Source: Candidatus Latescibacterota bacterium (lineage in GTDB: Bacteria; Latescibacterota; UBA2968; UBA8231). From it: 64,000 nt of DNA. Location: positions 416,001-480,000 of the forward strand of contig OZ241867.1 in the NCBI GenBank assembly GCA_965203175.1, read 5' to 3'. Positions 1-64,000 of this stretch are shown here, piece by piece. The notes under the pieces are model-generated. The model did not search any database. It was not told the DNA's origin and saw only the letters and a list, made by a program, of their open reading frames with translations. Position 1 is the first letter of the stretch; the number at the start of each line of letters is the position of its first letter. A program made the position numbers and the translations under genes.

Positions 1-1300
1 TAATTTCAGCCTCAGCGCGGGACAGAACCCGGCCATTAAAGCGCATTTCGATCTCGTCCTCAATGCAGAAAAAGGAAAATCGCAGCGTCAAAATGGCTGG
101 TCGCATCTCGCCGTCGCCGCGGGCGCTCTCCACATCGTCGGCCACCCAAATGTCGAGCGCAATCGTCTCGCCCTCCAAGAGCTGTTCCGGCACTTGGCGC
201 TCCGGCGTAGAAGTCTCTTCCCCGATGACCCCCTCGCGCGGCTGTAACAAGTAGCGCTTGTCGCGCCGAGTGTGTACCTGCGGATAGGCGACCTCGCGCA
301 GGATCTGGTATTCGCGCTCGGCAAGGGGCCAAGGCATATAGCCCAAGTACATCCCAGCGTAGCCCTGCCAAGCGAGGGTCTGACTGAGGGCGCGGTACAT
401 CTCAATGCTCGGCAATCCCACCCGCTCGTCGTAGATCCGGCGCGGCGGCCGATAATACGCGGCAGCCCCCGCATTCTCGGCCACCTCGGCCATCCACGGT
501 GCCTGAATGCCTGGATCAACCAGCACGTTCGCGTCCTGACCGACGACCCAGTCGAGGCTGCCAGCCCTCAGCCACGCTTCCACGTCCAGCCCCACCGCGA
601 GGTTGTCTTCCTCGTGCAGGTGTACCCGCGCCATAAGCGGAATTTTGCGGCCCTGCCGCGCGCCGATTTCCTCGGCCAACGCCCGCACCTTGGCCACAAA
701 CTCGGTCATCAGCGGCGCGTTTTCCTGGATCACGTCCTTTTTGAAATAGAAGTTGTCAAAACAAAAATCCAGTTCTAACCCATCGGGCTGGTAGCCTTCC
801 AGCATTTCGCCGATGAGAGCCAGCTTGTACTCCTGCACGGCCTCTTGCGCGTAGTCGTAACACCACTCGGCCCGGCCCGCGTCGCCAATACACACCGCAG
901 CTCCGTGCTGTTCCTTAAGCCGCCCGAAGCGCTCACGCCCCGGACTGGTAGAGTCCTGAAGCTTGAGGCTGGGGAAGACCTTCAGCCCAGTCTCTCGACC
1001 GCGCTCAATGACGGCCCGTACCTGGTCGGTGCCCAGTTCCTTGGCTACCTCAACCATCCGCATGATCCGCCAGTCGATGTAGTTTTCCCACACCTCCTTT
1101 CCCTGCCCCACCACGCGGCCGATCTTGCTCTGGTGGAAGAAGACGTCGCTATAACCCAATCCCAAAACCAACAGATCCACGCCCGTACCCAACACCTCAT
1201 CTACTGGCCAGTTCAGGAGGTGGCTGCTGGCCGGTGGTTCGAGTCGCTTGGCGTGGAAGTGGTGTGCGTCGTTGTAGTGAATTAAACGGGGTCGGTCCAT
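1..1300 (-). CDS. Glycoside-hydrolase-like TIM-barrel protein (GHL10-like); C-terminus runs off the left edge
   Basis: Not in the ORF track because its stop lies outside the window. Manual translation from ATG at 1300 (RBS AGGAG upstream) gives MDRPRLIHYNDAHHFHAK...YDYAQEAVQEYKLALIGEMLEGYQPDGLELDF. The last motif resembles the GHL10/GH13-like 'DG(I/L)ELDF' strand. Frame appears open to position 1. Confidence 0.7.
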   Translation of the reverse strand, partial: MDRPRLIHYNDAHHFHAKRLEPPASSHLLNWPVDEVLGTGVDLLVLGLGYSDVFFHQSKIGRVVGQGKEVWENYIDWRIMRMVEVAKELGTDQVRAVIERGRETGLKVFPSLKLQDSTSPGRERFGRLKEQHGAAVCIGDAGRAEWCYDYAQEAVQEYKLALIGEMLEGYQPDGLELDFCFDNFYFKKDVIQENAPLMTEFVAKVRALAEEIGARQGRKIPLMARVHLHEEDNLAVGLDVEAWLRAGSLDWVVGQDANVLVDPGIQAPWMAEVAENAGAAAYYRPPRRIYDERVGLPSIEMYRALSQTLAWQGYAGMYLGYMPWPLAEREYQILREVAYPQVHTRRDKRYLLQPREGVIGEETSTPERQVPEQLLEGETIALDIWVADDVESARGDGEMRPAILTLRFSFFCIEDEIEMRFNGRVLSRAEAEI

Positions 1301-1333
1301 GGCTAAGCTCCTATTTCTCGGCGCAGTGGCCTC

Positions 1334-2458
1334 TTAGTCCTTCTTTTGGGACAAAACCTGATCCATGTATTTTTCGCGGCCGTAGATCGGCTTTTTGTTG
1401 TACATCCGCCCAGGGCGGGGCACCATGCGCAGGCTGCGGTCGGCCAGCGGTAGCGCCACGGGCGCACAGCCCTGCCGATGCGACTCGCGCACCGCGATGG
1501 CCATTTCGAGGACCTTGACGCCGTTCTCGCCGCTGCCGGGCGGGTCCTCGCCCCGCTCCAGCGCGTCGATAATAGCCTTGCAACTAGCCCTGTTGCGATC
1601 CCCAAGACAGCGCCAGCCCTCGGCGTCGTACCCGCGCTCTTCGCCGTAAACGCCGTAAATCGGCCCTTCCGGCAAGACGCCCTCGATCTTTTCCAACTTC
1701 TCCCAACTCGCCCCATCGCCTTCGACGTACCGGTACAAGCCTGCGAGATTGTCGTCTGAGTAGAAGACTCCCTCCTCACAGACCACCTCGTAGCCGCGGC
1801 CTCGCGCGTCCTTGTCCCGGTAGATAAACGACTCGATTCCATTGGCAAAGCGCACGTACCCAGCCCCGCCTTGGTCGTGTTCGCTCAGAGGATCGTCACT
1901 GACCCAGCCCGACACCCACGCCACCTCGTCGCAGCCAGCAAAGTGGCGCATCAGCGTAAAGCGCTGGCAGCCGCCACCCGACATCTCCGTGCCCGACCCG
2001 CCGAGCAACGCGATGCGCTTGACCGCCCCCAACTCGCCCGCACCAATGAACTCCAAGGCCTTTTGGTAGGCCGGCAGATTGACGTCCAAGTCCCCCGCGC
2101 CAAAGGGGATGCGCCGGTTCTTGCACTCGGCGACCATGCGGTCGGCCTCTTCGAGTGAGGCCGCGATCGGCTTTTCGCAGAGGATGGCCTTGACCCCAGC
2201 TTGCGCGCAGGCGATGACGACCTCCGGGTTGACGCCGACTGGCAAAATCGGCGCGGCAATGTCGAGCGCCTCTTTTTCTAGCATCTGGCGATAGTCGGCA
2301 TAACCAGGCACGCCCGTGCGCTTTTGAAACAGCGCCAAATTCTCCGGATCTCCATCGGCCACGGCCACCAACTCCGTGCGCTCGTCGAGCATATAGGCGC
2401 GCGCGTGCTGCGTGCCTTTGCGCCCAGCCCCGATCAACCCCACGCGATATTTAGCCAT
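1334..2458 (-). CDS. Gfo/Idh/MocA family oxidoreductase
   Basis: N-terminal Rossmann VGLIGAGRKG; CEKP motif; RBS AAGGAGG. Confidence 0.9.
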   Translation of the reverse strand: MAKYRVGLIGAGRKGTQHARAYMLDERTELVAVADGDPENLALFQKRTGVPGYADYRQMLEKEALDIAAPILPVGVNPEVVIACAQAGVKAILCEKPIAASLEEADRMVAECKNRRIPFGAGDLDVNLPAYQKALEFIGAGELGAVKRIALLGGSGTEMSGGGCQRFTLMRHFAGCDEVAWVSGWVSDDPLSEHDQGGAGYVRFANGIESFIYRDKDARGRGYEVVCEEGVFYSDDNLAGLYRYVEGDGASWEKLEKIEGVLPEGPIYGVYGEERGYDAEGWRCLGDRNRASCKAIIDALERGEDPPGSGENGVKVLEMAIAVRESHRQGCAPVALPLADRSLRMVPRPGRMYNKKPIYGREKYMDQVLSQKKD

Positions 2459-2489
2459 CTCGAAACCCTCCTTAGATATAGTCCACTTC

Positions 2490-3653
2490 TTAGCCGCTCC
2501 GGCCCGCCCGCGCCCACAACAGCCCTAGCACCACCGCCACCGCCACCAAAAAGGGCACCGCCAAGTGATTGAGCCTGTCCCAGCCCAGCATACCCTCCAA
2601 AGGTGCCGCCCCAAAACTGGTCAACACGATCAGGCCAAAGACCAGAAAGTCATTGCAGGATTGCACCCGCGCCTTTTCCTCGGGCCGGTGCGTCATCGCC
2701 AACAGCGACGTTGACCCTACGAAAAGAAAATTCCACCCCACGCCCAATAGCGCCAACCCGATCGTGTAGTAATAGAGCCCGATGCCGCTCAAATTGACCG
2801 CGATGGAACACCCCAGCAACGCGAGGCCGGCGAACATGATCCGGTGCTCGCCCCAACGCGAGATCAGGTGCCCAGTAAAAAAAGACGGCACGTACATGCC
2901 CAGCACATGCCACTGAATCACCCAAGCCGTATCGGCAAAGGAGTGCAAATGCCGCTTCATCGCCAGCGGCGTGGCATTCATCAACAGCGACATTAGCCCC
3001 CAAGCAGCCACCCCCCCAATCACCGCCAGTGCGAAATCCGCCTGCCGGGCGATCTCCCTGAGCGAACGCCCACCCGCCCGCTGCTCCTCGGCGCTAGGCA
3101 CGGGAAAGGAGACAAAGCAGAGCACCGGCAAAACCAGCGCATGAACCGCGGCAATCCCCAAAAAAGAGCCAGCGAATAGATAGTCGGGAAACCACTCCCG
3201 CGACCACGCCGCCAGATTGGAGCCCGAAATCGCGGCAATGACGCCCCCGGCCATCACCAGCGAAATAGCGCGACTGCGAAAATCCTCGGCGACCACCTCG
3301 CCAGCGGCAAAGCGATAATAAGTGGCAAAGCCATTGACCGCACCAATGCCCAACCCACCCAAGCAAAGCAGCGCGAAATTGCCCTGGTACACAGCTAGAC
3401 ACCCCACCGCGCCCCCGACGACGCCCAACGCAGCACCTATGGCAAAACCTATCTTGCGGCCCCGCCGCTGCATTAGCTGCGCTGCGGGCACCGTCATTAT
3501 CATCGTGGCCACCGGTGCCAGTGCCAGCGGCAGGGTCGCCAGCGCGGGATTCGGCGTCAACCGCTGGCCGATGAGCGCCATGCTCGAGAGCATGACGAGA
3601 CTAGCGGTGCGCGAGAGGGCCTCGCACAAAAAGAGCAGTGAAAGATTTTTCAC
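2490..3653 (-). CDS. MFS transporter
   Basis: About 12 hydrophobic segments; motif-A-like 'LMQRRGRK' and 'GHLISRWGEH'; YRFAA and IQWHVLGMYVPSFFTG typical of an uncharacterised MFS family. Confidence 0.88.
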   Translation of the reverse strand: MKNLSLLFLCEALSRTASLVMLSSMALIGQRLTPNPALATLPLALAPVATMIMTVPAAQLMQRRGRKIGFAIGAALGVVGGAVGCLAVYQGNFALLCLGGLGIGAVNGFATYYRFAAGEVVAEDFRSRAISLVMAGGVIAAISGSNLAAWSREWFPDYLFAGSFLGIAAVHALVLPVLCFVSFPVPSAEEQRAGGRSLREIARQADFALAVIGGVAAWGLMSLLMNATPLAMKRHLHSFADTAWVIQWHVLGMYVPSFFTGHLISRWGEHRIMFAGLALLGCSIAVNLSGIGLYYYTIGLALLGVGWNFLFVGSTSLLAMTHRPEEKARVQSCNDFLVFGLIVLTSFGAAPLEGMLGWDRLNHLAVPFLVAVAVVLGLLWARAGRSG

Positions 3654-3683
3654 GCTAACTAGGCCGGTCGGCCTCGTCGCTGG

Positions 3684-4742
3684 TTATTTTTCCCGCTGCG
3701 TCCGCACCGCCGCAGCCAACTCTTCCAACACCCCCACCGTATCCTTCCACCCAATACAGGCATCCGTAATGCTCTGCCCATAAACCAATTCACTACCCGC
3801 CTGCTGTTTCTGATTGCCCTCGATTAGGTGGCTTTCCAGCATCACCCCAAAAACATCCTGCGCTCCCTCCGCCACCTGTGCGGCAATCGCGCGTGCAACA
3901 GCCGGCTGGCGCTTGTGATCCTTGGCGCTGTTGCCGTGGCTGCAATCGATCATCACGCGATGCGGCAAACCCACCTCCTTGAGCTGGGCCGCAGCCGCGC
4001 CAACGCTGGCGTGATCGTAGTTAGTACCGTCGCTGCCACCGCGCAAAATCAGATGACAACTCGCATTGCCCGAAGTCCCGACAATCGCCGCAATGCCCTG
4101 CTTGGTCACCGAGAGAAAGTGATGCGGGTGCCGGGCAGCGCCGATGGCGTCGAGGGCAATCTGCACATTGCCCGCGGTCCCATTCTTGAAGCCAACCGGC
4201 ATCGACAGACCCGAAGCCAATTCGCGGTGAACCTGACTTTCCGTGGTGCGAGCACCAATGGCCCCCCAAGCAATCAAGTCGGCGATAAACTGCGGCGTGA
4301 TGGTATCGAGGAATTCGGAACCAGTCGGCAAGCCCATATCCCCCAACTGCACCAGCAAGCCGCGCGCGGCGCGCAAACCGCTGTTGATATCGAAGCTGTC
4401 GTCCAAGTGCGGATCGTTGATCAATCCTTTCCAGCCGACGGTCGTGCGCGGCTTCTCAAAATACACGCGCATCACCACGTACAACTCGTCGCTTAGGGCC
4501 GCGGCCTTTCCCTTGAGCCGGTCCGCGTATTCAAGCGCGGCTTGGGGGTCGTGGATCGAACACGGGCCGACGACCACCACTAGCCGGTCGTCCTCTCCGG
4601 CCAGTATGGCGTCCAATGCGCGCCGAGCTGCGGCCACGGTATGGGAAGCCTCTTCCGAAATAGGCAATTCTTCCATCAGAATCGCCGGTGGGATCAAGGG
4701 TTTGAGTTGGTCAATGCGCAGATCGTCAGTTGATTCGAACAA
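3684..4742 (-). CDS. aroG: 3-deoxy-7-phosphoheptulonate (DAHP) synthase, class I-alpha
   Basis: Motifs GPCSIHD, RVYFEKPRTTVGWKGLIND, IGARTTESQVHRE, DCSHGNS, YGQSITDAC; TTG start with AAGGAG RBS. Which isozyme (aroF/G/H) it corresponds to cannot be resolved. Confidence 0.95.
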   Translation of the reverse strand: MFESTDDLRIDQLKPLIPPAILMEELPISEEASHTVAAARRALDAILAGEDDRLVVVVGPCSIHDPQAALEYADRLKGKAAALSDELYVVMRVYFEKPRTTVGWKGLINDPHLDDSFDINSGLRAARGLLVQLGDMGLPTGSEFLDTITPQFIADLIAWGAIGARTTESQVHRELASGLSMPVGFKNGTAGNVQIALDAIGAARHPHHFLSVTKQGIAAIVGTSGNASCHLILRGGSDGTNYDHASVGAAAAQLKEVGLPHRVMIDCSHGNSAKDHKRQPAVARAIAAQVAEGAQDVFGVMLESHLIEGNQKQQAGSELVYGQSITDACIGWKDTVGVLEELAAAVRTQREK

Positions 4743-4794
4743 GTCTTTCTACTCCTTTAGTAGCGGTTGTAAATTCTCATCGTCTAAACACTAT

Positions 4795-6021
4795 TCACTC
4801 GCCTCCCGGCACCCAACCCAAGGCCGCAAAATTCTTGCCGGTGAGACTCCGCATAAAGCGCATCCGCTCGCGAGCTTCCTCTAGCTCCTCGCGCAAATCC
4901 TCCGGCCGATGCGCCCGGCCCTGGCGCACGGTCAATACCGGCTCAATTTTGCGATCGCCCTGCTCGCGCCGGCCGCGCACATCCTGGAACTCAAACGTCC
5001 CCTCCAACACTTCAAACGCCGCCAGATCCGCCACCGTACCCTCCCGCAGAGTACCCAACTCCTCGCCGCGCCCGATAGCGTCGGCCGCCGCAGCCGTACT
5101 CTGTTGTACGACGCGTTCAAGCGGCACGCCCAAGTTGAGCAATTTCGACGCAGTCTCCGGCATACTCTCGATCGGACTGTCCCAACTATGCGCGTGTAAA
5201 TCCGTGCTAATCACATCGGCGACAAAGCCGTCGGCCAACGCTTGTATTGCGATCCCGTAGTCGAAACTGCCGCCGCCGTGCCCCACGTCGAAGAGCACGC
5301 CCCGCTCTCGCGCTTCCCACACCTGCGGCACCACCGTCCCCGCATCGTCCACCACGCAGTCTCCCGTGCCCTGATAACAATGGGTCACCACATCGCCGGG
5401 CCGCAGCAGGGCGAGTATCTCCACAATCGGCACCCCCCGGGCGATGTGTACCATCACCGGCACCCCCGCCCATTCGCCCGCCTGCACCGCCAACTGCAAG
5501 GGCTTGGTCCCATTCTCGCCAACTTGGAAACCGCCCTGCCGCACCTTAATGCCGACGCAGTGCTCCTGCCAGTGGTGGGCCACAAACGCCGTGCGCTCTG
5601 GATCGCCGTACTGCAAATCGACCATCTCCCCCACCGGCCCACAGGTCAGGCCAATCGCCGAAATATGCACGTACGCCAAAACTTGGGTCCGCGCTGGCTC
5701 GACGACGTAATCGACAAATCCCTGGAAGTTGGCCCACCCCGCGCTTCCAGCATCGACGATCGTCGTCACGCCCGTGGCTAAGCACAGTACATCGCCGCGA
5801 ATGCCCCAAGTCGTGCATCCCGCGTAGAGGTGCGCGTGGATATCGATCCACCCCGGCGTCAGAATCTTACCGGACAGGTCAATCGTCTCCGCCGCCGGAG
5901 CCGTTATTTCCTCGGCCACTTCGGCAATCTTCTCCCCGACTATCCCAATGTCGCGAATCCCATCCACGCCCTGCGCTGGGTCCATCACTCGCGCCCCTTT
6001 TAACAACAGATCGTAGGACAT
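4795..6021 (-). CDS. Amidohydrolase/deacetylase family metallohydrolase (dihydroorotase-like)
   Basis: PGWIDIHAH metal motif, GVTTIVDAGSAG, DVGHGGGSF, ISTDLH. Confidence 0.88.
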   Translation of the reverse strand: MSYDLLLKGARVMDPAQGVDGIRDIGIVGEKIAEVAEEITAPAAETIDLSGKILTPGWIDIHAHLYAGCTTWGIRGDVLCLATGVTTIVDAGSAGWANFQGFVDYVVEPARTQVLAYVHISAIGLTCGPVGEMVDLQYGDPERTAFVAHHWQEHCVGIKVRQGGFQVGENGTKPLQLAVQAGEWAGVPVMVHIARGVPIVEILALLRPGDVVTHCYQGTGDCVVDDAGTVVPQVWEARERGVLFDVGHGGGSFDYGIAIQALADGFVADVISTDLHAHSWDSPIESMPETASKLLNLGVPLERVVQQSTAAAADAIGRGEELGTLREGTVADLAAFEVLEGTFEFQDVRGRREQGDRKIEPVLTVRQGRAHRPEDLREELEEARERMRFMRSLTGKNFAALGWVPGGE

Positions 6022-6125
6022 TTCCCTTACTCCATTATCCTATTACAAGCCTCTGCGGCTTCTTGACACGCCTAAGCCTAAGCCCGTATATAATTCGCTT
6101 TTTTTACTTCAACCAGAGAGCCATC

Positions 6126-7127
6126 ATGGGAAACACTCCACCTGCCGAAGGCATCCGCATCCCAGCCCCTGTCCTGCGCCAACTCACCGCCGACCTCTTC
6201 CAAGAAGCCGGCACCAACTCGGCGGACGCCCAGTTCCTCGCCGACCTCTTGACTGCCACTGACCTGCGCGGCGTCCACAGCCACGGCACCTGGCAGATCC
6301 ACGGGTACGCGCATATGATGCTCGAAGGCCGCGTCAATCCCCGCCCTAATATAAAGGTGACCAGTTCAACCACCACTGCCCGCGTCTATGACGGCGATGG
6401 CGGCATGGGTCACTTTCCCTGCCATCAGGCCATGACTTGGGTAGCTGAGACGGCCGCGGAGTACGGCACAGCCGCAGCGACCACCCGCAATCACTTTCAC
6501 TTCGGCAGCGCCGGCAAGTACTCGCGGATCGCCGCCGCGACTGGCTGCGTGGGGATCGCCGTCTCCTCGCACCGCTACGACCTGCCGCCGGAATCGATAA
6601 TCAAAGGCGTCAACGCCACGTCGCCGATCAGCATCGCCTTTCCCAATGGAGAGCAACCGCCCCTCGTGCTCGACATGGGCGCGCACATGCTGCCCTGGGG
6701 CGAGGAACTCTTCGCGCAGATCCCCTTCGCCTTCTTCAAGGAACTGGGCATCGGCGCAGTAAACCGGGCGCTGGGCGGCGTGCTGGCCGGGATTTACCTG
6801 CCGCAATTTATCCCACCGACATCACCGTGGGAATCCAATCAAGGATCCTTCCTCGCGGCCTTTGACGTGCGCGCGTTTATGCCTTTAGAGGAATTCCAAG
6901 CGCATATGGACGACTTCGTCGCCGCCGCCCGCAACATGCAGCCCTTCCCCGGCCAGGACCGCGCCGAACTGCCCGGCAATCTGGAGTGGCAACGGGAGCG
7001 CGAATACGCCCGCGACGGCGTGCCCATCAGCCCCCAACACCAGCAGCACCTTCAGGAACTAGCCGACGAGCTGGGAGTGACCACTCCTTTCGCCGACTAC
7101 GAACACACCCGCTTTACCGCCCAATAA
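6126..7127 (+). CDS. Ldh_2 family (malate/L-lactate/sulfolactate/ureidoglycolate-type) oxidoreductase
   Basis: DLRGVHSHG, DGDGGMGH, NHFHFG, LVLDM motifs; ATG at 6126 chosen over the TTG at 6063. Confidence 0.88.
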   Translation: MGNTPPAEGIRIPAPVLRQLTADLFQEAGTNSADAQFLADLLTATDLRGVHSHGTWQIHGYAHMMLEGRVNPRPNIKVTSSTTTARVYDGDGGMGHFPCHQAMTWVAETAAEYGTAAATTRNHFHFGSAGKYSRIAAATGCVGIAVSSHRYDLPPESIIKGVNATSPISIAFPNGEQPPLVLDMGAHMLPWGEELFAQIPFAFFKELGIGAVNRALGGVLAGIYLPQFIPPTSPWESNQGSFLAAFDVRAFMPLEEFQAHMDDFVAAARNMQPFPGQDRAELPGNLEWQREREYARDGVPISPQHQQHLQELADELGVTTPFADYEHTRFTAQ

Positions 7128-7140
7128 AAAAGAGGAAGAG

Positions 7141-8139
7141 ATGACCCAATCCCGCATCCTGTCCAGCGTCGAGATCGAGTTTCAAGGCCAAAGCCAAGCC
7201 CGCGAGCTTATTGAACGCGCCGGTTTCGCCATTGAGGTCCGGCACCCCCAACCCGGCTGGCCCGACGAGGAAACGCGCGCTAAGCTGGACGGCTTCGACG
7301 CCCTACTGGCCGGCGGCGAAAACCTCAACGCCGCCACCATGGACCAAGCGGCCAACCTCAAGATCATCGCCCGCAACGGCGTCGGCTTCGACAAGGTCGA
7401 CCTCGATTACTGCACCCAGCGCGGCATCGTCGTCACCAATACCCCCGGTGCCATGGCCGACGCAGTGGCCGACCTGACCTTCGCCCTACTCCTCGGAATG
7501 GTGCGCTCGCTCAAGTTAGGCGACCATCGGGTCAAAACGGCAGACGCCTACGACGTTCCGGTCGGCGAAGACCTCTGCGCCATGACCTTGGGGCTGGTCG
7601 GCTGTGGCCGCATCGGCGCCGAAGTCGTGCGCCGCGCCCGCGGCTTCAAGATGCGAGTCCTCGTCCACGACCCCTGGATCGACGACGCGCAAATCCGCGC
7701 CCTCGGTGCCGAGCCTGCCGACCGCGCCGCCCTTTTGTCCCAAGCCGACGCCGTTACCTTGCATCTGCCGCTGACCGAGGACAACCACCACCTCGTCAAT
7801 GCCGAGTTCCTCGGCCTTATGAAAGAGGGAGCCTACCTGATTAACACCGCCCGCGGCGGCTTAGTTGACGAAGCCGCCCTGATCGCCGCGCTCGACAGCG
7901 GCCACTTAGGCGGCGCGGGCCTCGACTGCCAAGCCACCGAGCCGCCGCAAGGCCAGTCCCTCGAACTGGTCCGCCGCGACAAGGTGCTGGCCCTGCCCCA
8001 CACCGGCTCTAGAACCCTAACCGCCCGCAAACGCATGGCCTTCGTCGCCGCGCAGAGCATCGTCGCGCTATTGCAGGGCAAAGTCCCCGATCACGTGGTC
8101 AATAAGGAAGTACTGGATAGGTTGGATTTGGCGGGGTAG
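7141..8139 (+). CDS. D-isomer-specific 2-hydroxyacid dehydrogenase (phosphoglycerate dehydrogenase-like)
   Basis: IIARNGVGFDKVD, GLVGCGRIG, LINTARGGLVDE, PHTG motifs; RBS GAGG. Confidence 0.92.
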   Translation: MTQSRILSSVEIEFQGQSQARELIERAGFAIEVRHPQPGWPDEETRAKLDGFDALLAGGENLNAATMDQAANLKIIARNGVGFDKVDLDYCTQRGIVVTNTPGAMADAVADLTFALLLGMVRSLKLGDHRVKTADAYDVPVGEDLCAMTLGLVGCGRIGAEVVRRARGFKMRVLVHDPWIDDAQIRALGAEPADRAALLSQADAVTLHLPLTEDNHHLVNAEFLGLMKEGAYLINTARGGLVDEAALIAALDSGHLGGAGLDCQATEPPQGQSLELVRRDKVLALPHTGSRTLTARKRMAFVAAQSIVALLQGKVPDHVVNKEVLDRLDLAG

Positions 8140-8198
8140 TGGGCTGACGTAATCTTCTAACCCAGTGTCACAGTGAACTAGAAAAGGATGAAAAAAAG

Positions 8199-8483
8199 AT
8201 GATCTGCTCAACCCTAGATCAATATCTGGACGAAGACCGTGTACCAGCAAAGGAAATCCATGATAAAGTCAGAGAACGCCACGGTGAGTACTATCTAAGC
8301 ACCGGTTATTACCTCCGTCTGTATCGCCAGCGTGCGGAACTGACTCAAGCGACTCTTGCCAAGCGGAGCGGCATCCGTCAACATCATCTATCTGAAATGG
8401 AAAACAATAAACGGGTGTTAGGAAAAGTGAATGCCAAGAAACTAGCGGAGATACTAGACTGTGATTATCGGAAACTGCTATAG
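8199..8483 (+). CDS. XRE-family helix-turn-helix protein (antitoxin/regulator-like)
   Basis: LRLYRQRAELTQATLAKRSGIRQHHLSEMENNKR is a canonical HTH_3 pattern; AT-richer than flanks. Confidence 0.85.
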   Translation: MICSTLDQYLDEDRVPAKEIHDKVRERHGEYYLSTGYYLRLYRQRAELTQATLAKRSGIRQHHLSEMENNKRVLGKVNAKKLAEILDCDYRKLL

Positions 8484-8498
8484 CGTCGAGTCGAAATA

Positions 8499-9758
8499 TC
8501 ACTCGCCGGCCGCGTAAATCGTCAGCAGCAGTTCCGCATCGTCGAGCAACCGGTATTCCGGTTCCTTGCCGGACAGTCTTTCGCTGTTGCTCAAGATAAT
8601 GGGCACTCCCTCGCCGCGTTTGTCCATCAGGGTCCGGCGCTCTGTGGTCAGCCAAGGCGCGTCGGGCACCGCACACTTGGTCAGCAAGCTGCAAACTGCC
8701 TCATTCCGCGCTGACTGGCGAAATGCCAAGCTCTCGATGGTGATGGTATTCGGGAGTGTCCCTGGCGAATACAACTCTAGTCGGTTCCCAAATAGACGTA
8801 GCCTGATCTTGGAGCCGTATATCGAATAGTCTCGATGCGAGACTGCATTGACGACCGCCTCAAACACCGCCGTCAGGTCGAATTGTGGCACATCTCGCCG
8901 GCCTTGGTCTTTGAAGGCCGCGGTCTTCATGTTTCTGGCAACGAACCGGCAAGCTTCCTCAACCTGACTGTCGAGTGGACCCGCGATGTCGGCCGCGTCG
9001 AGCTGGTACCCGCCGGGCGCGTCTGACTGGATTTGGTCGCCGCGGTAAGCAACGGCCTGGATGTAGGCATTGGGGAGCCAACGACGAGGATCAGCCGAGG
9101 CCATCAACACACCGGCAACCGTCGGTCTGATCGTGCCATCGTCATCCGCACTCGCGATGCCCAGCTTGCGGAGCAATACTTCGCGGTCATCGTCTGAGCG
9201 CGGCGTGCGAAATCGCTCCCAGAGATCTGGCGATAAATCATCCAACCCGGCCATTGATACGGGTTGTTCGTCGAAACGAATAAGGCGCGTCTGGCTGCGC
9301 TGCTGAAACAGTCGGGCGAGGTATTCGGACGACATCGGCCGCTTTGCATTCGCCGTGCGGTGTAGGAACCCACCGGGGCTTCTATGCACGAATAGACTGC
9401 GCGGAACCTCCACCTTGATAACGGCCAACTCCTCCCCAGTGCTTGTGGGCAACCACAAGCGATCGAGGACAACGCTCTCAATAGGCGGGTCAATGGAGTC
9501 TATGCACACCTCTCGAACGAAATCCACCACCGCATCAAGGCGGTCCGTGGGGATGCCGACGACTTCGTGGGTCTGATCCTCAACCCCAAGGACGAACACT
9601 CCCCCGCGGCTATTTGCAAAGGCGGCGAATCCATCGGCGAGCGAATTCCGGTTAGGACCTTTGATCTTTCCACCGGCAAAACGCACCTCCTTGAATTCGA
9701 GGAACGTACTCTCACCCAGCCGAATTTTGTCGAGGAGTTCTTGCGGATTATCAAACAT
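8499..9758 (-). CDS. Schlafen/AlbA_2 domain + HATPase_c_4 (RecG C-terminal-like) protein
   Basis: N-terminal GESTFLEFKE and AFANSRGG..VLGV (AlbA_2); C-terminal EAVVNAVSHRDY, LELYSPG, RN, G.GV (HATPase_c_4). Confidence 0.88.
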   Translation of the reverse strand: MFDNPQELLDKIRLGESTFLEFKEVRFAGGKIKGPNRNSLADGFAAFANSRGGVFVLGVEDQTHEVVGIPTDRLDAVVDFVREVCIDSIDPPIESVVLDRLWLPTSTGEELAVIKVEVPRSLFVHRSPGGFLHRTANAKRPMSSEYLARLFQQRSQTRLIRFDEQPVSMAGLDDLSPDLWERFRTPRSDDDREVLLRKLGIASADDDGTIRPTVAGVLMASADPRRWLPNAYIQAVAYRGDQIQSDAPGGYQLDAADIAGPLDSQVEEACRFVARNMKTAAFKDQGRRDVPQFDLTAVFEAVVNAVSHRDYSIYGSKIRLRLFGNRLELYSPGTLPNTITIESLAFRQSARNEAVCSLLTKCAVPDAPWLTTERRTLMDKRGEGVPIILSNSERLSGKEPEYRLLDDAELLLTIYAAGE

Positions 9759-9769
9759 GATTTATGCCG

Positions 9770-10894
9770 TTAGAAGTAGAGTCCCTGATAAGTCCATTCG
9801 GACTGAAACCCCTGCCGTTTTGCAGTTGACATCAGAGGGTTCAACGTTTCGTGATAGGCGGATTTTAATTTACCACGATCCAGCAAATCCCCTAGCTGCT
9901 CAATATGCAGACCCGTAATGTAAGACTCGACTACCTTTTTCCACTTGTCATTGCTATACCTATTCTGGACTATGGACAGAGCAGTATGCTGAGTTTCAGC
10001 TAAGCGATCAATGTATTTTTTATCGGGAAGTTGATCACTCTTGGAACTATTTGCACCGGGATCAACGGGAATTAGATTCCACAACTGATCGTGGGCAACA
10101 AAACGCCAAGGTAAGAAATGATCTAATTCATAATCGCCACAGATCTTTCTGTCTGTGTATATGCATCGGATCTCTCCCTGATCAATTACAGAGTTCCAGA
10201 ACTTCCGCTGTGCATTAAGAGATTCTCTCTGATCGGGAGGAAACAATTTCTGCGTCACAGCAGGGATATTAGGATTGCGTCGCTGCATATAATCGGCCCA
10301 GTGCCACAGTGCCCAACCCTCAATAATTGCTTGGTGCCGCTCCAAATAAGCGATCCAATCTATATGCAGAAAGATGCGTTCCTTAGATTCGTCAAAATAG
10401 AACAATGGGCATCGTTCCAGAAACTGTTTAGCAGCAAGTTCGGGAATTTTTTGGTCTACCAAGTAATCCGGCATACCTTTGGTTTCGCGGACAAAAAACG
10501 GCCGCAAAATTCGGTTGGGGACATAGCGCATGAAGTTGTAAGTCTGCACTTTCTCATAAGAATCAACAACGATGTGATTGCGCAACGTCTGGCGTCCACT
10601 TTTCGACAGAACGTTTCGATCGTTGTCAGTATCTTGTATCTGTTTCAAAGCCAAAGAAATTTTATCCTGAGTACCAAAAGACAGTTTAAAAAATACATTT
10701 GGATACCAAGCGGTAACCAGCATCTCACTCTCTATATCTCGCAACAGAATACCTTTATCAATAGAGAAGCTTCTTTCCTTTATCAAAGTCAAAAGCGAGA
10801 GAAAAAAGAGATATTTATACGAATTTGTCGTATTCCTAAACAATCCACTCAGTGCTGCGATATCAAGTCGATCTGAATCAGGTAAATAGGACAT
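9770..10894 (-). CDS. HNH endonuclease with N-terminal putative DNA-modification-recognition domain
   Basis: C-terminal CIY...ELDHFLPW...DQLWNLIP...ANSSKSD HNH motif; N-terminal TTNSYKYLFFLSLL and YVP.R.L motifs; clearly AT-rich relative to the window. Confidence 0.85.
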   Translation of the reverse strand: MSYLPDSDRLDIAALSGLFRNTTNSYKYLFFLSLLTLIKERSFSIDKGILLRDIESEMLVTAWYPNVFFKLSFGTQDKISLALKQIQDTDNDRNVLSKSGRQTLRNHIVVDSYEKVQTYNFMRYVPNRILRPFFVRETKGMPDYLVDQKIPELAAKQFLERCPLFYFDESKERIFLHIDWIAYLERHQAIIEGWALWHWADYMQRRNPNIPAVTQKLFPPDQRESLNAQRKFWNSVIDQGEIRCIYTDRKICGDYELDHFLPWRFVAHDQLWNLIPVDPGANSSKSDQLPDKKYIDRLAETQHTALSIVQNRYSNDKWKKVVESYITGLHIEQLGDLLDRGKLKSAYHETLNPLMSTAKRQGFQSEWTYQGLYF

Positions 10895-10965
10895 GAGATT
10901 GATTTAGCTATCTTTTTTTTATTGCGATAAGCGCAGTATACGCTGCACCACGCTGGCCAATGCAT

Positions 10966-11739
10966 CTAAGAATCCAGCCCTACCCCCGGCGGCATAAAAA
11001 ATTCGTACTGCTCTGGCGTGCCGTAGCCTTCCATCTCCGTCAGCCGCACCCCCGTGCTGTTGAGCGCCGCCTCGACGATCCGCTTGTTGAAGGAGCTGAC
11101 GTTTTCATCGGCCAGATAGTCGGCCACCGGCATCCACAGACACTCGGCGATCTCGTCCTCTTGGATGCGAATCTCCGTGCTCAGCGGGCGCAGGCGGCAA
11201 ACGAAGTAAATATCCGACTTGCCGAATCGGTAGCCGTGCCAGTGGCGGAAGCAGACCAGCGCGTCGAACTCCGTCTCGACCCCGGTCTCTTCAACAACTT
11301 CGCGCACCACAGCTTCGGCCAAGTGCTCGCCCGCGTGCAACGCGCCGCCGGGCAATTTGTAGCGCGGCGGTCCAGACGCACGCCGATGGTACTTCTCGCT
11401 GACCACCAACAGCTCCCGCGCCTCGTTGAGCACCACCCCACCCGCGCCGATGTAGTGCGAGGCGTGGGCCGGCACATAAGCGCCTTCTTCCAGTTGCAAG
11501 GTCATCATTAGATAGCCATCGGTACTGTGGTGGAATGTAAACCCGGCTTCCACCGCTACGGGGATCAACGCCGCCTTGGCAATCGGAACCTCCAGCCAGA
11601 CGACCCGGTAGCCTTCGTCCTTCCAAGCCGCTAGCGAAATGCGCAGCCGCTCGGTAAAGGCCGTTGGATCTGGCTCAAGAGCCTCTGGTTTGGGAATGAT
11701 GCCGCCGAATGGATTAGTCGTTGCTGCAATGGGTTCCAT
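10966..11739 (-). CDS. Nudix hydrolase, NUDT6/plant AtNUDX-like with pre-Nudix N-terminal domain
   Basis: Nudix box GGALHAGEHLAEAVVREVVEETG; N-terminal SLAAWK...VWL...GFTFHH; FRHWH..FGKSDIYFVC. Confidence 0.88.
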   Translation of the reverse strand: MEPIAATTNPFGGIIPKPEALEPDPTAFTERLRISLAAWKDEGYRVVWLEVPIAKAALIPVAVEAGFTFHHSTDGYLMMTLQLEEGAYVPAHASHYIGAGGVVLNEARELLVVSEKYHRRASGPPRYKLPGGALHAGEHLAEAVVREVVEETGVETEFDALVCFRHWHGYRFGKSDIYFVCRLRPLSTEIRIQEDEIAECLWMPVADYLADENVSSFNKRIVEAALNSTGVRLTEMEGYGTPEQYEFFMPPGVGLDS

Positions 11740-11865
11740 ATCCCGCCTCCCTCAATGGCCGCTAGTGATAGCAAACCCCACTGGGCGTGTCAACCCGTCT
11801 AACTTGGCTCGCTGCCAAGCCGTACCCTATACTATCGCCCAACGCAAAAATACGAGGACTAGCCC

Positions 11866-13704
11866 ATGCAACGCACACTGCACAGAAAGCTCATCGGCCC
11901 CAAGGCCCATCGCCAACTCCTCGCCTTCCTCGGCGAGCACCTACCCCACTTCACGCCCCCCACGTCGGCTGCGGCTTGGCGCAAACAAATCCCAACCCTG
12001 CGCGCCCAAGTCCTCGACCTGTTCTTCCGCGGGCACCCCAAGGGTCTCCTCACAGAACAGCCGCAAGTCCACTGGGGCGACCGCATCAAAACCAGTGCCG
12101 GCTACACCATCCGCAAGCTGCGCTACGAGGGCTATCCCGGCCTCTGGGTCCCGGCCCTGCTCTACGAGCCGGACCAACTCGGAGAAAAAGCCCCCGCCGT
12201 CCTCAATCCCAACGGCCACCACGCCGGCGGCAAGGCCATGGACTACAAACAGGCCCGCTGCATCAACCTCGCCAAGCGCGGGATGCTGGCGCTCAATACC
12301 GAATTTCTGGGGATGGGCGAACTACGCGCCGATCTCGACCACAACCGCATCGCTCACCTCGACCTGTGCGGCGTCGCCGGCATCGGCGTGTTCTACCTCT
12401 TGATGAAACGCGGCCTCGACGTGCTGCTCGCCCACCCCAAGGCCGATCCCGAGCGCATAGGGATGACCGGCCTGTCGGGCGGCGGCTGGCAAACGGCTCT
12501 GCTCTCGGCCCTCGACGAGCGCGTCAAAGTCATAGTCCCGGTCGCCGGTCATTCAGCCGTCTGGCAGCGCCGAGGCTGCATCGAGGACATTGGCGATCAA
12601 GAGCAATGCCCAGCCGACCTCTGCACGATTGCCGACTACGACGTGCTCTCCGCGCTCTTTGCTCCGCGTCCGACCTTGCTCATATACAACCGCCACGACG
12701 ACTGCTGCTTCCAGACGCGGCGGGCGCGCAAATCCATCTACGAACCCATCCGACCGGTCTTCGCGCTCCTCGGCGCTCGCGACAACGTCGCCCTCCACGA
12801 CAACACCGACCCCGGCACCCACAACTACGAGCGCGACAACCGCCGCCAACTCTACAAATTCCTCAATCAACACTGGGGATTGGAAACACCAGACGACGAC
12901 CTACCTTACCGCGACGAATTGCAAACCGAAGAAGCCCTAGCCGTCGGCCTGCCCCCCGACAACGCCACCCTGATTTCCATCGCGCAGGCAGCTCTTGGCA
13001 AGATCAGAAAGCGCAAAAGAAAAGCGCGCCCTCCAGCGGCCGCGCGCAAAACACTCGCCTCATTACTCAAGCTGCCGCAGTGGAAGAATCGATCCCTGCA
13101 AAAAGTCGGCACCGCACAAAAGCGCAAAGACGTCACCATCCAACACTACCTACTGCACCTCGACGATACCTGGACTCTGCCGCTAACCGAATACACGCCC
13201 CCACGCCCCCGAGGCACTGAGCTGCTCATCGCCGATGCCGGTCGCAGCGTGCTCGCCGCCCCGCTAGCCACCGCTCTCGCGCAAGGCCGCCGTGTACTCG
13301 TCGCCGACATCTTCGCTACCGGTGAACTCCGCACCGACCCGCGCCACCAGATGCTAGTCGCCACCGCTGGCCAGCGCCCGCTCGGCATCCAAGTCGGCCA
13401 AGTACTCGTGCTGCTGGCAACGGCAAGCCAAAAGAGCCGTGTACTACACCTGACGGCTCACGGCCGTATCTGCCCGATCGTCGCGCTAATCGCCGCCGCG
13501 CTCAAACCCCAAGCCCTCGCCTCGCTGACGACCAACGCCCTCATCGACTCCCTCGGCCGCCTCATCGACTGGCCGCTGGCCTACGACGGTGCCCCGTCCC
13601 TTTACTGCTTTGGCCTGCTAGCCGAATTCGACATCCCCGACCTAATTGCCCTCTCAGCACCCGTGCCGCTCGCCGATCCCCATCGCGGACCGTTGCGCCT
13701 CTGA
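11866..13704 (+). CDS. Alpha/beta hydrolase (acetylxylan esterase/glucuronoyl esterase-like) with degenerate second domain
   Basis: NPNGH, nucleophile elbow GMTGLSGGG, APRP, GTHNY; RBS GAGG. Confidence 0.85.
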   Translation: MQRTLHRKLIGPKAHRQLLAFLGEHLPHFTPPTSAAAWRKQIPTLRAQVLDLFFRGHPKGLLTEQPQVHWGDRIKTSAGYTIRKLRYEGYPGLWVPALLYEPDQLGEKAPAVLNPNGHHAGGKAMDYKQARCINLAKRGMLALNTEFLGMGELRADLDHNRIAHLDLCGVAGIGVFYLLMKRGLDVLLAHPKADPERIGMTGLSGGGWQTALLSALDERVKVIVPVAGHSAVWQRRGCIEDIGDQEQCPADLCTIADYDVLSALFAPRPTLLIYNRHDDCCFQTRRARKSIYEPIRPVFALLGARDNVALHDNTDPGTHNYERDNRRQLYKFLNQHWGLETPDDDLPYRDELQTEEALAVGLPPDNATLISIAQAALGKIRKRKRKARPPAAARKTLASLLKLPQWKNRSLQKVGTAQKRKDVTIQHYLLHLDDTWTLPLTEYTPPRPRGTELLIADAGRSVLAAPLATALAQGRRVLVADIFATGELRTDPRHQMLVATAGQRPLGIQVGQVLVLLATASQKSRVLHLTAHGRICPIVALIAAALKPQALASLTTNALIDSLGRLIDWPLAYDGAPSLYCFGLLAEFDIPDLIALSAPVPLADPHRGPLRL

Positions 13705-13714
13705 AGTACAACCC

Positions 13715-14791
13715 CTATCCATATTTTTCCCGCAGGTACCGCGCCGCCTCCACCTCGTTTTTGAGCTTGGTATAAACCTCGTCGATATCGACCTTCGCCG
13801 CCGATCCGGGAGCGAATCCGCAGTCCGGGTTGAGCACCACCCGCTCGGGTGCCAAGAACTCCAACGCCTGCTCCACCCGCCCGACGATCGTCTCCGGCTC
13901 GTCGACCTCGCCCGGATGCACCCCTACACAACCCAAGCCGATCTCCAAATCCTCGCGCAGCGCCTTAAACACCTCCGCATCCCCTGTGCCCGGACTAGTA
14001 AATTCCATAGTCAGATGGTGTACCTTCAGGCGATTGAGATAGGGGATGATCGGGCCATAGTCGCCGGTGTGACATGCCTCGCCCCGGACCCGGGCACCCG
14101 CGCGGCGGCACAAATGCACGGCCAGGCGCACCCCTGTGGCTCCCTCCACCACCGCATTGGTCATCGCCACCGCAAAGTCGGCTTCGGCCTCGGGGTCGTC
14201 ATATCCGGCTCGCACCTCGTCATCGACGAGCAGACATAGATGCGGATCGTCGATCTGCACGATATCAGCACCAGCCTCACACAATAGCGCCAACTCGCGG
14301 CGCAGAATCGGTACACAAGCCTCGACGAATTCATTGCGGGTCGGATAGGCTCCGCGCGATTGTTCCGCATCCCACATCCGCTCGCCCAATAGCGCTGGCG
14401 CCGGCAAGGTGGCCTTGATTTTGCGCGAGCTAACCCGCTTGAGAAATTCTATTTCCCGCGCGATAAACCCCTCGTCTTTCGGCACCAATTCGCCCGTGAC
14501 AATGGTCCACGGCCTGCCGTCCGCATTCCGGCCCAGCTCAAAGCCATGCGCCAATTCGGCGATCACGCCGATGTACGAGGCGCGCCGCCATTCGCCATCG
14601 GTGATCACGTCCAACCCCGCCGCCTCCTGCAACGCCACCGCATAGGCCACCGCCGCATCCATCACCTGCCCCAACCGTTTGGCGTCCATTGGCCGCTCAC
14701 CCGTCACCGCCTCGCGCACAAAATCTGGTCGCGGCAGCGAGCCGACCACCGCCGCCGGAAAGAGCGTCTCGTAGTGTTGACGCGTCGACAT
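13715..14791 (-). CDS. Cobalamin-independent methionine synthase II family protein (single-barrel MetE-like)
   Basis: VVGSLPRP, DGEWRR, VQIDDP, Zn ligands VHLC, E, NPDCGF; ATG at 14791 with GGAGG RBS. Confidence 0.88.
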   Translation of the reverse strand: MSTRQHYETLFPAAVVGSLPRPDFVREAVTGERPMDAKRLGQVMDAAVAYAVALQEAAGLDVITDGEWRRASYIGVIAELAHGFELGRNADGRPWTIVTGELVPKDEGFIAREIEFLKRVSSRKIKATLPAPALLGERMWDAEQSRGAYPTRNEFVEACVPILRRELALLCEAGADIVQIDDPHLCLLVDDEVRAGYDDPEAEADFAVAMTNAVVEGATGVRLAVHLCRRAGARVRGEACHTGDYGPIIPYLNRLKVHHLTMEFTSPGTGDAEVFKALREDLEIGLGCVGVHPGEVDEPETIVGRVEQALEFLAPERVVLNPDCGFAPGSAAKVDIDEVYTKLKNEVEAARYLREKYG

Positions 14792-14792
14792 A

Positions 14793-15557
14793 TCAGCCTC
14801 CGTATTCGTCTGACCAGCGCGCATTGGCTAGCGCGACGTCCTCTTCGGTGTCGATTTCCATATACTCGCCATCGGTAGTCACCATGTGCAAGACCGATCC
14901 CGCGTCTATCATTTCCTCGAAGAGATGAATCAGATACGCCTTTTCGAATGGCGTGCCGTCCCTCCAGGTCTGCCCGGCGTACTTTGCCTTCACCCGCTGA
15001 TAATGCGCCCGCAAAGACCGCGCCCCGGCCGCGCCAAACCGCGCCACGCCGATATACTCGCCGCTGGCCGCTGACCCAGGCATAGCGCGGTTGATCGACA
15101 CGACCCGATCGCCCTCGGCCACGACCTTTTCGGCATCGTCTTCGGGGTGCTGGCTGCGATCTACATAGCGCGTACGCCAATCCGTATCAACGCAGAGCGC
15201 GATATCGCCCTCGTGCTCCAGCGCGCGACGCACAACCGCAGGACGGTAGAGGATATCGGAATAGGAACAGACAAAACCATCGGCCATATACTCCTCGGCG
15301 CAAAAGAGCGAAGCCAAGATATTATTGTGCTGCCAGTCGGCGTTGTGGCAATAAGTCAGATGCGGGTAGTCGGCCTGGATCTGCTCGATGCGATAGCCGC
15401 CGACAAAGACCGGCGTCTCTAACCCGACCGCGGCCAGCGCCTCGAGCATCCAGTCGAGAATCCGCCGCCCGCCGATGCGCACATAACACTTGGGCTGCCC
15501 GTCGGTCAGGGCGTTGAGCCGGCTGCCGCGGCCGGCACCGATGATGATGGGGCGCAC
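14793..15557 (-). CDS. Phosphocholine cytidylyltransferase (LicC)-like NTP transferase
   Basis: IIIGAGRGSRL...PK, YSD, EIDTEED motifs; GTG at 15557 preceded by AAAGGAG. Confidence 0.85.
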   Translation of the reverse strand: MRPIIIGAGRGSRLNALTDGQPKCYVRIGGRRILDWMLEALAAVGLETPVFVGGYRIEQIQADYPHLTYCHNADWQHNNILASLFCAEEYMADGFVCSYSDILYRPAVVRRALEHEGDIALCVDTDWRTRYVDRSQHPEDDAEKVVAEGDRVVSINRAMPGSAASGEYIGVARFGAAGARSLRAHYQRVKAKYAGQTWRDGTPFEKAYLIHLFEEMIDAGSVLHMVTTDGEYMEIDTEEDVALANARWSDEYGG

Positions 15558-15596
15558 TAGCTCTCCTTTTGTTTTTATGCTTAGACCGGTACGCAC

Positions 15597-15625
15597 AAAA
15601 CGGCCTGCTGATTTCCAGCAGGCCG
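15597..15625 (-). terminator. Intrinsic terminator downstream of the Uma2 gene
   Basis: Perfect 10-bp stem CGGCCTGCTG / CAGCAGGCCG with 5-nt loop, followed by TTTTG on the minus strand. Confidence 0.75.
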
Positions 15626-15647
15626 CTACGTATTCTTACTTACAGCA

Positions 15648-16199
15648 CTAAGCGAATAACGCCGCGACCGCTACCTTCCATCCCGGCACCACCTCCCCAC
15701 CCTCCAACACATCGCCTTCTCTCAATACATCCACAGCATCCGGAGTCCGATGCACCGCCACCGTCCGCTGCTGCGGCTCGACGACAATCACCATCTGCGT
15801 CCCTGCCGCCAACCAATCGGCTACCTTTTCCGCGACCTCCCCGTAGCGGTCCCCCGGCGAAACCACCTCCACCACCAAATCGGGCGCTCCCGGCCAATAG
15901 CCCACCACCCCGCCGACCGCATCCAACCGCGCTTGGCACACGAAAGCTGCATCCGGTGCCCGCACCGTATCCGGGTCCGACGCCAGCCGGAACCCCGTTT
16001 CCGCCGCATAGACCGCTCCCAGTCGGTTCGCCAGCACGTGCTGGCCCAACGATACGGTCACCAACGCGGCAATCTTTCCGTGTTCATTGCCCGCAGGCGT
16101 CATCTTACGCACCTCCCCGCGCACTAGTTCGTAGCGAAACCCGTCGTCCGGTAGTCGCTCTAAGTCCGCCGCTGTGGCAATATGTTCGATAATTGTCAT
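15648..16199 (-). CDS. Uma2 (DUF820) family PD-(D/E)XK-like endonuclease
   Basis: RYELVRG, H, RAPDAAF, APDLVVEVVSPGD, K...W...G. Confidence 0.92.
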   Translation of the reverse strand: MTIIEHIATAADLERLPDDGFRYELVRGEVRKMTPAGNEHGKIAALVTVSLGQHVLANRLGAVYAAETGFRLASDPDTVRAPDAAFVCQARLDAVGGVVGYWPGAPDLVVEVVSPGDRYGEVAEKVADWLAAGTQMVIVVEPQQRTVAVHRTPDAVDVLREGDVLEGGEVVPGWKVAVAALFA

Positions 16200-16335
16200 G
16201 GGCTATCGTCCTCACCCCTACGGCTTCAGATGCGAAATACTATACGGAATATACCTGCCGCCTTTTACTGCCACAACCTCAAGTGGAGAGCATTGCCCTA
16301 GCACCTTATATTGAACTATTGCTATCATAGAAAGG

Positions 16336-17613
16336 ATGAATATGTCCGAAAAACTGCCCCTTGCCATCGTCGGTTGCGGCGGCATGGGCCACCGCCATCT
16401 CTACGGTCTCGCCGAGTTGCAAAACGCCGGCCTGTCGCCCTTTGAACTGGTAGGTGCCTGCGACCCCAATCTCGACAACGCCCACTCGCTCGCCGACCAA
16501 GCCGAGGAGCGGCTGGGCACGCGCCCTCAACCGGTCAAAGATCTCGCCGAACTAGCTTCCGTCGCTCCTGTCCAAGCCGTCGATATCACCACCCTACCGG
16601 CCCATCACCACACCGTGGCCATCGAGGCCATGGAGCGCGGCTGGCACGCCATGTGCGAAAAACCTATGGGGCTTACGGCCCGCGCCTGCAAACAAATGAT
16701 CGCCAAGGCCCAAGAGACTGGGTGCGTCCTCTCAGTGGCTGAAAATTACCGCCGCGACCCAGTAAATCGCCTCGCCAAGGCCCTGATCGACGCCGGTGTC
16801 ATTGGGCGTCCGCGCCTGATGCAGCAAATTGCCATAGGCGGCGGCGACGGCATGCTCATTTCAGTGTGGCGGCACCAGAAAAACGCCAGCGGCGTCCTCC
16901 TCGACGTGGGCGTTCACTTTGCCGACATCATGGAGTACTTCCTCGGCGAGGCCGACACGGCTTACGCTCAGACGCGCCTGCACGAACCAATCCGCAAAAA
17001 CCCCGTCGCCGGCCGCGCAGACGCCAGCAGCGGCTCGCCAGGCGGGGTGTACGAACGCTGGCAAAAAGACATGCCAGCCGAGTTCGAGGCCACCGCGGAC
17101 GACGCGGCCTACGCCACCATCCTCTTCAAAAGCGGCGCAGTCGCCCAATACATCGAAGACCACGCAGCCCACGGCCAAAACCAGCGGCAGCGCTCTATCC
17201 ACGGCAGCCTCGGCTCGCTGGACTTGCCCGGCGACCGCTCGGGCAACCGCCTCACACTCCACCTCGACGGCGCAGACCCCATAGACGACCAAGCCCTGCT
17301 CGACCTCGTGCCCGATCACCGCCTCGACGAAGTTACGACCGCGCTCTTTGGCGGCGACCGGCTTTTCGAGTACCACTGTCCCTTTCCCGAGACCGACCGC
17401 AAGCTAATCGCCGTCGAATACCACGAACTCGGCACCTGCATCCAACAGGGGCAACAGCCCGAAGTCGATGCCCGGCAAGGCGCTCGCTCTGTGGGCCTGT
17501 CCTACAGCCTGCTGGAGTCGCAAGTCGCCGGCCGCGCGCTTTCGGTCGATGCGGTCTGCGACGACCAGATCAACGCCTACCAAGCCGAGATCAACGAGCA
17601 TCTGGGAATCTAA
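16336..17613 (+). CDS. Gfo/Idh/MocA family oxidoreductase
   Basis: IVGCGGMG, CEKP, AENYR, DVGVHFAD; start could be 16342. Confidence 0.9.
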   Translation: MNMSEKLPLAIVGCGGMGHRHLYGLAELQNAGLSPFELVGACDPNLDNAHSLADQAEERLGTRPQPVKDLAELASVAPVQAVDITTLPAHHHTVAIEAMERGWHAMCEKPMGLTARACKQMIAKAQETGCVLSVAENYRRDPVNRLAKALIDAGVIGRPRLMQQIAIGGGDGMLISVWRHQKNASGVLLDVGVHFADIMEYFLGEADTAYAQTRLHEPIRKNPVAGRADASSGSPGGVYERWQKDMPAEFEATADDAAYATILFKSGAVAQYIEDHAAHGQNQRQRSIHGSLGSLDLPGDRSGNRLTLHLDGADPIDDQALLDLVPDHRLDEVTTALFGGDRLFEYHCPFPETDRKLIAVEYHELGTCIQQGQQPEVDARQGARSVGLSYSLLESQVAGRALSVDAVCDDQINAYQAEINEHLGI

Positions 17614-17616
17614 ACT

Positions 17617-18417
17617 ATGGCCGCTATCCTCTGCCCTCGCTGCCACAAGATCGTCAGTTCCGACGCCGAAACCTGCCCCCATTGCGGCCAGCGCAAACCC
17701 GGACTGTGGGGCGCGACGGCCACCATCCGCAAGCTCGGCCTACAGCTAAATTTCCCGCACTTAATCACCGTGTTCTGCGGCGTGCTCTACCTGCTCGCGT
17801 TGGCTCTGGAGCCATCGGCGATTTTTCAGACGCACAGCTTGATGCACATTCTCTCACCCAGTAACCTAGCCAGCTTCAAACTCGGCGCCTCCGGCACCGT
17901 GCCCATCTTCACTTATGAATTCTGGTGGACGCCGATCACCGCCATCTACCTACACGGCAGCCTGCTGCACATCTTCTTCAACATGATGTGGGTGCGCCAA
18001 CTTGGTCCGGTTGTAGAAGAACTCTTCGGCCCCTTCCGCCTCTTTGCGATCTTCACGATCGCCGGCTTCACCGGTTTCCTAGCCTCGACCCTAGCGGGCC
18101 ACGAACTCACGCTAGGTGCCTCCGGCTCGATCTTCGGCCTCTTGGCCGCAGCCATCGCCTACGGTCGGCGCGCCGGTTCCCAGCTCTTTACCCGGCAGTT
18201 TCTCCAGTGGGCGGTCTTGCTTTTCATCATGGGATTTGTGATGCCTGGCGTCGATAACTGGGCGCATGGCGGCGGCTTCGTCGGTGGCTATGCAGCGGCG
18301 TATGTCTTCAGCCGCAGTTCGGAGCGCGAGGGCTTGGGAGCTTATCTGGCCGGTGGTTTGTGCCTGCTGGCCACGGTCGGCGCATTCTTCTTGCAGTTCA
18401 TCGCCGTGTTTCTCTAG
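17617..18417 (+). CDS. Rhomboid family intramembrane serine protease with N-terminal zinc ribbon
   Basis: CPRC..CPHC; H..LLHIFFNM; catalytic GASG and AHGGG. Confidence 0.92.
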   Translation: MAAILCPRCHKIVSSDAETCPHCGQRKPGLWGATATIRKLGLQLNFPHLITVFCGVLYLLALALEPSAIFQTHSLMHILSPSNLASFKLGASGTVPIFTYEFWWTPITAIYLHGSLLHIFFNMMWVRQLGPVVEELFGPFRLFAIFTIAGFTGFLASTLAGHELTLGASGSIFGLLAAAIAYGRRAGSQLFTRQFLQWAVLLFIMGFVMPGVDNWAHGGGFVGGYAAAYVFSRSSEREGLGAYLAGGLCLLATVGAFFLQFIAVFL

Positions 18418-18425
18418 CCTGCTTC

Positions 18426-19085
18426 ATGCCCGACGAACTCATCGCGCTCTTCAATGGCCAAGGCCGTCCCATAGGCAGCAAAAGTCGCGCGGCTGCGTAT
18501 GGCGACGGCGACCGCGTCGGCTTGGTCTTCGTCTGGGCGGCTTGGCGCACGTCCTCCGGCGTTGCCCGCACCCTCTTGCAGACCCGCTCGCGCCCCGGCG
18601 ATCCCTATCTCGGCAGCCTCGACGCGCCAGCCGGCGGCCACATCCGGGCCGGAGAAACGCCCACAGTAGCGGCGCACCGCGAATTTGCCGAGGAAGTCGG
18701 CATCGCACTGACACCCGCCGAATTGATCTTCCTCGGACGGCAACCCCTCCAATACACCGGGCGCTCTGCCATGCAGTTTTTCTATCTCTGCACGCGGCCT
18801 ATATCACTGGGGGAAACTGTATTCAACGAAGAAGTAGGGGCTTTCGTCGAAGTCGCCCTCGACGATTTCGATGCCTTGGTTTGCGAACGAACTGCGTCGA
18901 TCAAAGGCCAAACCCGCTACAGGGAAGCACCAAACGAAATGAGGCCACGGGAAATTACGCCCGCAGCCTTTGCCGCCTACTCCGAGCCGATCATGGACGC
19001 CATCCGCCGCTCAGCTAGCGCGGTCCGCATCTATCTCAATACTGAGCAGATCGACGCGACTATCTGGCCGCCTGCGACCGGCTGA
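18426..19085 (+). CDS. Nudix hydrolase (isopentenyl-diphosphate isomerase-like fold)
   Basis: LLQTRS, AGGHIRAGETPTVAAHREFAEEVG; ATG at 18426 directly after the rhomboid stop. Confidence 0.8.
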   Translation: MPDELIALFNGQGRPIGSKSRAAAYGDGDRVGLVFVWAAWRTSSGVARTLLQTRSRPGDPYLGSLDAPAGGHIRAGETPTVAAHREFAEEVGIALTPAELIFLGRQPLQYTGRSAMQFFYLCTRPISLGETVFNEEVGAFVEVALDDFDALVCERTASIKGQTRYREAPNEMRPREITPAAFAAYSEPIMDAIRRSASAVRIYLNTEQIDATIWPPATG

Positions 19086-20514
19086 TGTAGCGCTCCAGAT
19101 GCGCCAATGCCCGGCCGCTGTCGATGGCCTCTCGCGCCTCGGCCAATCCCTCTTCAGCATTCGCACTTAGACCCAAATAGTAGTCGGTCAGGCCGGCGTT
19201 GAGTACTATGCGGTCGTAAACAGGCCCCCGTTCGCCCTTGAGTGCCGCCAGCCCCATATCGGCAAAAGTCCGCGCACTCACTTCCGCAGGACGCGGACTT
19301 TGCTCGTAGAAAAAGCCGTATTCCCTCGGATCCACGTCGCAGGCGACTGTCGTCAGTTCACCGCAGACGCGGCGGAATCCCTGCACGTAGTTGATGGCCT
19401 TGCGCCGAGCGTCCGAGGGCTTCCCCAATCGCAACCCGTAGTGGCTGCTCCCTTCCTCACCTTTGATCACTAGCCCCGCGTCCAACCCGCGCGCCTGCAT
19501 CAACCCCAACAGCTTGTCCTCGTAGCCAGCGTGGTAAAATCCCGCGATCATGCCGTTCCAAGCCGAGCCAGCAAACAACTGCTGTGCCTTCTCCGTAGTA
19601 GCCCAAGGCGGGCGTTTGGCAATGTGAGCGCGCAAATGGCGCAACGCATACGCGCGGGGAGCGTACTCGCGCTGACTCGCGTATGCGAACCCAACGGCCG
19701 GGTCTTCGATGCAACGGGCCGCCGTCGCCAGCGACACATCGACTCGCGCACCCAAGGCTGCTAGCACCCCTTCCTCGGTCACTCCGCGCTTGGGCGGCAT
19801 TTCGGCGACGCCGTGTAGCACAGTCGCCCGTCCCAAGGCCGCGCGCACAGCAGCTACGAACAGCGTCGGGCGAAAGAAGCGCGCTGCGCCATCAAAGGGC
19901 TGGCCAAAATGCGTCAGCGCCTCTACTTGCAGCGCGGACACCTGCTCTGAGGGAAGCACGGCGTCGAGATGAGCGCGAACTTCTTCCTCATTTTCGATGT
20001 TCATCCGCTGGCCGATCAAAAACGCAGCCATCAGCGCAGGACGCACTTCGCCCGCTAACATGGCCCCAAGCGCACCGAATACCTCCTCGTAGCACAAGTG
20101 CCCGCCCTGCAAAACCGAGCGCAGCGCTTCAACCACCCCCGCTTCGCCCGCATCGCAACCGGCGAAATCAGGTGCCATCCCCAACAGGAAGCGCAAATCA
20201 TCGGGCATCTCGCTGAGCGCATCCCCATAGCGGTCAAACGCCTCGACCTCGGCCGTGCTCCAACCGGTCTGCGCGCCGAAGGTGCGGCGGATGGACATCG
20301 CCGCGAAAAACGCGCCCATCTGGGCTGGAGAAACTTGCTCTGCGCGGGGTAAAGTCCCCTTGACCGAAGCGAGAATCAGTTCGAGGATCCGCCCAGGATC
20401 TGGATCGCCCTCTTTTTTGCCCAGCGGACGGCTCTGGTGCGGCCCGGTACAGACGCGTGTTTGCACCTCGAGTACTTCCTCATTAGGGCCGGGATAGGGG
20501 TCGGCTTCAGACAC
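19060..20514 (-). CDS. Anthranilate phosphoribosyltransferase-fold (glycosyltransferase family 3) protein, non-canonical, not TrpD proper
   Basis: QMGAFF and AAFLIGQRM helical repeats, PFDG, LHG...PPK.G, KGEEG, IVLNAG, AREAIDSGRA; lacks the TrpD GTGGD PRPP motif. Confidence 0.8.
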   Translation of the reverse strand: MSEADPYPGPNEEVLEVQTRVCTGPHQSRPLGKKEGDPDPGRILELILASVKGTLPRAEQVSPAQMGAFFAAMSIRRTFGAQTGWSTAEVEAFDRYGDALSEMPDDLRFLLGMAPDFAGCDAGEAGVVEALRSVLQGGHLCYEEVFGALGAMLAGEVRPALMAAFLIGQRMNIENEEEVRAHLDAVLPSEQVSALQVEALTHFGQPFDGAARFFRPTLFVAAVRAALGRATVLHGVAEMPPKRGVTEEGVLAALGARVDVSLATAARCIEDPAVGFAYASQREYAPRAYALRHLRAHIAKRPPWATTEKAQQLFAGSAWNGMIAGFYHAGYEDKLLGLMQARGLDAGLVIKGEEGSSHYGLRLGKPSDARRKAINYVQGFRRVCGELTTVACDVDPREYGFFYEQSPRPAEVSARTFADMGLAALKGERGPVYDRIVLNAGLTDYYLGLSANAEEGLAEAREAIDSGRALAHLERYISRSQAAR

Positions 20515-20564
20515 GATTTTGCTTTCTTGATGAGCTAATGTTCCACATAGACCCCTGGGGTATA

Positions 20565-20652
20565 AGATGCTTCGCTTCGCTCAGCATGACACTGGGAACC
20601 GAAGTGCCAGCACCTGTCATGCTGAGCGGAGCAAAGCGGAGTCGAAGCATCT
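20565..20652. repeat. REP-like inverted-repeat element (TGTC/CGTC-type palindromic unit)
   Basis: AGATGCTTCGCTTCGCTCAGCATGACA (20565-20591) is the inverted counterpart of TGTCATGCTGAGCGGAGC-AAAGCGGAGTC-GAAGCATCT (20615-20652), with a 23-nt spacer. Confidence 0.75.
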
Positions 20653-20829
20653 CTATGGCTACCAGCTCCTAGCACACTGGCAAGACAATGAATAATGTCA
20701 GTTAAAAAATATACGATCCCCAGCCAATGCGCGCCCGACCTTGGCGCGGAAAATCCAACGGTGCCGATTGCGCGAAATACAGGTTCAACGCAATTTTTAC
20801 ACACCCTTTTCCGCGAGGAGGAATCTCCC

Positions 20830-21237
20830 ATGCGCTATCTATCTTTTCTGTTTCTCATCACAATCGCAGCCTGTGGCTCGTCCGACCAAGCTCCTCCGGC
20901 GCTGCTCCACTACGTCGCGGCCCAAGAAGCCTTGGCCGCCGACGATCTAGACCAAGCACGCCAAGCCCTGCAAGACTTGGTGCAAAGCGCCAACCCAACG
21001 CTCAAGCCGCTGGCGGAAAAAGCCGCAAGCGGTGCCGATCTCGCTGCGGTGCGCGTTGCATTCAAGCCGCTATCCGAACAAGTGCGGAAGGGCCAAATAC
21101 CCGAGGGCTATGTCGTGGCGTACTGCCCAATGGCCGACGGCGACAAAGGGGCGCATTGGGTCCAGAAGGGCCAGGACCAAATCGCCAATCCCTATTTCGG
21201 CGCTTCCATGCTCCGCTGCGGCGAATTCAAGGAGTAG
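20830..21237 (+). CDS. DUF3347-type putative metal-binding lipoprotein
   Basis: Lipobox IAAC; YCPMA...GAHW....I.NPYFG.SML.CG motif; RBS GAGGAGG. Confidence 0.85.
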   Translation: MRYLSFLFLITIAACGSSDQAPPALLHYVAAQEALAADDLDQARQALQDLVQSANPTLKPLAEKAASGADLAAVRVAFKPLSEQVRKGQIPEGYVVAYCPMADGDKGAHWVQKGQDQIANPYFGASMLRCGEFKE

Positions 21238-21249
21238 CTGCACCCGCAC

Positions 21250-21987
21250 ATGATCCGCGTAGAATCCGCTACCCGCTGCTATGGCTTTTTGACCGCAGTT
21301 GACGAAGTCAGCTTTGCCGTTGACCAAGGCGAGATCGTCGGCTTTGTCGGCCCCAATGGCGCTGGCAAGAGCACCATGCTCAAGATGCTCTCCACCTTTA
21401 TCCACCCCACGGCCGGCACCATCTCCATCGACGGGCTCGACGTGGTGGAGCATCCGCTCGCCGTGCGCCGCCGCATTGGCTACCTGTCGGGCGACACCCC
21501 GCTCTACCAAGAGATGCGCGTCGATAAGTTCCTCCGCTTCATCGCCCGGGCCCGCGGACTCGAAGGCGACGCCCTGCAGCAGGGCCTAGGGCGCGCAGTC
21601 GAACTCTGCGGAATCAAAGACGTGCTCACCCAGCGCGTCAAGGAGTGCTCCACCGGGTTCCGCCAGCGCATCGGCCTTGCTACCGCCATGGTCCACGATC
21701 CGCCGGTCTTGCTCCTCGACGAGCCAACTCACGGTTTCGACCCCTTGCAGGTCCTGGCCTTCCGCGACACCTTACGCGAGCTCAGCCCGGGCCGAGCGAT
21801 CCTCTTTAGCACCCACATCATCGGCGACGTTGAAGCCATTGCCGACCGCGTGTTGATCATCCACCAAGGGCGCTTGCTCGGCGATGGCCGCGTCGAACAG
21901 CTGGCCGCAGACGCTGGCATCCCCGAGGCCGGTCTCGAAGCGGTCTTCGCCCACCTAGTCCGCACCACAACCCCTGCCCATGTCTGA
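21250..21987 (+). CDS. ABC transporter ATP-binding protein, GldA-like
   Basis: Walker A GPNGAGKST, signature variant CSTGFRQR, LLLDEPT, STH. Confidence 0.9.
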   Translation: MIRVESATRCYGFLTAVDEVSFAVDQGEIVGFVGPNGAGKSTMLKMLSTFIHPTAGTISIDGLDVVEHPLAVRRRIGYLSGDTPLYQEMRVDKFLRFIARARGLEGDALQQGLGRAVELCGIKDVLTQRVKECSTGFRQRIGLATAMVHDPPVLLLDEPTHGFDPLQVLAFRDTLRELSPGRAILFSTHIIGDVEAIADRVLIIHQGRLLGDGRVEQLAADAGIPEAGLEAVFAHLVRTTTPAHV

Positions 21988-22747
21988 CGCGCAACGCCTG
22001 TCTGCTGCCGAGTGCCTGCGCGGCGCGCGCATCGTCTTCGACCGCGAGCTAGAGGCGTACTTCGACTCGCCCATTGCCTATGCGTACGCCGCAGTCTTCT
22101 TAGTGCTGTCTTGCACCACCTTTATGAATTCCTTTTTCCTCGACGGGGTCGTCGATATGGGGCCGTACTTCACCGCCCTGCCCTTCCTGCTGATCCCTTT
22201 CGTCCCAGCCATAACCATGCGAGCTTGGGCCGAGGAACGCGCCCAGCACACCTTCGAACTGCTGATGACCCTGCCGTTGCACTCCTTGCAGGTCGTACTG
22301 GGCAAGTATCTCGCGGCCCTTTGCTTCTACGCCATCGTCCTCGCTGGTAGCCTGCCCATCGTGCTAATGCTCCTCTTCCTCGGCGGCCCCGACCTCGGGC
22401 GCATCTGTGCGAGCTATCTCGGCGCGCTGCTGTTGGGTGCTTTCTTCCTGTCCTTCGGCCTGTTTGCCTCCGGCCTGACTCGCGACCAGATCGTAGCTTT
22501 TGTGCTCTCAGCGCTCTTCGGCTTTTTCTTCGTGCTCAGCGGGCACGAAAAAGTTGTCGAAGTCCTCGATGGACTAGCGCCAGCTTATCAGGCGGGCACG
22601 TGGCTGTACGAGACCATATCGGTCCTGCCTCACTACGAGGCTTTTGGCCGCGGCGTAATCGCCCTTGCCGACCTGCTGTACTTCGCATTGATGAGCGGCT
22701 TTTTCGTCTCGATGAACTATCTCAGCCTCCAGAGATCCAAGTATTGA
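21980..22747 (+). CDS. ABC-2 type permease, GldF-like
   Basis: RELEAYFDSPIAY, PAITMR.WAEER...T.ELL.T.P, VLGKY, S.LT.DQIVAF; overlaps the upstream gene. Confidence 0.88.
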   Translation: MSDAQRLSAAECLRGARIVFDRELEAYFDSPIAYAYAAVFLVLSCTTFMNSFFLDGVVDMGPYFTALPFLLIPFVPAITMRAWAEERAQHTFELLMTLPLHSLQVVLGKYLAALCFYAIVLAGSLPIVLMLLFLGGPDLGRICASYLGALLLGAFFLSFGLFASGLTRDQIVAFVLSALFGFFFVLSGHEKVVEVLDGLAPAYQAGTWLYETISVLPHYEAFGRGVIALADLLYFALMSGFFVSMNYLSLQRSKY

Positions 22748-25700
22748 AGCGGCACTTCTTGCTCCAAACTGCGCTGGCTTTCGCGCTGCTGTTGGGCATC
22801 GTCGCGTACGCCGGCCGCCTCCTGAACCTGACGGGAAGTTGGACCCTAGACCTAGCAGGGGACGACATCGCCACGCTCGCGCCGGCGACCAAGCGCTACC
22901 TCCGCTCCTTAGAAACCCCACTCTCCATCACCTATTTTGCCACCGCCCGCGAAAACATGCCAGCGCACCTCAAAGACCTCGAGCCCCAAGTCCGCCGGCT
23001 CCTGTCGGCTCTGCGCGACCAAGCGCCTGGCCGCATCGACTATCGGGTCATCGACCCGGACCAGAGCGGGCGCGCTGGCATCGGCTATGCCGCGAGCAAA
23101 AGGGCCTCCTCCTTCAGCGTGCGGAGGGTGTTGCACGACGAGCATTCCGAGCAAAAAATCTGGTCCTCGCTGGTAATCGCGCGCGCCAACGCGCCCGAAG
23201 TGCTCGTCCAAAGCATCGAGCCAGAGCACCTGCCTTATCTAGAAGAGTACGTCATCGCCCAACTACAGGCCGGACGAGCGCCTCCACAACCGACCTTTGG
23301 CGTCTCAGCACCGCCGCCCTTCCAGCTTTTGGCGGCCTTTCTCAACGAGGCCGGGCCGGTCGTCGAACTAGACCTCAATAGCAATCCCACCATTCCCCCG
23401 GAAATCGACGTGCTGTTCTGGATCCAGCCCGAAGTCGCCACGCCCGAGCACGTGCGGCAGTTGCTCGCCTTCCTAGAATCCGGCCGCAGTGCCGTACTCG
23501 CCGGCAGCACCTACCAGATCGGCTATTCCCCACAGGAGGACGCGATTTCCTATTGGGTACACCACGCGCCGCCTGCTTGGGGACAACTGCTCCAGCCCTT
23601 TGGCATTCGGCCGGTGCCGGACCTGCTCGTCGATAAAAATACCGGGCCGGTCGCACTCGACATGGGCGAAATCGTCGCGCCCTTTCACCTTCGGGTGCTG
23701 CCCGCTTTTTACAACATGAAGAGCTTTGCCGCGCCAGGTCGCGGCGGACTTAACTTTGTCGCCGCTAGCGCACTCGAAGTCGATCCGCAGGCCGTCCAAA
23801 CCAAGGGCTTCCACGCGGAAATCGTCGGCACCACCACCGAAAGCCCTCGCGTCCTGCCCCTGCCCGCAGATCCTTTCACCGACGCTGACTTAACCGGCGG
23901 CTTGCCCGTGCCCAAACAAAATTTGCTGGTCCTGCTCAAGCCGGACGATCCTTGGCAGGGGCAGCTATTTGTCTTGGCCAGCGCGTCGCCTTTCCAAGAC
24001 GGCATCATCAACCAGCCCGGCTATGCCCACCGCGTCTTCCTGCAAAACCTCATCCGCACCTATGGACAACCAGAGCGCGTATTGCGGGGGCGCGTGGAAA
24101 AGGGCGGGCCACAGCGACTGGTCCCGCCCGGCGCACTCGCCCGTTTCTTCTGGCGGTTCTTTGCGGTCTTTTTGGTGCCGCTGGCGTTTGTGGGTCTCGG
24201 CGTTAGGCACTACCTCCGCTACAGCCGCCCGAACTGGCCGACCGGCCGTTGGGGCCGCCAACTCGGCTTCGCTTGCTTGGTGCTCCTCGTTGGTGCGCTC
24301 ATCTGGCGCGGCCGCGGCCCCTATCTCGACCTGACAGCCGACCAACTCAACACGCCCTCCCCGCTTTTGGGCCGCTTGTTGCAGGGCACGTCCCTATCCG
24401 CCGAGCTGATCGCCACGCACCGGGCCTCCATGCCCCGGCAGCTCAAAGACGCCGAAGACCGCATCCGCACCTTGCTCGCCGACTGCAACATTCCCCTGCG
24501 CGTAATCCGGCCCGACGCGCTGACTCCCGACCAGCAACAGGCGCTCGCCGCCGAGGGACTGACACCCTTCCCAGTCGAAAGAGTCCTTCACGACACGCTC
24601 GCCACCCAATACGTATGGAGTGGCCTGCGCCTACTAAGCGATGAGCGCAGCATTGCCGTGCCGCGACTCGACCAGCGCGTCCTGCGCCACCTCGAATTCC
24701 TCTTGGCCGCAGCCGCCCACAGCCTGCAACAGGGGCGCAAAGTGCGCGTGGCCGTCATCTCCGACTTGCCGCGCCTCTCGCCAGCCGAAGCCCTCGAAGA
24801 CTACCAGAAGAAGGGCCTCATCGCCCCGGGCGGCACCGACGTGTACAGCGACTTGAAAGCCCTGCTCGCCGACTATCTCTACGACATCCACTACATCAAC
24901 CCCCGCACGCCGAGTATGCCCTCAGACGTAGATGTCTTGTTGTGGATGCAACCGCGCCGCGACTCGGGTCCGATCCTGCTGTTGCTGAGCCAGCATCTCG
25001 CGCGAGGGGGCAAGGCCATCGTCGCCATGCAGCACTTCAACATCCAGCAACGCCAGTACCGCGGCTCCGGGTTTCAGACCGTATACTGGCCTCAGCCCCA
25101 ATTCCAAGACCTCGACCGCTACCTCCAACTCTTCGGCGTTGAACAACTCCGCGAGGTACTCTTCGACCGCACCCAGTCCCACCTCGACTTAGAAACCCAA
25201 GTCAACCGCACGGCCGTGCGCGAGTACGACCCGCAAAAGGTCGCCTTGCCTTTCTTAATCCGCGCCGTCGGCCAGCACTACGACCCCACCTCGGCGATCA
25301 CCCGGCACCTCGGCGATCAGCTCTTTATCTGGGGGAATCGCTTTGCCCTGAACCCGGCAGAGCTAAGCAGTGCCGGCATAACGGCCCAAACCCTGATCTC
25401 CACCTCGCCCCAAGCCTGGGCGTACCCATGGCAGGGTGGTTGGCTGCCACCAGAGGTTTTCGCCCCGCAGACGTATCTGCCCGGCCCTCAACCTCTAGCC
25501 GCGCTGCTTACCGGGCCTTTTCCCGAGGTCTCCTTCACTGAAGGCGAAGATGGCCGCGCCACGCTCCAGCGCTTGGGCGAACGTCCGCGACAAACGGGAA
25601 CCCTACTCTTGATCGGCTCTTCGGAAATGTTCAAGAACGAGCATCTGTTGGTCCCGGGCTTTCAGCACGATCAATTCTTGCTCAATGCCGTGGCGTACAA

Positions 25701-25866
25701 TGCTTATGGCGAGGAGCTAGCCACCTTGCAGGCGCGGCAGCCGACTCCGCGCGGCTTCCCCTTCCAGAGCACCGAGGCCAAGCGTCTGTGGCGCGTGTTC
25801 GTGGTGGGTGCGGGACCGTTGCTGTTTTTGGGCTATGCCCTCTATCGCCGCACGAGGCGCACGTGA
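22744..25866 (+). CDS. GldG-like ABC auxiliary protein with two tandem GldG (ABC_transp_aux) modules
   Basis: TTG start overlapping the permease stop (TTGA). Two repeats of TM - 'DL' - thioredoxin-like - 'DVLxWxQP' - 'F...H..FL.N' - TM. Confidence 0.78.
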   Translation: MKRHFLLQTALAFALLLGIVAYAGRLLNLTGSWTLDLAGDDIATLAPATKRYLRSLETPLSITYFATARENMPAHLKDLEPQVRRLLSALRDQAPGRIDYRVIDPDQSGRAGIGYAASKRASSFSVRRVLHDEHSEQKIWSSLVIARANAPEVLVQSIEPEHLPYLEEYVIAQLQAGRAPPQPTFGVSAPPPFQLLAAFLNEAGPVVELDLNSNPTIPPEIDVLFWIQPEVATPEHVRQLLAFLESGRSAVLAGSTYQIGYSPQEDAISYWVHHAPPAWGQLLQPFGIRPVPDLLVDKNTGPVALDMGEIVAPFHLRVLPAFYNMKSFAAPGRGGLNFVAASALEVDPQAVQTKGFHAEIVGTTTESPRVLPLPADPFTDADLTGGLPVPKQNLLVLLKPDDPWQGQLFVLASASPFQDGIINQPGYAHRVFLQNLIRTYGQPERVLRGRVEKGGPQRLVPPGALARFFWRFFAVFLVPLAFVGLGVRHYLRYSRPNWPTGRWGRQLGFACLVLLVGALIWRGRGPYLDLTADQLNTPSPLLGRLLQGTSLSAELIATHRASMPRQLKDAEDRIRTLLADCNIPLRVIRPDALTPDQQQALAAEGLTPFPVERVLHDTLATQYVWSGLRLLSDERSIAVPRLDQRVLRHLEFLLAAAAHSLQQGRKVRVAVISDLPRLSPAEALEDYQKKGLIAPGGTDVYSDLKALLADYLYDIHYINPRTPSMPSDVDVLLWMQPRRDSGPILLLLSQHLARGGKAIVAMQHFNIQQRQYRGSGFQTVYWPQPQFQDLDRYLQLFGVEQLREVLFDRTQSHLDLETQVNRTAVREYDPQKVALPFLIRAVGQHYDPTSAITRHLGDQLFIWGNRFALNPAELSSAGITAQTLISTSPQAWAYPWQGGWLPPEVFAPQTYLPGPQPLAALLTGPFPEVSFTEGEDGRATLQRLGERPRQTGTLLLIGSSEMFKNEHLLVPGFQHDQFLLNAVAYNAYGEELATLQARQPTPRGFPFQSTEAKRLWRVFVVGAGPLLFLGYALYRRTRRT

Positions 25867-26870
25867 TCCGCTTCCTCTGCGCCCTAGGGGCCTTGCTAGT
25901 CCTGCTCGTCCTCGGGGAGAGCGCGCTGCGCGAGCATCAGCGCACGGTGCGCCGCACCGCCGGGGCTTTGCGCCTCCTGGCACCCGAACCGGCCTCAGCA
26001 GTCAATCAAATTGAGGTCCATGTCGCCGGACGCCGTTGGCACTACGTCCGGCGCGGGAACACTTGGTATTTCCCTGCGTACCACCGCGCCTTTGTCCTCA
26101 ACCGCCGCGTCGAACACCTGCTCCAGAGTCTGCTCGCCACCCCGGTGACCTTCGTCTCGACCGAGCCTGGGGACTTGGCCCGCTATGGCCTCGGTCCAGG
26201 TAGTGTCCGCATCCACCTGCTCGACCAACAGGGGCGTCCCTTGCTGGAAGTACGCCAAGGACGTGGAGCACCTGGGGCACGTGCGGGAGAATCGTATGTC
26301 CAGCGCATTGGTGCCGACAGCATCTTCCATCTCCACGCCCATCCCGTCCACGCCCTCGACACCGCACCGCCCGCTCCGATGCTCGACCGCCGCGTCCTGC
26401 CCCAAGCCTTGCAGCGCAAGGGCCTCCGGCGCATCGCCTTCGCCGGCGACCCCTCCTACCCGGTGCAATCCCTCAGCCGTCAACTAAAAGCCATGACGGC
26501 ACCGGGCCCTATGATGCCGACCTATGAGTGGATCGCCTCGTCTGCGACCGGTGTAGAGACCTGCCTCTCCGCGAATGTAGAAGCCTACGCCGACTTCCTC
26601 AAACGCCTGACGTGGTCGGCTTTGCACGATCCGGGCCGCACCGCTGCCTTTGCCCGAGCCCGCTATCTCTATCTCGAAGACGAAGAGGGCACAATAGACA
26701 CCCTCGCCATTGGCGCAGCCGACGACCGCGGCCGCTACCTCCGCCTCCACACCACTGGACACGTCTTCTCCATAATGCCTGAAAAAGCCCAACTCCTCTT
26801 TCCCACTCGCTCCGTCCTTCTCGACACGCTCTCCCAACCCTCGCCCTACCGCCAAGCCGAGCCGTTCTAG
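25863..26870 (+). CDS. DUF4340 family protein
   Basis: GTGA overlap with the gldG-like stop; N-terminal TM, 'DLARYGL' motif, 'YVQR'; typical fourth gene of GldAFG-like operons. Confidence 0.75.
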   Translation: MIRFLCALGALLVLLVLGESALREHQRTVRRTAGALRLLAPEPASAVNQIEVHVAGRRWHYVRRGNTWYFPAYHRAFVLNRRVEHLLQSLLATPVTFVSTEPGDLARYGLGPGSVRIHLLDQQGRPLLEVRQGRGAPGARAGESYVQRIGADSIFHLHAHPVHALDTAPPAPMLDRRVLPQALQRKGLRRIAFAGDPSYPVQSLSRQLKAMTAPGPMMPTYEWIASSATGVETCLSANVEAYADFLKRLTWSALHDPGRTAAFARARYLYLEDEEGTIDTLAIGAADDRGRYLRLHTTGHVFSIMPEKAQLLFPTRSVLLDTLSQPSPYRQAEPF

Positions 26871-26880
26871 GCCACTAGCC

Positions 26881-28365
26881 ATGCTCTATCGCAACCTGCT
26901 GCGCCACCAGTGGAAGGAGTTCATCCGCAACCCCTCTTGGAGTGGCATAAGCGTCGCCTACGCCATTTTTCTAGTTCTGCTAGCGCTGTACTTCCTGCTC
27001 GTCCTCGCCCTCTCGGGTGCCATGATCGGTCGTCTGCTAACTAGCCAAGATCCCGCAGCCGATGTCGTCCGCGTAGTCCATCAACACTTATTGAGCGGCT
27101 TCTTGCTCTTGTTCCTAGGCCGCTTACTCTTCCAAAACACGCCGCAGATAGCAATGGGTCCCTATCTTCACTTACCCATTCCCCGGCCCGCTCTAGTGCG
27201 ATTTTTCTCTTTCGCGGCCCTGTTCCACCTGCACAACCTATTGCCGCTGGCCTTCTTCATTCCGTTCTGGATAGTCAATCTAGCGCTAGATTACTCTGCT
27301 TTTACATCCCTGTCTTGGTTGGCGGCTATCGTGGCGGTTCTCGGTCTGTCCAACTACTTGGTCATCTGCGTCCGCTTAGTCTTGGCCAGACGCGCCTTGC
27401 CAGTCTGGATCTTGGGCGGTGGTACCTGCGGTCTAATCGCGTTGGATTCTTGGCAGCAATGGGGCTATACGGGCGCACTATCGAGCGCGGTATTCGACTC
27501 GTTACTGGGACCGGGCGGCCCTGTGTTGGCAGTGGCCTTGCTGGTGGCGACCGGCCTGCTCTTTGGCTTGACCTGTCGCTTGTTAAAGGACCATTTGCAC
27601 GACGAAGCCCCGTCTGAAAAAGGCTCTACTGCTCGGTCTCAAAGTCTACTTGACCGGCTAGCCGGTTTAGGTCCGGTGGGCCGACTGATGGCGCTAGAAA
27701 TTAAACTCGCGATCCGCAACAAGCGGCCCCGACAAATCCTGTGGTCTTCCCTGATGTTTGTGCCAATGGGGTTGATAAACCTCATGCTTTATACCCGTGG
27801 TTCATCCGACTCCACATTCCTCTACTATCTTTGGGGGTTCTTTCTCACTAGTGGTTTCGCGCTCAACTACGGTCAGCTCATGTTCGGTTGGGAGAGTCTT
27901 TATTTTGACGGCCATCTGGCCCGTCCGGTCCGTTTCCGCCACTTGCTATGGGCCAAACTATTGCTGCTGCAAGTTTCCTGCCCGGTATTGGCGCTAGTGT
28001 GCCTACCGTTCTTGCTGATCTTGACCCCCGAATCGCTCGTCACGTACAGCGTCTTTTTGCTCTACAATATTGGTTTCAGCACTGCTTGTATGCTGTTCTT
28101 CGCCACCATGAACCGCAAACGCCTTTATATCTCCCGTTCTTCATTTTTTAACCAGCAGGGCACCTCCCTGCACCATCTACTAGTCATCATTCCTTTGATG
28201 GCCCCGCCCTTAATCCTGATACTGACGACCGACTTTGGCCCGTTGGCTCTGGCTGTCGGCGGCCTGCTGTGCTGGGCACTCAGTCCTGTTTGGGTCCGCT
28301 TGTTGGCCTATCGGCTGCAAAAGTGCAAGTACCGCATGGCCGTCGGTTTTAGAGGGAGATCCTGA
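26881..28365 (+). CDS. Polytopic membrane protein, DUF5687-like ABC permease
   Basis: LLRHQWK..RN, PYLHLPI, ALEIKLAIRNKRPR, NYGQLMFGWES.YFD, AK motifs; many TM segments. Confidence 0.78.
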   Translation: MLYRNLLRHQWKEFIRNPSWSGISVAYAIFLVLLALYFLLVLALSGAMIGRLLTSQDPAADVVRVVHQHLLSGFLLLFLGRLLFQNTPQIAMGPYLHLPIPRPALVRFFSFAALFHLHNLLPLAFFIPFWIVNLALDYSAFTSLSWLAAIVAVLGLSNYLVICVRLVLARRALPVWILGGGTCGLIALDSWQQWGYTGALSSAVFDSLLGPGGPVLAVALLVATGLLFGLTCRLLKDHLHDEAPSEKGSTARSQSLLDRLAGLGPVGRLMALEIKLAIRNKRPRQILWSSLMFVPMGLINLMLYTRGSSDSTFLYYLWGFFLTSGFALNYGQLMFGWESLYFDGHLARPVRFRHLLWAKLLLLQVSCPVLALVCLPFLLILTPESLVTYSVFLLYNIGFSTACMLFFATMNRKRLYISRSSFFNQQGTSLHHLLVIIPLMAPPLILILTTDFGPLALAVGGLLCWALSPVWVRLLAYRLQKCKYRMAVGFRGRS

Positions 28366-28367
28366 AC

Positions 28368-29075
28368 ATGCACCTACAAGTCCAAAATTTGCAAAAGCGC
28401 TACGGCTTGGCGACGGTCCTCGACCTGCCCGAACTCGATATCGACAGTAGTGCCAGCTTCGGCTTGGTGGGCAACAACGGCGCTGGCAAGACCACCTTTT
28501 TGCGCCTCGTCCTCGATCTGATCCGCCCAAGCGAGGGCCAGGTACTGCTCAACGGGCAAAACGTGGCCCAAGACGACGCTTGGAAGACCTGCACGGGGTC
28601 CTACCTAGACCCTAACTTCCTAATCGACTACCTGACGCCCGTGGAATACATCCACTTCGTCGGCAGTCTGTACGACATGAGCCCGATCCAGATAGACGAA
28701 AAGTGGGACCACTACCGCCCCTTTTTCGGCGATCAACCGCTCGACGGGAGCGAGTATATCCGCAATTTATCCGAGGGCAACAAGAAAAAAGTAGGGCTTG
28801 TCGCGACCTTGATGGTCGAGCCGCAGCTACTGGTACTGGACGAGCCTTTCGCCAATCTCGATCCGACGAGCCAAATCCGCCTCAAGGACATGCTGAAAAC
28901 CCTCGACCAAACCACCCATACTACGCTCGTCATCTCCAGCCACGATCTCAACCATATCACCGAAGTCTGCCGCCGGATTGCCGTCATTGAGCGCGGCGTC
29001 ATCGTGCGCGATATCAGCACGGCCCCGGATACGCTGCGGGAATTGGAGCACTACTTTGCCGTCGAGGAAACGTAA
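28368..29075 (+). CDS. ABC transporter ATP-binding protein
   Basis: GNNGAGKTT, LSEGN, LVLDEPFANLD, ISSH. Confidence 0.92.
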   Translation: MHLQVQNLQKRYGLATVLDLPELDIDSSASFGLVGNNGAGKTTFLRLVLDLIRPSEGQVLLNGQNVAQDDAWKTCTGSYLDPNFLIDYLTPVEYIHFVGSLYDMSPIQIDEKWDHYRPFFGDQPLDGSEYIRNLSEGNKKKVGLVATLMVEPQLLVLDEPFANLDPTSQIRLKDMLKTLDQTTHTTLVISSHDLNHITEVCRRIAVIERGVIVRDISTAPDTLRELEHYFAVEET

Positions 29076-29107
29076 AAGGTGCAGTCGCCCTACTTCGCTG
29101 ATAAACA

Positions 29108-29140
29108 CAAAAAGGGACCTCGATTTGAGGTCCCTTTTTG
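29108..29140. terminator. Bidirectional intrinsic terminator between the ABC operon and the surface-protein array
   Basis: CAAAAAGGGACCTC-GATTT-GAGGTCCCTTTTTG: perfect stem with A/T tracts on both sides, between convergent genes. Confidence 0.85.
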
Positions 29141-29162
29141 CTAACGCGCTGTTTAGTGGTTG

Positions 29163-29456
29163 CTACTTCAGCAGTAGCATCTTCTTGACTTCGCGGAACT
29201 CGCCGCCGGCCTGCAAGCGATAGAAATACATCCCCGACGACAAGCTGTGCCCACTGTCGTTGGTCGCGTCCCACTCCACCGCGTAGCGACCCGCACTCTG
29301 ATGCTCGGCAACCAGCGTCCGCACCGGCTGACCGAGGACGTTATACACAGCCAGCTCCACGTCCGCCGCCTGCGGCAACGCATACTGGATCGTCGTCGTT
29401 GGGTTGAACGGGTTCGGGAAATTGTCCACCAAGGCGAATGCTTCAGGCCGCGTCTG
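29163..29456 (-). repeat. 294-bp C-terminal-domain repeat, copy 1 of 5 (others 32955-33248, 36627-36920, 39718-40011, 47341-47634)
   Basis: QTRP-to-stop segments have identical length, with long identical nucleotide stretches, in all five genes. Confidence 0.92.
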
Positions 29457-32400
29457 AATCACTGCCTTCGCCGCTCCTCCTGGGTCGCTCAGCGTGATCT
29501 CTACCTCGTCCCCGTCCAGCCCGTCAATCGTCCCGATCAGCCTGATGACCTCGTCGCCCTCCTCCAAGTTGTCGGCGACTGGGAGGAGGAGAAACCTTAC
29601 CGTCCCCGTTATCGAGCCGGCCGGAATCTCAATCCTAGGAGTAAATAGCGCGGCATAGTCCAAATCGCGCGTCGCCGTGGACTCGTTATCAATGGCCAAG
29701 CGCACGGTCGCGTCCTCATCCAACGCCTTGCCATCCAACGTGGCGGTCAACGCAATCGTGGTCAAAGAGGCATTTTCGTTTAACGCGTTCGGGTCCGCCG
29801 ACAGCCTAATGGACGTACTCGGCGCTTCGTCGTCCCTGATCTCGATGTCCGTCGATAGGGCCTCGCCTGTTGATACGAGCGTACCCTGCACACCCAAGGT
29901 CTTTAGGCCATCTTCATCATCGTTGTTGGTGGGAGTTATAGTCAGCGTTGTCGTCCCCTCGGTAGCACCGGCCGGAATGGTGATAAGCGCCTCCATTGTT
30001 GCCGTGTAGTCCACATCGCGCACCGCTTCCGTGCCACCACTTGGAGCCACAATAGTGAACCACACGTTCTCGTCAACTGTTACGGCGGCTTCCAAGATAA
30101 ACGTCAGCGAGATTTTCGTCGCCGCAGCGTCCTCGCGGATCACCGCAGGTGCCGCCGTCAACTCAGCGGCCATAACTCCAGATGCCTCAGCAGGATTGAC
30201 CGTGATGGAGAAAGTCAGCGTGGCCGTGACGCTGTTAGCGTCCGTCACTGTGTAAGTGATTCCAACCGCACCGTCGGTCGTTTCCGTCGGCGTGCCCCCA
30301 AGCATCCGCGTGGCCGCGTCAAATTCCAAGCCCACCGGCAACGCCGAGACGCTATACGTCAACTCGCCGGCACCGCCCGATGCCTCCGGCAGCATCCAAT
30401 CGGCTATCGCCGCATCAACCACGTACGTCTGGTCGTTGATCGAAGCACCTACTGCGAAGACCGGCACCGTTCCTGCCGCGGCTATGGTAATGGAGAAGGT
30501 CAGCGCGGCTGTGTCGTCGTCGTCGTCCGTCGCTGTGTAGGTGATTTCAACCGCACCGTCGGTCGTTTCCGTCGGCGTGCCCCCAAGCATCCGCGTGGCC
30601 GCGTCAAATTCCAAGCCCGCCGGCAACGCCGAGACGCTATACGTCAACTCGCCGTCGCCACCTAATGCCTCCGGCAGCATCCAATCGGCTATCGCCCTCC
30701 CAACCACATGTGTCTGGTCGGCGATGGCCGCGTCCGCAGCAAAGGAAGGCGCGCCACCCGCGCCGGTGTCTTGTAGCACTATATCCACAATGCCGACCGT
30801 CACCTTGGCTTCATCCCCGTCAGCATATCGGGTGATGATTTGATTGTTGGCGTACGGTACGGTCAGTCTGATGGTCTCGTCGGCCTCCACATTCTTGTCG
30901 TCAACAGGAGTGATGGTGATCGTCGTCGTCGCCGACACCGAGCCGGCCAGAATGATCAGGGGAGGGACTGTTGCCGTGTAATCTACATCGCGCGTCGCCG
31001 CCGCATCGTCATCATTCACCGCGCCGTCGCCATTAATATCCGCATCAATGGTCAAGAACACGACCACGTTATTGTCGAACACCTTCCCGTCCAACGTTCC
31101 GGTCACTGTCATAGAGGTCGTACCAGCCCCTTCGCTTATCGCGGTCGGCTCCGCCGTCAGCGAGATATTCATGCTATTCGTGTCGTCGTCGGCGATCGCG
31201 ATCGTTCTAGTCGCCAATACAGCACCGACCGTAATCTGTATATATATCGCCCCTCGCTGAGCCGCATCGGTGTCGTTCGTGGGGGTGATGGTGAACGTAG
31301 TCGTCCCCTCGGTAGCACCGGCTGGAATGGTGAGCGTCGGACCAAAGGCCAGCGTGTAATGCTCATCGCGCAGCGGAGTCTCCGTCACCGTATCGCCAGA
31401 CGGCAAAACCGCGCCAGTTGACAAAATCGTGAGATTCACCGTCTCGTCCTTGGCCGAGGCATCCGTCAAGGTAACTTTCAGCTCGATTGTCGTCTCACCA
31501 GCATCCTCGCGGATACTCTCTTGACTGAGCGTAATGGCATCGGCCGTGGCAACGATCCCCTTCTTTAGTGCTATATCCACAGGGTTGATCGTTAGCCCAT
31601 CGTCTGCAATCTGTATTCCCGGAGCGTCCGTATCAAAATCAAGAGATTCTACCCGAATCGTGCCAGGCAACTGGTTTTGGGGGGTGATGGTAATCGTCAC
31701 CATCCCCGACACCGCATTTCTTGGAATCGTCAGCGTCGCCAGTGTCACCGCGTAGTCCATATCGCGCTGCGCCTCGCGATTGTCCTCGGTCGCATCCGTT
31801 TGGTCGATATCACCATCGCCATCGGTATCAGTGTTGGGAACTTGCGTCAAGTCGGGATGATCGCCAATGACCAAGGCAAAACTCGTATCCTCGTTTAGAA
31901 CCTTTCCATCCAAGGTTGCCGTCACTGTGATATCGGTCTCATCATCGAACCTAGTTAGCTCGGCAATATCCACCGACAGCTTGATGTTTTGGCTAGCCTT
32001 GTCGTCGTCAATTAGCATAATCGTCGCCGATTCAACCGTCTTACCGCCGCCAGCATGGCCGCTGATCGCAACGGGAAGATCTTCGTCGATCACATCGTCA
32101 TTGATGGGGATGAAGGTGATTGTTTCCGTTGTCCTTTTCGCGCCAGCCGGAATCCTGAGCGTGGTTAGCTCTATCAGGTAGCGAGTATTAAGCCCCTCAG
32201 GGGGGATGCTCAAGAGCACATACGTATCCGCATCCACCGCGGTATCATCTGTCACTTCGACTGTCACTTCGACCTCGGTTTCACCGGCGTCCTCGCGCAC
32301 GCTCGCAGGATTCACCGACAGCTTCAGGTTCACCTGCACCGTTTGCTGGGCACTGCTCTCCAGTTCCTCATCGGAATCCTCCGCTACCTCGGTGGAATCC

Positions 32401-32843
32401 TCCGTATCCTCCGTTGTCGCTGGGCCGGGCACAATCGCCGTCAGGTCGCTCGCCAGGGCCCGGTCGTCCGCCGTGCATACCGCGCTGGCCGCCTCGCAAT
32501 CGACGGTCGGCGACAGGGAGATGGACACATCCGCGTTCGGCTCCGGCACAATGGTGATCTGCCAGCCTATGTTGCTGCCCTGCTGCAAGCGCCGCGCCCC
32601 TGTCACCACACCGCCGGTCACATCGAGCACATCGTCCCGCATGTTCACGTAGCTCATCTCGATTTCCTCACTGAAATGCACCTCGAACGTGAACTCGCTG
32701 CCGTCGTGCGACTCAGGTATCGCCTCAAAGCGCGCCGTCAGCGTCTGCGCCGCAGTCTCCCCGGCCCATCCCAACGCCAAACCAGAAGCCAACAGCCAAG
32801 ACAAATAGGCTAGGCGCTGCATCAACAACTTTGTATGTACCAT
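29163..32843 (-). CDS. Secreted acidic Calx-beta/putative-Ig repeat protein with FlgD-Ig/T9SS-type-A-like C-terminal domain (paralog A, 1226 aa)
   Basis: Signal peptide ending TAA|Q; Cys-pair N-terminal Ig-like domain; repeated 'RED AG.T', 'ATRD.DY', 'TITP.DD' Calx-beta-like units; two 'LP.GL.FDAATR.L.GTP' He_PIG-like units; [11 protein letters not shown]...SSGMYFYRL...KKMLLLK. Confidence 0.85.
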
Positions 32844-32891
32844 TACTCTACCTCCCCAAAAAGAGTGTTACCTGTTGATTTATAATATAGA

Positions 32892-32927
32892 AAATAGGGC
32901 CTCAAACTGAAGTTTGAGGCCCTATTT
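32892..32927 (-). terminator. Conserved hairpin after paralog B
   Basis: AAATAGGGCCTCAAACT-GA-AGTTTGAGGCCCTATTT. Confidence 0.8.
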
Positions 32928-32954
32928 CTCCGCTAGTACACAGTGTAGTAGTTG

Positions 32955-35900
32955 CTACTTGAGCAGCAGCATCTTCTTGACTTCGCGGAACTCTTCACCC
33001 GCCTGCAAGCGGTAGAAATACATCCCCGAAGACAAGCTGTGCCCACTGTCGTTGGTCGCGTCCCACTCCACTGCGTAGCGACCCGCGCTCTGATGCTCGG
33101 CAACCAGCGTCCGCACCGGCTGACCAACCACGTTATACACGGTCAACTCCACATCCGCCGCCTGCGGCAGCGCATACTTAATCGTCGTGGCCGGGTTGAA
33201 CGGGTTGGGGAAGTTGTCCGCCAAGGAAAAGGCCGTCGGCCGCGTCTGCAACGACAGCGACGCGGTCGCTCCATTGGCGTCCGTAACCGTGTACGCATAG
33301 GCGGTTTCGGCCGCCGCCGTCGGCGTCCCGACAATGGTTCGCGCGGCCGCATCAAACGTCAAGCCCGCTGGCAGGGCCGGCGACAGGCTGTAGGTCAGCG
33401 GTGCGGTGCCGCCCGATGCTGCCGGCAGCACGATGCTCTCCACGCGCTGGCCAACGACGAACTCGCGGATTTCAGCCAAGTCGTGCGAAGCCGTTGGCAC
33501 GACCTTACCGGAGGAGCCGAAAAGGTCGAAAAGATCGCCAAAAGTTGGCTCCTCTTTGACCGTGATAGAAAAGGTCACTGCGATGGTGTTTTCGGCTTCG
33601 TCAATCACCGTGTAGGTGACGGTGACTGCGTCGTCGGTCGCGGCCGTAGGCGTGCCCGAAATCGTCCGCGTGGCCGCGTCAAACGTCAGACCCGCTGGCA
33701 AGCCCGAGACACCATAACTTAGCTCACCAGTGCCGCCCATAGCTGTCGGCAACACGAGCGGGGGAATTGCCGCGCCAACCGTGTACTCTTGATTCGCGAC
33801 CGCGGCGGCAAAGCGAAAAGACGTATCCGATGAATCTGGCTCGGCCGACACCGTTGGCTCCGCTGCTGGATCGCTCAGCGTGATCTCTACTCCGTCCCCC
33901 TCCAGCCCGTCAACCACACCGATCAACCTAATGGTCTCGTCGCCCTCCGCTAAAGTATCGACAACTGGGAGGACAACAAACTGCCTCGACCCCGTTATCG
34001 AGCCGGATAGAATCACAAGCGATGCATCGGGATTGAACGACGAGGCGTAGTCCGCACCGCTCGTCGCTGTTGACCCATTATAGTCAACGGACAGGGTCAC
34101 GGTTGTATCCTCTGTCAACGCCTGACCGTCCAACGTGGCGGTCACCTCAACAGAGGTCCTGCCGTCTTGCTCGTTTATCGTGTGCGGCTTCACTGATAGC
34201 ACGATGGACGTACTCGGCGTTTCGTCGTCGGTGATCGTGATATCCGTCTGCGCTGAGTCACCTAATGCGGTTACCCGCACACCCAAGGACCTACGGCCAT
34301 CCATCTTAGCGTTGTCAAGGGGGTTGAGAGTAATCGTCCTCGTCCCTTCGGTCTCGCCTGCGGAAATGGTGATGGCCTTATCACTAGGTAGGCGTACCTC
34401 GTAATCGACATCGGGCACGGCCGGCGTGCCTGCACTTGGAGACACAAGATCGAACTGCACGGTCTCATCAGCCGGTGCGGCTTCCGCCAAGGTAGCTGTC
34501 AGGGTGATTTCCGTCGGCCCAGCGTCCTCGCGGATTGACGAATGACCTGACACCGAAATCGCGAGCGGTGGTTTAGGAGCAACCTCGATAGTGAAGCGTA
34601 GTACCGCGCTTTCGGGATTTTCCGCGTCGCCATCGAGCACCGTGTAGATAACGGAGACTGCGCCATCGGTCGCGGCCGTCGGTATCCCCGCAAGCGTCCG
34701 CGTGGCCGCGTTAAACGTCAAGCCTGCCGGTAGGGTCGAGACGCTGTACGTCGGGATGCCATCGCCCGTAGCTACCGGCAGCACGACAGGGGTAATCGCC
34801 GTGCCAACCGTGGCCGACAGATCGGCGGCGGCACCTGCAAAGGTAGGTGTTGTATCGCCTGCCGGCAGTTCCACACGCTTGCCAGCATCTTTCAGCGTTA
34901 TCGTCGCGGTATCGACCGCGATAGGATCACCATCTTCGTTTTGGGGATTGCTCGCAACCCTAAAGGTGATCGTCTCATTGGGCTCCACAGTCCCGTCGTC
35001 AATTGGGGTGATAGTGACCGTCCCCGAGCCCTGTGTCTGGCCGGCTGGAATCGTCAGAGAGGCGCGCGGGCGCACATAGTCCACATCGCGTATCGCCGTA
35101 CTAGCATCGGTCTGGAAGAGCAGGATCACGTCTTCGTCCAATGCCTTACCTGTTAAAGTTGCAGTGATCGTAACCTCAGTCGCCCCGGCGTCCTCTCTTA
35201 TCTCAGTAGGATTCGCCGACAGCTCAATGGACTGACTAAGCGTTTCGTCGTCGAGGATCGTGATCGCCGTCTGCGCCGAACCACCTGATGCGGTGGCCTG
35301 CACGCCCAAGGACCTATTGCCATCCTCCTCTTCATTATCCAATGGAGTGAACGTGAGAGTCGCCGTCCCCTTGGTCTTGCCAGCCAAAATGGTGATCGCA
35401 CTACTCGGAGGCAGTGTTGCTCTGTAGTCGACATCGCGCACGGCCGAGCCTGAGCCTGACATAATCCTGAACGTCACGGTCTCGTCAACCACTGAAGCTT
35501 TGTCCAAGGTAACTGTCAGCGCGATTTCCGTCTGTCCAGCATTCTCGCGGACCGAGGCAGGAGTCGCAGTCAGACTTGTAACACCAAGACTGGCGGTTGT
35601 TATTCTGATTTGTCCGGCAATAACATTCATGCCAGCTACATTACCCGTCAGCGTAATAATGCCAGTCCCTTGGTCCTTGGGAGTGATGGTAATCGTCGCT
35701 GTCCCCGACGCCTTGCGCCGGCGAATTTCTATCGTAGCTAGCGTCGCAGAGTAATCCGTATCGCGCCTCGCACTAGAACTAGCCTCATCAATAAGTAATT
35801 GAAAAGACACGTCGCTGGTCATCACCTTTCCATCCAATTCTGCTGTCACGACGATTTCGGTTGGACCAGCCCTCTTGCTTAGCATGGCCGGAGAAAACGT

Positions 35901-36386
35901 GAGGCGGATATTCTGACTCGCCTTGTCGTCGTCAATCAGCGTAATAGACGTCGAAAGGACCGGAGTAACACCGGCCGAGCCAGAAATCGTGATGTTAAGA
36001 TCATCAGCGATTCCGTCGTCTACATCATCGTTTCCTTTGAGATCATCATCAATAGGGGTGAAGATGATCGTCCCCGATGCCCGACTCTTGCCCTGCCGAA
36101 TGATAAGAGTGGGTAGCTCTATAACGAAGCGACTGTTGAGACCAGCCGTGCTTGGTGTCAAGTTCACATAGATATCATTAAGCACATTAGCTAATTCATC
36201 AGAATCGTCGTAATTTTTGGCTGTCACTGTGATTTCGGTCCTACCGGCTTCCTCGTGCACCCTCTCTCTGTCCACAGATAGCCGAATTTCCGCCGCCTTC
36301 ACGGGAGTCCATCCCAACACCAAACCGGCGGCCAAGAGCCAAGGCACATCGGCCAAACACCGCGTGAATAATTTCGTGCGTATCAA
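32955..36386 (-). CDS. Secreted Calx-beta/Ig repeat protein with FlgD-Ig/T9SS-like CTD (paralog B, 1143 aa)
   Basis: TTG start with AGGAGG RBS; homologous signal peptide; Calx-beta-like and He_PIG-like units; same CTD. Confidence 0.85.
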   Translation of the reverse strand: MIRTKLFTRCLADVPWLLAAGLVLGWTPVKAAEIRLSVDRERVHEEAGRTEITVTAKNYDDSDELANVLNDIYVNLTPSTAGLNSRFVIELPTLIIRQGKSRASGTIIFTPIDDDLKGNDDVDDGIADDLNITISGSAGVTPVLSTSITLIDDDKASQNIRLTFSPAMLSKRAGPTEIVVTAELDGKVMTSDVSFQLLIDEASSSARRDTDYSATLATIEIRRRKASGTATITITPKDQGTGIITLTGNVAGMNVIAGQIRITTASLGVTSLTATPASVRENAGQTEIALTVTLDKASVVDETVTFRIMSGSGSAVRDVDYRATLPPSSAITILAGKTKGTATLTFTPLDNEEEDGNRSLGVQATASGGSAQTAITILDDETLSQSIELSANPTEIREDAGATEVTITATLTGKALDEDVILLFQTDASTAIRDVDYVRPRASLTIPAGQTQGSGTVTITPIDDGTVEPNETITFRVASNPQNEDGDPIAVDTATITLKDAGKRVELPAGDTTPTFAGAAADLSATVGTAITPVVLPVATGDGIPTYSVSTLPAGLTFNAATRTLAGIPTAATDGAVSVIYTVLDGDAENPESAVLRFTIEVAPKPPLAISVSGHSSIREDAGPTEITLTATLAEAAPADETVQFDLVSPSAGTPAVPDVDYEVRLPSDKAITISAGETEGTRTITLNPLDNAKMDGRRSLGVRVTALGDSAQTDITITDDETPSTSIVLSVKPHTINEQDGRTSVEVTATLDGQALTEDTTVTLSVDYNGSTATSGADYASSFNPDASLVILSGSITGSRQFVVLPVVDTLAEGDETIRLIGVVDGLEGDGVEITLSDPAAEPTVSAEPDSSDTSFRFAAAVANQEYTVGAAIPPLVLPTAMGGTGELSYGVSGLPAGLTFDAATRTISGTPTAATDDAVTVTYTVIDEAENTIAVTFSITVKEEPTFGDLFDLFGSSGKVVPTASHDLAEIREFVVGQRVESIVLPAASGGTAPLTYSLSPALPAGLTFDAAARTIVGTPTAAAETAYAYTVTDANGATASLSLQTRPTAFSLADNFPNPFNPATTIKYALPQAADVELTVYNVVGQPVRTLVAEHQSAGRYAVEWDATNDSGHSLSSGMYFYRLQAGEEFREVKKMLLLK

Positions 36387-36563
36387 GACACAACCTCCTA
36401 AAGAAAATATGAGACCTGGATTAGAAACGGCATATTCTAACCTTGACGGAAGAAACTATTTATATGAAAAATGCAGGATAAACGAAATATATGCTACTGC
36501 CCTGCCCAACTGACCTGCCTGCTGACGCAGAGACCAAAAGAAAAGCTGCGATAAGTGAGCACA

Positions 36564-36604
36564 TGAAAATAAGGCCTCAAACTCCAATTTGAGGCCCTAT
36601 TTCA
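36564..36604 (-). terminator. Conserved hairpin after paralog A'
   Basis: TGAAAATAAGGCCTCAAA-CTCCAA-TTTGAGGCCCTATTTCA. Confidence 0.75.
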
Positions 36605-36626
36605 CTAACGCGCTGTTTAGTGGTTG

Positions 36627-39608
36627 CTACTTGAGCAGCAGCATCTTCTTGACTTCGCGGAACTCTTCACCCGCCTGCAAGCGGTAGAAATACATCCCCG
36701 AAGACAAGCTGTGCCCCCTGTCGTTGGTCGCATCCCACTCCACTGCGTAGCGACCCGCGCTCTGGTGCTCGGCAACCAGCCTCCGCACCGGCTGACCAAC
36801 TACGTTATACACGGTCAACTCCACATCCGCCGCCTGCGGCAGCGCATACTGGATCGTCGTCGTTGGGTTGAACGGGTTGGGGAAATTGTCCGCCAAGGAG
36901 AACGCTTCCGGCCGCGTCTGAACCACTGCCTTCGCCGCTCCGGGGTCGCTTATCGTGATCTCTACCTCGTCGCCCTCCAGCCCGTCAATCGTCCCGATCA
37001 GCCTGATGACCTCGTCGCCCTCCTCCACGTTGTCGGCGACAGGGAGGATAGAAAAATCCATCGTCCCCGTTATCGACCCAGCCGGAATCTCAATCACAGG
37101 AGTAAATAGCGCGGAGTAGTCCAAATCGCGCTGCGCCGTGGATTCGTTATCAATGCTCACTCTCACGGTCGCGTCCTCATCCAACGCCTTGCCGTCTAAC
37201 GTGGCGGTCACCGCAATAGTGGTCAAACCGGCATTCTCGTCTAACGTGCTCGGGTCCGCCGACAGCGCGATAGCCGTACTCGGCGTTTCGTCGTCGCTGA
37301 TCGCGATGTCCGTCGACAGGGCCGCGCCGGTTGATACCAGCGTAGCCTGCACGCCCAAAGCCTTTAGGCCCTCTTCAGCATCATCGTCGATCGGAGTGAT
37401 AGTCAGCGTCGTCGTCCCCTCGGTGGCACCGGCCGGAATGGTGATAAGCCCCTCCAGTACCACCGTGTAGTCCACATCTCGCACCGCCTCCGTCCCCTCA
37501 CTTGGAGCCACGATAACGAACCGCACGCTCTCGTCAGCCGTTGAGGCGGCCTCCAAAGTAAACGTCAGTGCGACTGCCGTCGCCGCAGCGTCCTCGCGGA
37601 TCACTGCAGGCACCGCCGTCAGTCCAGCAGCCGCAACCTCAGTTGCTAGATCAGAATTGCCCGTGATAGAGAAAATCAACGTGGCCGTGTCGTCGCCGTT
37701 GTCTGTCACCGTGTAGGTGACGGCAAGCGCACCGTCGGTCGCCGCAGTAGGTGTACCCGCCAGCGTCCGCGTGTCCGCGTCAAACTCCAACCCCGCTGGT
37801 AAAGCCGAAACGCTATATATAAGCGGCGCGTCGCCGCCTGAGGCCTCCGGCAGTACCAAGTCGGCAATCGCCGTACCAACCGCGTACGTCTGGTCGGCGA
37901 TAGCAGCGTCCGCAGCGAAGGAAGGCGCGCCACCCACGCCGGTGTCTTGCAGCGTGATGTCCACCGTGCTGACCGTCAGCGTGACATCCTCCTCGTCAGC
38001 ATATTGGGCAGTAATTTGATTGTTGGCGTCCGGCACCGTCAGCCTGATGGTCTCGTCGGCCTCCACAGTCCTGTCGTCAGTAGGGGTAATGGTGAACGTC
38101 GTCGTCCCCGACGCCGCGTTGGCCGGAATCGTCAGCGAAGGCGCGGTTGCCAAGTAGTCTACATCGCGCATCGCCGCCTCATCGTCGTCATTCACCACGC
38201 CGTCGCCATTAATATCTGCATCAATGGTCAAGAGCATGACCACATCGCTGTCGAACACCTTCCCGTCCAACGTTCCGGTCACGATAACATCGGTCGTACC
38301 GGCCCCTTCGCTTATCGCAGCCGGAGTCGCCGTCAGCCAGATATTCATGCTATTCGAGTCGTCGTCAATAAGCACTATCGTTCTAGTCGCCAATACGTCG
38401 CCGACCCTAATCTGTATATAGATCGTCCCGCGCCGAACTGCATCAGTGTCGTTCTTGGGAGTGATGGTAAACGTCGTCGTCCCCACGGTAGCACCAGCCG
38501 GAATGGTGAGCGACTCACCAAAGATCAGCTTGTAATGCACATCGCGTAGCGGAGTCTCCGTCACCGTATCACCAGACGGCAAAACAGCACCGGCTGGCAA
38601 AACCGAGAGATTCACCGTCTCGTCCCCGACCAAGGCCTCCGTCAAGGTGACGGTCAGCTCAATCGTCGTCTCACCCGCGTCCTCGCGAACCCTCTCCTGA
38701 CTGAGCGCAATGGCATCGGCCGTGGCTGTGACCTCCTTCTTTAGTGCTATATCCACGGGGTTAAGCGTTAGCCCATCATCTGCAATCTGTATCCCCGCCG
38801 CGTCCGTATCCTTATCAGGAGACGCTATCCGGATCGTACCAGGCAACTGCTTCTTGGGGGTGATGGTAATCGTCGCCGTCCCCGACACCGACCTTCGCGA
38901 AATCGTCAGCGTCGCCAGCGTCACCTCGTAGTCCACGTCGCGCCGTGCCTCGCGATTGTCCTTGGTCGCATCGGCCTCGTCCATATCGCCATCGTCATCC
39001 GCATCGGTGTTGGGGTCGCTCGTCAAGTCGGGATGATCGCCAATGACCAAGGAAAAGCTCGTATCCTCGTTTAGAACCTTGCCATCCAAGGTGGCCGTCA
39101 CCGTGATGTCGGTCGCGTCGTCGAACCTAGTTAGCTCGGCAATATCCACCGACAGATCGATGTTTTGGCTATCCTTGTCATCGTCAATCAGCGTAAGTGT
39201 CGCCGATTCAACCGTCTTATCGCCACCAGCATTGCCGCTGATCTCGATGGGAAGATCTTCGTCGATGATATCGTCATTGATGGGAGTGAAGGTGAGCATC
39301 CCCGTTGCTTTCTTCTCGCCAGCCGGAATCCTGAGCGTGGTTAGCTCTATGCGGAAGCGAGTATTAAGCCCCTCAGTGGAGACACTCAAGAGTACAGACG
39401 TATCCGCATCTACCGCAGTATCATCCGCAACTTGAACGATCACCTCGACCTCGGTCTCACCGGCGTCCTCGCGCACACTCGCAGGATTCACCGACAGTTC
39501 CAAGTCCGCCTGCCCCGCAGCCTCCCCGGCCCATCCCAACGCCAAGCTAGCACCCAGCAGCCAAGGCACACAGACCAGACGCTGCATCAATAACTTTGTA
39601 TGTAGCAT
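36627..39608 (-). CDS. Secreted Calx-beta/Ig repeat protein with FlgD-Ig/T9SS-like CTD (paralog A', about 993 aa)
   Basis: True start ATG at 39608 ([11 protein letters not shown]...), by homology with paralog A and the GGAG RBS; collinear with paralog A from [13 protein letters not shown] onward. Confidence 0.85.
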   Translation of the reverse strand: MLHTKLLMQRLVCVPWLLGASLALGWAGEAAGQADLELSVNPASVREDAGETEVEVIVQVADDTAVDADTSVLLSVSTEGLNTRFRIELTTLRIPAGEKKATGMLTFTPINDDIIDEDLPIEISGNAGGDKTVESATLTLIDDDKDSQNIDLSVDIAELTRFDDATDITVTATLDGKVLNEDTSFSLVIGDHPDLTSDPNTDADDDGDMDEADATKDNREARRDVDYEVTLATLTISRRSVSGTATITITPKKQLPGTIRIASPDKDTDAAGIQIADDGLTLNPVDIALKKEVTATADAIALSQERVREDAGETTIELTVTLTEALVGDETVNLSVLPAGAVLPSGDTVTETPLRDVHYKLIFGESLTIPAGATVGTTTFTITPKNDTDAVRRGTIYIQIRVGDVLATRTIVLIDDDSNSMNIWLTATPAAISEGAGTTDVIVTGTLDGKVFDSDVVMLLTIDADINGDGVVNDDDEAAMRDVDYLATAPSLTIPANAASGTTTFTITPTDDRTVEADETIRLTVPDANNQITAQYADEEDVTLTVSTVDITLQDTGVGGAPSFAADAAIADQTYAVGTAIADLVLPEASGGDAPLIYSVSALPAGLEFDADTRTLAGTPTAATDGALAVTYTVTDNGDDTATLIFSITGNSDLATEVAAAGLTAVPAVIREDAAATAVALTFTLEAASTADESVRFVIVAPSEGTEAVRDVDYTVVLEGLITIPAGATEGTTTLTITPIDDDAEEGLKALGVQATLVSTGAALSTDIAISDDETPSTAIALSADPSTLDENAGLTTIAVTATLDGKALDEDATVRVSIDNESTAQRDLDYSALFTPVIEIPAGSITGTMDFSILPVADNVEEGDEVIRLIGTIDGLEGDEVEITISDPGAAKAVVQTRPEAFSLADNFPNPFNPTTTIQYALPQAADVELTVYNVVGQPVRRLVAEHQSAGRYAVEWDATNDRGHSLSSGMYFYRLQAGEEFREVKKMLLLK

Positions 39609-39656
39609 TACTCGGTCTCCCCGAGAAGAGTGGTTGACTGTTGGTTTGTAATATAA

Positions 39657-39694
39657 GAAATAGGGTCTCAAACCGCAGTTTGAGACCCTATTTC
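39657..39694 (-). terminator. Conserved hairpin after paralog B'
   Basis: GAAATAGGGTCTCAAAC-CGCA-GTTTGAGACCCTATTTC. Confidence 0.8.
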
Positions 39695-39717
39695 ATTAAC
39701 GCGCTATGTAATGATTG

Positions 39718-42700
39718 CTACTTGAGCAGCAGCATCTTCTTGACTTCGCGGAACTCGCCGCCCGCCTGCAAGCGGTAGAAATACATCCCCGACGACAAGC
39801 TGTGTCCCCTGTCGTTGGTCGCATCCCACTCCACTGCGTAGCGACCCGCGCTCTGGTGCTCGGCAACCAGCGTCCGAACCAGCTGACCAACCACGTTATA
39901 CACGGTCAACTCCACATCCGCCGCCTGCGGCAGCGCATACTGGATCATCGTGGCCGGGTTGAACGGGTTGGGGAAGTTGTCGGCCAAGGAAAAGGCCGTC
40001 GGCCGCGTCTGCAACGAAAGCGACGCGCTCGCCCCATTGGCGTCCGTAACCGTGTACATATAGGCGGTTTCGGCCGCCGCTCTCGGCGTGCCCGCAATGG
40101 TTCGCGTGACCGCATCAAACGTCAAGCCCGCGGGCAGGGCCGGCGACAGGCTGTAGGTCAGCGGTGCGGTGCCGCCCGATGCTGCCGGCAGCACGATGCC
40201 CTCTACGCGCTGACCAACGATGAATTCGCGGATTTCAGCCAAGTCGTGCGAGGCCGTCGGAATGACCTTACCGGAGGAACCGAAAAAGTCAAAAAAGTCG
40301 CCGAGCGACAGCCCCTCATTGACCGTGATGTTGAAGGTCAACACAGCGGCGCTCCCGCCGCTGTCGATCACCGTGTAGATGACGATGACCGCGCCATCGG
40401 TCGCTGCCGTAGGCGTGCCCGAAATCGTCCGCGTGCCCGCGTCAAATACCAAGCCTGCGGGCAGGGCCGAGACGCTGTACACCAGCGGTGCAGTGCCGCC
40501 CGATGCTGCCGGCAGCACAAGCGGGGTAATCGTCGTCCCAGCGGTGTACGATTGGTCTGGGATCGCGGTGTTGTCGGCGAAGGCGAGGGACGAATCACCC
40601 GGATCACCCGGATCACCCGGATCAGGCGTCATCGGTGCTTGGTCGCTCAGGGTGATCTCTGCCTCATCTCCCGCCAGCCCGTTAACTACACCGATCAGCT
40701 TGATGGTCTCGTTGCCCTCCACTAGATCGTCGTCGATTATGCGGATCGCAAACTGCGTGGACCCCATTATCGCGCCGGCTGGAATCACAATCAGCGGATT
40801 GAATAGCGCAGCGTAATCTACATCGCGCGTCGCCGTTGACGTACCATCAATGGCTATTACCACAGTTGCGTTCTCTCCCAACACCTTCCCGTTCAACGTG
40901 GCGGTCACCGTAACATTAACCTCACCGCTTCCCTCAATTATCGCGTGCGGATTCACCGACAGCGCGATGGCCGTACTCGGCGTTTCGTCATCGACGATTT
41001 TGATGTCCGTCATTAGCGTCGCACCAGAGGCGAACGTAGCCTGCACACCTATTGCTCTCAGGCCGTCCACTGCGGTGTTGTTAATGGGGGTGAAGGTGAG
41101 GATCGTCGTCCCAACGGTAGTACCGGCCGGAATGGAAACAACCGTCTCCAAGGATGCAACGTAGTCCACATCGCGCACGGCCTGCCTGCCTTCGCTTGGA
41201 GCAACAACCGTGAACGTCACGATCTCGGGTGCGGTCTTGGCAGGATCCAAGGCCACGGTCAACGCGATTTGCGTCGTCCCAGCGTCCTCGCGGATCACCG
41301 AAGGAGTCGCCATTAGCTGCGCATCGGCAACCGGGGGCGGCATCTCACCCTCTTCGACCGTGATGGAGAAGATCAACGCGCTGGCGTCCCTGTCGCTGTC
41401 GATCACCGTGTAGATGATGGTGACCGCGCCATTGGTCGCAGCCGTAGGCATGCCCGAAAGCGTCCGCGTGGCCGCGTCAAACACCAAGCCCGCCGGTAGA
41501 GTCGAGACGCTGTACGTCAGAGGTGCAGTGCCGCCCCTAGCTTCCGGCAGTACGAGCGCGTTTATCGCCGTTCCAACCGTGTACGATTGGTTGGCAATCG
41601 AATCCGCGGCAGCGAAGGTCGGGCGCGTCGGATCCTGCGGCCCAGGCTGCTCCCCGACCGCGCTGGAATCTTTCAGCGTTATCGCCACTGGAGCGACTAT
41701 CAGCTCCTGGATGTCCCCATCTTCATCTATGGCTCTGGGGTTCCCCAGACTCCTCAAGCCGATCTTCTCGTCGCCTTCCGTCCTGCTGTCGGCGAGGGGA
41801 GTGATGGAGAGCGTCGCCGTCCCTTGTATCGCGCCGCCTGGAATCACCAAAGGGCTAAGGACGGCTGTGTAGTCTAAATCGCGCGTCGCCGCCTTATCAT
41901 TCTCATCCACCTTTCCATCGTTATTAATGTCGTCACTAATGACCAAGGCCACGACCACGTTATCGCCAAAGACCTTCCCCTGCAAGGTGCCGGTCACTGT
42001 AACTGCGGTCGGACCTGCTCCCTCGGTTATCTGGGCTGGACTCACCTCTAGCGTGATCGAATCGCTCGTCGTGTCGTCGTCGGTAATCAGGATTCCCGTG
42101 CTGAAGAGTGGGTTGTTGCCAACCCTCGCATTCACCGTGAAAGCTCGGGGATCATCTTTGTCGTTGTTGTCCCTGGGGGTGACGGTCATCGTCGTCGTCC
42201 CCTTGGTCTCACCCTTCGGGATGATGAGCGGCTCCACGCTCGCAGAGTAATCCACATCGCGCTGCGCCGCCACAGCACCGTTGAAATCGTCACCCGGAAT
42301 GTCGCTGTCGTCCGAAATAGTGAACTGCACTATTTCGTCCGTCACCAAGGCGTTTTGCAAGGTAACTTCCAGCGTGATCACCTTCGGCCCAGCGTCTTCG
42401 CGGATCGAGAAAGGCGTTGCTGTCAGCCCAGTAATCGCTTTAGCGGGATCACCTGTTAGATCGATTGACGCACCATTAACCATTATCGTACGTCCATCTT
42501 CAACTTGCGGGTTTTTACTAGCAACCACCCGAATGACGCCGGTTCCCGCGTTCTTGGGGCGGATGGTAATCGTCGCCCTCCCCGATATCCTGCGGTCTGG
42601 AATGGTTATCGGGGCCATCGTCGCAGTGTAATCCACATCGCGCTCCGCGCTACCCGCAAAATCCTCATCAAGAGTCAAGGCAAAGCGCAGGTCTTCTCCC

Positions 42701-45700
42701 AGCGTACTTCCATTTAGGGTGGCCGTCACGACGATATCGGTCGTACCATCACTCTTGCCTATACTGGCATCAGAGAACGAGAGATTGATCTGTGTACTTG
42801 GCTTGTCGTCGTCAACTAGCTCAATCGTCGTATCCCCGACGTTCCCAGCACCGGCCCTACCTTCGATTGTGATCGGAAGATCATTGTTTTCGACCGCATC
42901 ATCAATGGGAGTGAAGGAGATCGTCCCCACCGCCTCTTTCTCGCCTTTCGGAATCCTGAGAGTGGGCAGCGTTATGAGGAAGCGGCTGTTGAGACCGGCA
43001 ACGGATTCTGCTGCGAGATTCAAGGCTACATACGTATCCACCGTCACTGTGTTGGGTGTTTTGGCTTTCACCGTGATATCGGTCGTACCGGCATCCTCGC
43101 GCACACTACTAGGATTCACCGTTAGGGTAATAGCACCCTCCAGCAGTTCGTCGTTGTCTTCGATCGTGCCTGTCGCCATCGCAGTGGCCAGCGTCACGCC
43201 GGCCGACGGGCTCGACAGCGTCAGCGTAAAGGTCTCCTTCGGCTCATTGAAACTGTCGTCTGTGGTGAGCACAGACACCGTCTTAGACATCTCACCCGAT
43301 GCGAAAGTCAGCACACCCGACACCGCCGTGAAGTCGGTGCCGCTGGCCGTGTCGCTAGACCCAATCGAAGTCGCGTAAGTCACCGTCACGTCTTGCCCGC
43401 TCACCGGCGACAGCGTCACCGTGAAGACCACCGGACTGCCTTCCTCGCCGCTTGCAGCCGCCACGCTCAGCGACGGCGAGGCCTCGTCGTCTATGATCGT
43501 GCCCGTCGCTGTCGCGTCGGTGGGGGACAGCGTTGCGCCCGACGGGCTCGACAGCGTCAGCGTAAAGGTCTCGTTCGGCTCATCAACACTGTCGTCTATG
43601 GTGACCACAGGCACCATCTTAGACAGCTCACCCGATGCGAAAGTCAGCGTCCCCGACGCCGCCGTGAAGTCGGTGCCGCTGGTTGCCGTGCCGGGCGCGG
43701 TCGCGTAAGTCACCGTCACGTCTTGCCCGCTCACCGGCGACAGCGTCACCGTGAAGACTACCGGACTGCCTTCCTCGCCGCTTGCAGCGGCCACGCTCAG
43801 CGACGGCGAGCCGTCGTTGTCCGTGATCGTGCCCGTCGCCGTCTCAGTGGCCAGCGTCACGTCGGCCGACGGGTTCAACAGCACTAGCGTAAAGGTCTCC
43901 TTCGGCTCATCAACAGTGTCGTCTATGGTGACCACAGACACCGTCTTAGACGTCTCACCCGATGCGAAAGTCAGCACACCCGACGACGCCGTGAAGTCGG
44001 CACCGCTGGTTGCCGTGCCAGACGTGGTCGCGTAAGCCACCTCCACCGTCTCGGTGCTCACCGCCCGTGACAGCGTCATCGTGAAGACCACCGGACTGCC
44101 TTCCACGCCGCTTTCAGCGGCCACGCTCAGCGACAGCGGATCGTCGTTGTCTTCGATCGTGCCTGTCGCCGTCGCAGTGGCCAGCGTCACGCCGGCCGAC
44201 GGGTTCAACAGCACTAGCGTAAAGGTCTCGTTCGGCTCATCAACACTGTCGTCTAGGGTGACCACAGACACCATCTTAGACATCTCACCCGATGCGAAAG
44301 TCAGCGTCCCCGACGCCGCCGTGAAGTCGGTGCCGCTGGTTGCCGTGCCTGGCGTGGTCGCGTAAGTCACCTCCACCGGCTGTGTGCTCACCGCCCGTGA
44401 CAGCGTCACCGTGAAGACCACCGGACTGCCTTCCACGCCGCTTTCAGCGGCCACGCTCAGCGACAGCGGATCGTCGTTGTCCGTGATCGTGCCCGTCGCC
44501 GTCGCAGTGGCCACCGACGCACTCGACAGCACCAGCGTAAAGGTCTCGTCCTGCTCATCAACACTGTCGTCTAGGGTGACCACAGACACCGTCTTAGACG
44601 TCTCACCCGATGCGAAAGTCAGCACACCTGACGCCGCCGTGAAGTCGGTGCCGCTGGTTGCCGTGCCTGGCGTGGTCGCGTAAGTCACCTCCACCGGCTG
44701 TGTGCTCACCGCCCGTGACAGCGTCACCGTGAAGACCACCGGACTGCCTTCCACGACGGGATCAGCGGCCACGCTCAGCGACAGCGGCCCGTCGTTGTCT
44801 TCGATCGTGCCTGTCGCCGTCGCAGTGGCCAGCGTCGCGCCGCCCGACGGGTTCAACAGCACCAGCGTAAAGGTCTCATCCTGCTCATCAACACTGTCGT
44901 CTAGGGTGACCACAGACACCGTCTTAGACGTCTCACCCGATGCGAAAGTCAGCGTCCCCGACGCCGCCGTGAAATCGGTGCCGCTGGTTGCCGTGCCTGG
45001 CGTGGTCGCGTAAGTCACCTCCACGGATTGCCCGCTCACCGCCCGTGACAGCGTCACCGTGAAGACCACCGGACTGCCTTCCACGACGGGATCAGCGGCC
45101 ACGCTCAACGACAGCGGTCCGTCGTTGTCTTTAATCGTGCCTGTCGCCGTCGGAGTGGCCAGCGTCACGTCAGCCGACGCGTTAAACAGCACCAGCGTGA
45201 AGGTCTCGTCCTGCTCATCAACACTGTCGTCTAGGGTGACCACAGACACCGTCTTAGACACCTCACCCGCTGTAAAAGTCAGCATACCCGACATCGCCGT
45301 GAAGTCGGTGCCGCTGGTTGCCGTGCCGGAGGCGGTCGCGTAAGTCACCTCCACCGTCTCGGTGCTCACCGCCCGTGACAGCGTCACCGTGAAGACCACC
45401 GGATTGCCTTCCACGACGGGATCAGCGACCACGCTCAGCGACAGCGGCCCGTCGTTGTCTTTAATTGTGCCTGTCGCCGTCGGAGTGGCCAGCGTCACGC
45501 CGGCCGACGGGTTAAACAGCGTCAGCGTAAAGGTCTCGTCCTGCTCATCAACGCTGTCGTCTAGGGTGACCACAGACACCGTCTTAGACGCCTCACCCGC
45601 TGTAAAAGTCAGCGTCCCCGACGCCGCCGTGAAGTCGGTGCCGCTGGTTGCCGTGACAGGCGTGGTCACGTAAGTCACCTCCACCGTCTCGGTGCTCACC

Positions 45701-47235
45701 GCCCGTGACAGCGTCACCGTGAAGACCACCGGACTGCCTTCCACGACGGGCTCAGCGACCACGCTCAGCGACAGCGGCTCGTCGTTGTCTTTAATCGTGC
45801 CTGTCGCCGTCGGAGTGGCCAGCGTTACGCCGGCCGACGGGCTCGACAGCATCAGCGTAAAGGTCTCATCCGGCTCATCAACAGTGTCGTCTATGGTGAC
45901 CACAGGCACCGTCTTAGACCTCTCACCCGCTGTAAAAGTCAGCCTACCCGACGTCTCCATGAAGTCGGTGCCGCTGGTTGCCGTGACAGGCGTGGTCGCG
46001 TAAGTCACCTCCACCGTCTGTGTGCTCGCCGCCGACAGCGTCACCGTGAAGACCACCGGACTGCCTTCCACGACGGGCTCAGCGGCCGCGCTCAGCGACG
46101 GGAATTGGCTGATAATCGTACCCGTCGCCGCCGAGGTGGCCAGCGTTGCGTTCGTCGCCGCCGTCAGCAACAGTGTGAAGGTCTCGTCAGGTTCTGTAGT
46201 GCCTTCGTTTATGATTGCCACAGATATCGTCCCCGTCGTCGCACCCGCAGCAATAGTCAGCGTCCCCCCGGTCGTCGCCCCGAAGTCGGTGCCGCTGGTT
46301 GCCGTGCCGGGGGCGGTCGAGTAAGTCACCGTCACGTCTTGCCCGCTCGCCGCCGACAGCGTTACCTCGAAGTGCATAAAGGTTCCTTCGTTCGCTCTCG
46401 CGTTGGCCACGTTCACCAACGGCGGGTTGTCGTTGTCGGTAATCGTACCCTTCGCCGTCGCGGTGCCCAACCCTGCGTTCACCGGCTCCGGATTCGCCAG
46501 CAGCGTCAGCGTGAAGGTCTCCCCATTAGCCTCATCGTTATCACCCTCATCGGCACTGTCGTCTATGATTGGCACAGATATCGTCCCCGTCTCCGCACCC
46601 GCAGCAATAGTCAGCGTCCCCGTCGTCGCCGCGAAGTCGGCTTGGACGGCATCGTCGTCATTCGCAACCGAGGTCGCGTAATTCACCTCCACGGATAGCC
46701 CGCTCACCGCCGACAGCGTCACCGGGAAGTTCATAGTTCCAGCACCCTCGGACGCGGTCACGGCGGCCACGCTCACCGTCGGCGGAGCGTCGTTGTCTAT
46801 GATCCCGCCCTTTGCGGTCGGGACCAAGATCGTTCCACTCGACGCGCTCAACAGCCTCAGCGTGAAGGTCTCCCCACTAGCAGCATCGTTATCACCCTCA
46901 TCGATATCGTCGTCTGTGGTGGGCACACTTATCACCCCCGACGTCGTCGTACCCACACCAATAGTCGCCACACCCGGTACCGCCGTGAAATCGGTTCCTA
47001 GCGTTGCCGTGTCGCCAGGCTCAATCGTGAGCGTGTAGTTCACACGCACCTCCTGAGTGCTCGTCTCCGTCATGTGCACCGTGAACTCCACAGGAGAACC
47101 CTCGGTCGCGCTCGCGTACGTAACATATATCTGCTGCGCCACGGCCTCCTCGGCCCCCCCCAACACCAAACCGACGGCCAGCAGCCAAGGCGCGTACGCC
47201 AATCGCCGCAGCAAAAGCTTTGAATATCGTAGCAT
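39718..47235 (-). CDS. Giant secreted Calx-beta repeat adhesin-like protein with FlgD-Ig/T9SS-like CTD (paralog B', 2505 aa)
   Basis: Signal peptide AVA|Q; 12 N-terminal canonical Calx-beta repeats (EG..V.FTVTLS...V.Y.T..GTA.SG.DF...SG.LTF..GE..KTV.V...DD..DE..ETFTL.L....ATGTI.DND); then a paralog-B-like body and CTD. Confidence 0.9.
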   Translation of the reverse strand: MLRYSKLLLRRLAYAPWLLAVGLVLGGAEEAVAQQIYVTYASATEGSPVEFTVHMTETSTQEVRVNYTLTIEPGDTATLGTDFTAVPGVATIGVGTTTSGVISVPTTDDDIDEGDNDAASGETFTLRLLSASSGTILVPTAKGGIIDNDAPPTVSVAAVTASEGAGTMNFPVTLSAVSGLSVEVNYATSVANDDDAVQADFAATTGTLTIAAGAETGTISVPIIDDSADEGDNDEANGETFTLTLLANPEPVNAGLGTATAKGTITDNDNPPLVNVANARANEGTFMHFEVTLSAASGQDVTVTYSTAPGTATSGTDFGATTGGTLTIAAGATTGTISVAIINEGTTEPDETFTLLLTAATNATLATSAATGTIISQFPSLSAAAEPVVEGSPVVFTVTLSAASTQTVEVTYATTPVTATSGTDFMETSGRLTFTAGERSKTVPVVTIDDTVDEPDETFTLMLSSPSAGVTLATPTATGTIKDNDEPLSLSVVAEPVVEGSPVVFTVTLSRAVSTETVEVTYVTTPVTATSGTDFTAASGTLTFTAGEASKTVSVVTLDDSVDEQDETFTLTLFNPSAGVTLATPTATGTIKDNDGPLSLSVVADPVVEGNPVVFTVTLSRAVSTETVEVTYATASGTATSGTDFTAMSGMLTFTAGEVSKTVSVVTLDDSVDEQDETFTLVLFNASADVTLATPTATGTIKDNDGPLSLSVAADPVVEGSPVVFTVTLSRAVSGQSVEVTYATTPGTATSGTDFTAASGTLTFASGETSKTVSVVTLDDSVDEQDETFTLVLLNPSGGATLATATATGTIEDNDGPLSLSVAADPVVEGSPVVFTVTLSRAVSTQPVEVTYATTPGTATSGTDFTAASGVLTFASGETSKTVSVVTLDDSVDEQDETFTLVLSSASVATATATGTITDNDDPLSLSVAAESGVEGSPVVFTVTLSRAVSTQPVEVTYATTPGTATSGTDFTAASGTLTFASGEMSKMVSVVTLDDSVDEPNETFTLVLLNPSAGVTLATATATGTIEDNDDPLSLSVAAESGVEGSPVVFTMTLSRAVSTETVEVAYATTSGTATSGADFTASSGVLTFASGETSKTVSVVTIDDTVDEPKETFTLVLLNPSADVTLATETATGTITDNDGSPSLSVAAASGEEGSPVVFTVTLSPVSGQDVTVTYATAPGTATSGTDFTAASGTLTFASGELSKMVPVVTIDDSVDEPNETFTLTLSSPSGATLSPTDATATGTIIDDEASPSLSVAAASGEEGSPVVFTVTLSPVSGQDVTVTYATSIGSSDTASGTDFTAVSGVLTFASGEMSKTVSVLTTDDSFNEPKETFTLTLSSPSAGVTLATAMATGTIEDNDELLEGAITLTVNPSSVREDAGTTDITVKAKTPNTVTVDTYVALNLAAESVAGLNSRFLITLPTLRIPKGEKEAVGTISFTPIDDAVENNDLPITIEGRAGAGNVGDTTIELVDDDKPSTQINLSFSDASIGKSDGTTDIVVTATLNGSTLGEDLRFALTLDEDFAGSAERDVDYTATMAPITIPDRRISGRATITIRPKNAGTGVIRVVASKNPQVEDGRTIMVNGASIDLTGDPAKAITGLTATPFSIREDAGPKVITLEVTLQNALVTDEIVQFTISDDSDIPGDDFNGAVAAQRDVDYSASVEPLIIPKGETKGTTTMTVTPRDNNDKDDPRAFTVNARVGNNPLFSTGILITDDDTTSDSITLEVSPAQITEGAGPTAVTVTGTLQGKVFGDNVVVALVISDDINNDGKVDENDKAATRDLDYTAVLSPLVIPGGAIQGTATLSITPLADSRTEGDEKIGLRSLGNPRAIDEDGDIQELIVAPVAITLKDSSAVGEQPGPQDPTRPTFAAADSIANQSYTVGTAINALVLPEARGGTAPLTYSVSTLPAGLVFDAATRTLSGMPTAATNGAVTIIYTVIDSDRDASALIFSITVEEGEMPPPVADAQLMATPSVIREDAGTTQIALTVALDPAKTAPEIVTFTVVAPSEGRQAVRDVDYVASLETVVSIPAGTTVGTTILTFTPINNTAVDGLRAIGVQATFASGATLMTDIKIVDDETPSTAIALSVNPHAIIEGSGEVNVTVTATLNGKVLGENATVVIAIDGTSTATRDVDYAALFNPLIVIPAGAIMGSTQFAIRIIDDDLVEGNETIKLIGVVNGLAGDEAEITLSDQAPMTPDPGDPGDPGDSSLAFADNTAIPDQSYTAGTTITPLVLPAASGGTAPLVYSVSALPAGLVFDAGTRTISGTPTAATDGAVIVIYTVIDSGGSAAVLTFNITVNEGLSLGDFFDFFGSSGKVIPTASHDLAEIREFIVGQRVEGIVLPAASGGTAPLTYSLSPALPAGLTFDAVTRTIAGTPRAAAETAYMYTVTDANGASASLSLQTRPTAFSLADNFPNPFNPATMIQYALPQAADVELTVYNVVGQLVRTLVAEHQSAGRYAVEWDATNDRGHSLSSGMYFYRLQAGGEFREVKKMLLLK
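43150..46110 (-). repeat. Intragenic tandem repeat, 9 near-identical units of about 330 bp (Calx-beta); 3 more diverged units extend to about 47130
   Basis: Recurrent GTGAAGACCACCGGACTGCCTTCC at about 330-bp spacing (one unit is 318 bp); the antisense ORF track shows the same periodicity. Confidence 0.92.
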
Positions 47236-47284
47236 TACTCTACCTCCCCAAGTTAAGAGTAATTACTGGTGATTTAGAATGTGG

Positions 47285-47322
47285 GAGCTAGGGCCTCGCG
47301 TTGAAGTTGGAGACCCTAGCTC
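47285..47322 (-). terminator. Diverged copy of the conserved hairpin, after paralog C
   Basis: GAGCTAGGGCCTC...GAGACCCTAGCTC; the single mismatch becomes a G-U pair on the coding (minus) strand. Confidence 0.7.
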
Positions 47323-47340
47323 ACTGATTTACTGCAGATG

Positions 47341-48975
47341 CTACTTGAGCAGCAGCATCTTCTTGGTTTCGAGGAACTCACCGCCCGCCGCCAAGCGGTA
47401 AAAATACATTCCCGAGGACAAACTATGCCCATTGTCGTTGGTCGCGTCCCACTCCACCGCGTAGCGACCCGCGCTCTGATGCTCAGCAACCAGCGTCCGA
47501 ACCGGCTGACCGAGGACGTTATAGACCATCAGTTCCACGTCCGCCGCCTGCGGCAGTGAATACTTGATCGTCGTCGCCGGGTTGAATGGGTTCGGATAGT
47601 TGCTCGCCAACGCGAACACCGCCGGACGCGTCTGCACCTGTACTGGTACCGGCAGCGCCAAGCGGTTGAAGCCAAACGCGCTGTCATACGTCTGGTTGTC
47701 GGTGATCTCGATGACCGTATGCTCGATCTCCGTCGTCGGACGGAACACCAAGCTCAGCGCCAACTCGCCGTCGAAGACCAGGTCCCCGTAGGCGACCAGC
47801 GCCAATTTGCCTTCTTCGTCGCTCAGCACCTGCGGCGCAGCCAACGCGCTGCCACCTAACGGCTGATCGGTCAGCACCTCGACGAACTCCAGCTTGTCGG
47901 CCTCATACTGAACCTGCAAGCCATAGCCCTTGATCGCGGCAAAGTCCGCCAAGCGCACGTCGAGGACAAAGTCCTCACCCACGCTCGGCAGCGCCGTCCG
48001 CGCATCCAGATACACCCGCGCATCCGCATTCAGGCCGGCGAACATGGGCACGCGCTTGCCCGCCGCAGCCGTGCTGCGATTAAAGTTGTCGGCAAAGACG
48101 AAGAAATCGTCAAAGTCAATCGTCGCGCTCGGTGCTAGGTCGAACGCCGGATCAAACCCGGCGTCTTCTGCGGTCAAACCGAAGCTGTCAGCGAAGATGA
48201 AGAAGTCGTCGAAACCGATGCGGTTGTCAGTACCGAACAGGCCGAACAGCGCGCGACCTTCGCCATCTACCGCGAGGTTGCGGACAGCCATCGCCGTCTG
48301 CTCGATATCGGAACCCGTCTCGTTGTCCAAGGTGTAGGGCCGCACCTGATAGGTGTAGCGCACGCCGTTGAGCGCCGTCGCATCGACAAAGGACGTAACA
48401 CCTGCATCGACCTGCGCGATCCTGGTGAACTCATCTTCGCCCGCCGCGCGGCGATAGATGTTGTAGCCATAGACGCCGACGACCGGCTCCGCTGCAGCCG
48501 GGCCGACAGCTCCAGCAACAACCCCCTGCAAGAGCCGGTCCGACGGCGAAAGTGTCCACGTCAGGACGATGCGGCTGCCTTGATCGTTGGGCGCATCCAA
48601 CACGCTGAGCGACGGCACAGCTTCCAGAGGCGGCAGCACCACCTCAATGCTGAACGGCAGCGACGCACTGGCATTGGCACCATCTGTCACGGTGTATGTG
48701 TACTCCGCGATAGAAGTCACCACCAGCGGCGTACCCGAGATCGTTCGCGTGGCCGCGTCAAATGTCAAGCCCACAGGCAGAGCTGGCGCGAGGCTGTAGG
48801 TAAACGGCGGCGTGCCGCCGGTAACTTCCGGCAGCATCCCTGGCTCAATCGCCGTACCAACCTCATACGTCAGGATTCCAACCTCGCGTTCATCGGCCAA
48901 AGCAGTATGAGCACCGAGAAAGAGACCGCTTGCTAGAAGGACTAGCAAGCCAACAGTTGATAACATTCGCTGCAT
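47341..48975 (-). CDS. Secreted protein: He_PIG-like Ig + FN3-like + dockerin/EF-hand-like + cohesin-like + FlgD-Ig/T9SS-like CTD (paralog C, 544 aa)
   Basis: Signal peptide ALA|D; 'DAPNDQG..I.LTW...GYNIYR...F.D......YTYQV' (FN3); twin 'FDDFF.FAD.F' motifs; 'VGEDF.LDV...GY...VQY....LEF' (cohesin-like); CTD. Confidence 0.82.
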   Translation of the reverse strand: MQRMLSTVGLLVLLASGLFLGAHTALADEREVGILTYEVGTAIEPGMLPEVTGGTPPFTYSLAPALPVGLTFDAATRTISGTPLVVTSIAEYTYTVTDGANASASLPFSIEVVLPPLEAVPSLSVLDAPNDQGSRIVLTWTLSPSDRLLQGVVAGAVGPAAAEPVVGVYGYNIYRRAAGEDEFTRIAQVDAGVTSFVDATALNGVRYTYQVRPYTLDNETGSDIEQTAMAVRNLAVDGEGRALFGLFGTDNRIGFDDFFIFADSFGLTAEDAGFDPAFDLAPSATIDFDDFFVFADNFNRSTAAAGKRVPMFAGLNADARVYLDARTALPSVGEDFVLDVRLADFAAIKGYGLQVQYEADKLEFVEVLTDQPLGGSALAAPQVLSDEEGKLALVAYGDLVFDGELALSLVFRPTTEIEHTVIEITDNQTYDSAFGFNRLALPVPVQVQTRPAVFALASNYPNPFNPATTIKYSLPQAADVELMVYNVLGQPVRTLVAEHQSAGRYAVEWDATNDNGHSLSSGMYFYRLAAGGEFLETKKMLLLK

Positions 48976-49142
48976 GGTTTTCTCCTCAATTTAATGTTAG
49001 CGGGCTCTTGCTCGACGAAGCGCACCAGCAAGCGCTTGGCTCTTGACGGCTGCCCTAAACTATTTCCTTATTTTTGATTCTTATTAATATCTCATCAATA
49101 AAGATAATAATCACAAGCACTTTTTCGCAATCTGAGAGTATC

Positions 49143-49988
49143 ATGATAATCGACGTCCACAGCCACGCTTGGCAATATCCCGAGCATTTCACCGACCAAT
49201 TCCGCCAACAAGCTACCCAAGTAGCCAAAGCCAACGAGTCCCTCGACTTAACCGTGACTTATGCCGCCTATCGCGCGGGTGCGCAAAACTGCGACAAGAC
49301 CATCGTCTTCGGCGGCAAGGCCCGGCGTTCCGGCGTCTGGGTTGACGACCGCTATGTCGCCGATTACGTCGCCGCCCACCCGGAAGCACTCATTGGCTTC
49401 CTCTCGCTGGACCCCACTCAAGACGGCTGGGAGCAAGAAATGGCCTACGGGCACCAAGAACTCGGCCTCAAGGGAATCAAGCTGCTCTCCATGTACGCTG
49501 GCTTCTATCCACACGACCAAAGCCTCAACCCGCTGTGGCACTACGCCGCCGAGCACGACCTGCCCGTGCTGTTGCACACCGGCACCACCTTTGTCGCCCA
49601 AGCCCCGATCGACTGCACCTTGCCGCGCCATCTCGACCCAGTGGCCATCCGCTTCCCAGAGGTCAAGATCATCATGGCCCATCTAGCGCACCCCTACGAG
49701 GGCGAGTGCGTAGCCGTCATCCGCAAACATCCCAACGTGTACGCCGACGTCAGCGCCCTCCACTATCGGCCTTTCCAACTCTACCACAGCCTGATGCTGG
49801 TGCAGGAATACGGCGTCTGGCACAAGTTGCTCTTTGGCAGCGACTATCCCTTTACGACGATCGACGCCTCTATTGAAGGTCTGTCCGGATTGAACAAAAT
49901 GCTCGATGGCACGGCCCTACCGCGCTTGGACGAACGCGAAATCGACGCCTTAATCCACCGCGACAGCCTCGACATTTTAGGGCTTTAA
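49143..49988 (+). CDS. Amidohydrolase_2 family metal-dependent hydrolase/decarboxylase
   Basis: IIDVHSH, GIKL, LLHTG, IIMAH, LFGSDYP. Confidence 0.9.
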   Translation: MIIDVHSHAWQYPEHFTDQFRQQATQVAKANESLDLTVTYAAYRAGAQNCDKTIVFGGKARRSGVWVDDRYVADYVAAHPEALIGFLSLDPTQDGWEQEMAYGHQELGLKGIKLLSMYAGFYPHDQSLNPLWHYAAEHDLPVLLHTGTTFVAQAPIDCTLPRHLDPVAIRFPEVKIIMAHLAHPYEGECVAVIRKHPNVYADVSALHYRPFQLYHSLMLVQEYGVWHKLLFGSDYPFTTIDASIEGLSGLNKMLDGTALPRLDEREIDALIHRDSLDILGL

Positions 49989-50065
49989 AACTTGCGTCAG
50001 CCCGCTTTTTCTCTTACATCCTATTCTATCCCACACATCCCTCCCCTCCCCAAAGGAGTCGCTCT

Positions 50066-52090
50066 ATGAAGCGCTTACTTGTCAGTGCGTTGTCCCTCTT
50101 CCTCGTCAGCGCACCGGTGGCGGCTGATGACGAAGCGGATGAAAGGGACGTCTATGAAATGGGCGAGATGATCATCACCGGCTCCAAGCTGCCGCAGACG
50201 CCGGGGAATGTGACTCAGAAAATCTCCATTATCACCGCCGATGAGATGGGCTCCTTAGTCCTTGGCAACGGCAATCTAGCGGAGATGCTCTCGTACACCC
50301 CGGGCAACTTCGCCAACGTCCTCTCCCGCAACGACGCCAACTGGGGGTCGTCTGGCGGCTTGGCGCACACCTACAAGGGGTACATGCTCGACGGCCTGCC
50401 GATTGACGCCTTCGTCGATCTCCAGAGTCTCGACCCGTGGGCCTTCCAACGGGTCGAAGACCAGCGCGGCTCAGCCTCGGTGCTCTATCCGACCTATTTG
50501 GCCATGGACTTCGCCGGCAATCAGTCGCCATTGGCCGGGACGGCCAACTTTATCCTCAAGGAGCGCGTCGGGAGCACCCGCACCAGTGCCTCGGCTTATT
50601 ACGGATCCTACAACACCCTCGGCGGCCGCTTCTTCCACCAGCGCGCCGCCGGCAACTTGCACCTCTTCTTCGGGGGGCACCACGAGGACTCGGACTACAC
50701 CGACTACGGCACCGAAGGCTCGTGGCTACAGATGGATGACGACCCCGAGTACGAGAAAACCAAGATGTACATGCGGGGCACTTACTTCCTCGACGACCAC
50801 GGCCAGCGGGCCTCCATCTACGCCCACCGCACTTGGCACACCGGCGACGCCGGCCGCATCAACCGGGACTTCGGCCACACCTACACCACCCTGAACGCCG
50901 GGTACACCAACCCGTTCGCCGACAAGGCCACCCTCCAAGCCAAGGTCGGCTACCGCGACTACGTGCGCCGCTGGGAGGAGGATGGCATCTGGGAGGATCC
51001 CAAAAGCCGCGAACTGCGCTCGGAGGACGGGGTTGACCAGTCCGTCATGCCAGCCGATGTCTCCCTCTCCATTATCACCCGGGAGTCGGATGTTCTCACC
51101 GTGGGTGCCGATTACCAGCTCGCCTCGTACGCGACCTCGCGCGAGACTGGCGAGATAAGCCCCGGCAACGACGCCACGGCCACGGCCATTGGCTTCTACG
51201 CCCAAGAGGAATTGCGGATGAATCAACTGATTCTCCGCGCTGGGGGACGCTACAACATCATTTCCCACGACATCGACCTGTTGCAGGGCGCTCCTCCCGG
51301 CGACGACAACAACTCTTGGAACAAGGTCCTGTTCAGCGGCGGGGCGCGCTACAACCACAGCGACGATCTCGCGGTGTACGCCAACCTAGGCACCAGTTTC
51401 AAGGCCCCTTCCCTCAAATCGGTGGGTGGCACCATCCCCTTGGCAAGCAAGGGGGACAGCACGGTCAGCGGCCATGTCCCGAATCCGGACATCAAACCAG
51501 AGTCCGGGACCAGCTTCGACGTAGGGGTGAATCTCCGGCCGAGCGATGGCTTACAGGTCGGCCTGCGCGGCTTCAATATCCTGCTCGCGGACCAGATCGC
51601 GCAGCGGGCCGTACCCGATGCACCCCAGTCCGAGGACATCAACGCCGGCAACACCACGACGCGCGGTGCGGAAGTCGAGATCACCCACCGCCTCAACGAG
51701 CAAGTGGAGTGGTTTGCCAACTACACCTATACCAGTGCCGAAGTGACCGAGAACACCGAAGATCCGAGCAAGGTCGGCGCTAAGATCAACTTCGTGCCAG
51801 AAAGCGCGATTGGCGTCGGGGTGCATCTCACCTTTCCACAGGGCTTGCAGGCGACGGTCACGGCGCAGTCCTACAGCGGCATCTACCAAGACATCAGCAA
51901 AGACGCCGAGACCCTCGACGGCTACATCCTAGTGAACGCCCGCCTCGAGCAGCGCGTCCGCACCCAAGACGGATACGACCTGAGTCTCTATCTCGAACCG
52001 TACAATATCACCAACCAGACCTTTGAGATGCCGTGGGGTTTTCAGGATCCCGGCTTCTCAGCCAACGGCGGCCTAATGGTCTCCTTCTAG
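50066..52090 (+). CDS. TonB-dependent outer-membrane receptor (cobalamin/metal-chelate type)
   Basis: Signal peptide; TonB-box-like EMIITG; plug LDGLP...RVE..RG..S.LY; NPD.KPE; C-terminal Phe; RBS AAGGAG. Confidence 0.9.
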   Translation: MKRLLVSALSLFLVSAPVAADDEADERDVYEMGEMIITGSKLPQTPGNVTQKISIITADEMGSLVLGNGNLAEMLSYTPGNFANVLSRNDANWGSSGGLAHTYKGYMLDGLPIDAFVDLQSLDPWAFQRVEDQRGSASVLYPTYLAMDFAGNQSPLAGTANFILKERVGSTRTSASAYYGSYNTLGGRFFHQRAAGNLHLFFGGHHEDSDYTDYGTEGSWLQMDDDPEYEKTKMYMRGTYFLDDHGQRASIYAHRTWHTGDAGRINRDFGHTYTTLNAGYTNPFADKATLQAKVGYRDYVRRWEEDGIWEDPKSRELRSEDGVDQSVMPADVSLSIITRESDVLTVGADYQLASYATSRETGEISPGNDATATAIGFYAQEELRMNQLILRAGGRYNIISHDIDLLQGAPPGDDNNSWNKVLFSGGARYNHSDDLAVYANLGTSFKAPSLKSVGGTIPLASKGDSTVSGHVPNPDIKPESGTSFDVGVNLRPSDGLQVGLRGFNILLADQIAQRAVPDAPQSEDINAGNTTTRGAEVEITHRLNEQVEWFANYTYTSAEVTENTEDPSKVGAKINFVPESAIGVGVHLTFPQGLQATVTAQSYSGIYQDISKDAETLDGYILVNARLEQRVRTQDGYDLSLYLEPYNITNQTFEMPWGFQDPGFSANGGLMVSF

Positions 52091-52101
52091 CATCACAACC
52101 A

Positions 52102-52134
52102 CCGCAGGGGCGTCCACAAGAGACGCCCCTGCGG
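52102..52134. repeat. Intergenic stem-loop (REP-like / mRNA-stabilising) between the receptor and the binding protein
   Basis: CCGCAGGGGCGTC-CACAAGA-GACGCCCCTGCGG: perfect 13-bp stem, no U-tract. Confidence 0.7.
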
Positions 52135-52148
52135 CACGGCCCCAACTG

Positions 52149-53165
52149 ATGTCTATCTTCCTAATTCTCACCCTCCTGCTCTCCGGAGCTCCAGCGCTCG
52201 CAGAGGGCGTGGCGGCCACCGACTTCCGCGGTCAACGCATCGAACTGGACAAGCCGGCCGAGCGCATCGTCTGCCTGCTCGAAAGTGCCCTCACCGGTCT
52301 GTATATGCTCGGGGCTGAGTCGCGTCTCGTCGGCATTTCGACCAATATCTACCAAGAGAGCGTCTTTGCGTACTACGCGGCTATGGACGAACGCATCCGC
52401 GAGCGCACCCTGCCGACGCCGGGCAACTGGGACTTCGTCAATATAGAGAGCGTAGTGGCCCTGCAGCCGGACCTAGTCATCATCCGGTCGGCTCAGGAGG
52501 AGTCCATCGCCGCTCTCGAAGAGAAGGGGATCCCGGTCTTCGGAGTCTATATCGAGCGCTTTGCGGACATTCACCGCGAGATCGCCGCCCTCGGCGAACT
52601 GACCGGCACCCAAGAGCGAGCTGCCGAACTCCTCGCCATTGCCCAGGATGAGTTGGAAGCGGTGCAGCGCAAGACCACCCTCGGCGCAGGAGAAGCTAAG
52701 CCGCGCGTGTACTTCATGTGGGACCAAGGGCCGCTGGAGACAGCCGGTCGCAACAGCACCGTGCAAGATCTACTTGATCTGGCTGGAGGAATCAATGTGT
52801 CGGGCGGCAGCGAGCTAGAGCACCTCGTCGTCAATCTCGAAAACGTCCTCGTTTGGAATCCAGAGCTAATCGTCATGTGGTGCAACGACCGGCTCGATGC
52901 CGAGGACATCGGCGAGCTGTCCGGCTGGCGCTCGCTTGCGGCCGTGCGCAACGGGCGGGTGCGGGAACTGCCCGATCCCTTTTCGTGCGACTTCTGGACC
53001 CTCAAATACATCTTCACCGTCGATCTCGTCGCCCGCTGGTGCCATCCAGATCGCTTTTCCGCAAAAGACCTAGAAGAACTGCGGGCTGACCTACTAAACA
53101 AGCTGTACGGGGGGCGGCTCGGCGAGCTACCGTCTATCTCATACGGGACGGGAGACGGCCCGTGA
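52149..53165 (+). CDS. ABC transporter periplasmic binding protein (BtuF/FepB class III)
   Basis: D..G..I.L.KPAERIV.L, N.E.V.AL.PDLVI, AGG.N, E.V..WNP..I, AVRNGRV. Confidence 0.9.
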   Translation: MSIFLILTLLLSGAPALAEGVAATDFRGQRIELDKPAERIVCLLESALTGLYMLGAESRLVGISTNIYQESVFAYYAAMDERIRERTLPTPGNWDFVNIESVVALQPDLVIIRSAQEESIAALEEKGIPVFGVYIERFADIHREIAALGELTGTQERAAELLAIAQDELEAVQRKTTLGAGEAKPRVYFMWDQGPLETAGRNSTVQDLLDLAGGINVSGGSELEHLVVNLENVLVWNPELIVMWCNDRLDAEDIGELSGWRSLAAVRNGRVRELPDPFSCDFWTLKYIFTVDLVARWCHPDRFSAKDLEELRADLLNKLYGGRLGELPSISYGTGDGP

Positions 53166-54169
53166 ATAACGCGTTCCGCCGCCGCCTTATTTACATCCTG
53201 CCACTTCCGGTACTCTTCGGCTCCCTGCTGCTCGGCCCCTCGGCCAGCGCCGAGGCAGAGCATATTCTCGTCTGGCTCTACGGCTTGCTCTTTAGCACGG
53301 CAGCCGCCGGGAGCGAAGAGTCGCTGGTGGGGACAATCGTATGGGAGGTGCGCCTGCCGCGCATCCTCCTCACCTTTCTGGTGGGGGGTGCCTTAGCCGC
53401 ATCCGGCAACGCCTTGCAGGCGCTGTTCCGCAATCCCCTCGTGGCCCCCTACATCCTCGGGCTTTCCTCCGGTGCCGCTTTTGGCGCAGCTATGGCCCTA
53501 GTTCTGCCGTTTCTTCCGGTCCAACCAACGGCCTTCGGCTTTGGCTTGTTCGCCGTGGGCTTGGCTTACTTCCTAGCCCGCACTCGCAAGACCGTGTCGG
53601 TGGTCTCCCTCATTCTCTCGGGAGTGATCGTCACCGGGATCTTCACCGCTCTGCTGACCATCGTCCAGTTTCTCTCCGATCCCTACAAACTACAGACCAT
53701 CGTCCACTGGACCATGGGCAACCTGCACAATTCGAGCTGGGCCAAGCTGAACTCCGCAGCCCCGGGGATAGGCATCGGCGTGATCTGGCTCTTCCTCTTT
53801 CGCTGGCGCATGAACGTGCTGGCTCAAGGCGACGAAGAAGCGCGCGCGGTCGGCCTAAACCCAGAGCGGGAGCGGGTACTGATTCTCATTCCGGCAACCC
53901 TGGCCGCTTCGGCGGCGATTGCCGTGGCCGGCGTCATCGGCATGATTGGCCTCGCCGTACCGCACATGGTGCGCATGATGCTAGGACCGGACAACCGCCA
54001 CACCCTGCCGGCCTCCTTTACCTTTGGCGGAGCCTTTCTGCTGCTAGTTGATACCTGCTCGCGCACGTTGGCCTCCTTTGAGATTCCGGTCGGGGTCTTC
54101 ACTACCCTGCTCGGCGGGCCGTTCTTCATCTTCCTCCTCAAAAAGGCGCAGATCGGATGGGAGACTTAG
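53162..54169 (+). CDS. FecCD/BtuC family ABC permease
   Basis: RLPR, Q.LFRNPL..P.ILG.SSGA, G.IG.IGL..PH, EIPVG..T...G.PFF. Confidence 0.93.
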   Translation: MNNAFRRRLIYILPLPVLFGSLLLGPSASAEAEHILVWLYGLLFSTAAAGSEESLVGTIVWEVRLPRILLTFLVGGALAASGNALQALFRNPLVAPYILGLSSGAAFGAAMALVLPFLPVQPTAFGFGLFAVGLAYFLARTRKTVSVVSLILSGVIVTGIFTALLTIVQFLSDPYKLQTIVHWTMGNLHNSSWAKLNSAAPGIGIGVIWLFLFRWRMNVLAQGDEEARAVGLNPERERVLILIPATLAASAAIAVAGVIGMIGLAVPHMVRMMLGPDNRHTLPASFTFGGAFLLLVDTCSRTLASFEIPVGVFTTLLGGPFFIFLLKKAQIGWET

Positions 54170-54930
54170 CACCGGCCATCCAAGTAGAGAATCTCTCCTT
54201 TGCCTACGAAGAGAGGCCGATCCTCAACGACATCTCGCTGGAAATCCCGGCGGGGCAATTCACCGTCCTGCTCGGCAAGAACGGCAGCGGCAAATCGACA
54301 CTCATGCGCATTCTCTGCGGTTTCCTCGACTTTGAACGCGGCAAAGTGCATATCATGGGGGAGGAGATCCGCTCCTTTTCGTCCCGGCGGCGGGCCCGCG
54401 TCCTCGGCTACCTGCCCCAGCACCACCGGCCGGTTTTCCCCTTTTCCGTGCAGGACGTAGTCCTAACTGGCCGCGCCAGCTACGTCACCTATGTCCCCAA
54501 GCAGGAGGACCTAGAGATCAGCATCGCAGCGCTGGAACGGGTCGGCATCATCCACCTGAAGGAACGTCCCTTTACCGAATTGTCGGGGGGAGAGCAACAA
54601 CTCGTCCGCATCGCCCAGGTTCTGGCCCAGCAGCCCCGTCTCATCCTCCTCGACGAGCCGAGTTCGCATCTCGACTTTCTCAACCAAGCGCACCTGCTGC
54701 GCCTAATCCGCGAGTTGGTCGATGCCGACCTCACCGTCCTCGCCGTCCTGCACGACCCCAACAGCGCCTTCCTGTATGGGGATCACTTCATTTTCCTCAA
54801 AGATGGTGCAGTGGAGCGGCTGTCAGCGGCCGAGCGGCCGTGGGACCGCGACTTTCTGGAGCGGATCTACGACACTAAAATGGATTCAATCCCCTACGGC
54901 GACCGCGCCTTCGTGGTGACGAAGGGGTGA
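54157..54930 (+). CDS. ABC ATP-binding protein (FepC/BtuD class)
   Basis: GKNGSGKST, LSGGEQQ, LLDEP..HLD, LHD.N. Confidence 0.93.
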   Translation: MGDLAPAIQVENLSFAYEERPILNDISLEIPAGQFTVLLGKNGSGKSTLMRILCGFLDFERGKVHIMGEEIRSFSSRRRARVLGYLPQHHRPVFPFSVQDVVLTGRASYVTYVPKQEDLEISIAALERVGIIHLKERPFTELSGGEQQLVRIAQVLAQQPRLILLDEPSSHLDFLNQAHLLRLIRELVDADLTVLAVLHDPNSAFLYGDHFIFLKDGAVERLSAAERPWDRDFLERIYDTKMDSIPYGDRAFVVTKG

Positions 54931-54935
54931 GCAGT

Positions 54936-56012
54936 TCAGCCGCTGTGCAGAACTATATCGCGGTCGTCGCCGCGCAGAGGCAACTCGACCCAAGCACCAT
55001 CAGCACGGTGGGAGGCGTGAAAGGCAATGATCGCCTCTAGGGTACGCACGGCTTCTCTCACATCATAGGAGAAAGGTCCCTCCCCGTCGAGCCAATTGAC
55101 AATCTCGACTACGGCGCGATCCATGCCGCTGTCGGGCGAGTCGTCGGGCAGGAACTCGCGGTCGTCGCCGCGCACAATCTCAATGTCGCGGTTGCGGCAG
55201 ATGGCGTAGCCCTCGGTACCGTGGAAGCGATGGCGCGGTGGCGCAGTGCCGTAGTCAGCAGCGTCAACCATGCAGATCAAGTCGCCCTGCGGCGCGCCAT
55301 CGGCCGCGGGCAAATCGCGTCCAAGTCGTAGCAAGCCCCAACCGCCGGGATCGGTAAAGGCGGTGCCTCGGCAGTCGGGTTTCCCCGATAGGTCGAGGGT
55401 GCCGGAGACAGCGGTCACCGGCAGGCCGGTGGCCATCTGCACGGCGTCGATCATGTGCGTGCCGACGTTGCCGAGACGGCCAGAGGTCCACTGGAGCGAG
55501 GCCGAGGTCAACGTGCCGAGCGCACCAGCGGCGATGCGGTCGCGCAGCCCTCGATAGCCGGGGTGGAAACGCAGGTTGTGGTTGATGACGAGCAGAGCAT
55601 CGGCCTCGTTACAGGCGGACAACATGCCCTCGGCCTCGGCGACTGTCGCCGCAATGGGCTTTTCGCAGTAGATGGCACGGGCACCGGCTTCTACTGCCGC
55701 TTGGGTGATCTCGGCGTGAACGGGGGTGTATGTGGCGATCGAGAGGATGTCGAGGGGAGCGGCTGCGCGGAGCATCTCGCGCCAGTCGGCGAACGCGGGC
55801 ACGCTGTAGCGCGCGTGGAAGCGCTCGCGCCGCCCATCGTCGCGGCTGCTACCAGCGACTAAATCGACCCGGTCGTGATTGCACAGTGCCCCTACGTGCG
55901 TGCCGTCGAGGTCCTCGACCAGCTGGCCAAGGGCATCGCCCGAGACCTGGTCCGCACCCCCGATAAAACCCAATCCCACGATTGCTGCACGATATCTCGT
56001 TTCTCCTGCCAT
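54936..56012 (-). CDS. Gfo/Idh/MocA family oxidoreductase
   Basis: IVGLGFIG, YCEKP, NH..R, GTH..D; ATG at 56012 with GGAG RBS. Confidence 0.88.
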   Translation of the reverse strand: MAGETRYRAAIVGLGFIGGADQVSGDALGQLVEDLDGTHVGALCNHDRVDLVAGSSRDDGRRERFHARYSVPAFADWREMLRAAAPLDILSIATYTPVHAEITQAAVEAGARAIYCEKPIAATVAEAEGMLSACNEADALLVINHNLRFHPGYRGLRDRIAAGALGTLTSASLQWTSGRLGNVGTHMIDAVQMATGLPVTAVSGTLDLSGKPDCRGTAFTDPGGWGLLRLGRDLPAADGAPQGDLICMVDAADYGTAPPRHRFHGTEGYAICRNRDIEIVRGDDREFLPDDSPDSGMDRAVVEIVNWLDGEGPFSYDVREAVRTLEAIIAFHASHRADGAWVELPLRGDDRDIVLHSG

Positions 56013-56026
56013 GGTAATTTCTCCTA

Positions 56027-57175
56027 TCAAACTTTGAGGCCGAGTACGCGCGCGCAGGTCCCGCCCATGATCGCCGCCAGATCCTCAGCCGAGAGGAACT
56101 GGCAGTAGTCCTCAATCCAGCGGCGCGACTGGCGATAAGTGCAGAACCGGTTCTGGAAAGGCATGTCCGTACCCCACACCAGCCGCTCGGCACCAATGCG
56201 CTCGACCATCTGCTCAAGCGTCGGCCGCAGCTCGCGGTACGGGTAGTCGAACAAGTCGCCGAGGCGCACCGGGAAGCAGACCTCTATGCTCAAATTCGGA
56301 TTGTCGAAGGGAGCCCATATCTCGTCGGGCAGTTCAATCCGACTCGGGGAGCCGACGGGATCGTCGTCGAGGAAGAGACGCCACGGGAAGCCATGCGTGA
56401 GGCTGCATAGCACATCCGGGTAGCGCTCCATCCAGCGCACCAAGATGTCGAGTTCGGCCAAGTAGCCACGCCGCCGACTCTCCACAGTCTGCAATACCGA
56501 TGCTTCGCCCGGCCCGGTGCCGAGCGTAAAAAACACGGGCACGCCGAGCGCGGCCACCGCCTCCCAAAACGGACGCAAGTGCTCCCCATCCCACGGGTCG
56601 GAGCGATAGTAATAGGCGTGAGGAGGGTTGAACTTGATCGCGTGCAGGCCGTGCCCCTCGACAGCGGCGACGGTCTCGGCGATGACGGCATCGAGTTCGC
56701 CGGCCAAGCGCCACTCATCGACGGGAGCCATCGAATAAATGCGCTCTGGATCAACGGCGACCGACTCCGCCTGGAACGCGGGATCGCGGCCCAGCATGGC
56801 ATCGACGTGCAACAGGACCTTGTCGACGCCGGCGTAGTCCATTTCGGCCAGCAAGTTGTGGGGCGTGTACTCCAAGTGGGGCAAGTTGGGCGGATAGAAC
56901 TGCTTGGTGAAATCCTCGCCGTCTATCGTCCACACCACCCGGCCCTTGTCGTGGTCAACGCGGAAGCTGACATCGGGCAGGTTGTCGAAGTCCATGGCCC
57001 CACCGGGAGCTGCCAGCACATCGGAAGAAGCCGGTGCGCGGTCGCGGATGCGCCAAGCGGGCTGGTGGTGAGATGCCTGACCGCCCTGGACCCAGCGCAA
57101 GTGATCAGCGGCGGTGGGATGCCCGGCGGGAGAGTCGGCGGGGGGGAAGCAGTAGGCATGAGAGTCGATAATCAT
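56027..57175 (-). CDS. Amidohydrolase_2 family protein
   Basis: Start MIIDSHAY at 57175; EMDYAGVD, THG, WGTDMP. Confidence 0.85.
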   Translation of the reverse strand: MIIDSHAYCFPPADSPAGHPTAADHLRWVQGGQASHHQPAWRIRDRAPASSDVLAAPGGAMDFDNLPDVSFRVDHDKGRVVWTIDGEDFTKQFYPPNLPHLEYTPHNLLAEMDYAGVDKVLLHVDAMLGRDPAFQAESVAVDPERIYSMAPVDEWRLAGELDAVIAETVAAVEGHGLHAIKFNPPHAYYYRSDPWDGEHLRPFWEAVAALGVPVFFTLGTGPGEASVLQTVESRRRGYLAELDILVRWMERYPDVLCSLTHGFPWRLFLDDDPVGSPSRIELPDEIWAPFDNPNLSIEVCFPVRLGDLFDYPYRELRPTLEQMVERIGAERLVWGTDMPFQNRFCTYRQSRRWIEDYCQFLSAEDLAAIMGGTCARVLGLKV

Positions 57176-57221
57176 GGGCAGCACCTTAGCAGTAGCGGTC
57201 GGAGGACGTCCGAATGCGCAC

Positions 57222-58127
57222 TCACGAGAGCTCCCGCGCGAATTCGTAGGTCCAGTCGACGACCCGGAAACCGTAGTTGGTATAGAACAAGAAGGCGCGG
57301 TCGTTGTCAAAAGCAGTGCTTATGGCACCGTGGCGATAGCCGCGCTCGCGCGCCAAGTACATGGCGTGGGCCAGCAGGAAGCGTCCGAGGCCGCGACCTT
57401 GGTGCTCCTCTTCCACGCCGAGCCACTCGCAGAACGCGAAGTCGTGGGCCTCGTCGGCAGCGGAGGACCCAGCACCGCTGATCAACTCGCACTCGCCGAT
57501 GCCGTCGCCGTTCTGAATGGCTCGGACCCGCAACCCCGGTCGGGGACCGGCCCCCGGGCAATCCTCGACGCAAAGCTCGTAATCAAGGCCACTAGCATCA
57601 CTAGCCGGCTTTGGCTGCATGTCCAGCCAGTCGAGAAACACCTCACCGCCAGTCTTGGCGTAGCCGCGAAAGCGCACTAGGGCCTGCACGTGGTCGAGGT
57701 GATCGGACAAGTAGGCGTGGGGGAAGGCGTAAAACGGGTAACGCCAAGGTTGTGGCATGACGACGCTGCGCCGCAAATCCCGTTCGAGCATCCAAGATTC
57801 AGCCGCGGCCAACAGCGCATCGCCCACGGCGCGCTCGCCGCGGCGGTAGGCTAAGAAGCGGATCACGCCGATCTCGTCCTTCTGCCACTTGTTCGTCGCT
57901 TGGCGGCCGACGTGGACGAACCCGTCGCCACCTGACCCTGCCACGAGGACAGCCTGCTCGAGAAGCTGCGTCTCCTCGCGCTCGATTTCACCTGCCTGTA
58001 GCGTTTCATCGAGAGAGGATGGTGCCACCGGCCAGCAGTGAGGGACGCGCCCGACGAGCAATGCGTTGTAGAGATCGTGGATAGCGGACAGATCGTCCGG
58101 CAGGTAGGGTCGGACCGCAATTGTCAT
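57222..58127 (-). CDS. Tandem-domain GNAT N-acetyltransferase
   Basis: Motif A V.EEHQGRGLGRFLL, N..A..FY...GF; degenerate N-terminal GNAT domain. Confidence 0.85.
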   Translation of the reverse strand: MTIAVRPYLPDDLSAIHDLYNALLVGRVPHCWPVAPSSLDETLQAGEIEREETQLLEQAVLVAGSGGDGFVHVGRQATNKWQKDEIGVIRFLAYRRGERAVGDALLAAAESWMLERDLRRSVVMPQPWRYPFYAFPHAYLSDHLDHVQALVRFRGYAKTGGEVFLDWLDMQPKPASDASGLDYELCVEDCPGAGPRPGLRVRAIQNGDGIGECELISGAGSSAADEAHDFAFCEWLGVEEEHQGRGLGRFLLAHAMYLARERGYRHGAISTAFDNDRAFLFYTNYGFRVVDWTYEFARELS

Positions 58128-58342
58128 GGAAGGAAGAGTATATCTCTTAAAGAATGATGTCAACGAAAGGGATCTAGCGCGCCAGATTCAAGGATCGAGC
58201 GCAGCTTGACCCACCATCAGAAACGCTGTTTATTCGGTCCTATCCACTGTCGTCTCCAACCTTGCGCAACCACGGCTCCCATCACTCCAAGACACTCCAG
58301 AGTGCCGAAGGAGTGACCTGGTCGCTACCGTGGAGAAAAACC

Positions 58343-59479
58343 ATGTCCCTAGAACGAGCGATGAAGCGAATACTATTAGCACTAGTAGCGATGGCGATTG
58401 CAGCCTCGGCTTGGGGAGATGAAATCGGCGAAGCGGGACGGTTACCCGTCGGGACAGTAGCTGCTGAAGATGGGGAAACAGACGCCCTCACCGATATGTT
58501 GCGCTCTGAAGAGCTGAGCTTAGGTCTGATCGTGGGGGCGTTGGCGCTGGCCCTTTTTCTAGGCGCGGCGCATGGCCTAGAGCCGGGGCATGGCAAGACC
58601 ATCGTCGCCGCCTATCTCGTCGGCGCGCGCGGCACCGTGGGCAATGCCCTCTTTCTCGGCGGGGTAGTCGCCCTGACGCATACCTCCAGCGTCATTTTGT
58701 TGGGTCTAGTAGCGCTCTTTGCCTCCCAGTACATTCTTCCGGAACAAATTTTCCCCTATCTCGGCACGGCGTCCGGTCTCCTGATCATGGGGCTAGGCAC
58801 ATGGCTTTTGGTCAATCATCTCAGAGGCCGCGGCCTTGTTCCCAGCCACGCCCACGAAGAAGAGCATCTCCACGAGCACATTCACAGCCACGCCCATGGA
58901 GAGTATCTCCACGGACACAGCCACGAAGAAGAGCATCTCCACGAGTACGTCTACAGCCACGCCCACGAAGAAGAGCATCTCCACGAGCACGTCCACAGCC
59001 ACGCCCATGGAGAACATCATCACGGCCCCAGCCATAGCCACGACGAGGAACATCACCACAGACATGGCCATAGCCATGAAGAAGAGCACCACGGCCACCG
59101 CGATCACCCTCATGGGGAACATCATCACGGCCACGGCCATAGCCATGAAATACCGAACAAAGTGACCCTCGGTAGTTTGCTAACGCTGGGGATTTCCGGC
59201 GGTATCGTCCCTTGTACAGGGGCCTTGGTGATCTTATTGCTAGCAGTGGCCTTGCATCGCATTGCCTTTGGTTTGCTGCTTCTGGTGACTTTCAGCGTCG
59301 GCCTGGCCTCGATCCTCATCGCCATCGGCGTGCTCATCGTCAAGGCGCGCCCGCTCGTGGAGCGCTTCTCGGGCGACGGCCGTTGGATTCAGCGGTTGCC
59401 CATTGCGAGTGCAGTGGTCATCATCGCCGTCGGCTGCGCCATAACCTTCAGAACGCTAATGCACTCGGGGATTATGTAG
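58343..59479 (+). CDS. rcnA: RcnA/NicO-family nickel/cobalt efflux transporter with long His-rich loop
   Basis: GAAHGLEPGHGKT (family signature HALEPGHxKT), HT, GISGGIVPC..A; RBS GGAG before ATG 58343. Confidence 0.85.
   Translation: MSLERAMKRILLALVAMAIAASAWGDEIGEAGRLPVGTVAAEDGETDALTDMLRSEELSLGLIVGALALALFLGAAHGLEPGHGKTIVAAYLVGARGTVGNALFLGGVVALTHTSSVILLGLVALFASQYILPEQIFPYLGTASGLLIMGLGTWLLVNHLRGRGLVPSHAHEEEHLHEHIHSHAHGEYLHGHSHEEEHLHEYVYSHAHEEEHLHEHVHSHAHGEHHHGPSHSHDEEHHHRHGHSHEEEHHGHRDHPHGEHHHGHGHSHEIPNKVTLGSLLTLGISGGIVPCTGALVILLLAVALHRIAFGLLLLVTFSVGLASILIAIGVLIVKARPLVERFSGDGRWIQRLPIASAVVIIAVGCAITFRTLMHSGIM
58844..59149 (+). repeat. His/Glu-rich degenerate tandem repeat inside the rcnA-like gene
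   Basis: Recurrent AGCCACGCCCACGAAGAAGAGCATCTCCACGAG (SHAHEEEHLHE) units; about 43 His in 102 codons by hand count. Confidence 0.9.
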
Positions 59480-59536
59480 GGGAAGCACCCATTGCTCTTG
59501 GCGCTGATCCTCGCTCAAGGTTGCCATCGCCTCACC

Positions 59537-59576
59537 AAAAAAGAAGGGGAACCTCTCAAGGAGGTCCCCCTTTTTT
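59537..59576. terminator. Bidirectional intrinsic terminator between the rcnA-like gene and gltD
   Basis: AAAAAAGAAGGGGAACCTC-TCAAG-GAGGTCCCCCTTTTTT between convergent genes. Confidence 0.8.
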
Positions 59577-59594
59577 CGTACAACCTGCCGCTGC

Positions 59595-61088
59595 TCAGGG
59601 TAGCTGCGTGCTGCCCATCAGATAGCGGTCCACCTCGCGGGCGGCACCCCGCCCCTCGTTGATCGCCCACACGACCAAACTCTGGCCGCGCCGCATGTCG
59701 CCAGCGGCGAAAACGCCTTCGACGCTAGTGGCGTATTTCTCGTACGCAGCGCGGGCGTTGGAGCGCTCATCGCGCTCGATGCCTAGCTGTTCGAGCATTG
59801 CGTCCTCTGGCCCGCGAAACCCCATCGCCAATAGCACCAAGTCGGCCGGCCAGACCTTCTCGGTGCCCTCGATCGGCACGGGCGTGAAGCGGCCATTTTC
59901 ATCCTTGTCCCACTCGATATTGACCGTGTGTAACTCCTTGACGCGGCCCTCGTCGTCGCCGACGAACCGCTGGGTCATAATCAGATACGTGCGCGGATCG
60001 TCGCCGAAGCGGGCTTTGGCTTCCTCTTGGCCGTAGTCGAGCTTATAGACGTTGGGCCACTGCGGCCAGGGGTTGTTGGGCGCGCGCTCGTCCGGCGGCC
60101 GTGGCATGATCTCGAATTGCGAGAGCGTCTTGCATTCGTGGCGCATTGACGTGCCGACGCAGTCGGTGCCGGTGTCGCCGCCGCCGATGACAATCACGTG
60201 CTTGTTCTTGGCCGAGATGTAGTTGCCGTCCGCGTGATTGGAGTCGAGCAGGCTCTTGGTGTTGGCGTGCAAAAAGTTCATCGCAAAGTAGATGCCCTGC
60301 AGATCCCGCCCCTCAATCGGCAGATCGTTGGGCTTGGTGGCCCCGCCGCAGAGCACTAGCGCGTCATTTTCTTCCACTAGCTGCGTCGCCGGGAGATCCA
60401 CGCCGATCTCAGTGCGAGTGACGAACTTGACGCCCTCGGCCTCCATGAGGTCGATCCGGCGTTGTACCACCTTTTTCTTGTCGAGCTTCATGTTGGGTAT
60501 CCCGTACATCAGCAGACCGCCGATGCGATCGGCCCGCTCGTACACGGTCACCCAGTGGCCGGCGCGATTGAGCTGGGCGGCACAGGCCAAACCCGCGGGG
60601 CCTGAGCCGACGACGGCGACCTTCCTGCCGGTGCGCTTATCGGGCGGCTCGGGCACAACCCAGCCCATCTCAAAGCCCTTATCGACAATGGCGCACTCGA
60701 CGCTCTTGATCGTCACCGGCGGGGCGTTGATCCCCACCACGCAGGCCCCCTCGCAGGGTGCCGGGCAAACCCGGCCAGTAAACTCCGGGAAGTTGTTGGT
60801 CTTGTGCAGTCGCTCTAGCGCTTCCTGCCACAACCCGCGATAGACTAAGTCGTTCCATTCGGGGATCAGGTTGTTGATCGGGCAGCCAGATCCTTTGTCG
60901 CCCTGACTGACGATGTCGCCCAAGTGGCAAAAGGGGATGCCGCAGTCCATACAGCGCGCGCCCTGATCGCGCAGGCGCTCGTCGGGGAAATGCTCGTGGA
61001 ACTCGTCCCAGTCCGCGACGCGCTCTAATGGATCGCGGTCTTGCGGCAACTCGCGTGCAAATTCGATGAATCCAGTGGGTTTACCCAT
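59595..61088 (-). CDS. gltD: Glutamate synthase small subunit
   Basis: True start MGKPTGF at 61088; [58 protein letters not shown]. Confidence 0.97.
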
Positions 61089-61102
61089 TGATTTTTTCCT
61101 GT

Positions 61103-64000
61103 TTAGGACGCTTCGGCCATGGCCTCGCGAAAGGCGACCAGCGCGGCCTCGTCGCCGGTCAACCCGCGTTCTTCGACTCGCTTGAAGGCGTTGAGCATCT
61201 TGCGGTAATCGCGCGGCATGACCTTGACGAACCGGGGCAGCACCGCATCCCACTGGGCCAAGATCCGCTGGCCCAGTGCGCTGTTGGTGTGCTGCACGTG
61301 GCGCTCGATCATGGTCCGCAGCTCGGCGATATCCTCGGCGTCCTCTACCGGCCCCATGTCGGCCATTTCGTCGTTGAAGCGGATCGCAAAGTCGCCCTCT
61401 TCGTCGAGCACGTAGGCAATGCCGCCCGACATCCCAGCGCCGAAATTGCGGCCCGTGCTGCCCAGCACCACGACCCGCCCGCCGGTCATGTACTCGCAAC
61501 CGTGGTCGCCGACGCCCTCTACTACGGCGTGGACTCCGCTGTTGCGCACGCAGAAGCGCTCGCCAGCAATGCCGTGGATATAGGCTTCGCCGGAGGTAGC
61601 GCCATAGAAGGCGACGTTGCCGCAAATGATGTTCTCCCACGGCACGAAGGTAGAGCCTTTGGGCGGATAGAGCACCAGCTTGGCACCCGAAAGCCCTTTG
61701 CCAAAGTAGTCGTTGGCGTCGCCTTCGACTTCCATAGTCAGGCCCTTAGGAGTAAAGGCGGCAAAGCTCTGGCCAGCGGCACCTGTAAACTTGAGGCGGA
61801 TAGTGTCCTCAGGCAGGCCCTCGGGGCCATAGCGCCTAGTCACCTCGCTGCCGAGGATGGTGCCTGTGACTCGGTTGGTATTTTCGATTGGCAACTCCGC
61901 CGCGACTGGTTCGCCGCTTTCAAGGGCCGGTTTGCACAACTCCAGCAAGGTGGTGTTGTCGAGCGCCTCGTCCAGCCCGTGATCCTGTGGAATCTGGCAG
62001 TAGCGCCCGACTTGGAGGCCGACCTCGGGCTGGTGCAAGATCGGCGTCAGATCAATGCCAGCCGTCTTCCACAACGCAATAGCCTTCTTGGGCTCGAGCC
62101 GGTCGGTGCGGCCAATCATCTCATTGACCGTGCGGAAGCCGAGCTCAGCCATGATCTCGCGCATGTCCTCGGCGACAAAGCGCAGGAAGTTGACCACGTG
62201 ATCGGGAGTGCCGGTGAACTTGGCGCGCAGTTCCGGATTTTGGGTCGCCACGCCCACCGGACAGGTGTCGAGATGACAGACCCGCATCATAATGCAGCCC
62301 ATCGCAACCAGCGCCGTGGTCGCGAAGCCGAATTCCTCGGCACCCAGCAACGCGGCGACAACTACGTCGCGCCCGGTTTTGAGCTGGCCGTCGGTCTCGA
62401 CGACGATGCGGCTGCGCAGGTCGTTGAGCACCAGCGTCTGATGCGTTTCGGCCAATCCCAGTTCCCAAGGCAGGCCCGCGTGCTTGATCGAGGTCTGCGG
62501 TGAGGCCCCGGTGCCGCCGTCGTGGCCCGAAATCAGCACCACATCCGCGTGTCCCTTGGCCACCCCAGCGGCGACGGTACCGACCCCGAACTCAGAGACC
62601 AGCTTGACGTTGATCCTCGCATCGACATTTGAATTTTTGAGATCGTGGATTAGCTGCGCCAAGTCCTCAATCGAGTAGATATCGTGGTGCGGCGGCGGCG
62701 AGATCAGCTCTACGCCTGGGGTCGAGTGGCGCACCTTGGCGATCCAGGGATAGACCTTGGGGCCGGGCAACTCGCCGCCCTCGCCCGGCTTGGCACCCTG
62801 AGCCATCTTGATTTGCAACTCTTTGGCCTGAGTCAAATAGTGACTCGTCACGCCAAAGCGCCCAGAGGCCACCTGCTTGATGGCACTGTTTTTGGAGTCG
62901 CCGTTGGGCTCGATCACGTAGCGGGCCGGATCTTCGCCGCCTTCGCCGGTATTGCTCTTGCCGCCGAGACGATTCATGGCGATGGCCAAATCTTCGTGCG
63001 CCTCCTTGCTAATCGAACCGTAGGACATCGCCCCGCTCTTGAAGCGCCGGGTGATCTCCTCGACCGGCTCGACTTCCTCGATGGGTATCGGCTCGGCATT
63101 GCCCTTGAACTCCAACAGGCTCCGCAAGGTCGCCAAGCGCTCGGACTGGTCGTTGATCAACTCGGCGTACTGCTTGTACACCGCGTAGTCGTTGGCGCGC
63201 GACGCCCGCTGCAGCAGGTGGATCGTCTTGGGGTTGAATAGGTGATGCTCGCCGCCCTTACGCCATTGGTAGTGACCGCCCACGTCGAGGGTGCGGCCGT
63301 TGGTCGGGATCTGGGGAAAGGCCGCCTCGTGGCGCGCTAGAGCCTCGCGGGCAATGTCCTCAATGCTCATGCCCTTCACTTGGGTCGTGGTCCAAGTGAA
63401 GTACTGATCTACCACTTCTTGGTTCAGCCCCACGGTCTCGAAAATCTGCGCGCCCCGATACGACTTGATCGTCGAGATGCCCATCTTGGCCATTACCTTG
63501 ACCGTGCCCTTGATCGCCGCGTAGATGTAGCGCTCCTCGGCTTCCTCATAGGTATAGCCTTCGAGCATGTTTTCGCGGATCATGTCGTTGAGACTCTCAA
63601 ACGCCATGTAGGGGTTGATCGCCTGAGCGCCATAGCCCAACAGCAGGCAGAAGTGATGCACCTCGCGCGGCTCGCCCGACTCGAGTGCCAAACCGACGCG
63701 AGTGCGAGTCTCTAGCCGCACCAAGTGATGATGCACCCCAGACACGGCCAACAGCGCCGGAATCGGCGCGTTATCAGCATCTACTCCCCGGTCCGAGAGG
63801 ATGATCAGGTTGCACCCCTCGGCGATGGCCGCATCGACCTTGGCGCACAGCGCGTCCATGGCCTTAGCGAGACCGGCCTCGCCATCCGCGCGCTTGAACA
63901 GAATCGGAATCGTCTCCGCCTTGTGGCCAGAGAGATTAACCTGCCGGAGCCTTTCCAACTCGTCGTTTTTGAGAATCGGCCGCTGCAAGGTGATCTGGCG
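61103..64000 (-). CDS. gltB: Glutamate synthase large subunit (N-terminus outside the window)
   Basis: [68 protein letters not shown] repeats. Confidence 0.97.

Follow-up and report, generated by a model that had tools for sequence, protein, structure and literature searches.

Organisation of the locus

The stretch of DNA analysed here (the window, 64,000 nucleotides) belongs to an uncultured, likely sponge-dwelling Latescibacterota bacterium (genome G000, assigned to this phylum from its relatives) and carries, at positions 29163-48975, a tandem array of minus-strand ORFs, g1 to g5 (Table 1). Their coordinates confirm the five co-oriented genes reported in a first-pass annotation, whose claim that four of them begin with a homologous signal peptide also holds: a common motif is found in g1–g4, while g5 – the first gene of the array – has a different one. 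Read by eye, the N-termini of the array proteins follow the basic–hydrophobic–AxA pattern of a putative Sec signal peptide. For g3, the RBS-preceded ATG (993 aa) was taken as the start, the longest ORF beginning at 39671. The 3′ neighbour of g1 is a convergent ABC ATPase gene, with the terminal hairpin in between.

Table 1. Array genes, their parts and the conserved flanks (window positions)
Feature	Position	Strand	Remarks
DUF4340 gene	25788..26870	+	conserved flank; lies near amidohydrolase gene in array-less outgroup congeners
Hairpin after g1	29107..29141	-	terminal, before ABC ATPase gene; z -6.4
g1, type C	29163..32843	-	1226 aa; signal peptide, unnamed Ig-like tip U, RRRR-HH-RR, CTD
CTD of g1	29163..29456	-	TIGR04183
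Tip domain U of g1	32421..32747	-	no Pfam match
Hairpin after g2	32891..32928	-	terminator-like
g2, second B-type gene	32955..36386	-	1143 aa; signal peptide, RRRR-H-RR-HH, CTD
CTD of g2	32955..33248	-	TIGR04183
Hairpin after g3	36566..36603	-	
g3, type C	36627..39608	-	993 aa; signal peptide, RRRR-H-RR, mosaic CTD
CTD of g3	36627..36920	-	TIGR04183
Hairpin after g4	39657..39694	-	terminator-like
g4, type B	39718..47235	-	2505 aa; signal peptide, 12 Calx-beta as tip, stalk RRRR-H-RR-HH, CTD
CTD of g4	39718..40011	-	TIGR04183
Calx-beta tip of g4	43150..47130	-	12 units
Hairpin after g5	47285..47322	-	z -4.0
g5, type A	47341..48975	-	544 aa; own signal peptide, H, F, D, K, CTD
CTD of g5	47341..47634	-	TIGR04183
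Amidohydrolase gene	49074..49988	+	conserved flank, other side

A hairpin follows all five genes, as had been claimed (z -4.0 to -6.4, with 0 of 200 shuffles as stable). The junctions between genes had also been described as constant, which stands for the hairpins but not for the remainder, as the gap before g2 is a 240-bp AT-rich region that beyond its hairpin is unrelated to the other junctions. A promoter scan returned 5 sites against 6.3 expected, that is, no enrichment. Contigs from RNA run X18 cover parts of g1 and g2, a coverage that may include DNA carry-over and whose depth cannot rank the genes.

It might appear that such an array arose by collapse or chimerism during assembly, the more so as no contig spans it entirely in the runs checked and the contamination figure of the genome is 6.5%. 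This concern, already raised in the first-pass annotation, is not borne out: contigs from run X1 (possibly the source sample) match the unique bodies without a single difference and at a uniform depth of 21-30x, one of them bridges the junction between the 993-aa and 1143-aa genes (g3/g2), run X3, from another study, contains counterparts of three bodies (97-99% identical), and the same locus is found in 18 other genomes. An assembly artefact is extremely improbable. Run X3 covers g2–g4 at ~80x and leaves the g1 body uncovered; as no contig clearly joins across the gap, this is only a hint that g1 was lost in that strain.

Stalks and tips

The array proteins consist of a conserved Ig stalk and CTD with exchangeable N-terminal tips. 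Their modules are designated H (He_PIG/cadherin-like Ig), R (Calx-beta-like), D (dockerin-like), K (cohesin-like) and F, which we take to be FN3-like. Pfam matches support the Ig and Calx-beta bodies recognised at first pass, those behind the Calx-beta likeness of R being weak; in a sequence search for solved relatives, only H found a match and R none.

The Calx-beta tip of g4 occupies the slot of a tip of ~130-190 aa found in most relatives, and its inner units form a 330-bp tandem, with 78-92% aa identity to the nearest unit. A recent copy from the two other Calx-tipped genes of the genome was ruled out as its source (only 44-57% aa). Domain U, the tip of g1, is present, doubled or absent in the C genes of relatives, and is missing an in-frame stretch of 297 nt in one RNA contig; its ESM Atlas matches, all to hypothetical or Ig-like clusters (0.89-0.92), may serve as a lead.

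In g5, a dockerin-like double motif (E 7.6e-4) lies beside a cohesin fold (TM 0.70-0.75 to target), as in cellulosomal and Clostridium perfringens modules (PDB 2y3n, 2jh2), from which g5 differs in that a single non-enzymatic T9SS cargo carries the two together, with putative binding. Sequence E-values are weak here, and the model has pLDDT 65-87 over the cohesin and <50 over the dockerin. AlphaFold with a 24-row alignment reached a mean pLDDT of 52, with only the cohesin and CTD usable; a model without alignment (pLDDT 39) was discarded.

The sorting domain and its probable export machinery

The last 97 codons of the five genes align without indels. The resulting domains had been called identical, which is wrong: pairwise identity is 83.5-95.2% nt, with dS of 0.14-0.57, dN far under dS and longest identical runs of 22-87 nt (10 pairs). 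All five CTDs exceed the TIGR04183 cut-off of 23 (32.5-34.4 bits), PF18962 is at cut-off in only two of the five, and the best Pfam match is FlgD_ig. Judged by TIGR04183, the array CTD is a T9SS type A signal. It is not special to the array: 79 type A-like C-terminal domains of this kind occur across the genome.

The first-pass annotation had proposed this tag together with a T9SS-like exporter outside Bacteroidota, and the outer-membrane part of such a machine is present. SprA scores 615 bits against a cut-off of 200 (over cut-off in 41/41 class genomes), PorU 632 against 420 (matched in 40/41, 25 over cut-off) and the PorV family 223.5 against 90 (PorV in 40/41), with porU adjoining porV; the strict PorV equivalog model remains below threshold (153.9 versus 250). 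The CTD is predicted to bind the PorV of the genome: the complex model scored 0.88 against 0.00 for the best of 3 controls, a result that may be memory of solved complexes of this kind. Its runs share at least 93% of contacts, with partner pLDDT of at least 91, and the mark applied is passed by 116 of 157 solved pairs and 2 of 215 mismatched ones.

The proposed exporter does not stand for the motor and ring. Curated models found no match to GldL or GldM in G000 and GldM_1st in none of the 41 class genomes; custom models built from 20 operons, run with relaxed filters on ORFs of at least 150 aa, reached at best E 1.1 and 0.021, on coiled-coil-like ORFs. GldN is likewise undetected in all 41 (custom model best E 2), and GldK shows partial matches only, far under cut-off (84 versus 350 bits). 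In a control sample from a Bacteroidota-type phylum, GldN was found in 29/121 and SprA in 96/121, so a divergent ring could be missed. As GldL, GldM and GldN power substrate release in Flavobacterium (PMC10994853), we infer export of the array proteins rather than regard it as proven.

The same absence, by curated and custom models, together with the FlgD_ig match could indicate that the FlgD-Ig-like CTD is no T9SS signal at all, with the proteins periplasmic or sent by another route and a motor-less SprA/PorV/PorU set kept as a relic or for another job. This is very improbable, given that SprA, PorU and PorV are intact and near-universal in the class, that CTDs of this type are so numerous in the genome, and that the PorV model, which may echo solved complexes, scored above its controls. 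CTD proteins have been described as restricted to Bacteroidota (PMC10202324), and a list of other FCB phyla as possible carriers does not include Latescibacterota (PMC11285876). The literature searched contained nothing on T9SS with Latescibacter, on a motor-less T9SS in the phylum, on the array family or on MITE-borne adhesins, a scope outside which subscription journals or supplements may contain T9SS distribution tables bearing on novelty.

Probable exchange among sorting domains

Whether CTDs are less diverged than bodies was put forward at first pass as a test, and between types they are: fourfold sites differ at 0.20-0.28 in the CTD, 0.43-0.44 between B and C bodies and 0.16-0.24 in flanking orthologs, the CTD value being lowered by stronger codon bias (saturation 0.49 versus 0.65). 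Trees of the same 40 B and C genes disagree. The stalk tree separates B from C with 100/100 and a single change of type, whereas the CTD tree – short, at 273 columns, with 14/56 branches starred – needs 11 changes and rejects the monophyly of C (p-AU 0.037). Starred clades join CTDs of different types from the same genome in G000, G005 and G008.

One CTD of the window, that of g3, is a mosaic: the g3 stalk is 85% identical (nt) to g1 and 69% to g2/g4, and its CTD is 91% identical to g1 and 93-95% to g2/g4. Within the CTD, the 8 sites that unite g3 with g1 are confined to nt 1-60, and the 7 in conflict all come after nt 150 (post hoc p 3e-4).

These patterns support gene conversion among the CTDs as the probable cause of the discordance. 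Purifying selection on the protein and codon usage, acting after old duplications, could by themselves keep CTDs alike, and several observations fit that account: the low dN, the strong codon bias, the type A CTDs that mostly cluster together, the modest AU p-value and run-length permutation tests for conversion tracts, which fell short of significance (best p 0.063 among 15 pairs). Selection alone is nonetheless unlikely in view of the starred cross-type clades, the ordered mosaic in g3 and the 11 changes of type against one on the same genes. Two further counts weigh against conversion: the nearest neighbour of 36/59 CTDs is a same-type CTD in another genome, and within-genome cross-type distance is smaller than cross-genome distance in only 11/17, 10/16 and 13/18 genomes.

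Variation among relatives

The locus occurs in 19 congeners in a single order, A-B-C, with 3-5 genes where complete, bearing out the suggestion that gene number varies. Variation is concentrated in the N-terminal tips and internal repeats, and fusions and deletions map to the internal H/R repeats and tips. In G011, the array is split at an ORF that we take to be of IS type, with no CTD junction at the break.

The first-pass annotation read the constant junctions (CTD, hairpin, RBS and signal peptide) as dedicated handles by which adhesin cassettes would be reshuffled, presumably at a high rate. CTD exchange and a gene number of 3-5 could be taken in this sense, as could 16 of 20 examined G004 copies of the family, in which the CTD end, stop and hairpin are repeated in tandem as 1-6 duplicates, showing that this segment does recombine in G004. 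The reading is not supported, however, and is improbable: cassette order does not vary across species, only number, tips and repeats; most CTDs are closest to their own type elsewhere; the would-be handles are only as alike as the CTD identities given above; the hairpin after the first gene (g5) is swapped for another in many relatives; rearrangements fall in repeats and tips, or in G011 at the presumed IS-type ORF; and no site-specific recombinase or integrase was found among the 41 window proteins scanned in Pfam. With variation falling mostly in tips and internal repeats and no recombinase among the proteins scanned, CTD conversion appears to be episodic and unremarkable rather than part of a programmed cassette system. 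In itself, the array is a commonplace duplicated locus of putative adhesins.

As to its origin, outgroup congeners G024 and G015 have an empty site. Together with G016, they carry a cohesin–dockerin–CTD gene with the same hairpin, in which the stalk module was not detected (two of the three are truncated where their contigs end). A second locus, lying 82-98 kb upstream from the window's array, also contains a cohesin–dockerin surface-protein gene.

Dispersed copies

In G004, the family has ~20 dispersed copies, with inverted repeats at their ends and 8-bp target duplications; both ends were located in 8/20, with a perfect 8-bp duplication in 4/8, and repeat matches numbered 48 versus 2 in a control. 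The same ends flank an LRR gene. We take them to be IS1 ends, although PF03400 (IS1) was not found in G004 and 17 loci with the repeats showed no transposase. Transposition has likely moved whole adhesin and LRR genes here, as non-autonomous elements. No such ends or target duplications were found near the window array in G000, and the dispersed copies in G009 lack the G004 ends, with no shared sharp boundary found.

Relation to known systems and implications

LapA/Bap-type adhesins are large Ig-repeat adhesins with variable tips. With these and the cadherin-like domains of SraP (PDB 4m03), the array proteins share a Calx-beta/cadherin-like repeat stalk of variable repeat number, on which specificity would be distal. 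Unlike them, the array uses a T9SS tag – rather than T1SS, accessory Sec or LPXTG – and its family consists of tandem paralogs with swappable tips (Calx-beta, U, a variable ~150-aa domain, subtilase, LRR). The adhesin domains of Porphyromonas rgpA/kgp/hagA are paralogs homogenised by gene conversion. They are likewise mosaic, sharing conserved segments through homologous recombination, but here the shared segment is a secretion tag plus the hairpin 3′ of it, and the genes stand in tandem in a fixed order.

Like the type A cargo of the Bacteroidota SprA–PorV–PorU system (PMC10202324, PMC10994853), array proteins combine a putative signal peptide with TIGR04183 in a genome with SprA, PorU and PorV-family genes, the CTD being predicted to dock on PorV; they differ in belonging to Latescibacterota, in the undetected GldLM motor and GldN ring protein and in a CTD with a FlgD-Ig-like insert. 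The G004 elements resemble MITE-flanked, trans-mobilised passengers such as mcr-5 with IR148 and MITE-flanked integrons (PMC10969869) in their short inverted repeats, 8-bp target duplications and lack of an internal transposase, yet their cargo is 5-7 kb adhesin and LRR lipoprotein genes, in ~20 diversified copies on one chromosome, and the window array is without such ends.

The products of the array are modular Ig-repeat proteins and likely surface adhesins. Their type A tag would bind PorV for export through SprA, probably followed by cleavage and anchoring by PorU, leaving a Calx-beta-like and cadherin-like stalk – likely calcium-stiffened – that ends in the CTD, with the exchangeable tip facing outwards. 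The older cohesin–dockerin gene at the second locus is the likely source of the CTD and hairpin, and the ancestor of one clade likely received the array by insertion between the DUF4340 and amidohydrolase genes. Thereafter, genes would have been duplicated in tandem or lost, internal repeats gained or lost and tips replaced, likely by ordinary homologous recombination, with episodic gene conversion likely keeping the CTDs alike. The anatomy, the outer-membrane T9SS genes, the differences among genomes and the discordant trees are observed; secretion, anchoring, adhesion and the role of conversion are inferred. That five paralogous, T9SS-tagged Ig-repeat genes arose and evolve in this way is, in our judgement, quite probable.

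More tentatively, and with the balance of our opinion somewhat against it, sponge-associated Latescibacterota may display variable-tip adhesins through a T9SS working without the GldLM motor and GldKN ring, hence with a different energiser or none. The stalk and CTD would be a transferable display scaffold to which new tips are added (Calx-beta, subtilase, LRR) and which, in at least one species, is spread around the chromosome by transposase-free elements carrying host-interaction genes. If true, the symbiont would possess a multigene family resembling those of antigenic variation. The family illustrates one way in which surface diversity may arise in a symbiont lineage: the stalk and tag stay constant, tips are exchanged and, in G004, whole adhesin and LRR genes have likely been transposed.

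Five paralogues with a conserved end

The five minus-strand genes of the array (g5 to g1) share a final stretch of 97 codons that aligns without indels; together with the hairpins at the gene ends and four homologous signal peptides, the arrangement described in the first-pass annotation can be read directly in the window sequence. Its 'identical' sorting domain, however, is not identical: the C-terminal sorting domains (CTDs) of the five genes agree pairwise at 83.5–95.2% of nucleotides, with a dS of 0.14–0.57, a dN of 0.025–0.10 and no common run longer than 87 nt.

An assembly collapse or chimera is argued against by short-read contigs: those of run X1 – possibly the source sample of the assembly – show even depth and no differences over the unique gene bodies, and one of them crosses the g3–g2 junction. 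The bodies of g2, g3 and g4 are also recovered at 97–99% in X3, a run from another study; no short-read contig of either run spans the whole array. A sponge habitat of the host is likely, because pieces of 0.6–1.9 kb from X7, a run labelled sponge metagenome, match the array with few differences.

Array genes, neighbouring genes and related loci. Modules: C, CTD; D, dockerin-like; F, FN3-like (presumed); H, He_PIG; K, cohesin-like; R, stalk repeat; U, tip; X, Calx-beta.
Feature	Position	Content
g5 (type A)		H-F-D-K-C
g4 (type B)		X12-RRRR-H-RR-HH-C
g3 (type C)	start most likely 39608	RRRR-H-RR-C; 993 aa from this start
g2 (type B)		RRRR-H-RR-HH-C
g1 (type C)		U-RRRR-HH-RR-C
Possible defence pair	window 8499-10894	Schlafen/AlbA_2 gene with HATPase_c_4, adjoining HNH endonuclease gene
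GldAFG-like transporter	window 21250-26870	ABC ATPase, permease-like gene, GldG-like auxiliary protein (PF09822), DUF4340; adjoins and predates array
DUF5687 and ABC ATPase	window 26881-29075	accompanies the array in some genomes, lost in part or completely in others; not at empty outgroup site
Ordinary metal or vitamin uptake cluster	window 50066-54930	TonB-dependent receptor, periplasmic binding protein, FecCD permease, ATPase
Second (older) locus, L065	G000:C1:337358-346885	B–A fusion, 3175 aa; then 684-aa CTD gene
L104	G000:C1:365464-371835	family member
Extra stalk genes without CTD, ending three relatives' arrays	L057:13109-15736; L059:951-3242; L060:9257-11308
Element in relative G004	L168:738-2102	1365 bp, same ends as adhesin copies, perfect 8-bp duplication, LRR lipoprotein gene (377 aa)
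Gene in relative G004	L169:711-3192	LRR lipoprotein, 788 aa, flanked by same inverted repeats

Domain anatomy

The architectures were assigned with profiles made from the window's own repeats. By Pfam, the X module is Calx-beta and the H module He_PIG – the latter also matching the cadherin-like domains of SraP (E 4e-20) – and the R module gives only weak Calx-beta matches. In g5, an F module that we take to be FN3-like precedes a dockerin-like D module (E 7.6e-4) and a cohesin-like K module (E 0.004; Foldseek TM 0.70–0.75 to 2jh2). The search gave no domain name for the U tip of g1, 297 nt of which are skipped in frame in one RNA contig (depth 3.5), which weakly hints that the tip is polymorphic in a close relative. 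The array proteins are acidic and Thr-rich, a composition expected of calcium-binding Ig stalks. Two further family members with 13 Calx-beta units, at L065 and L104, are near-collinear and 58–88% identical in amino acids to one another.

Is the sorting domain exchanged between paralogues?

Stalk and CTD trees were compared for 40 type B and C genes, leaving out the type A genes, two genes without the last R pair, the fused gene and a short gene. The stalk tree separates B from C at 100/100 with a single change of type, whereas the CTD tree needs 11, and monophyly of the C CTDs is rejected (p-AU 0.037). A CTD tree of 59 genes contains a starred clade of g2, g3 and g4 that excludes g1, as well as starred same-genome clades in two relatives, G005 (types A, B and C) and G008 (A and B). 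The stalk of g3 is 85% identical in nucleotides to that of g1 and 69% to those of g2 and g4, yet its CTD is closer to g2 and g4; within this CTD, all eight g1-like sites fall in nt 1–60 and all seven conflicting sites after nt 150 (p 3e-4 for the ordering, a post hoc value).

The CTDs might also be alike without any gene conversion, as negative permutation tests for conversion tracts and a codon bias stronger in the CTD than in the bodies would suggest; moreover, the nearest CTD is of the same type in another genome for 36/59 genes and of another type in the same genome for only 10/59, and distances within a genome are below those across genomes in only 34 of 51 comparisons. The 11 changes of type, the same-genome clades and the ordered mosaic of g3 speak against this, and episodic gene conversion of the CTD appears likely from these sequence comparisons. 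As the first-pass annotation had supposed, the CTD is less diverged than the bodies, with fourfold-site differences between types of 0.20–0.28, close to those of flanking orthologues (0.16–0.24), against 0.43–0.44 in the bodies.

The locus across the genus and its origin

In a comparison with 18 relatives of the source genome (G000), five CTD genes were found in the array of one genome, four in 4, three in 11 and two in 3, the last being cut by contig ends; the predicted variation in gene number is thus real. The arrays differ in gene count, in how many H units are present and in the tip, which can be absent or consist of U, UU, U plus FN3-like, a domain of 130–210 aa with variable loops or, in the window, 12 Calx-beta units. 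The order of types A, B and C – told apart by the module next to the CTD, a cohesin in A, H in B and R in C – is kept throughout the arrays compared, which goes against the proposed reshuffling of cassettes; programmed shuffling of these adhesin genes does not seem likely on such sequence evidence. In relative G004, the array is preceded by a short gene and a fused B–A gene, and in G011 it is split, with what is presumably an IS-type ORF at one break. In G012, the stalk–CTD chassis is fused to LRR blocks (L097).

The array's CTD subfamily (E <= 1e-35) occurs in 22/24 genomes of the genus and 0/16 other genomes of the class. In G024 and G015 – the outgroup on the DUF4340 tree (100/100) – the array flanks lie about 300 bp and 1.7 kb apart, respectively, with no array gene between them. 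At the second locus, G015, G016 and G024 carry a gene that ends in F-D-K-CTD, is followed by the same hairpin and shows no detected stalk module; in array-bearing genomes, a stalk is fused to this F-D-K-CTD gene. On the simplest reading, tag and hairpin would derive from this older gene and have been carried along in each duplication, which would give the array its cassette look.

A probable secretion tag and exporter without a detected motor

TIGR04183 is passed by the CTDs of all five genes, bearing out their resemblance to the T9SS type A sorting domain; ending in such a CTD, the array proteins are, by analogy, like Bacteroidota type A cargo. A profile of the five CTDs matches 132 ORFs in the source genome (79 C-terminal of the array's kind, 39 of the TPNGDG kind, 4 other and 10 not C-terminal), and the array's close subfamily has eight members there.

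The postulated T9SS-like exporter in a non-Bacteroidota lineage finds support. SprA (615 bits; cut-off 200), PorU (632; cut-off 420) and, adjoining porU, a PorV-family gene (223.5; cut-off 90, yet under the strict PorV cut-off) are present; across 41 genomes of the class, SprA is above cut-off in all, PorU is matched in 40 (25 above cut-off) and PorV in 40. A predicted PorV–CTD complex scores 0.88 against 0.00 for the best control, with at least 93% of contacts shared between runs and a partner pLDDT of at least 91; this mark is reached by 116/157 solved and 2/215 mismatched pairs. Since PorV–CTD complexes have already been solved, the model indicates likeness to them rather than binding. The PorV genes of G000 and G010 (L138, L139) are 99% identical, but 73–77% identical to those of other congeners, and the DUF4340 flanks of the two genomes are no closer than average; a shared allele replacement at PorV is possible.

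GldL, GldM and GldN, by contrast, have no match in the source genome, also with models made from 20 gldKLMN operons, and GldK has only partial matches. GldM and GldN are matched in 0/41 class genomes, and GldN in 0/5 Ignavibacteria/Calditrichia genomes. As a control, 121 genomes of a Bacteroidota-type phylum (G042, G046–G165) gave GldN matches in 29 and SprA in 96, leaving 67 SprA-positive genomes without a GldN match; in some of them, the SprA score is nearly canonical. This may mean that systems without a motor are common among non-model FCB bacteria, or else that the models overlook divergent rings; the motor is therefore graded as not detected, a state not peculiar to this genus. Because motor and ring are not detectable in this Latescibacterota host, its machine is not classed as a canonical T9SS. 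In Flavobacterium, release of substrates from the translocon requires the motor, according to an excerpt of PMC10994853. CTD proteins are termed Bacteroidota-restricted in a passage of PMC10202324, and a passage of PMC11285876 considers T9SS possible in further FCB phyla, Latescibacterota being unnamed there; a literature search combining 'T9SS' and 'Latescibacter' found nothing.

Dispersed, likely mobile copies in a relative

Of 25 family matches in the G004 genome, four belong to the array, one to the second locus and 20 to unrelated sites. Nineteen new sites plus the second locus were studied in detail, and one more locus briefly (L066–L085, L099). Many copies share 650–850 bp upstream and 230–590 bp downstream that terminate in inverted repeats. 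Both ends are present in 8/20 copies, four of these with a perfect 8-bp target duplication and a fifth with 7 of 8 by eye, and these adhesin genes are likely to move by transposition. No transposase lies inside the copies, and a cognate one was identified neither by a search of G004 for PF03400 (IS1) nor in 17 repeat-bearing loci. The inverted repeat has 48 matches in G004 (control, 2), 1 in G005 and 0 in G009, and a 135-bp element is found in 1/41 genomes; short stand-alone elements in G004 carry 8-bp duplications in 2/9 cases. G004-type ends are absent from the window array. In relative G009, four dispersed copies of 1380–1450 aa occur alongside an additional copy at the older locus and a remnant of 211 aa (L088–L093); G004-type ends are absent from its dispersed copies, and no mechanism of their spread was found.

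Within 0–1 kb past the stop, 16/20 G004 copies have one to six tandem 130–150 bp duplicates of CTD end, stop codon and hairpin, and a poly-C tract of about 10–18 nt lies upstream of many. The first 500 residues are 42–58% identical on average, against 81–98% beyond residue 600, and nearest neighbours change along the copies: a conserved stalk bears a hypervariable mosaic N-terminus. In three copies (L083, L084, L099) the N-terminus is of another kind; the one scanned has a subtilase there. Bounding LRR lipoprotein genes as well (L168, L169), the inverted repeats seem to belong to an element family that carries genes of a host-interaction type. Mobilisation of passenger genes by MITEs is reported, in a passage of PMC10969869, for resistance genes and integrons, whereas the passengers in G004 are adhesin and LRR lipoprotein genes; a literature search found no MITE-mobilised adhesins.

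Significance

Although real, the array is, in its mechanism, an ordinary cluster of paralogues that encode T9SS-type cargo, with tips that can be exchanged and, probably, episodic conversion of the tag. The interest of the system lies less in the array than in the undetected motor of its exporter and in the G004 elements.
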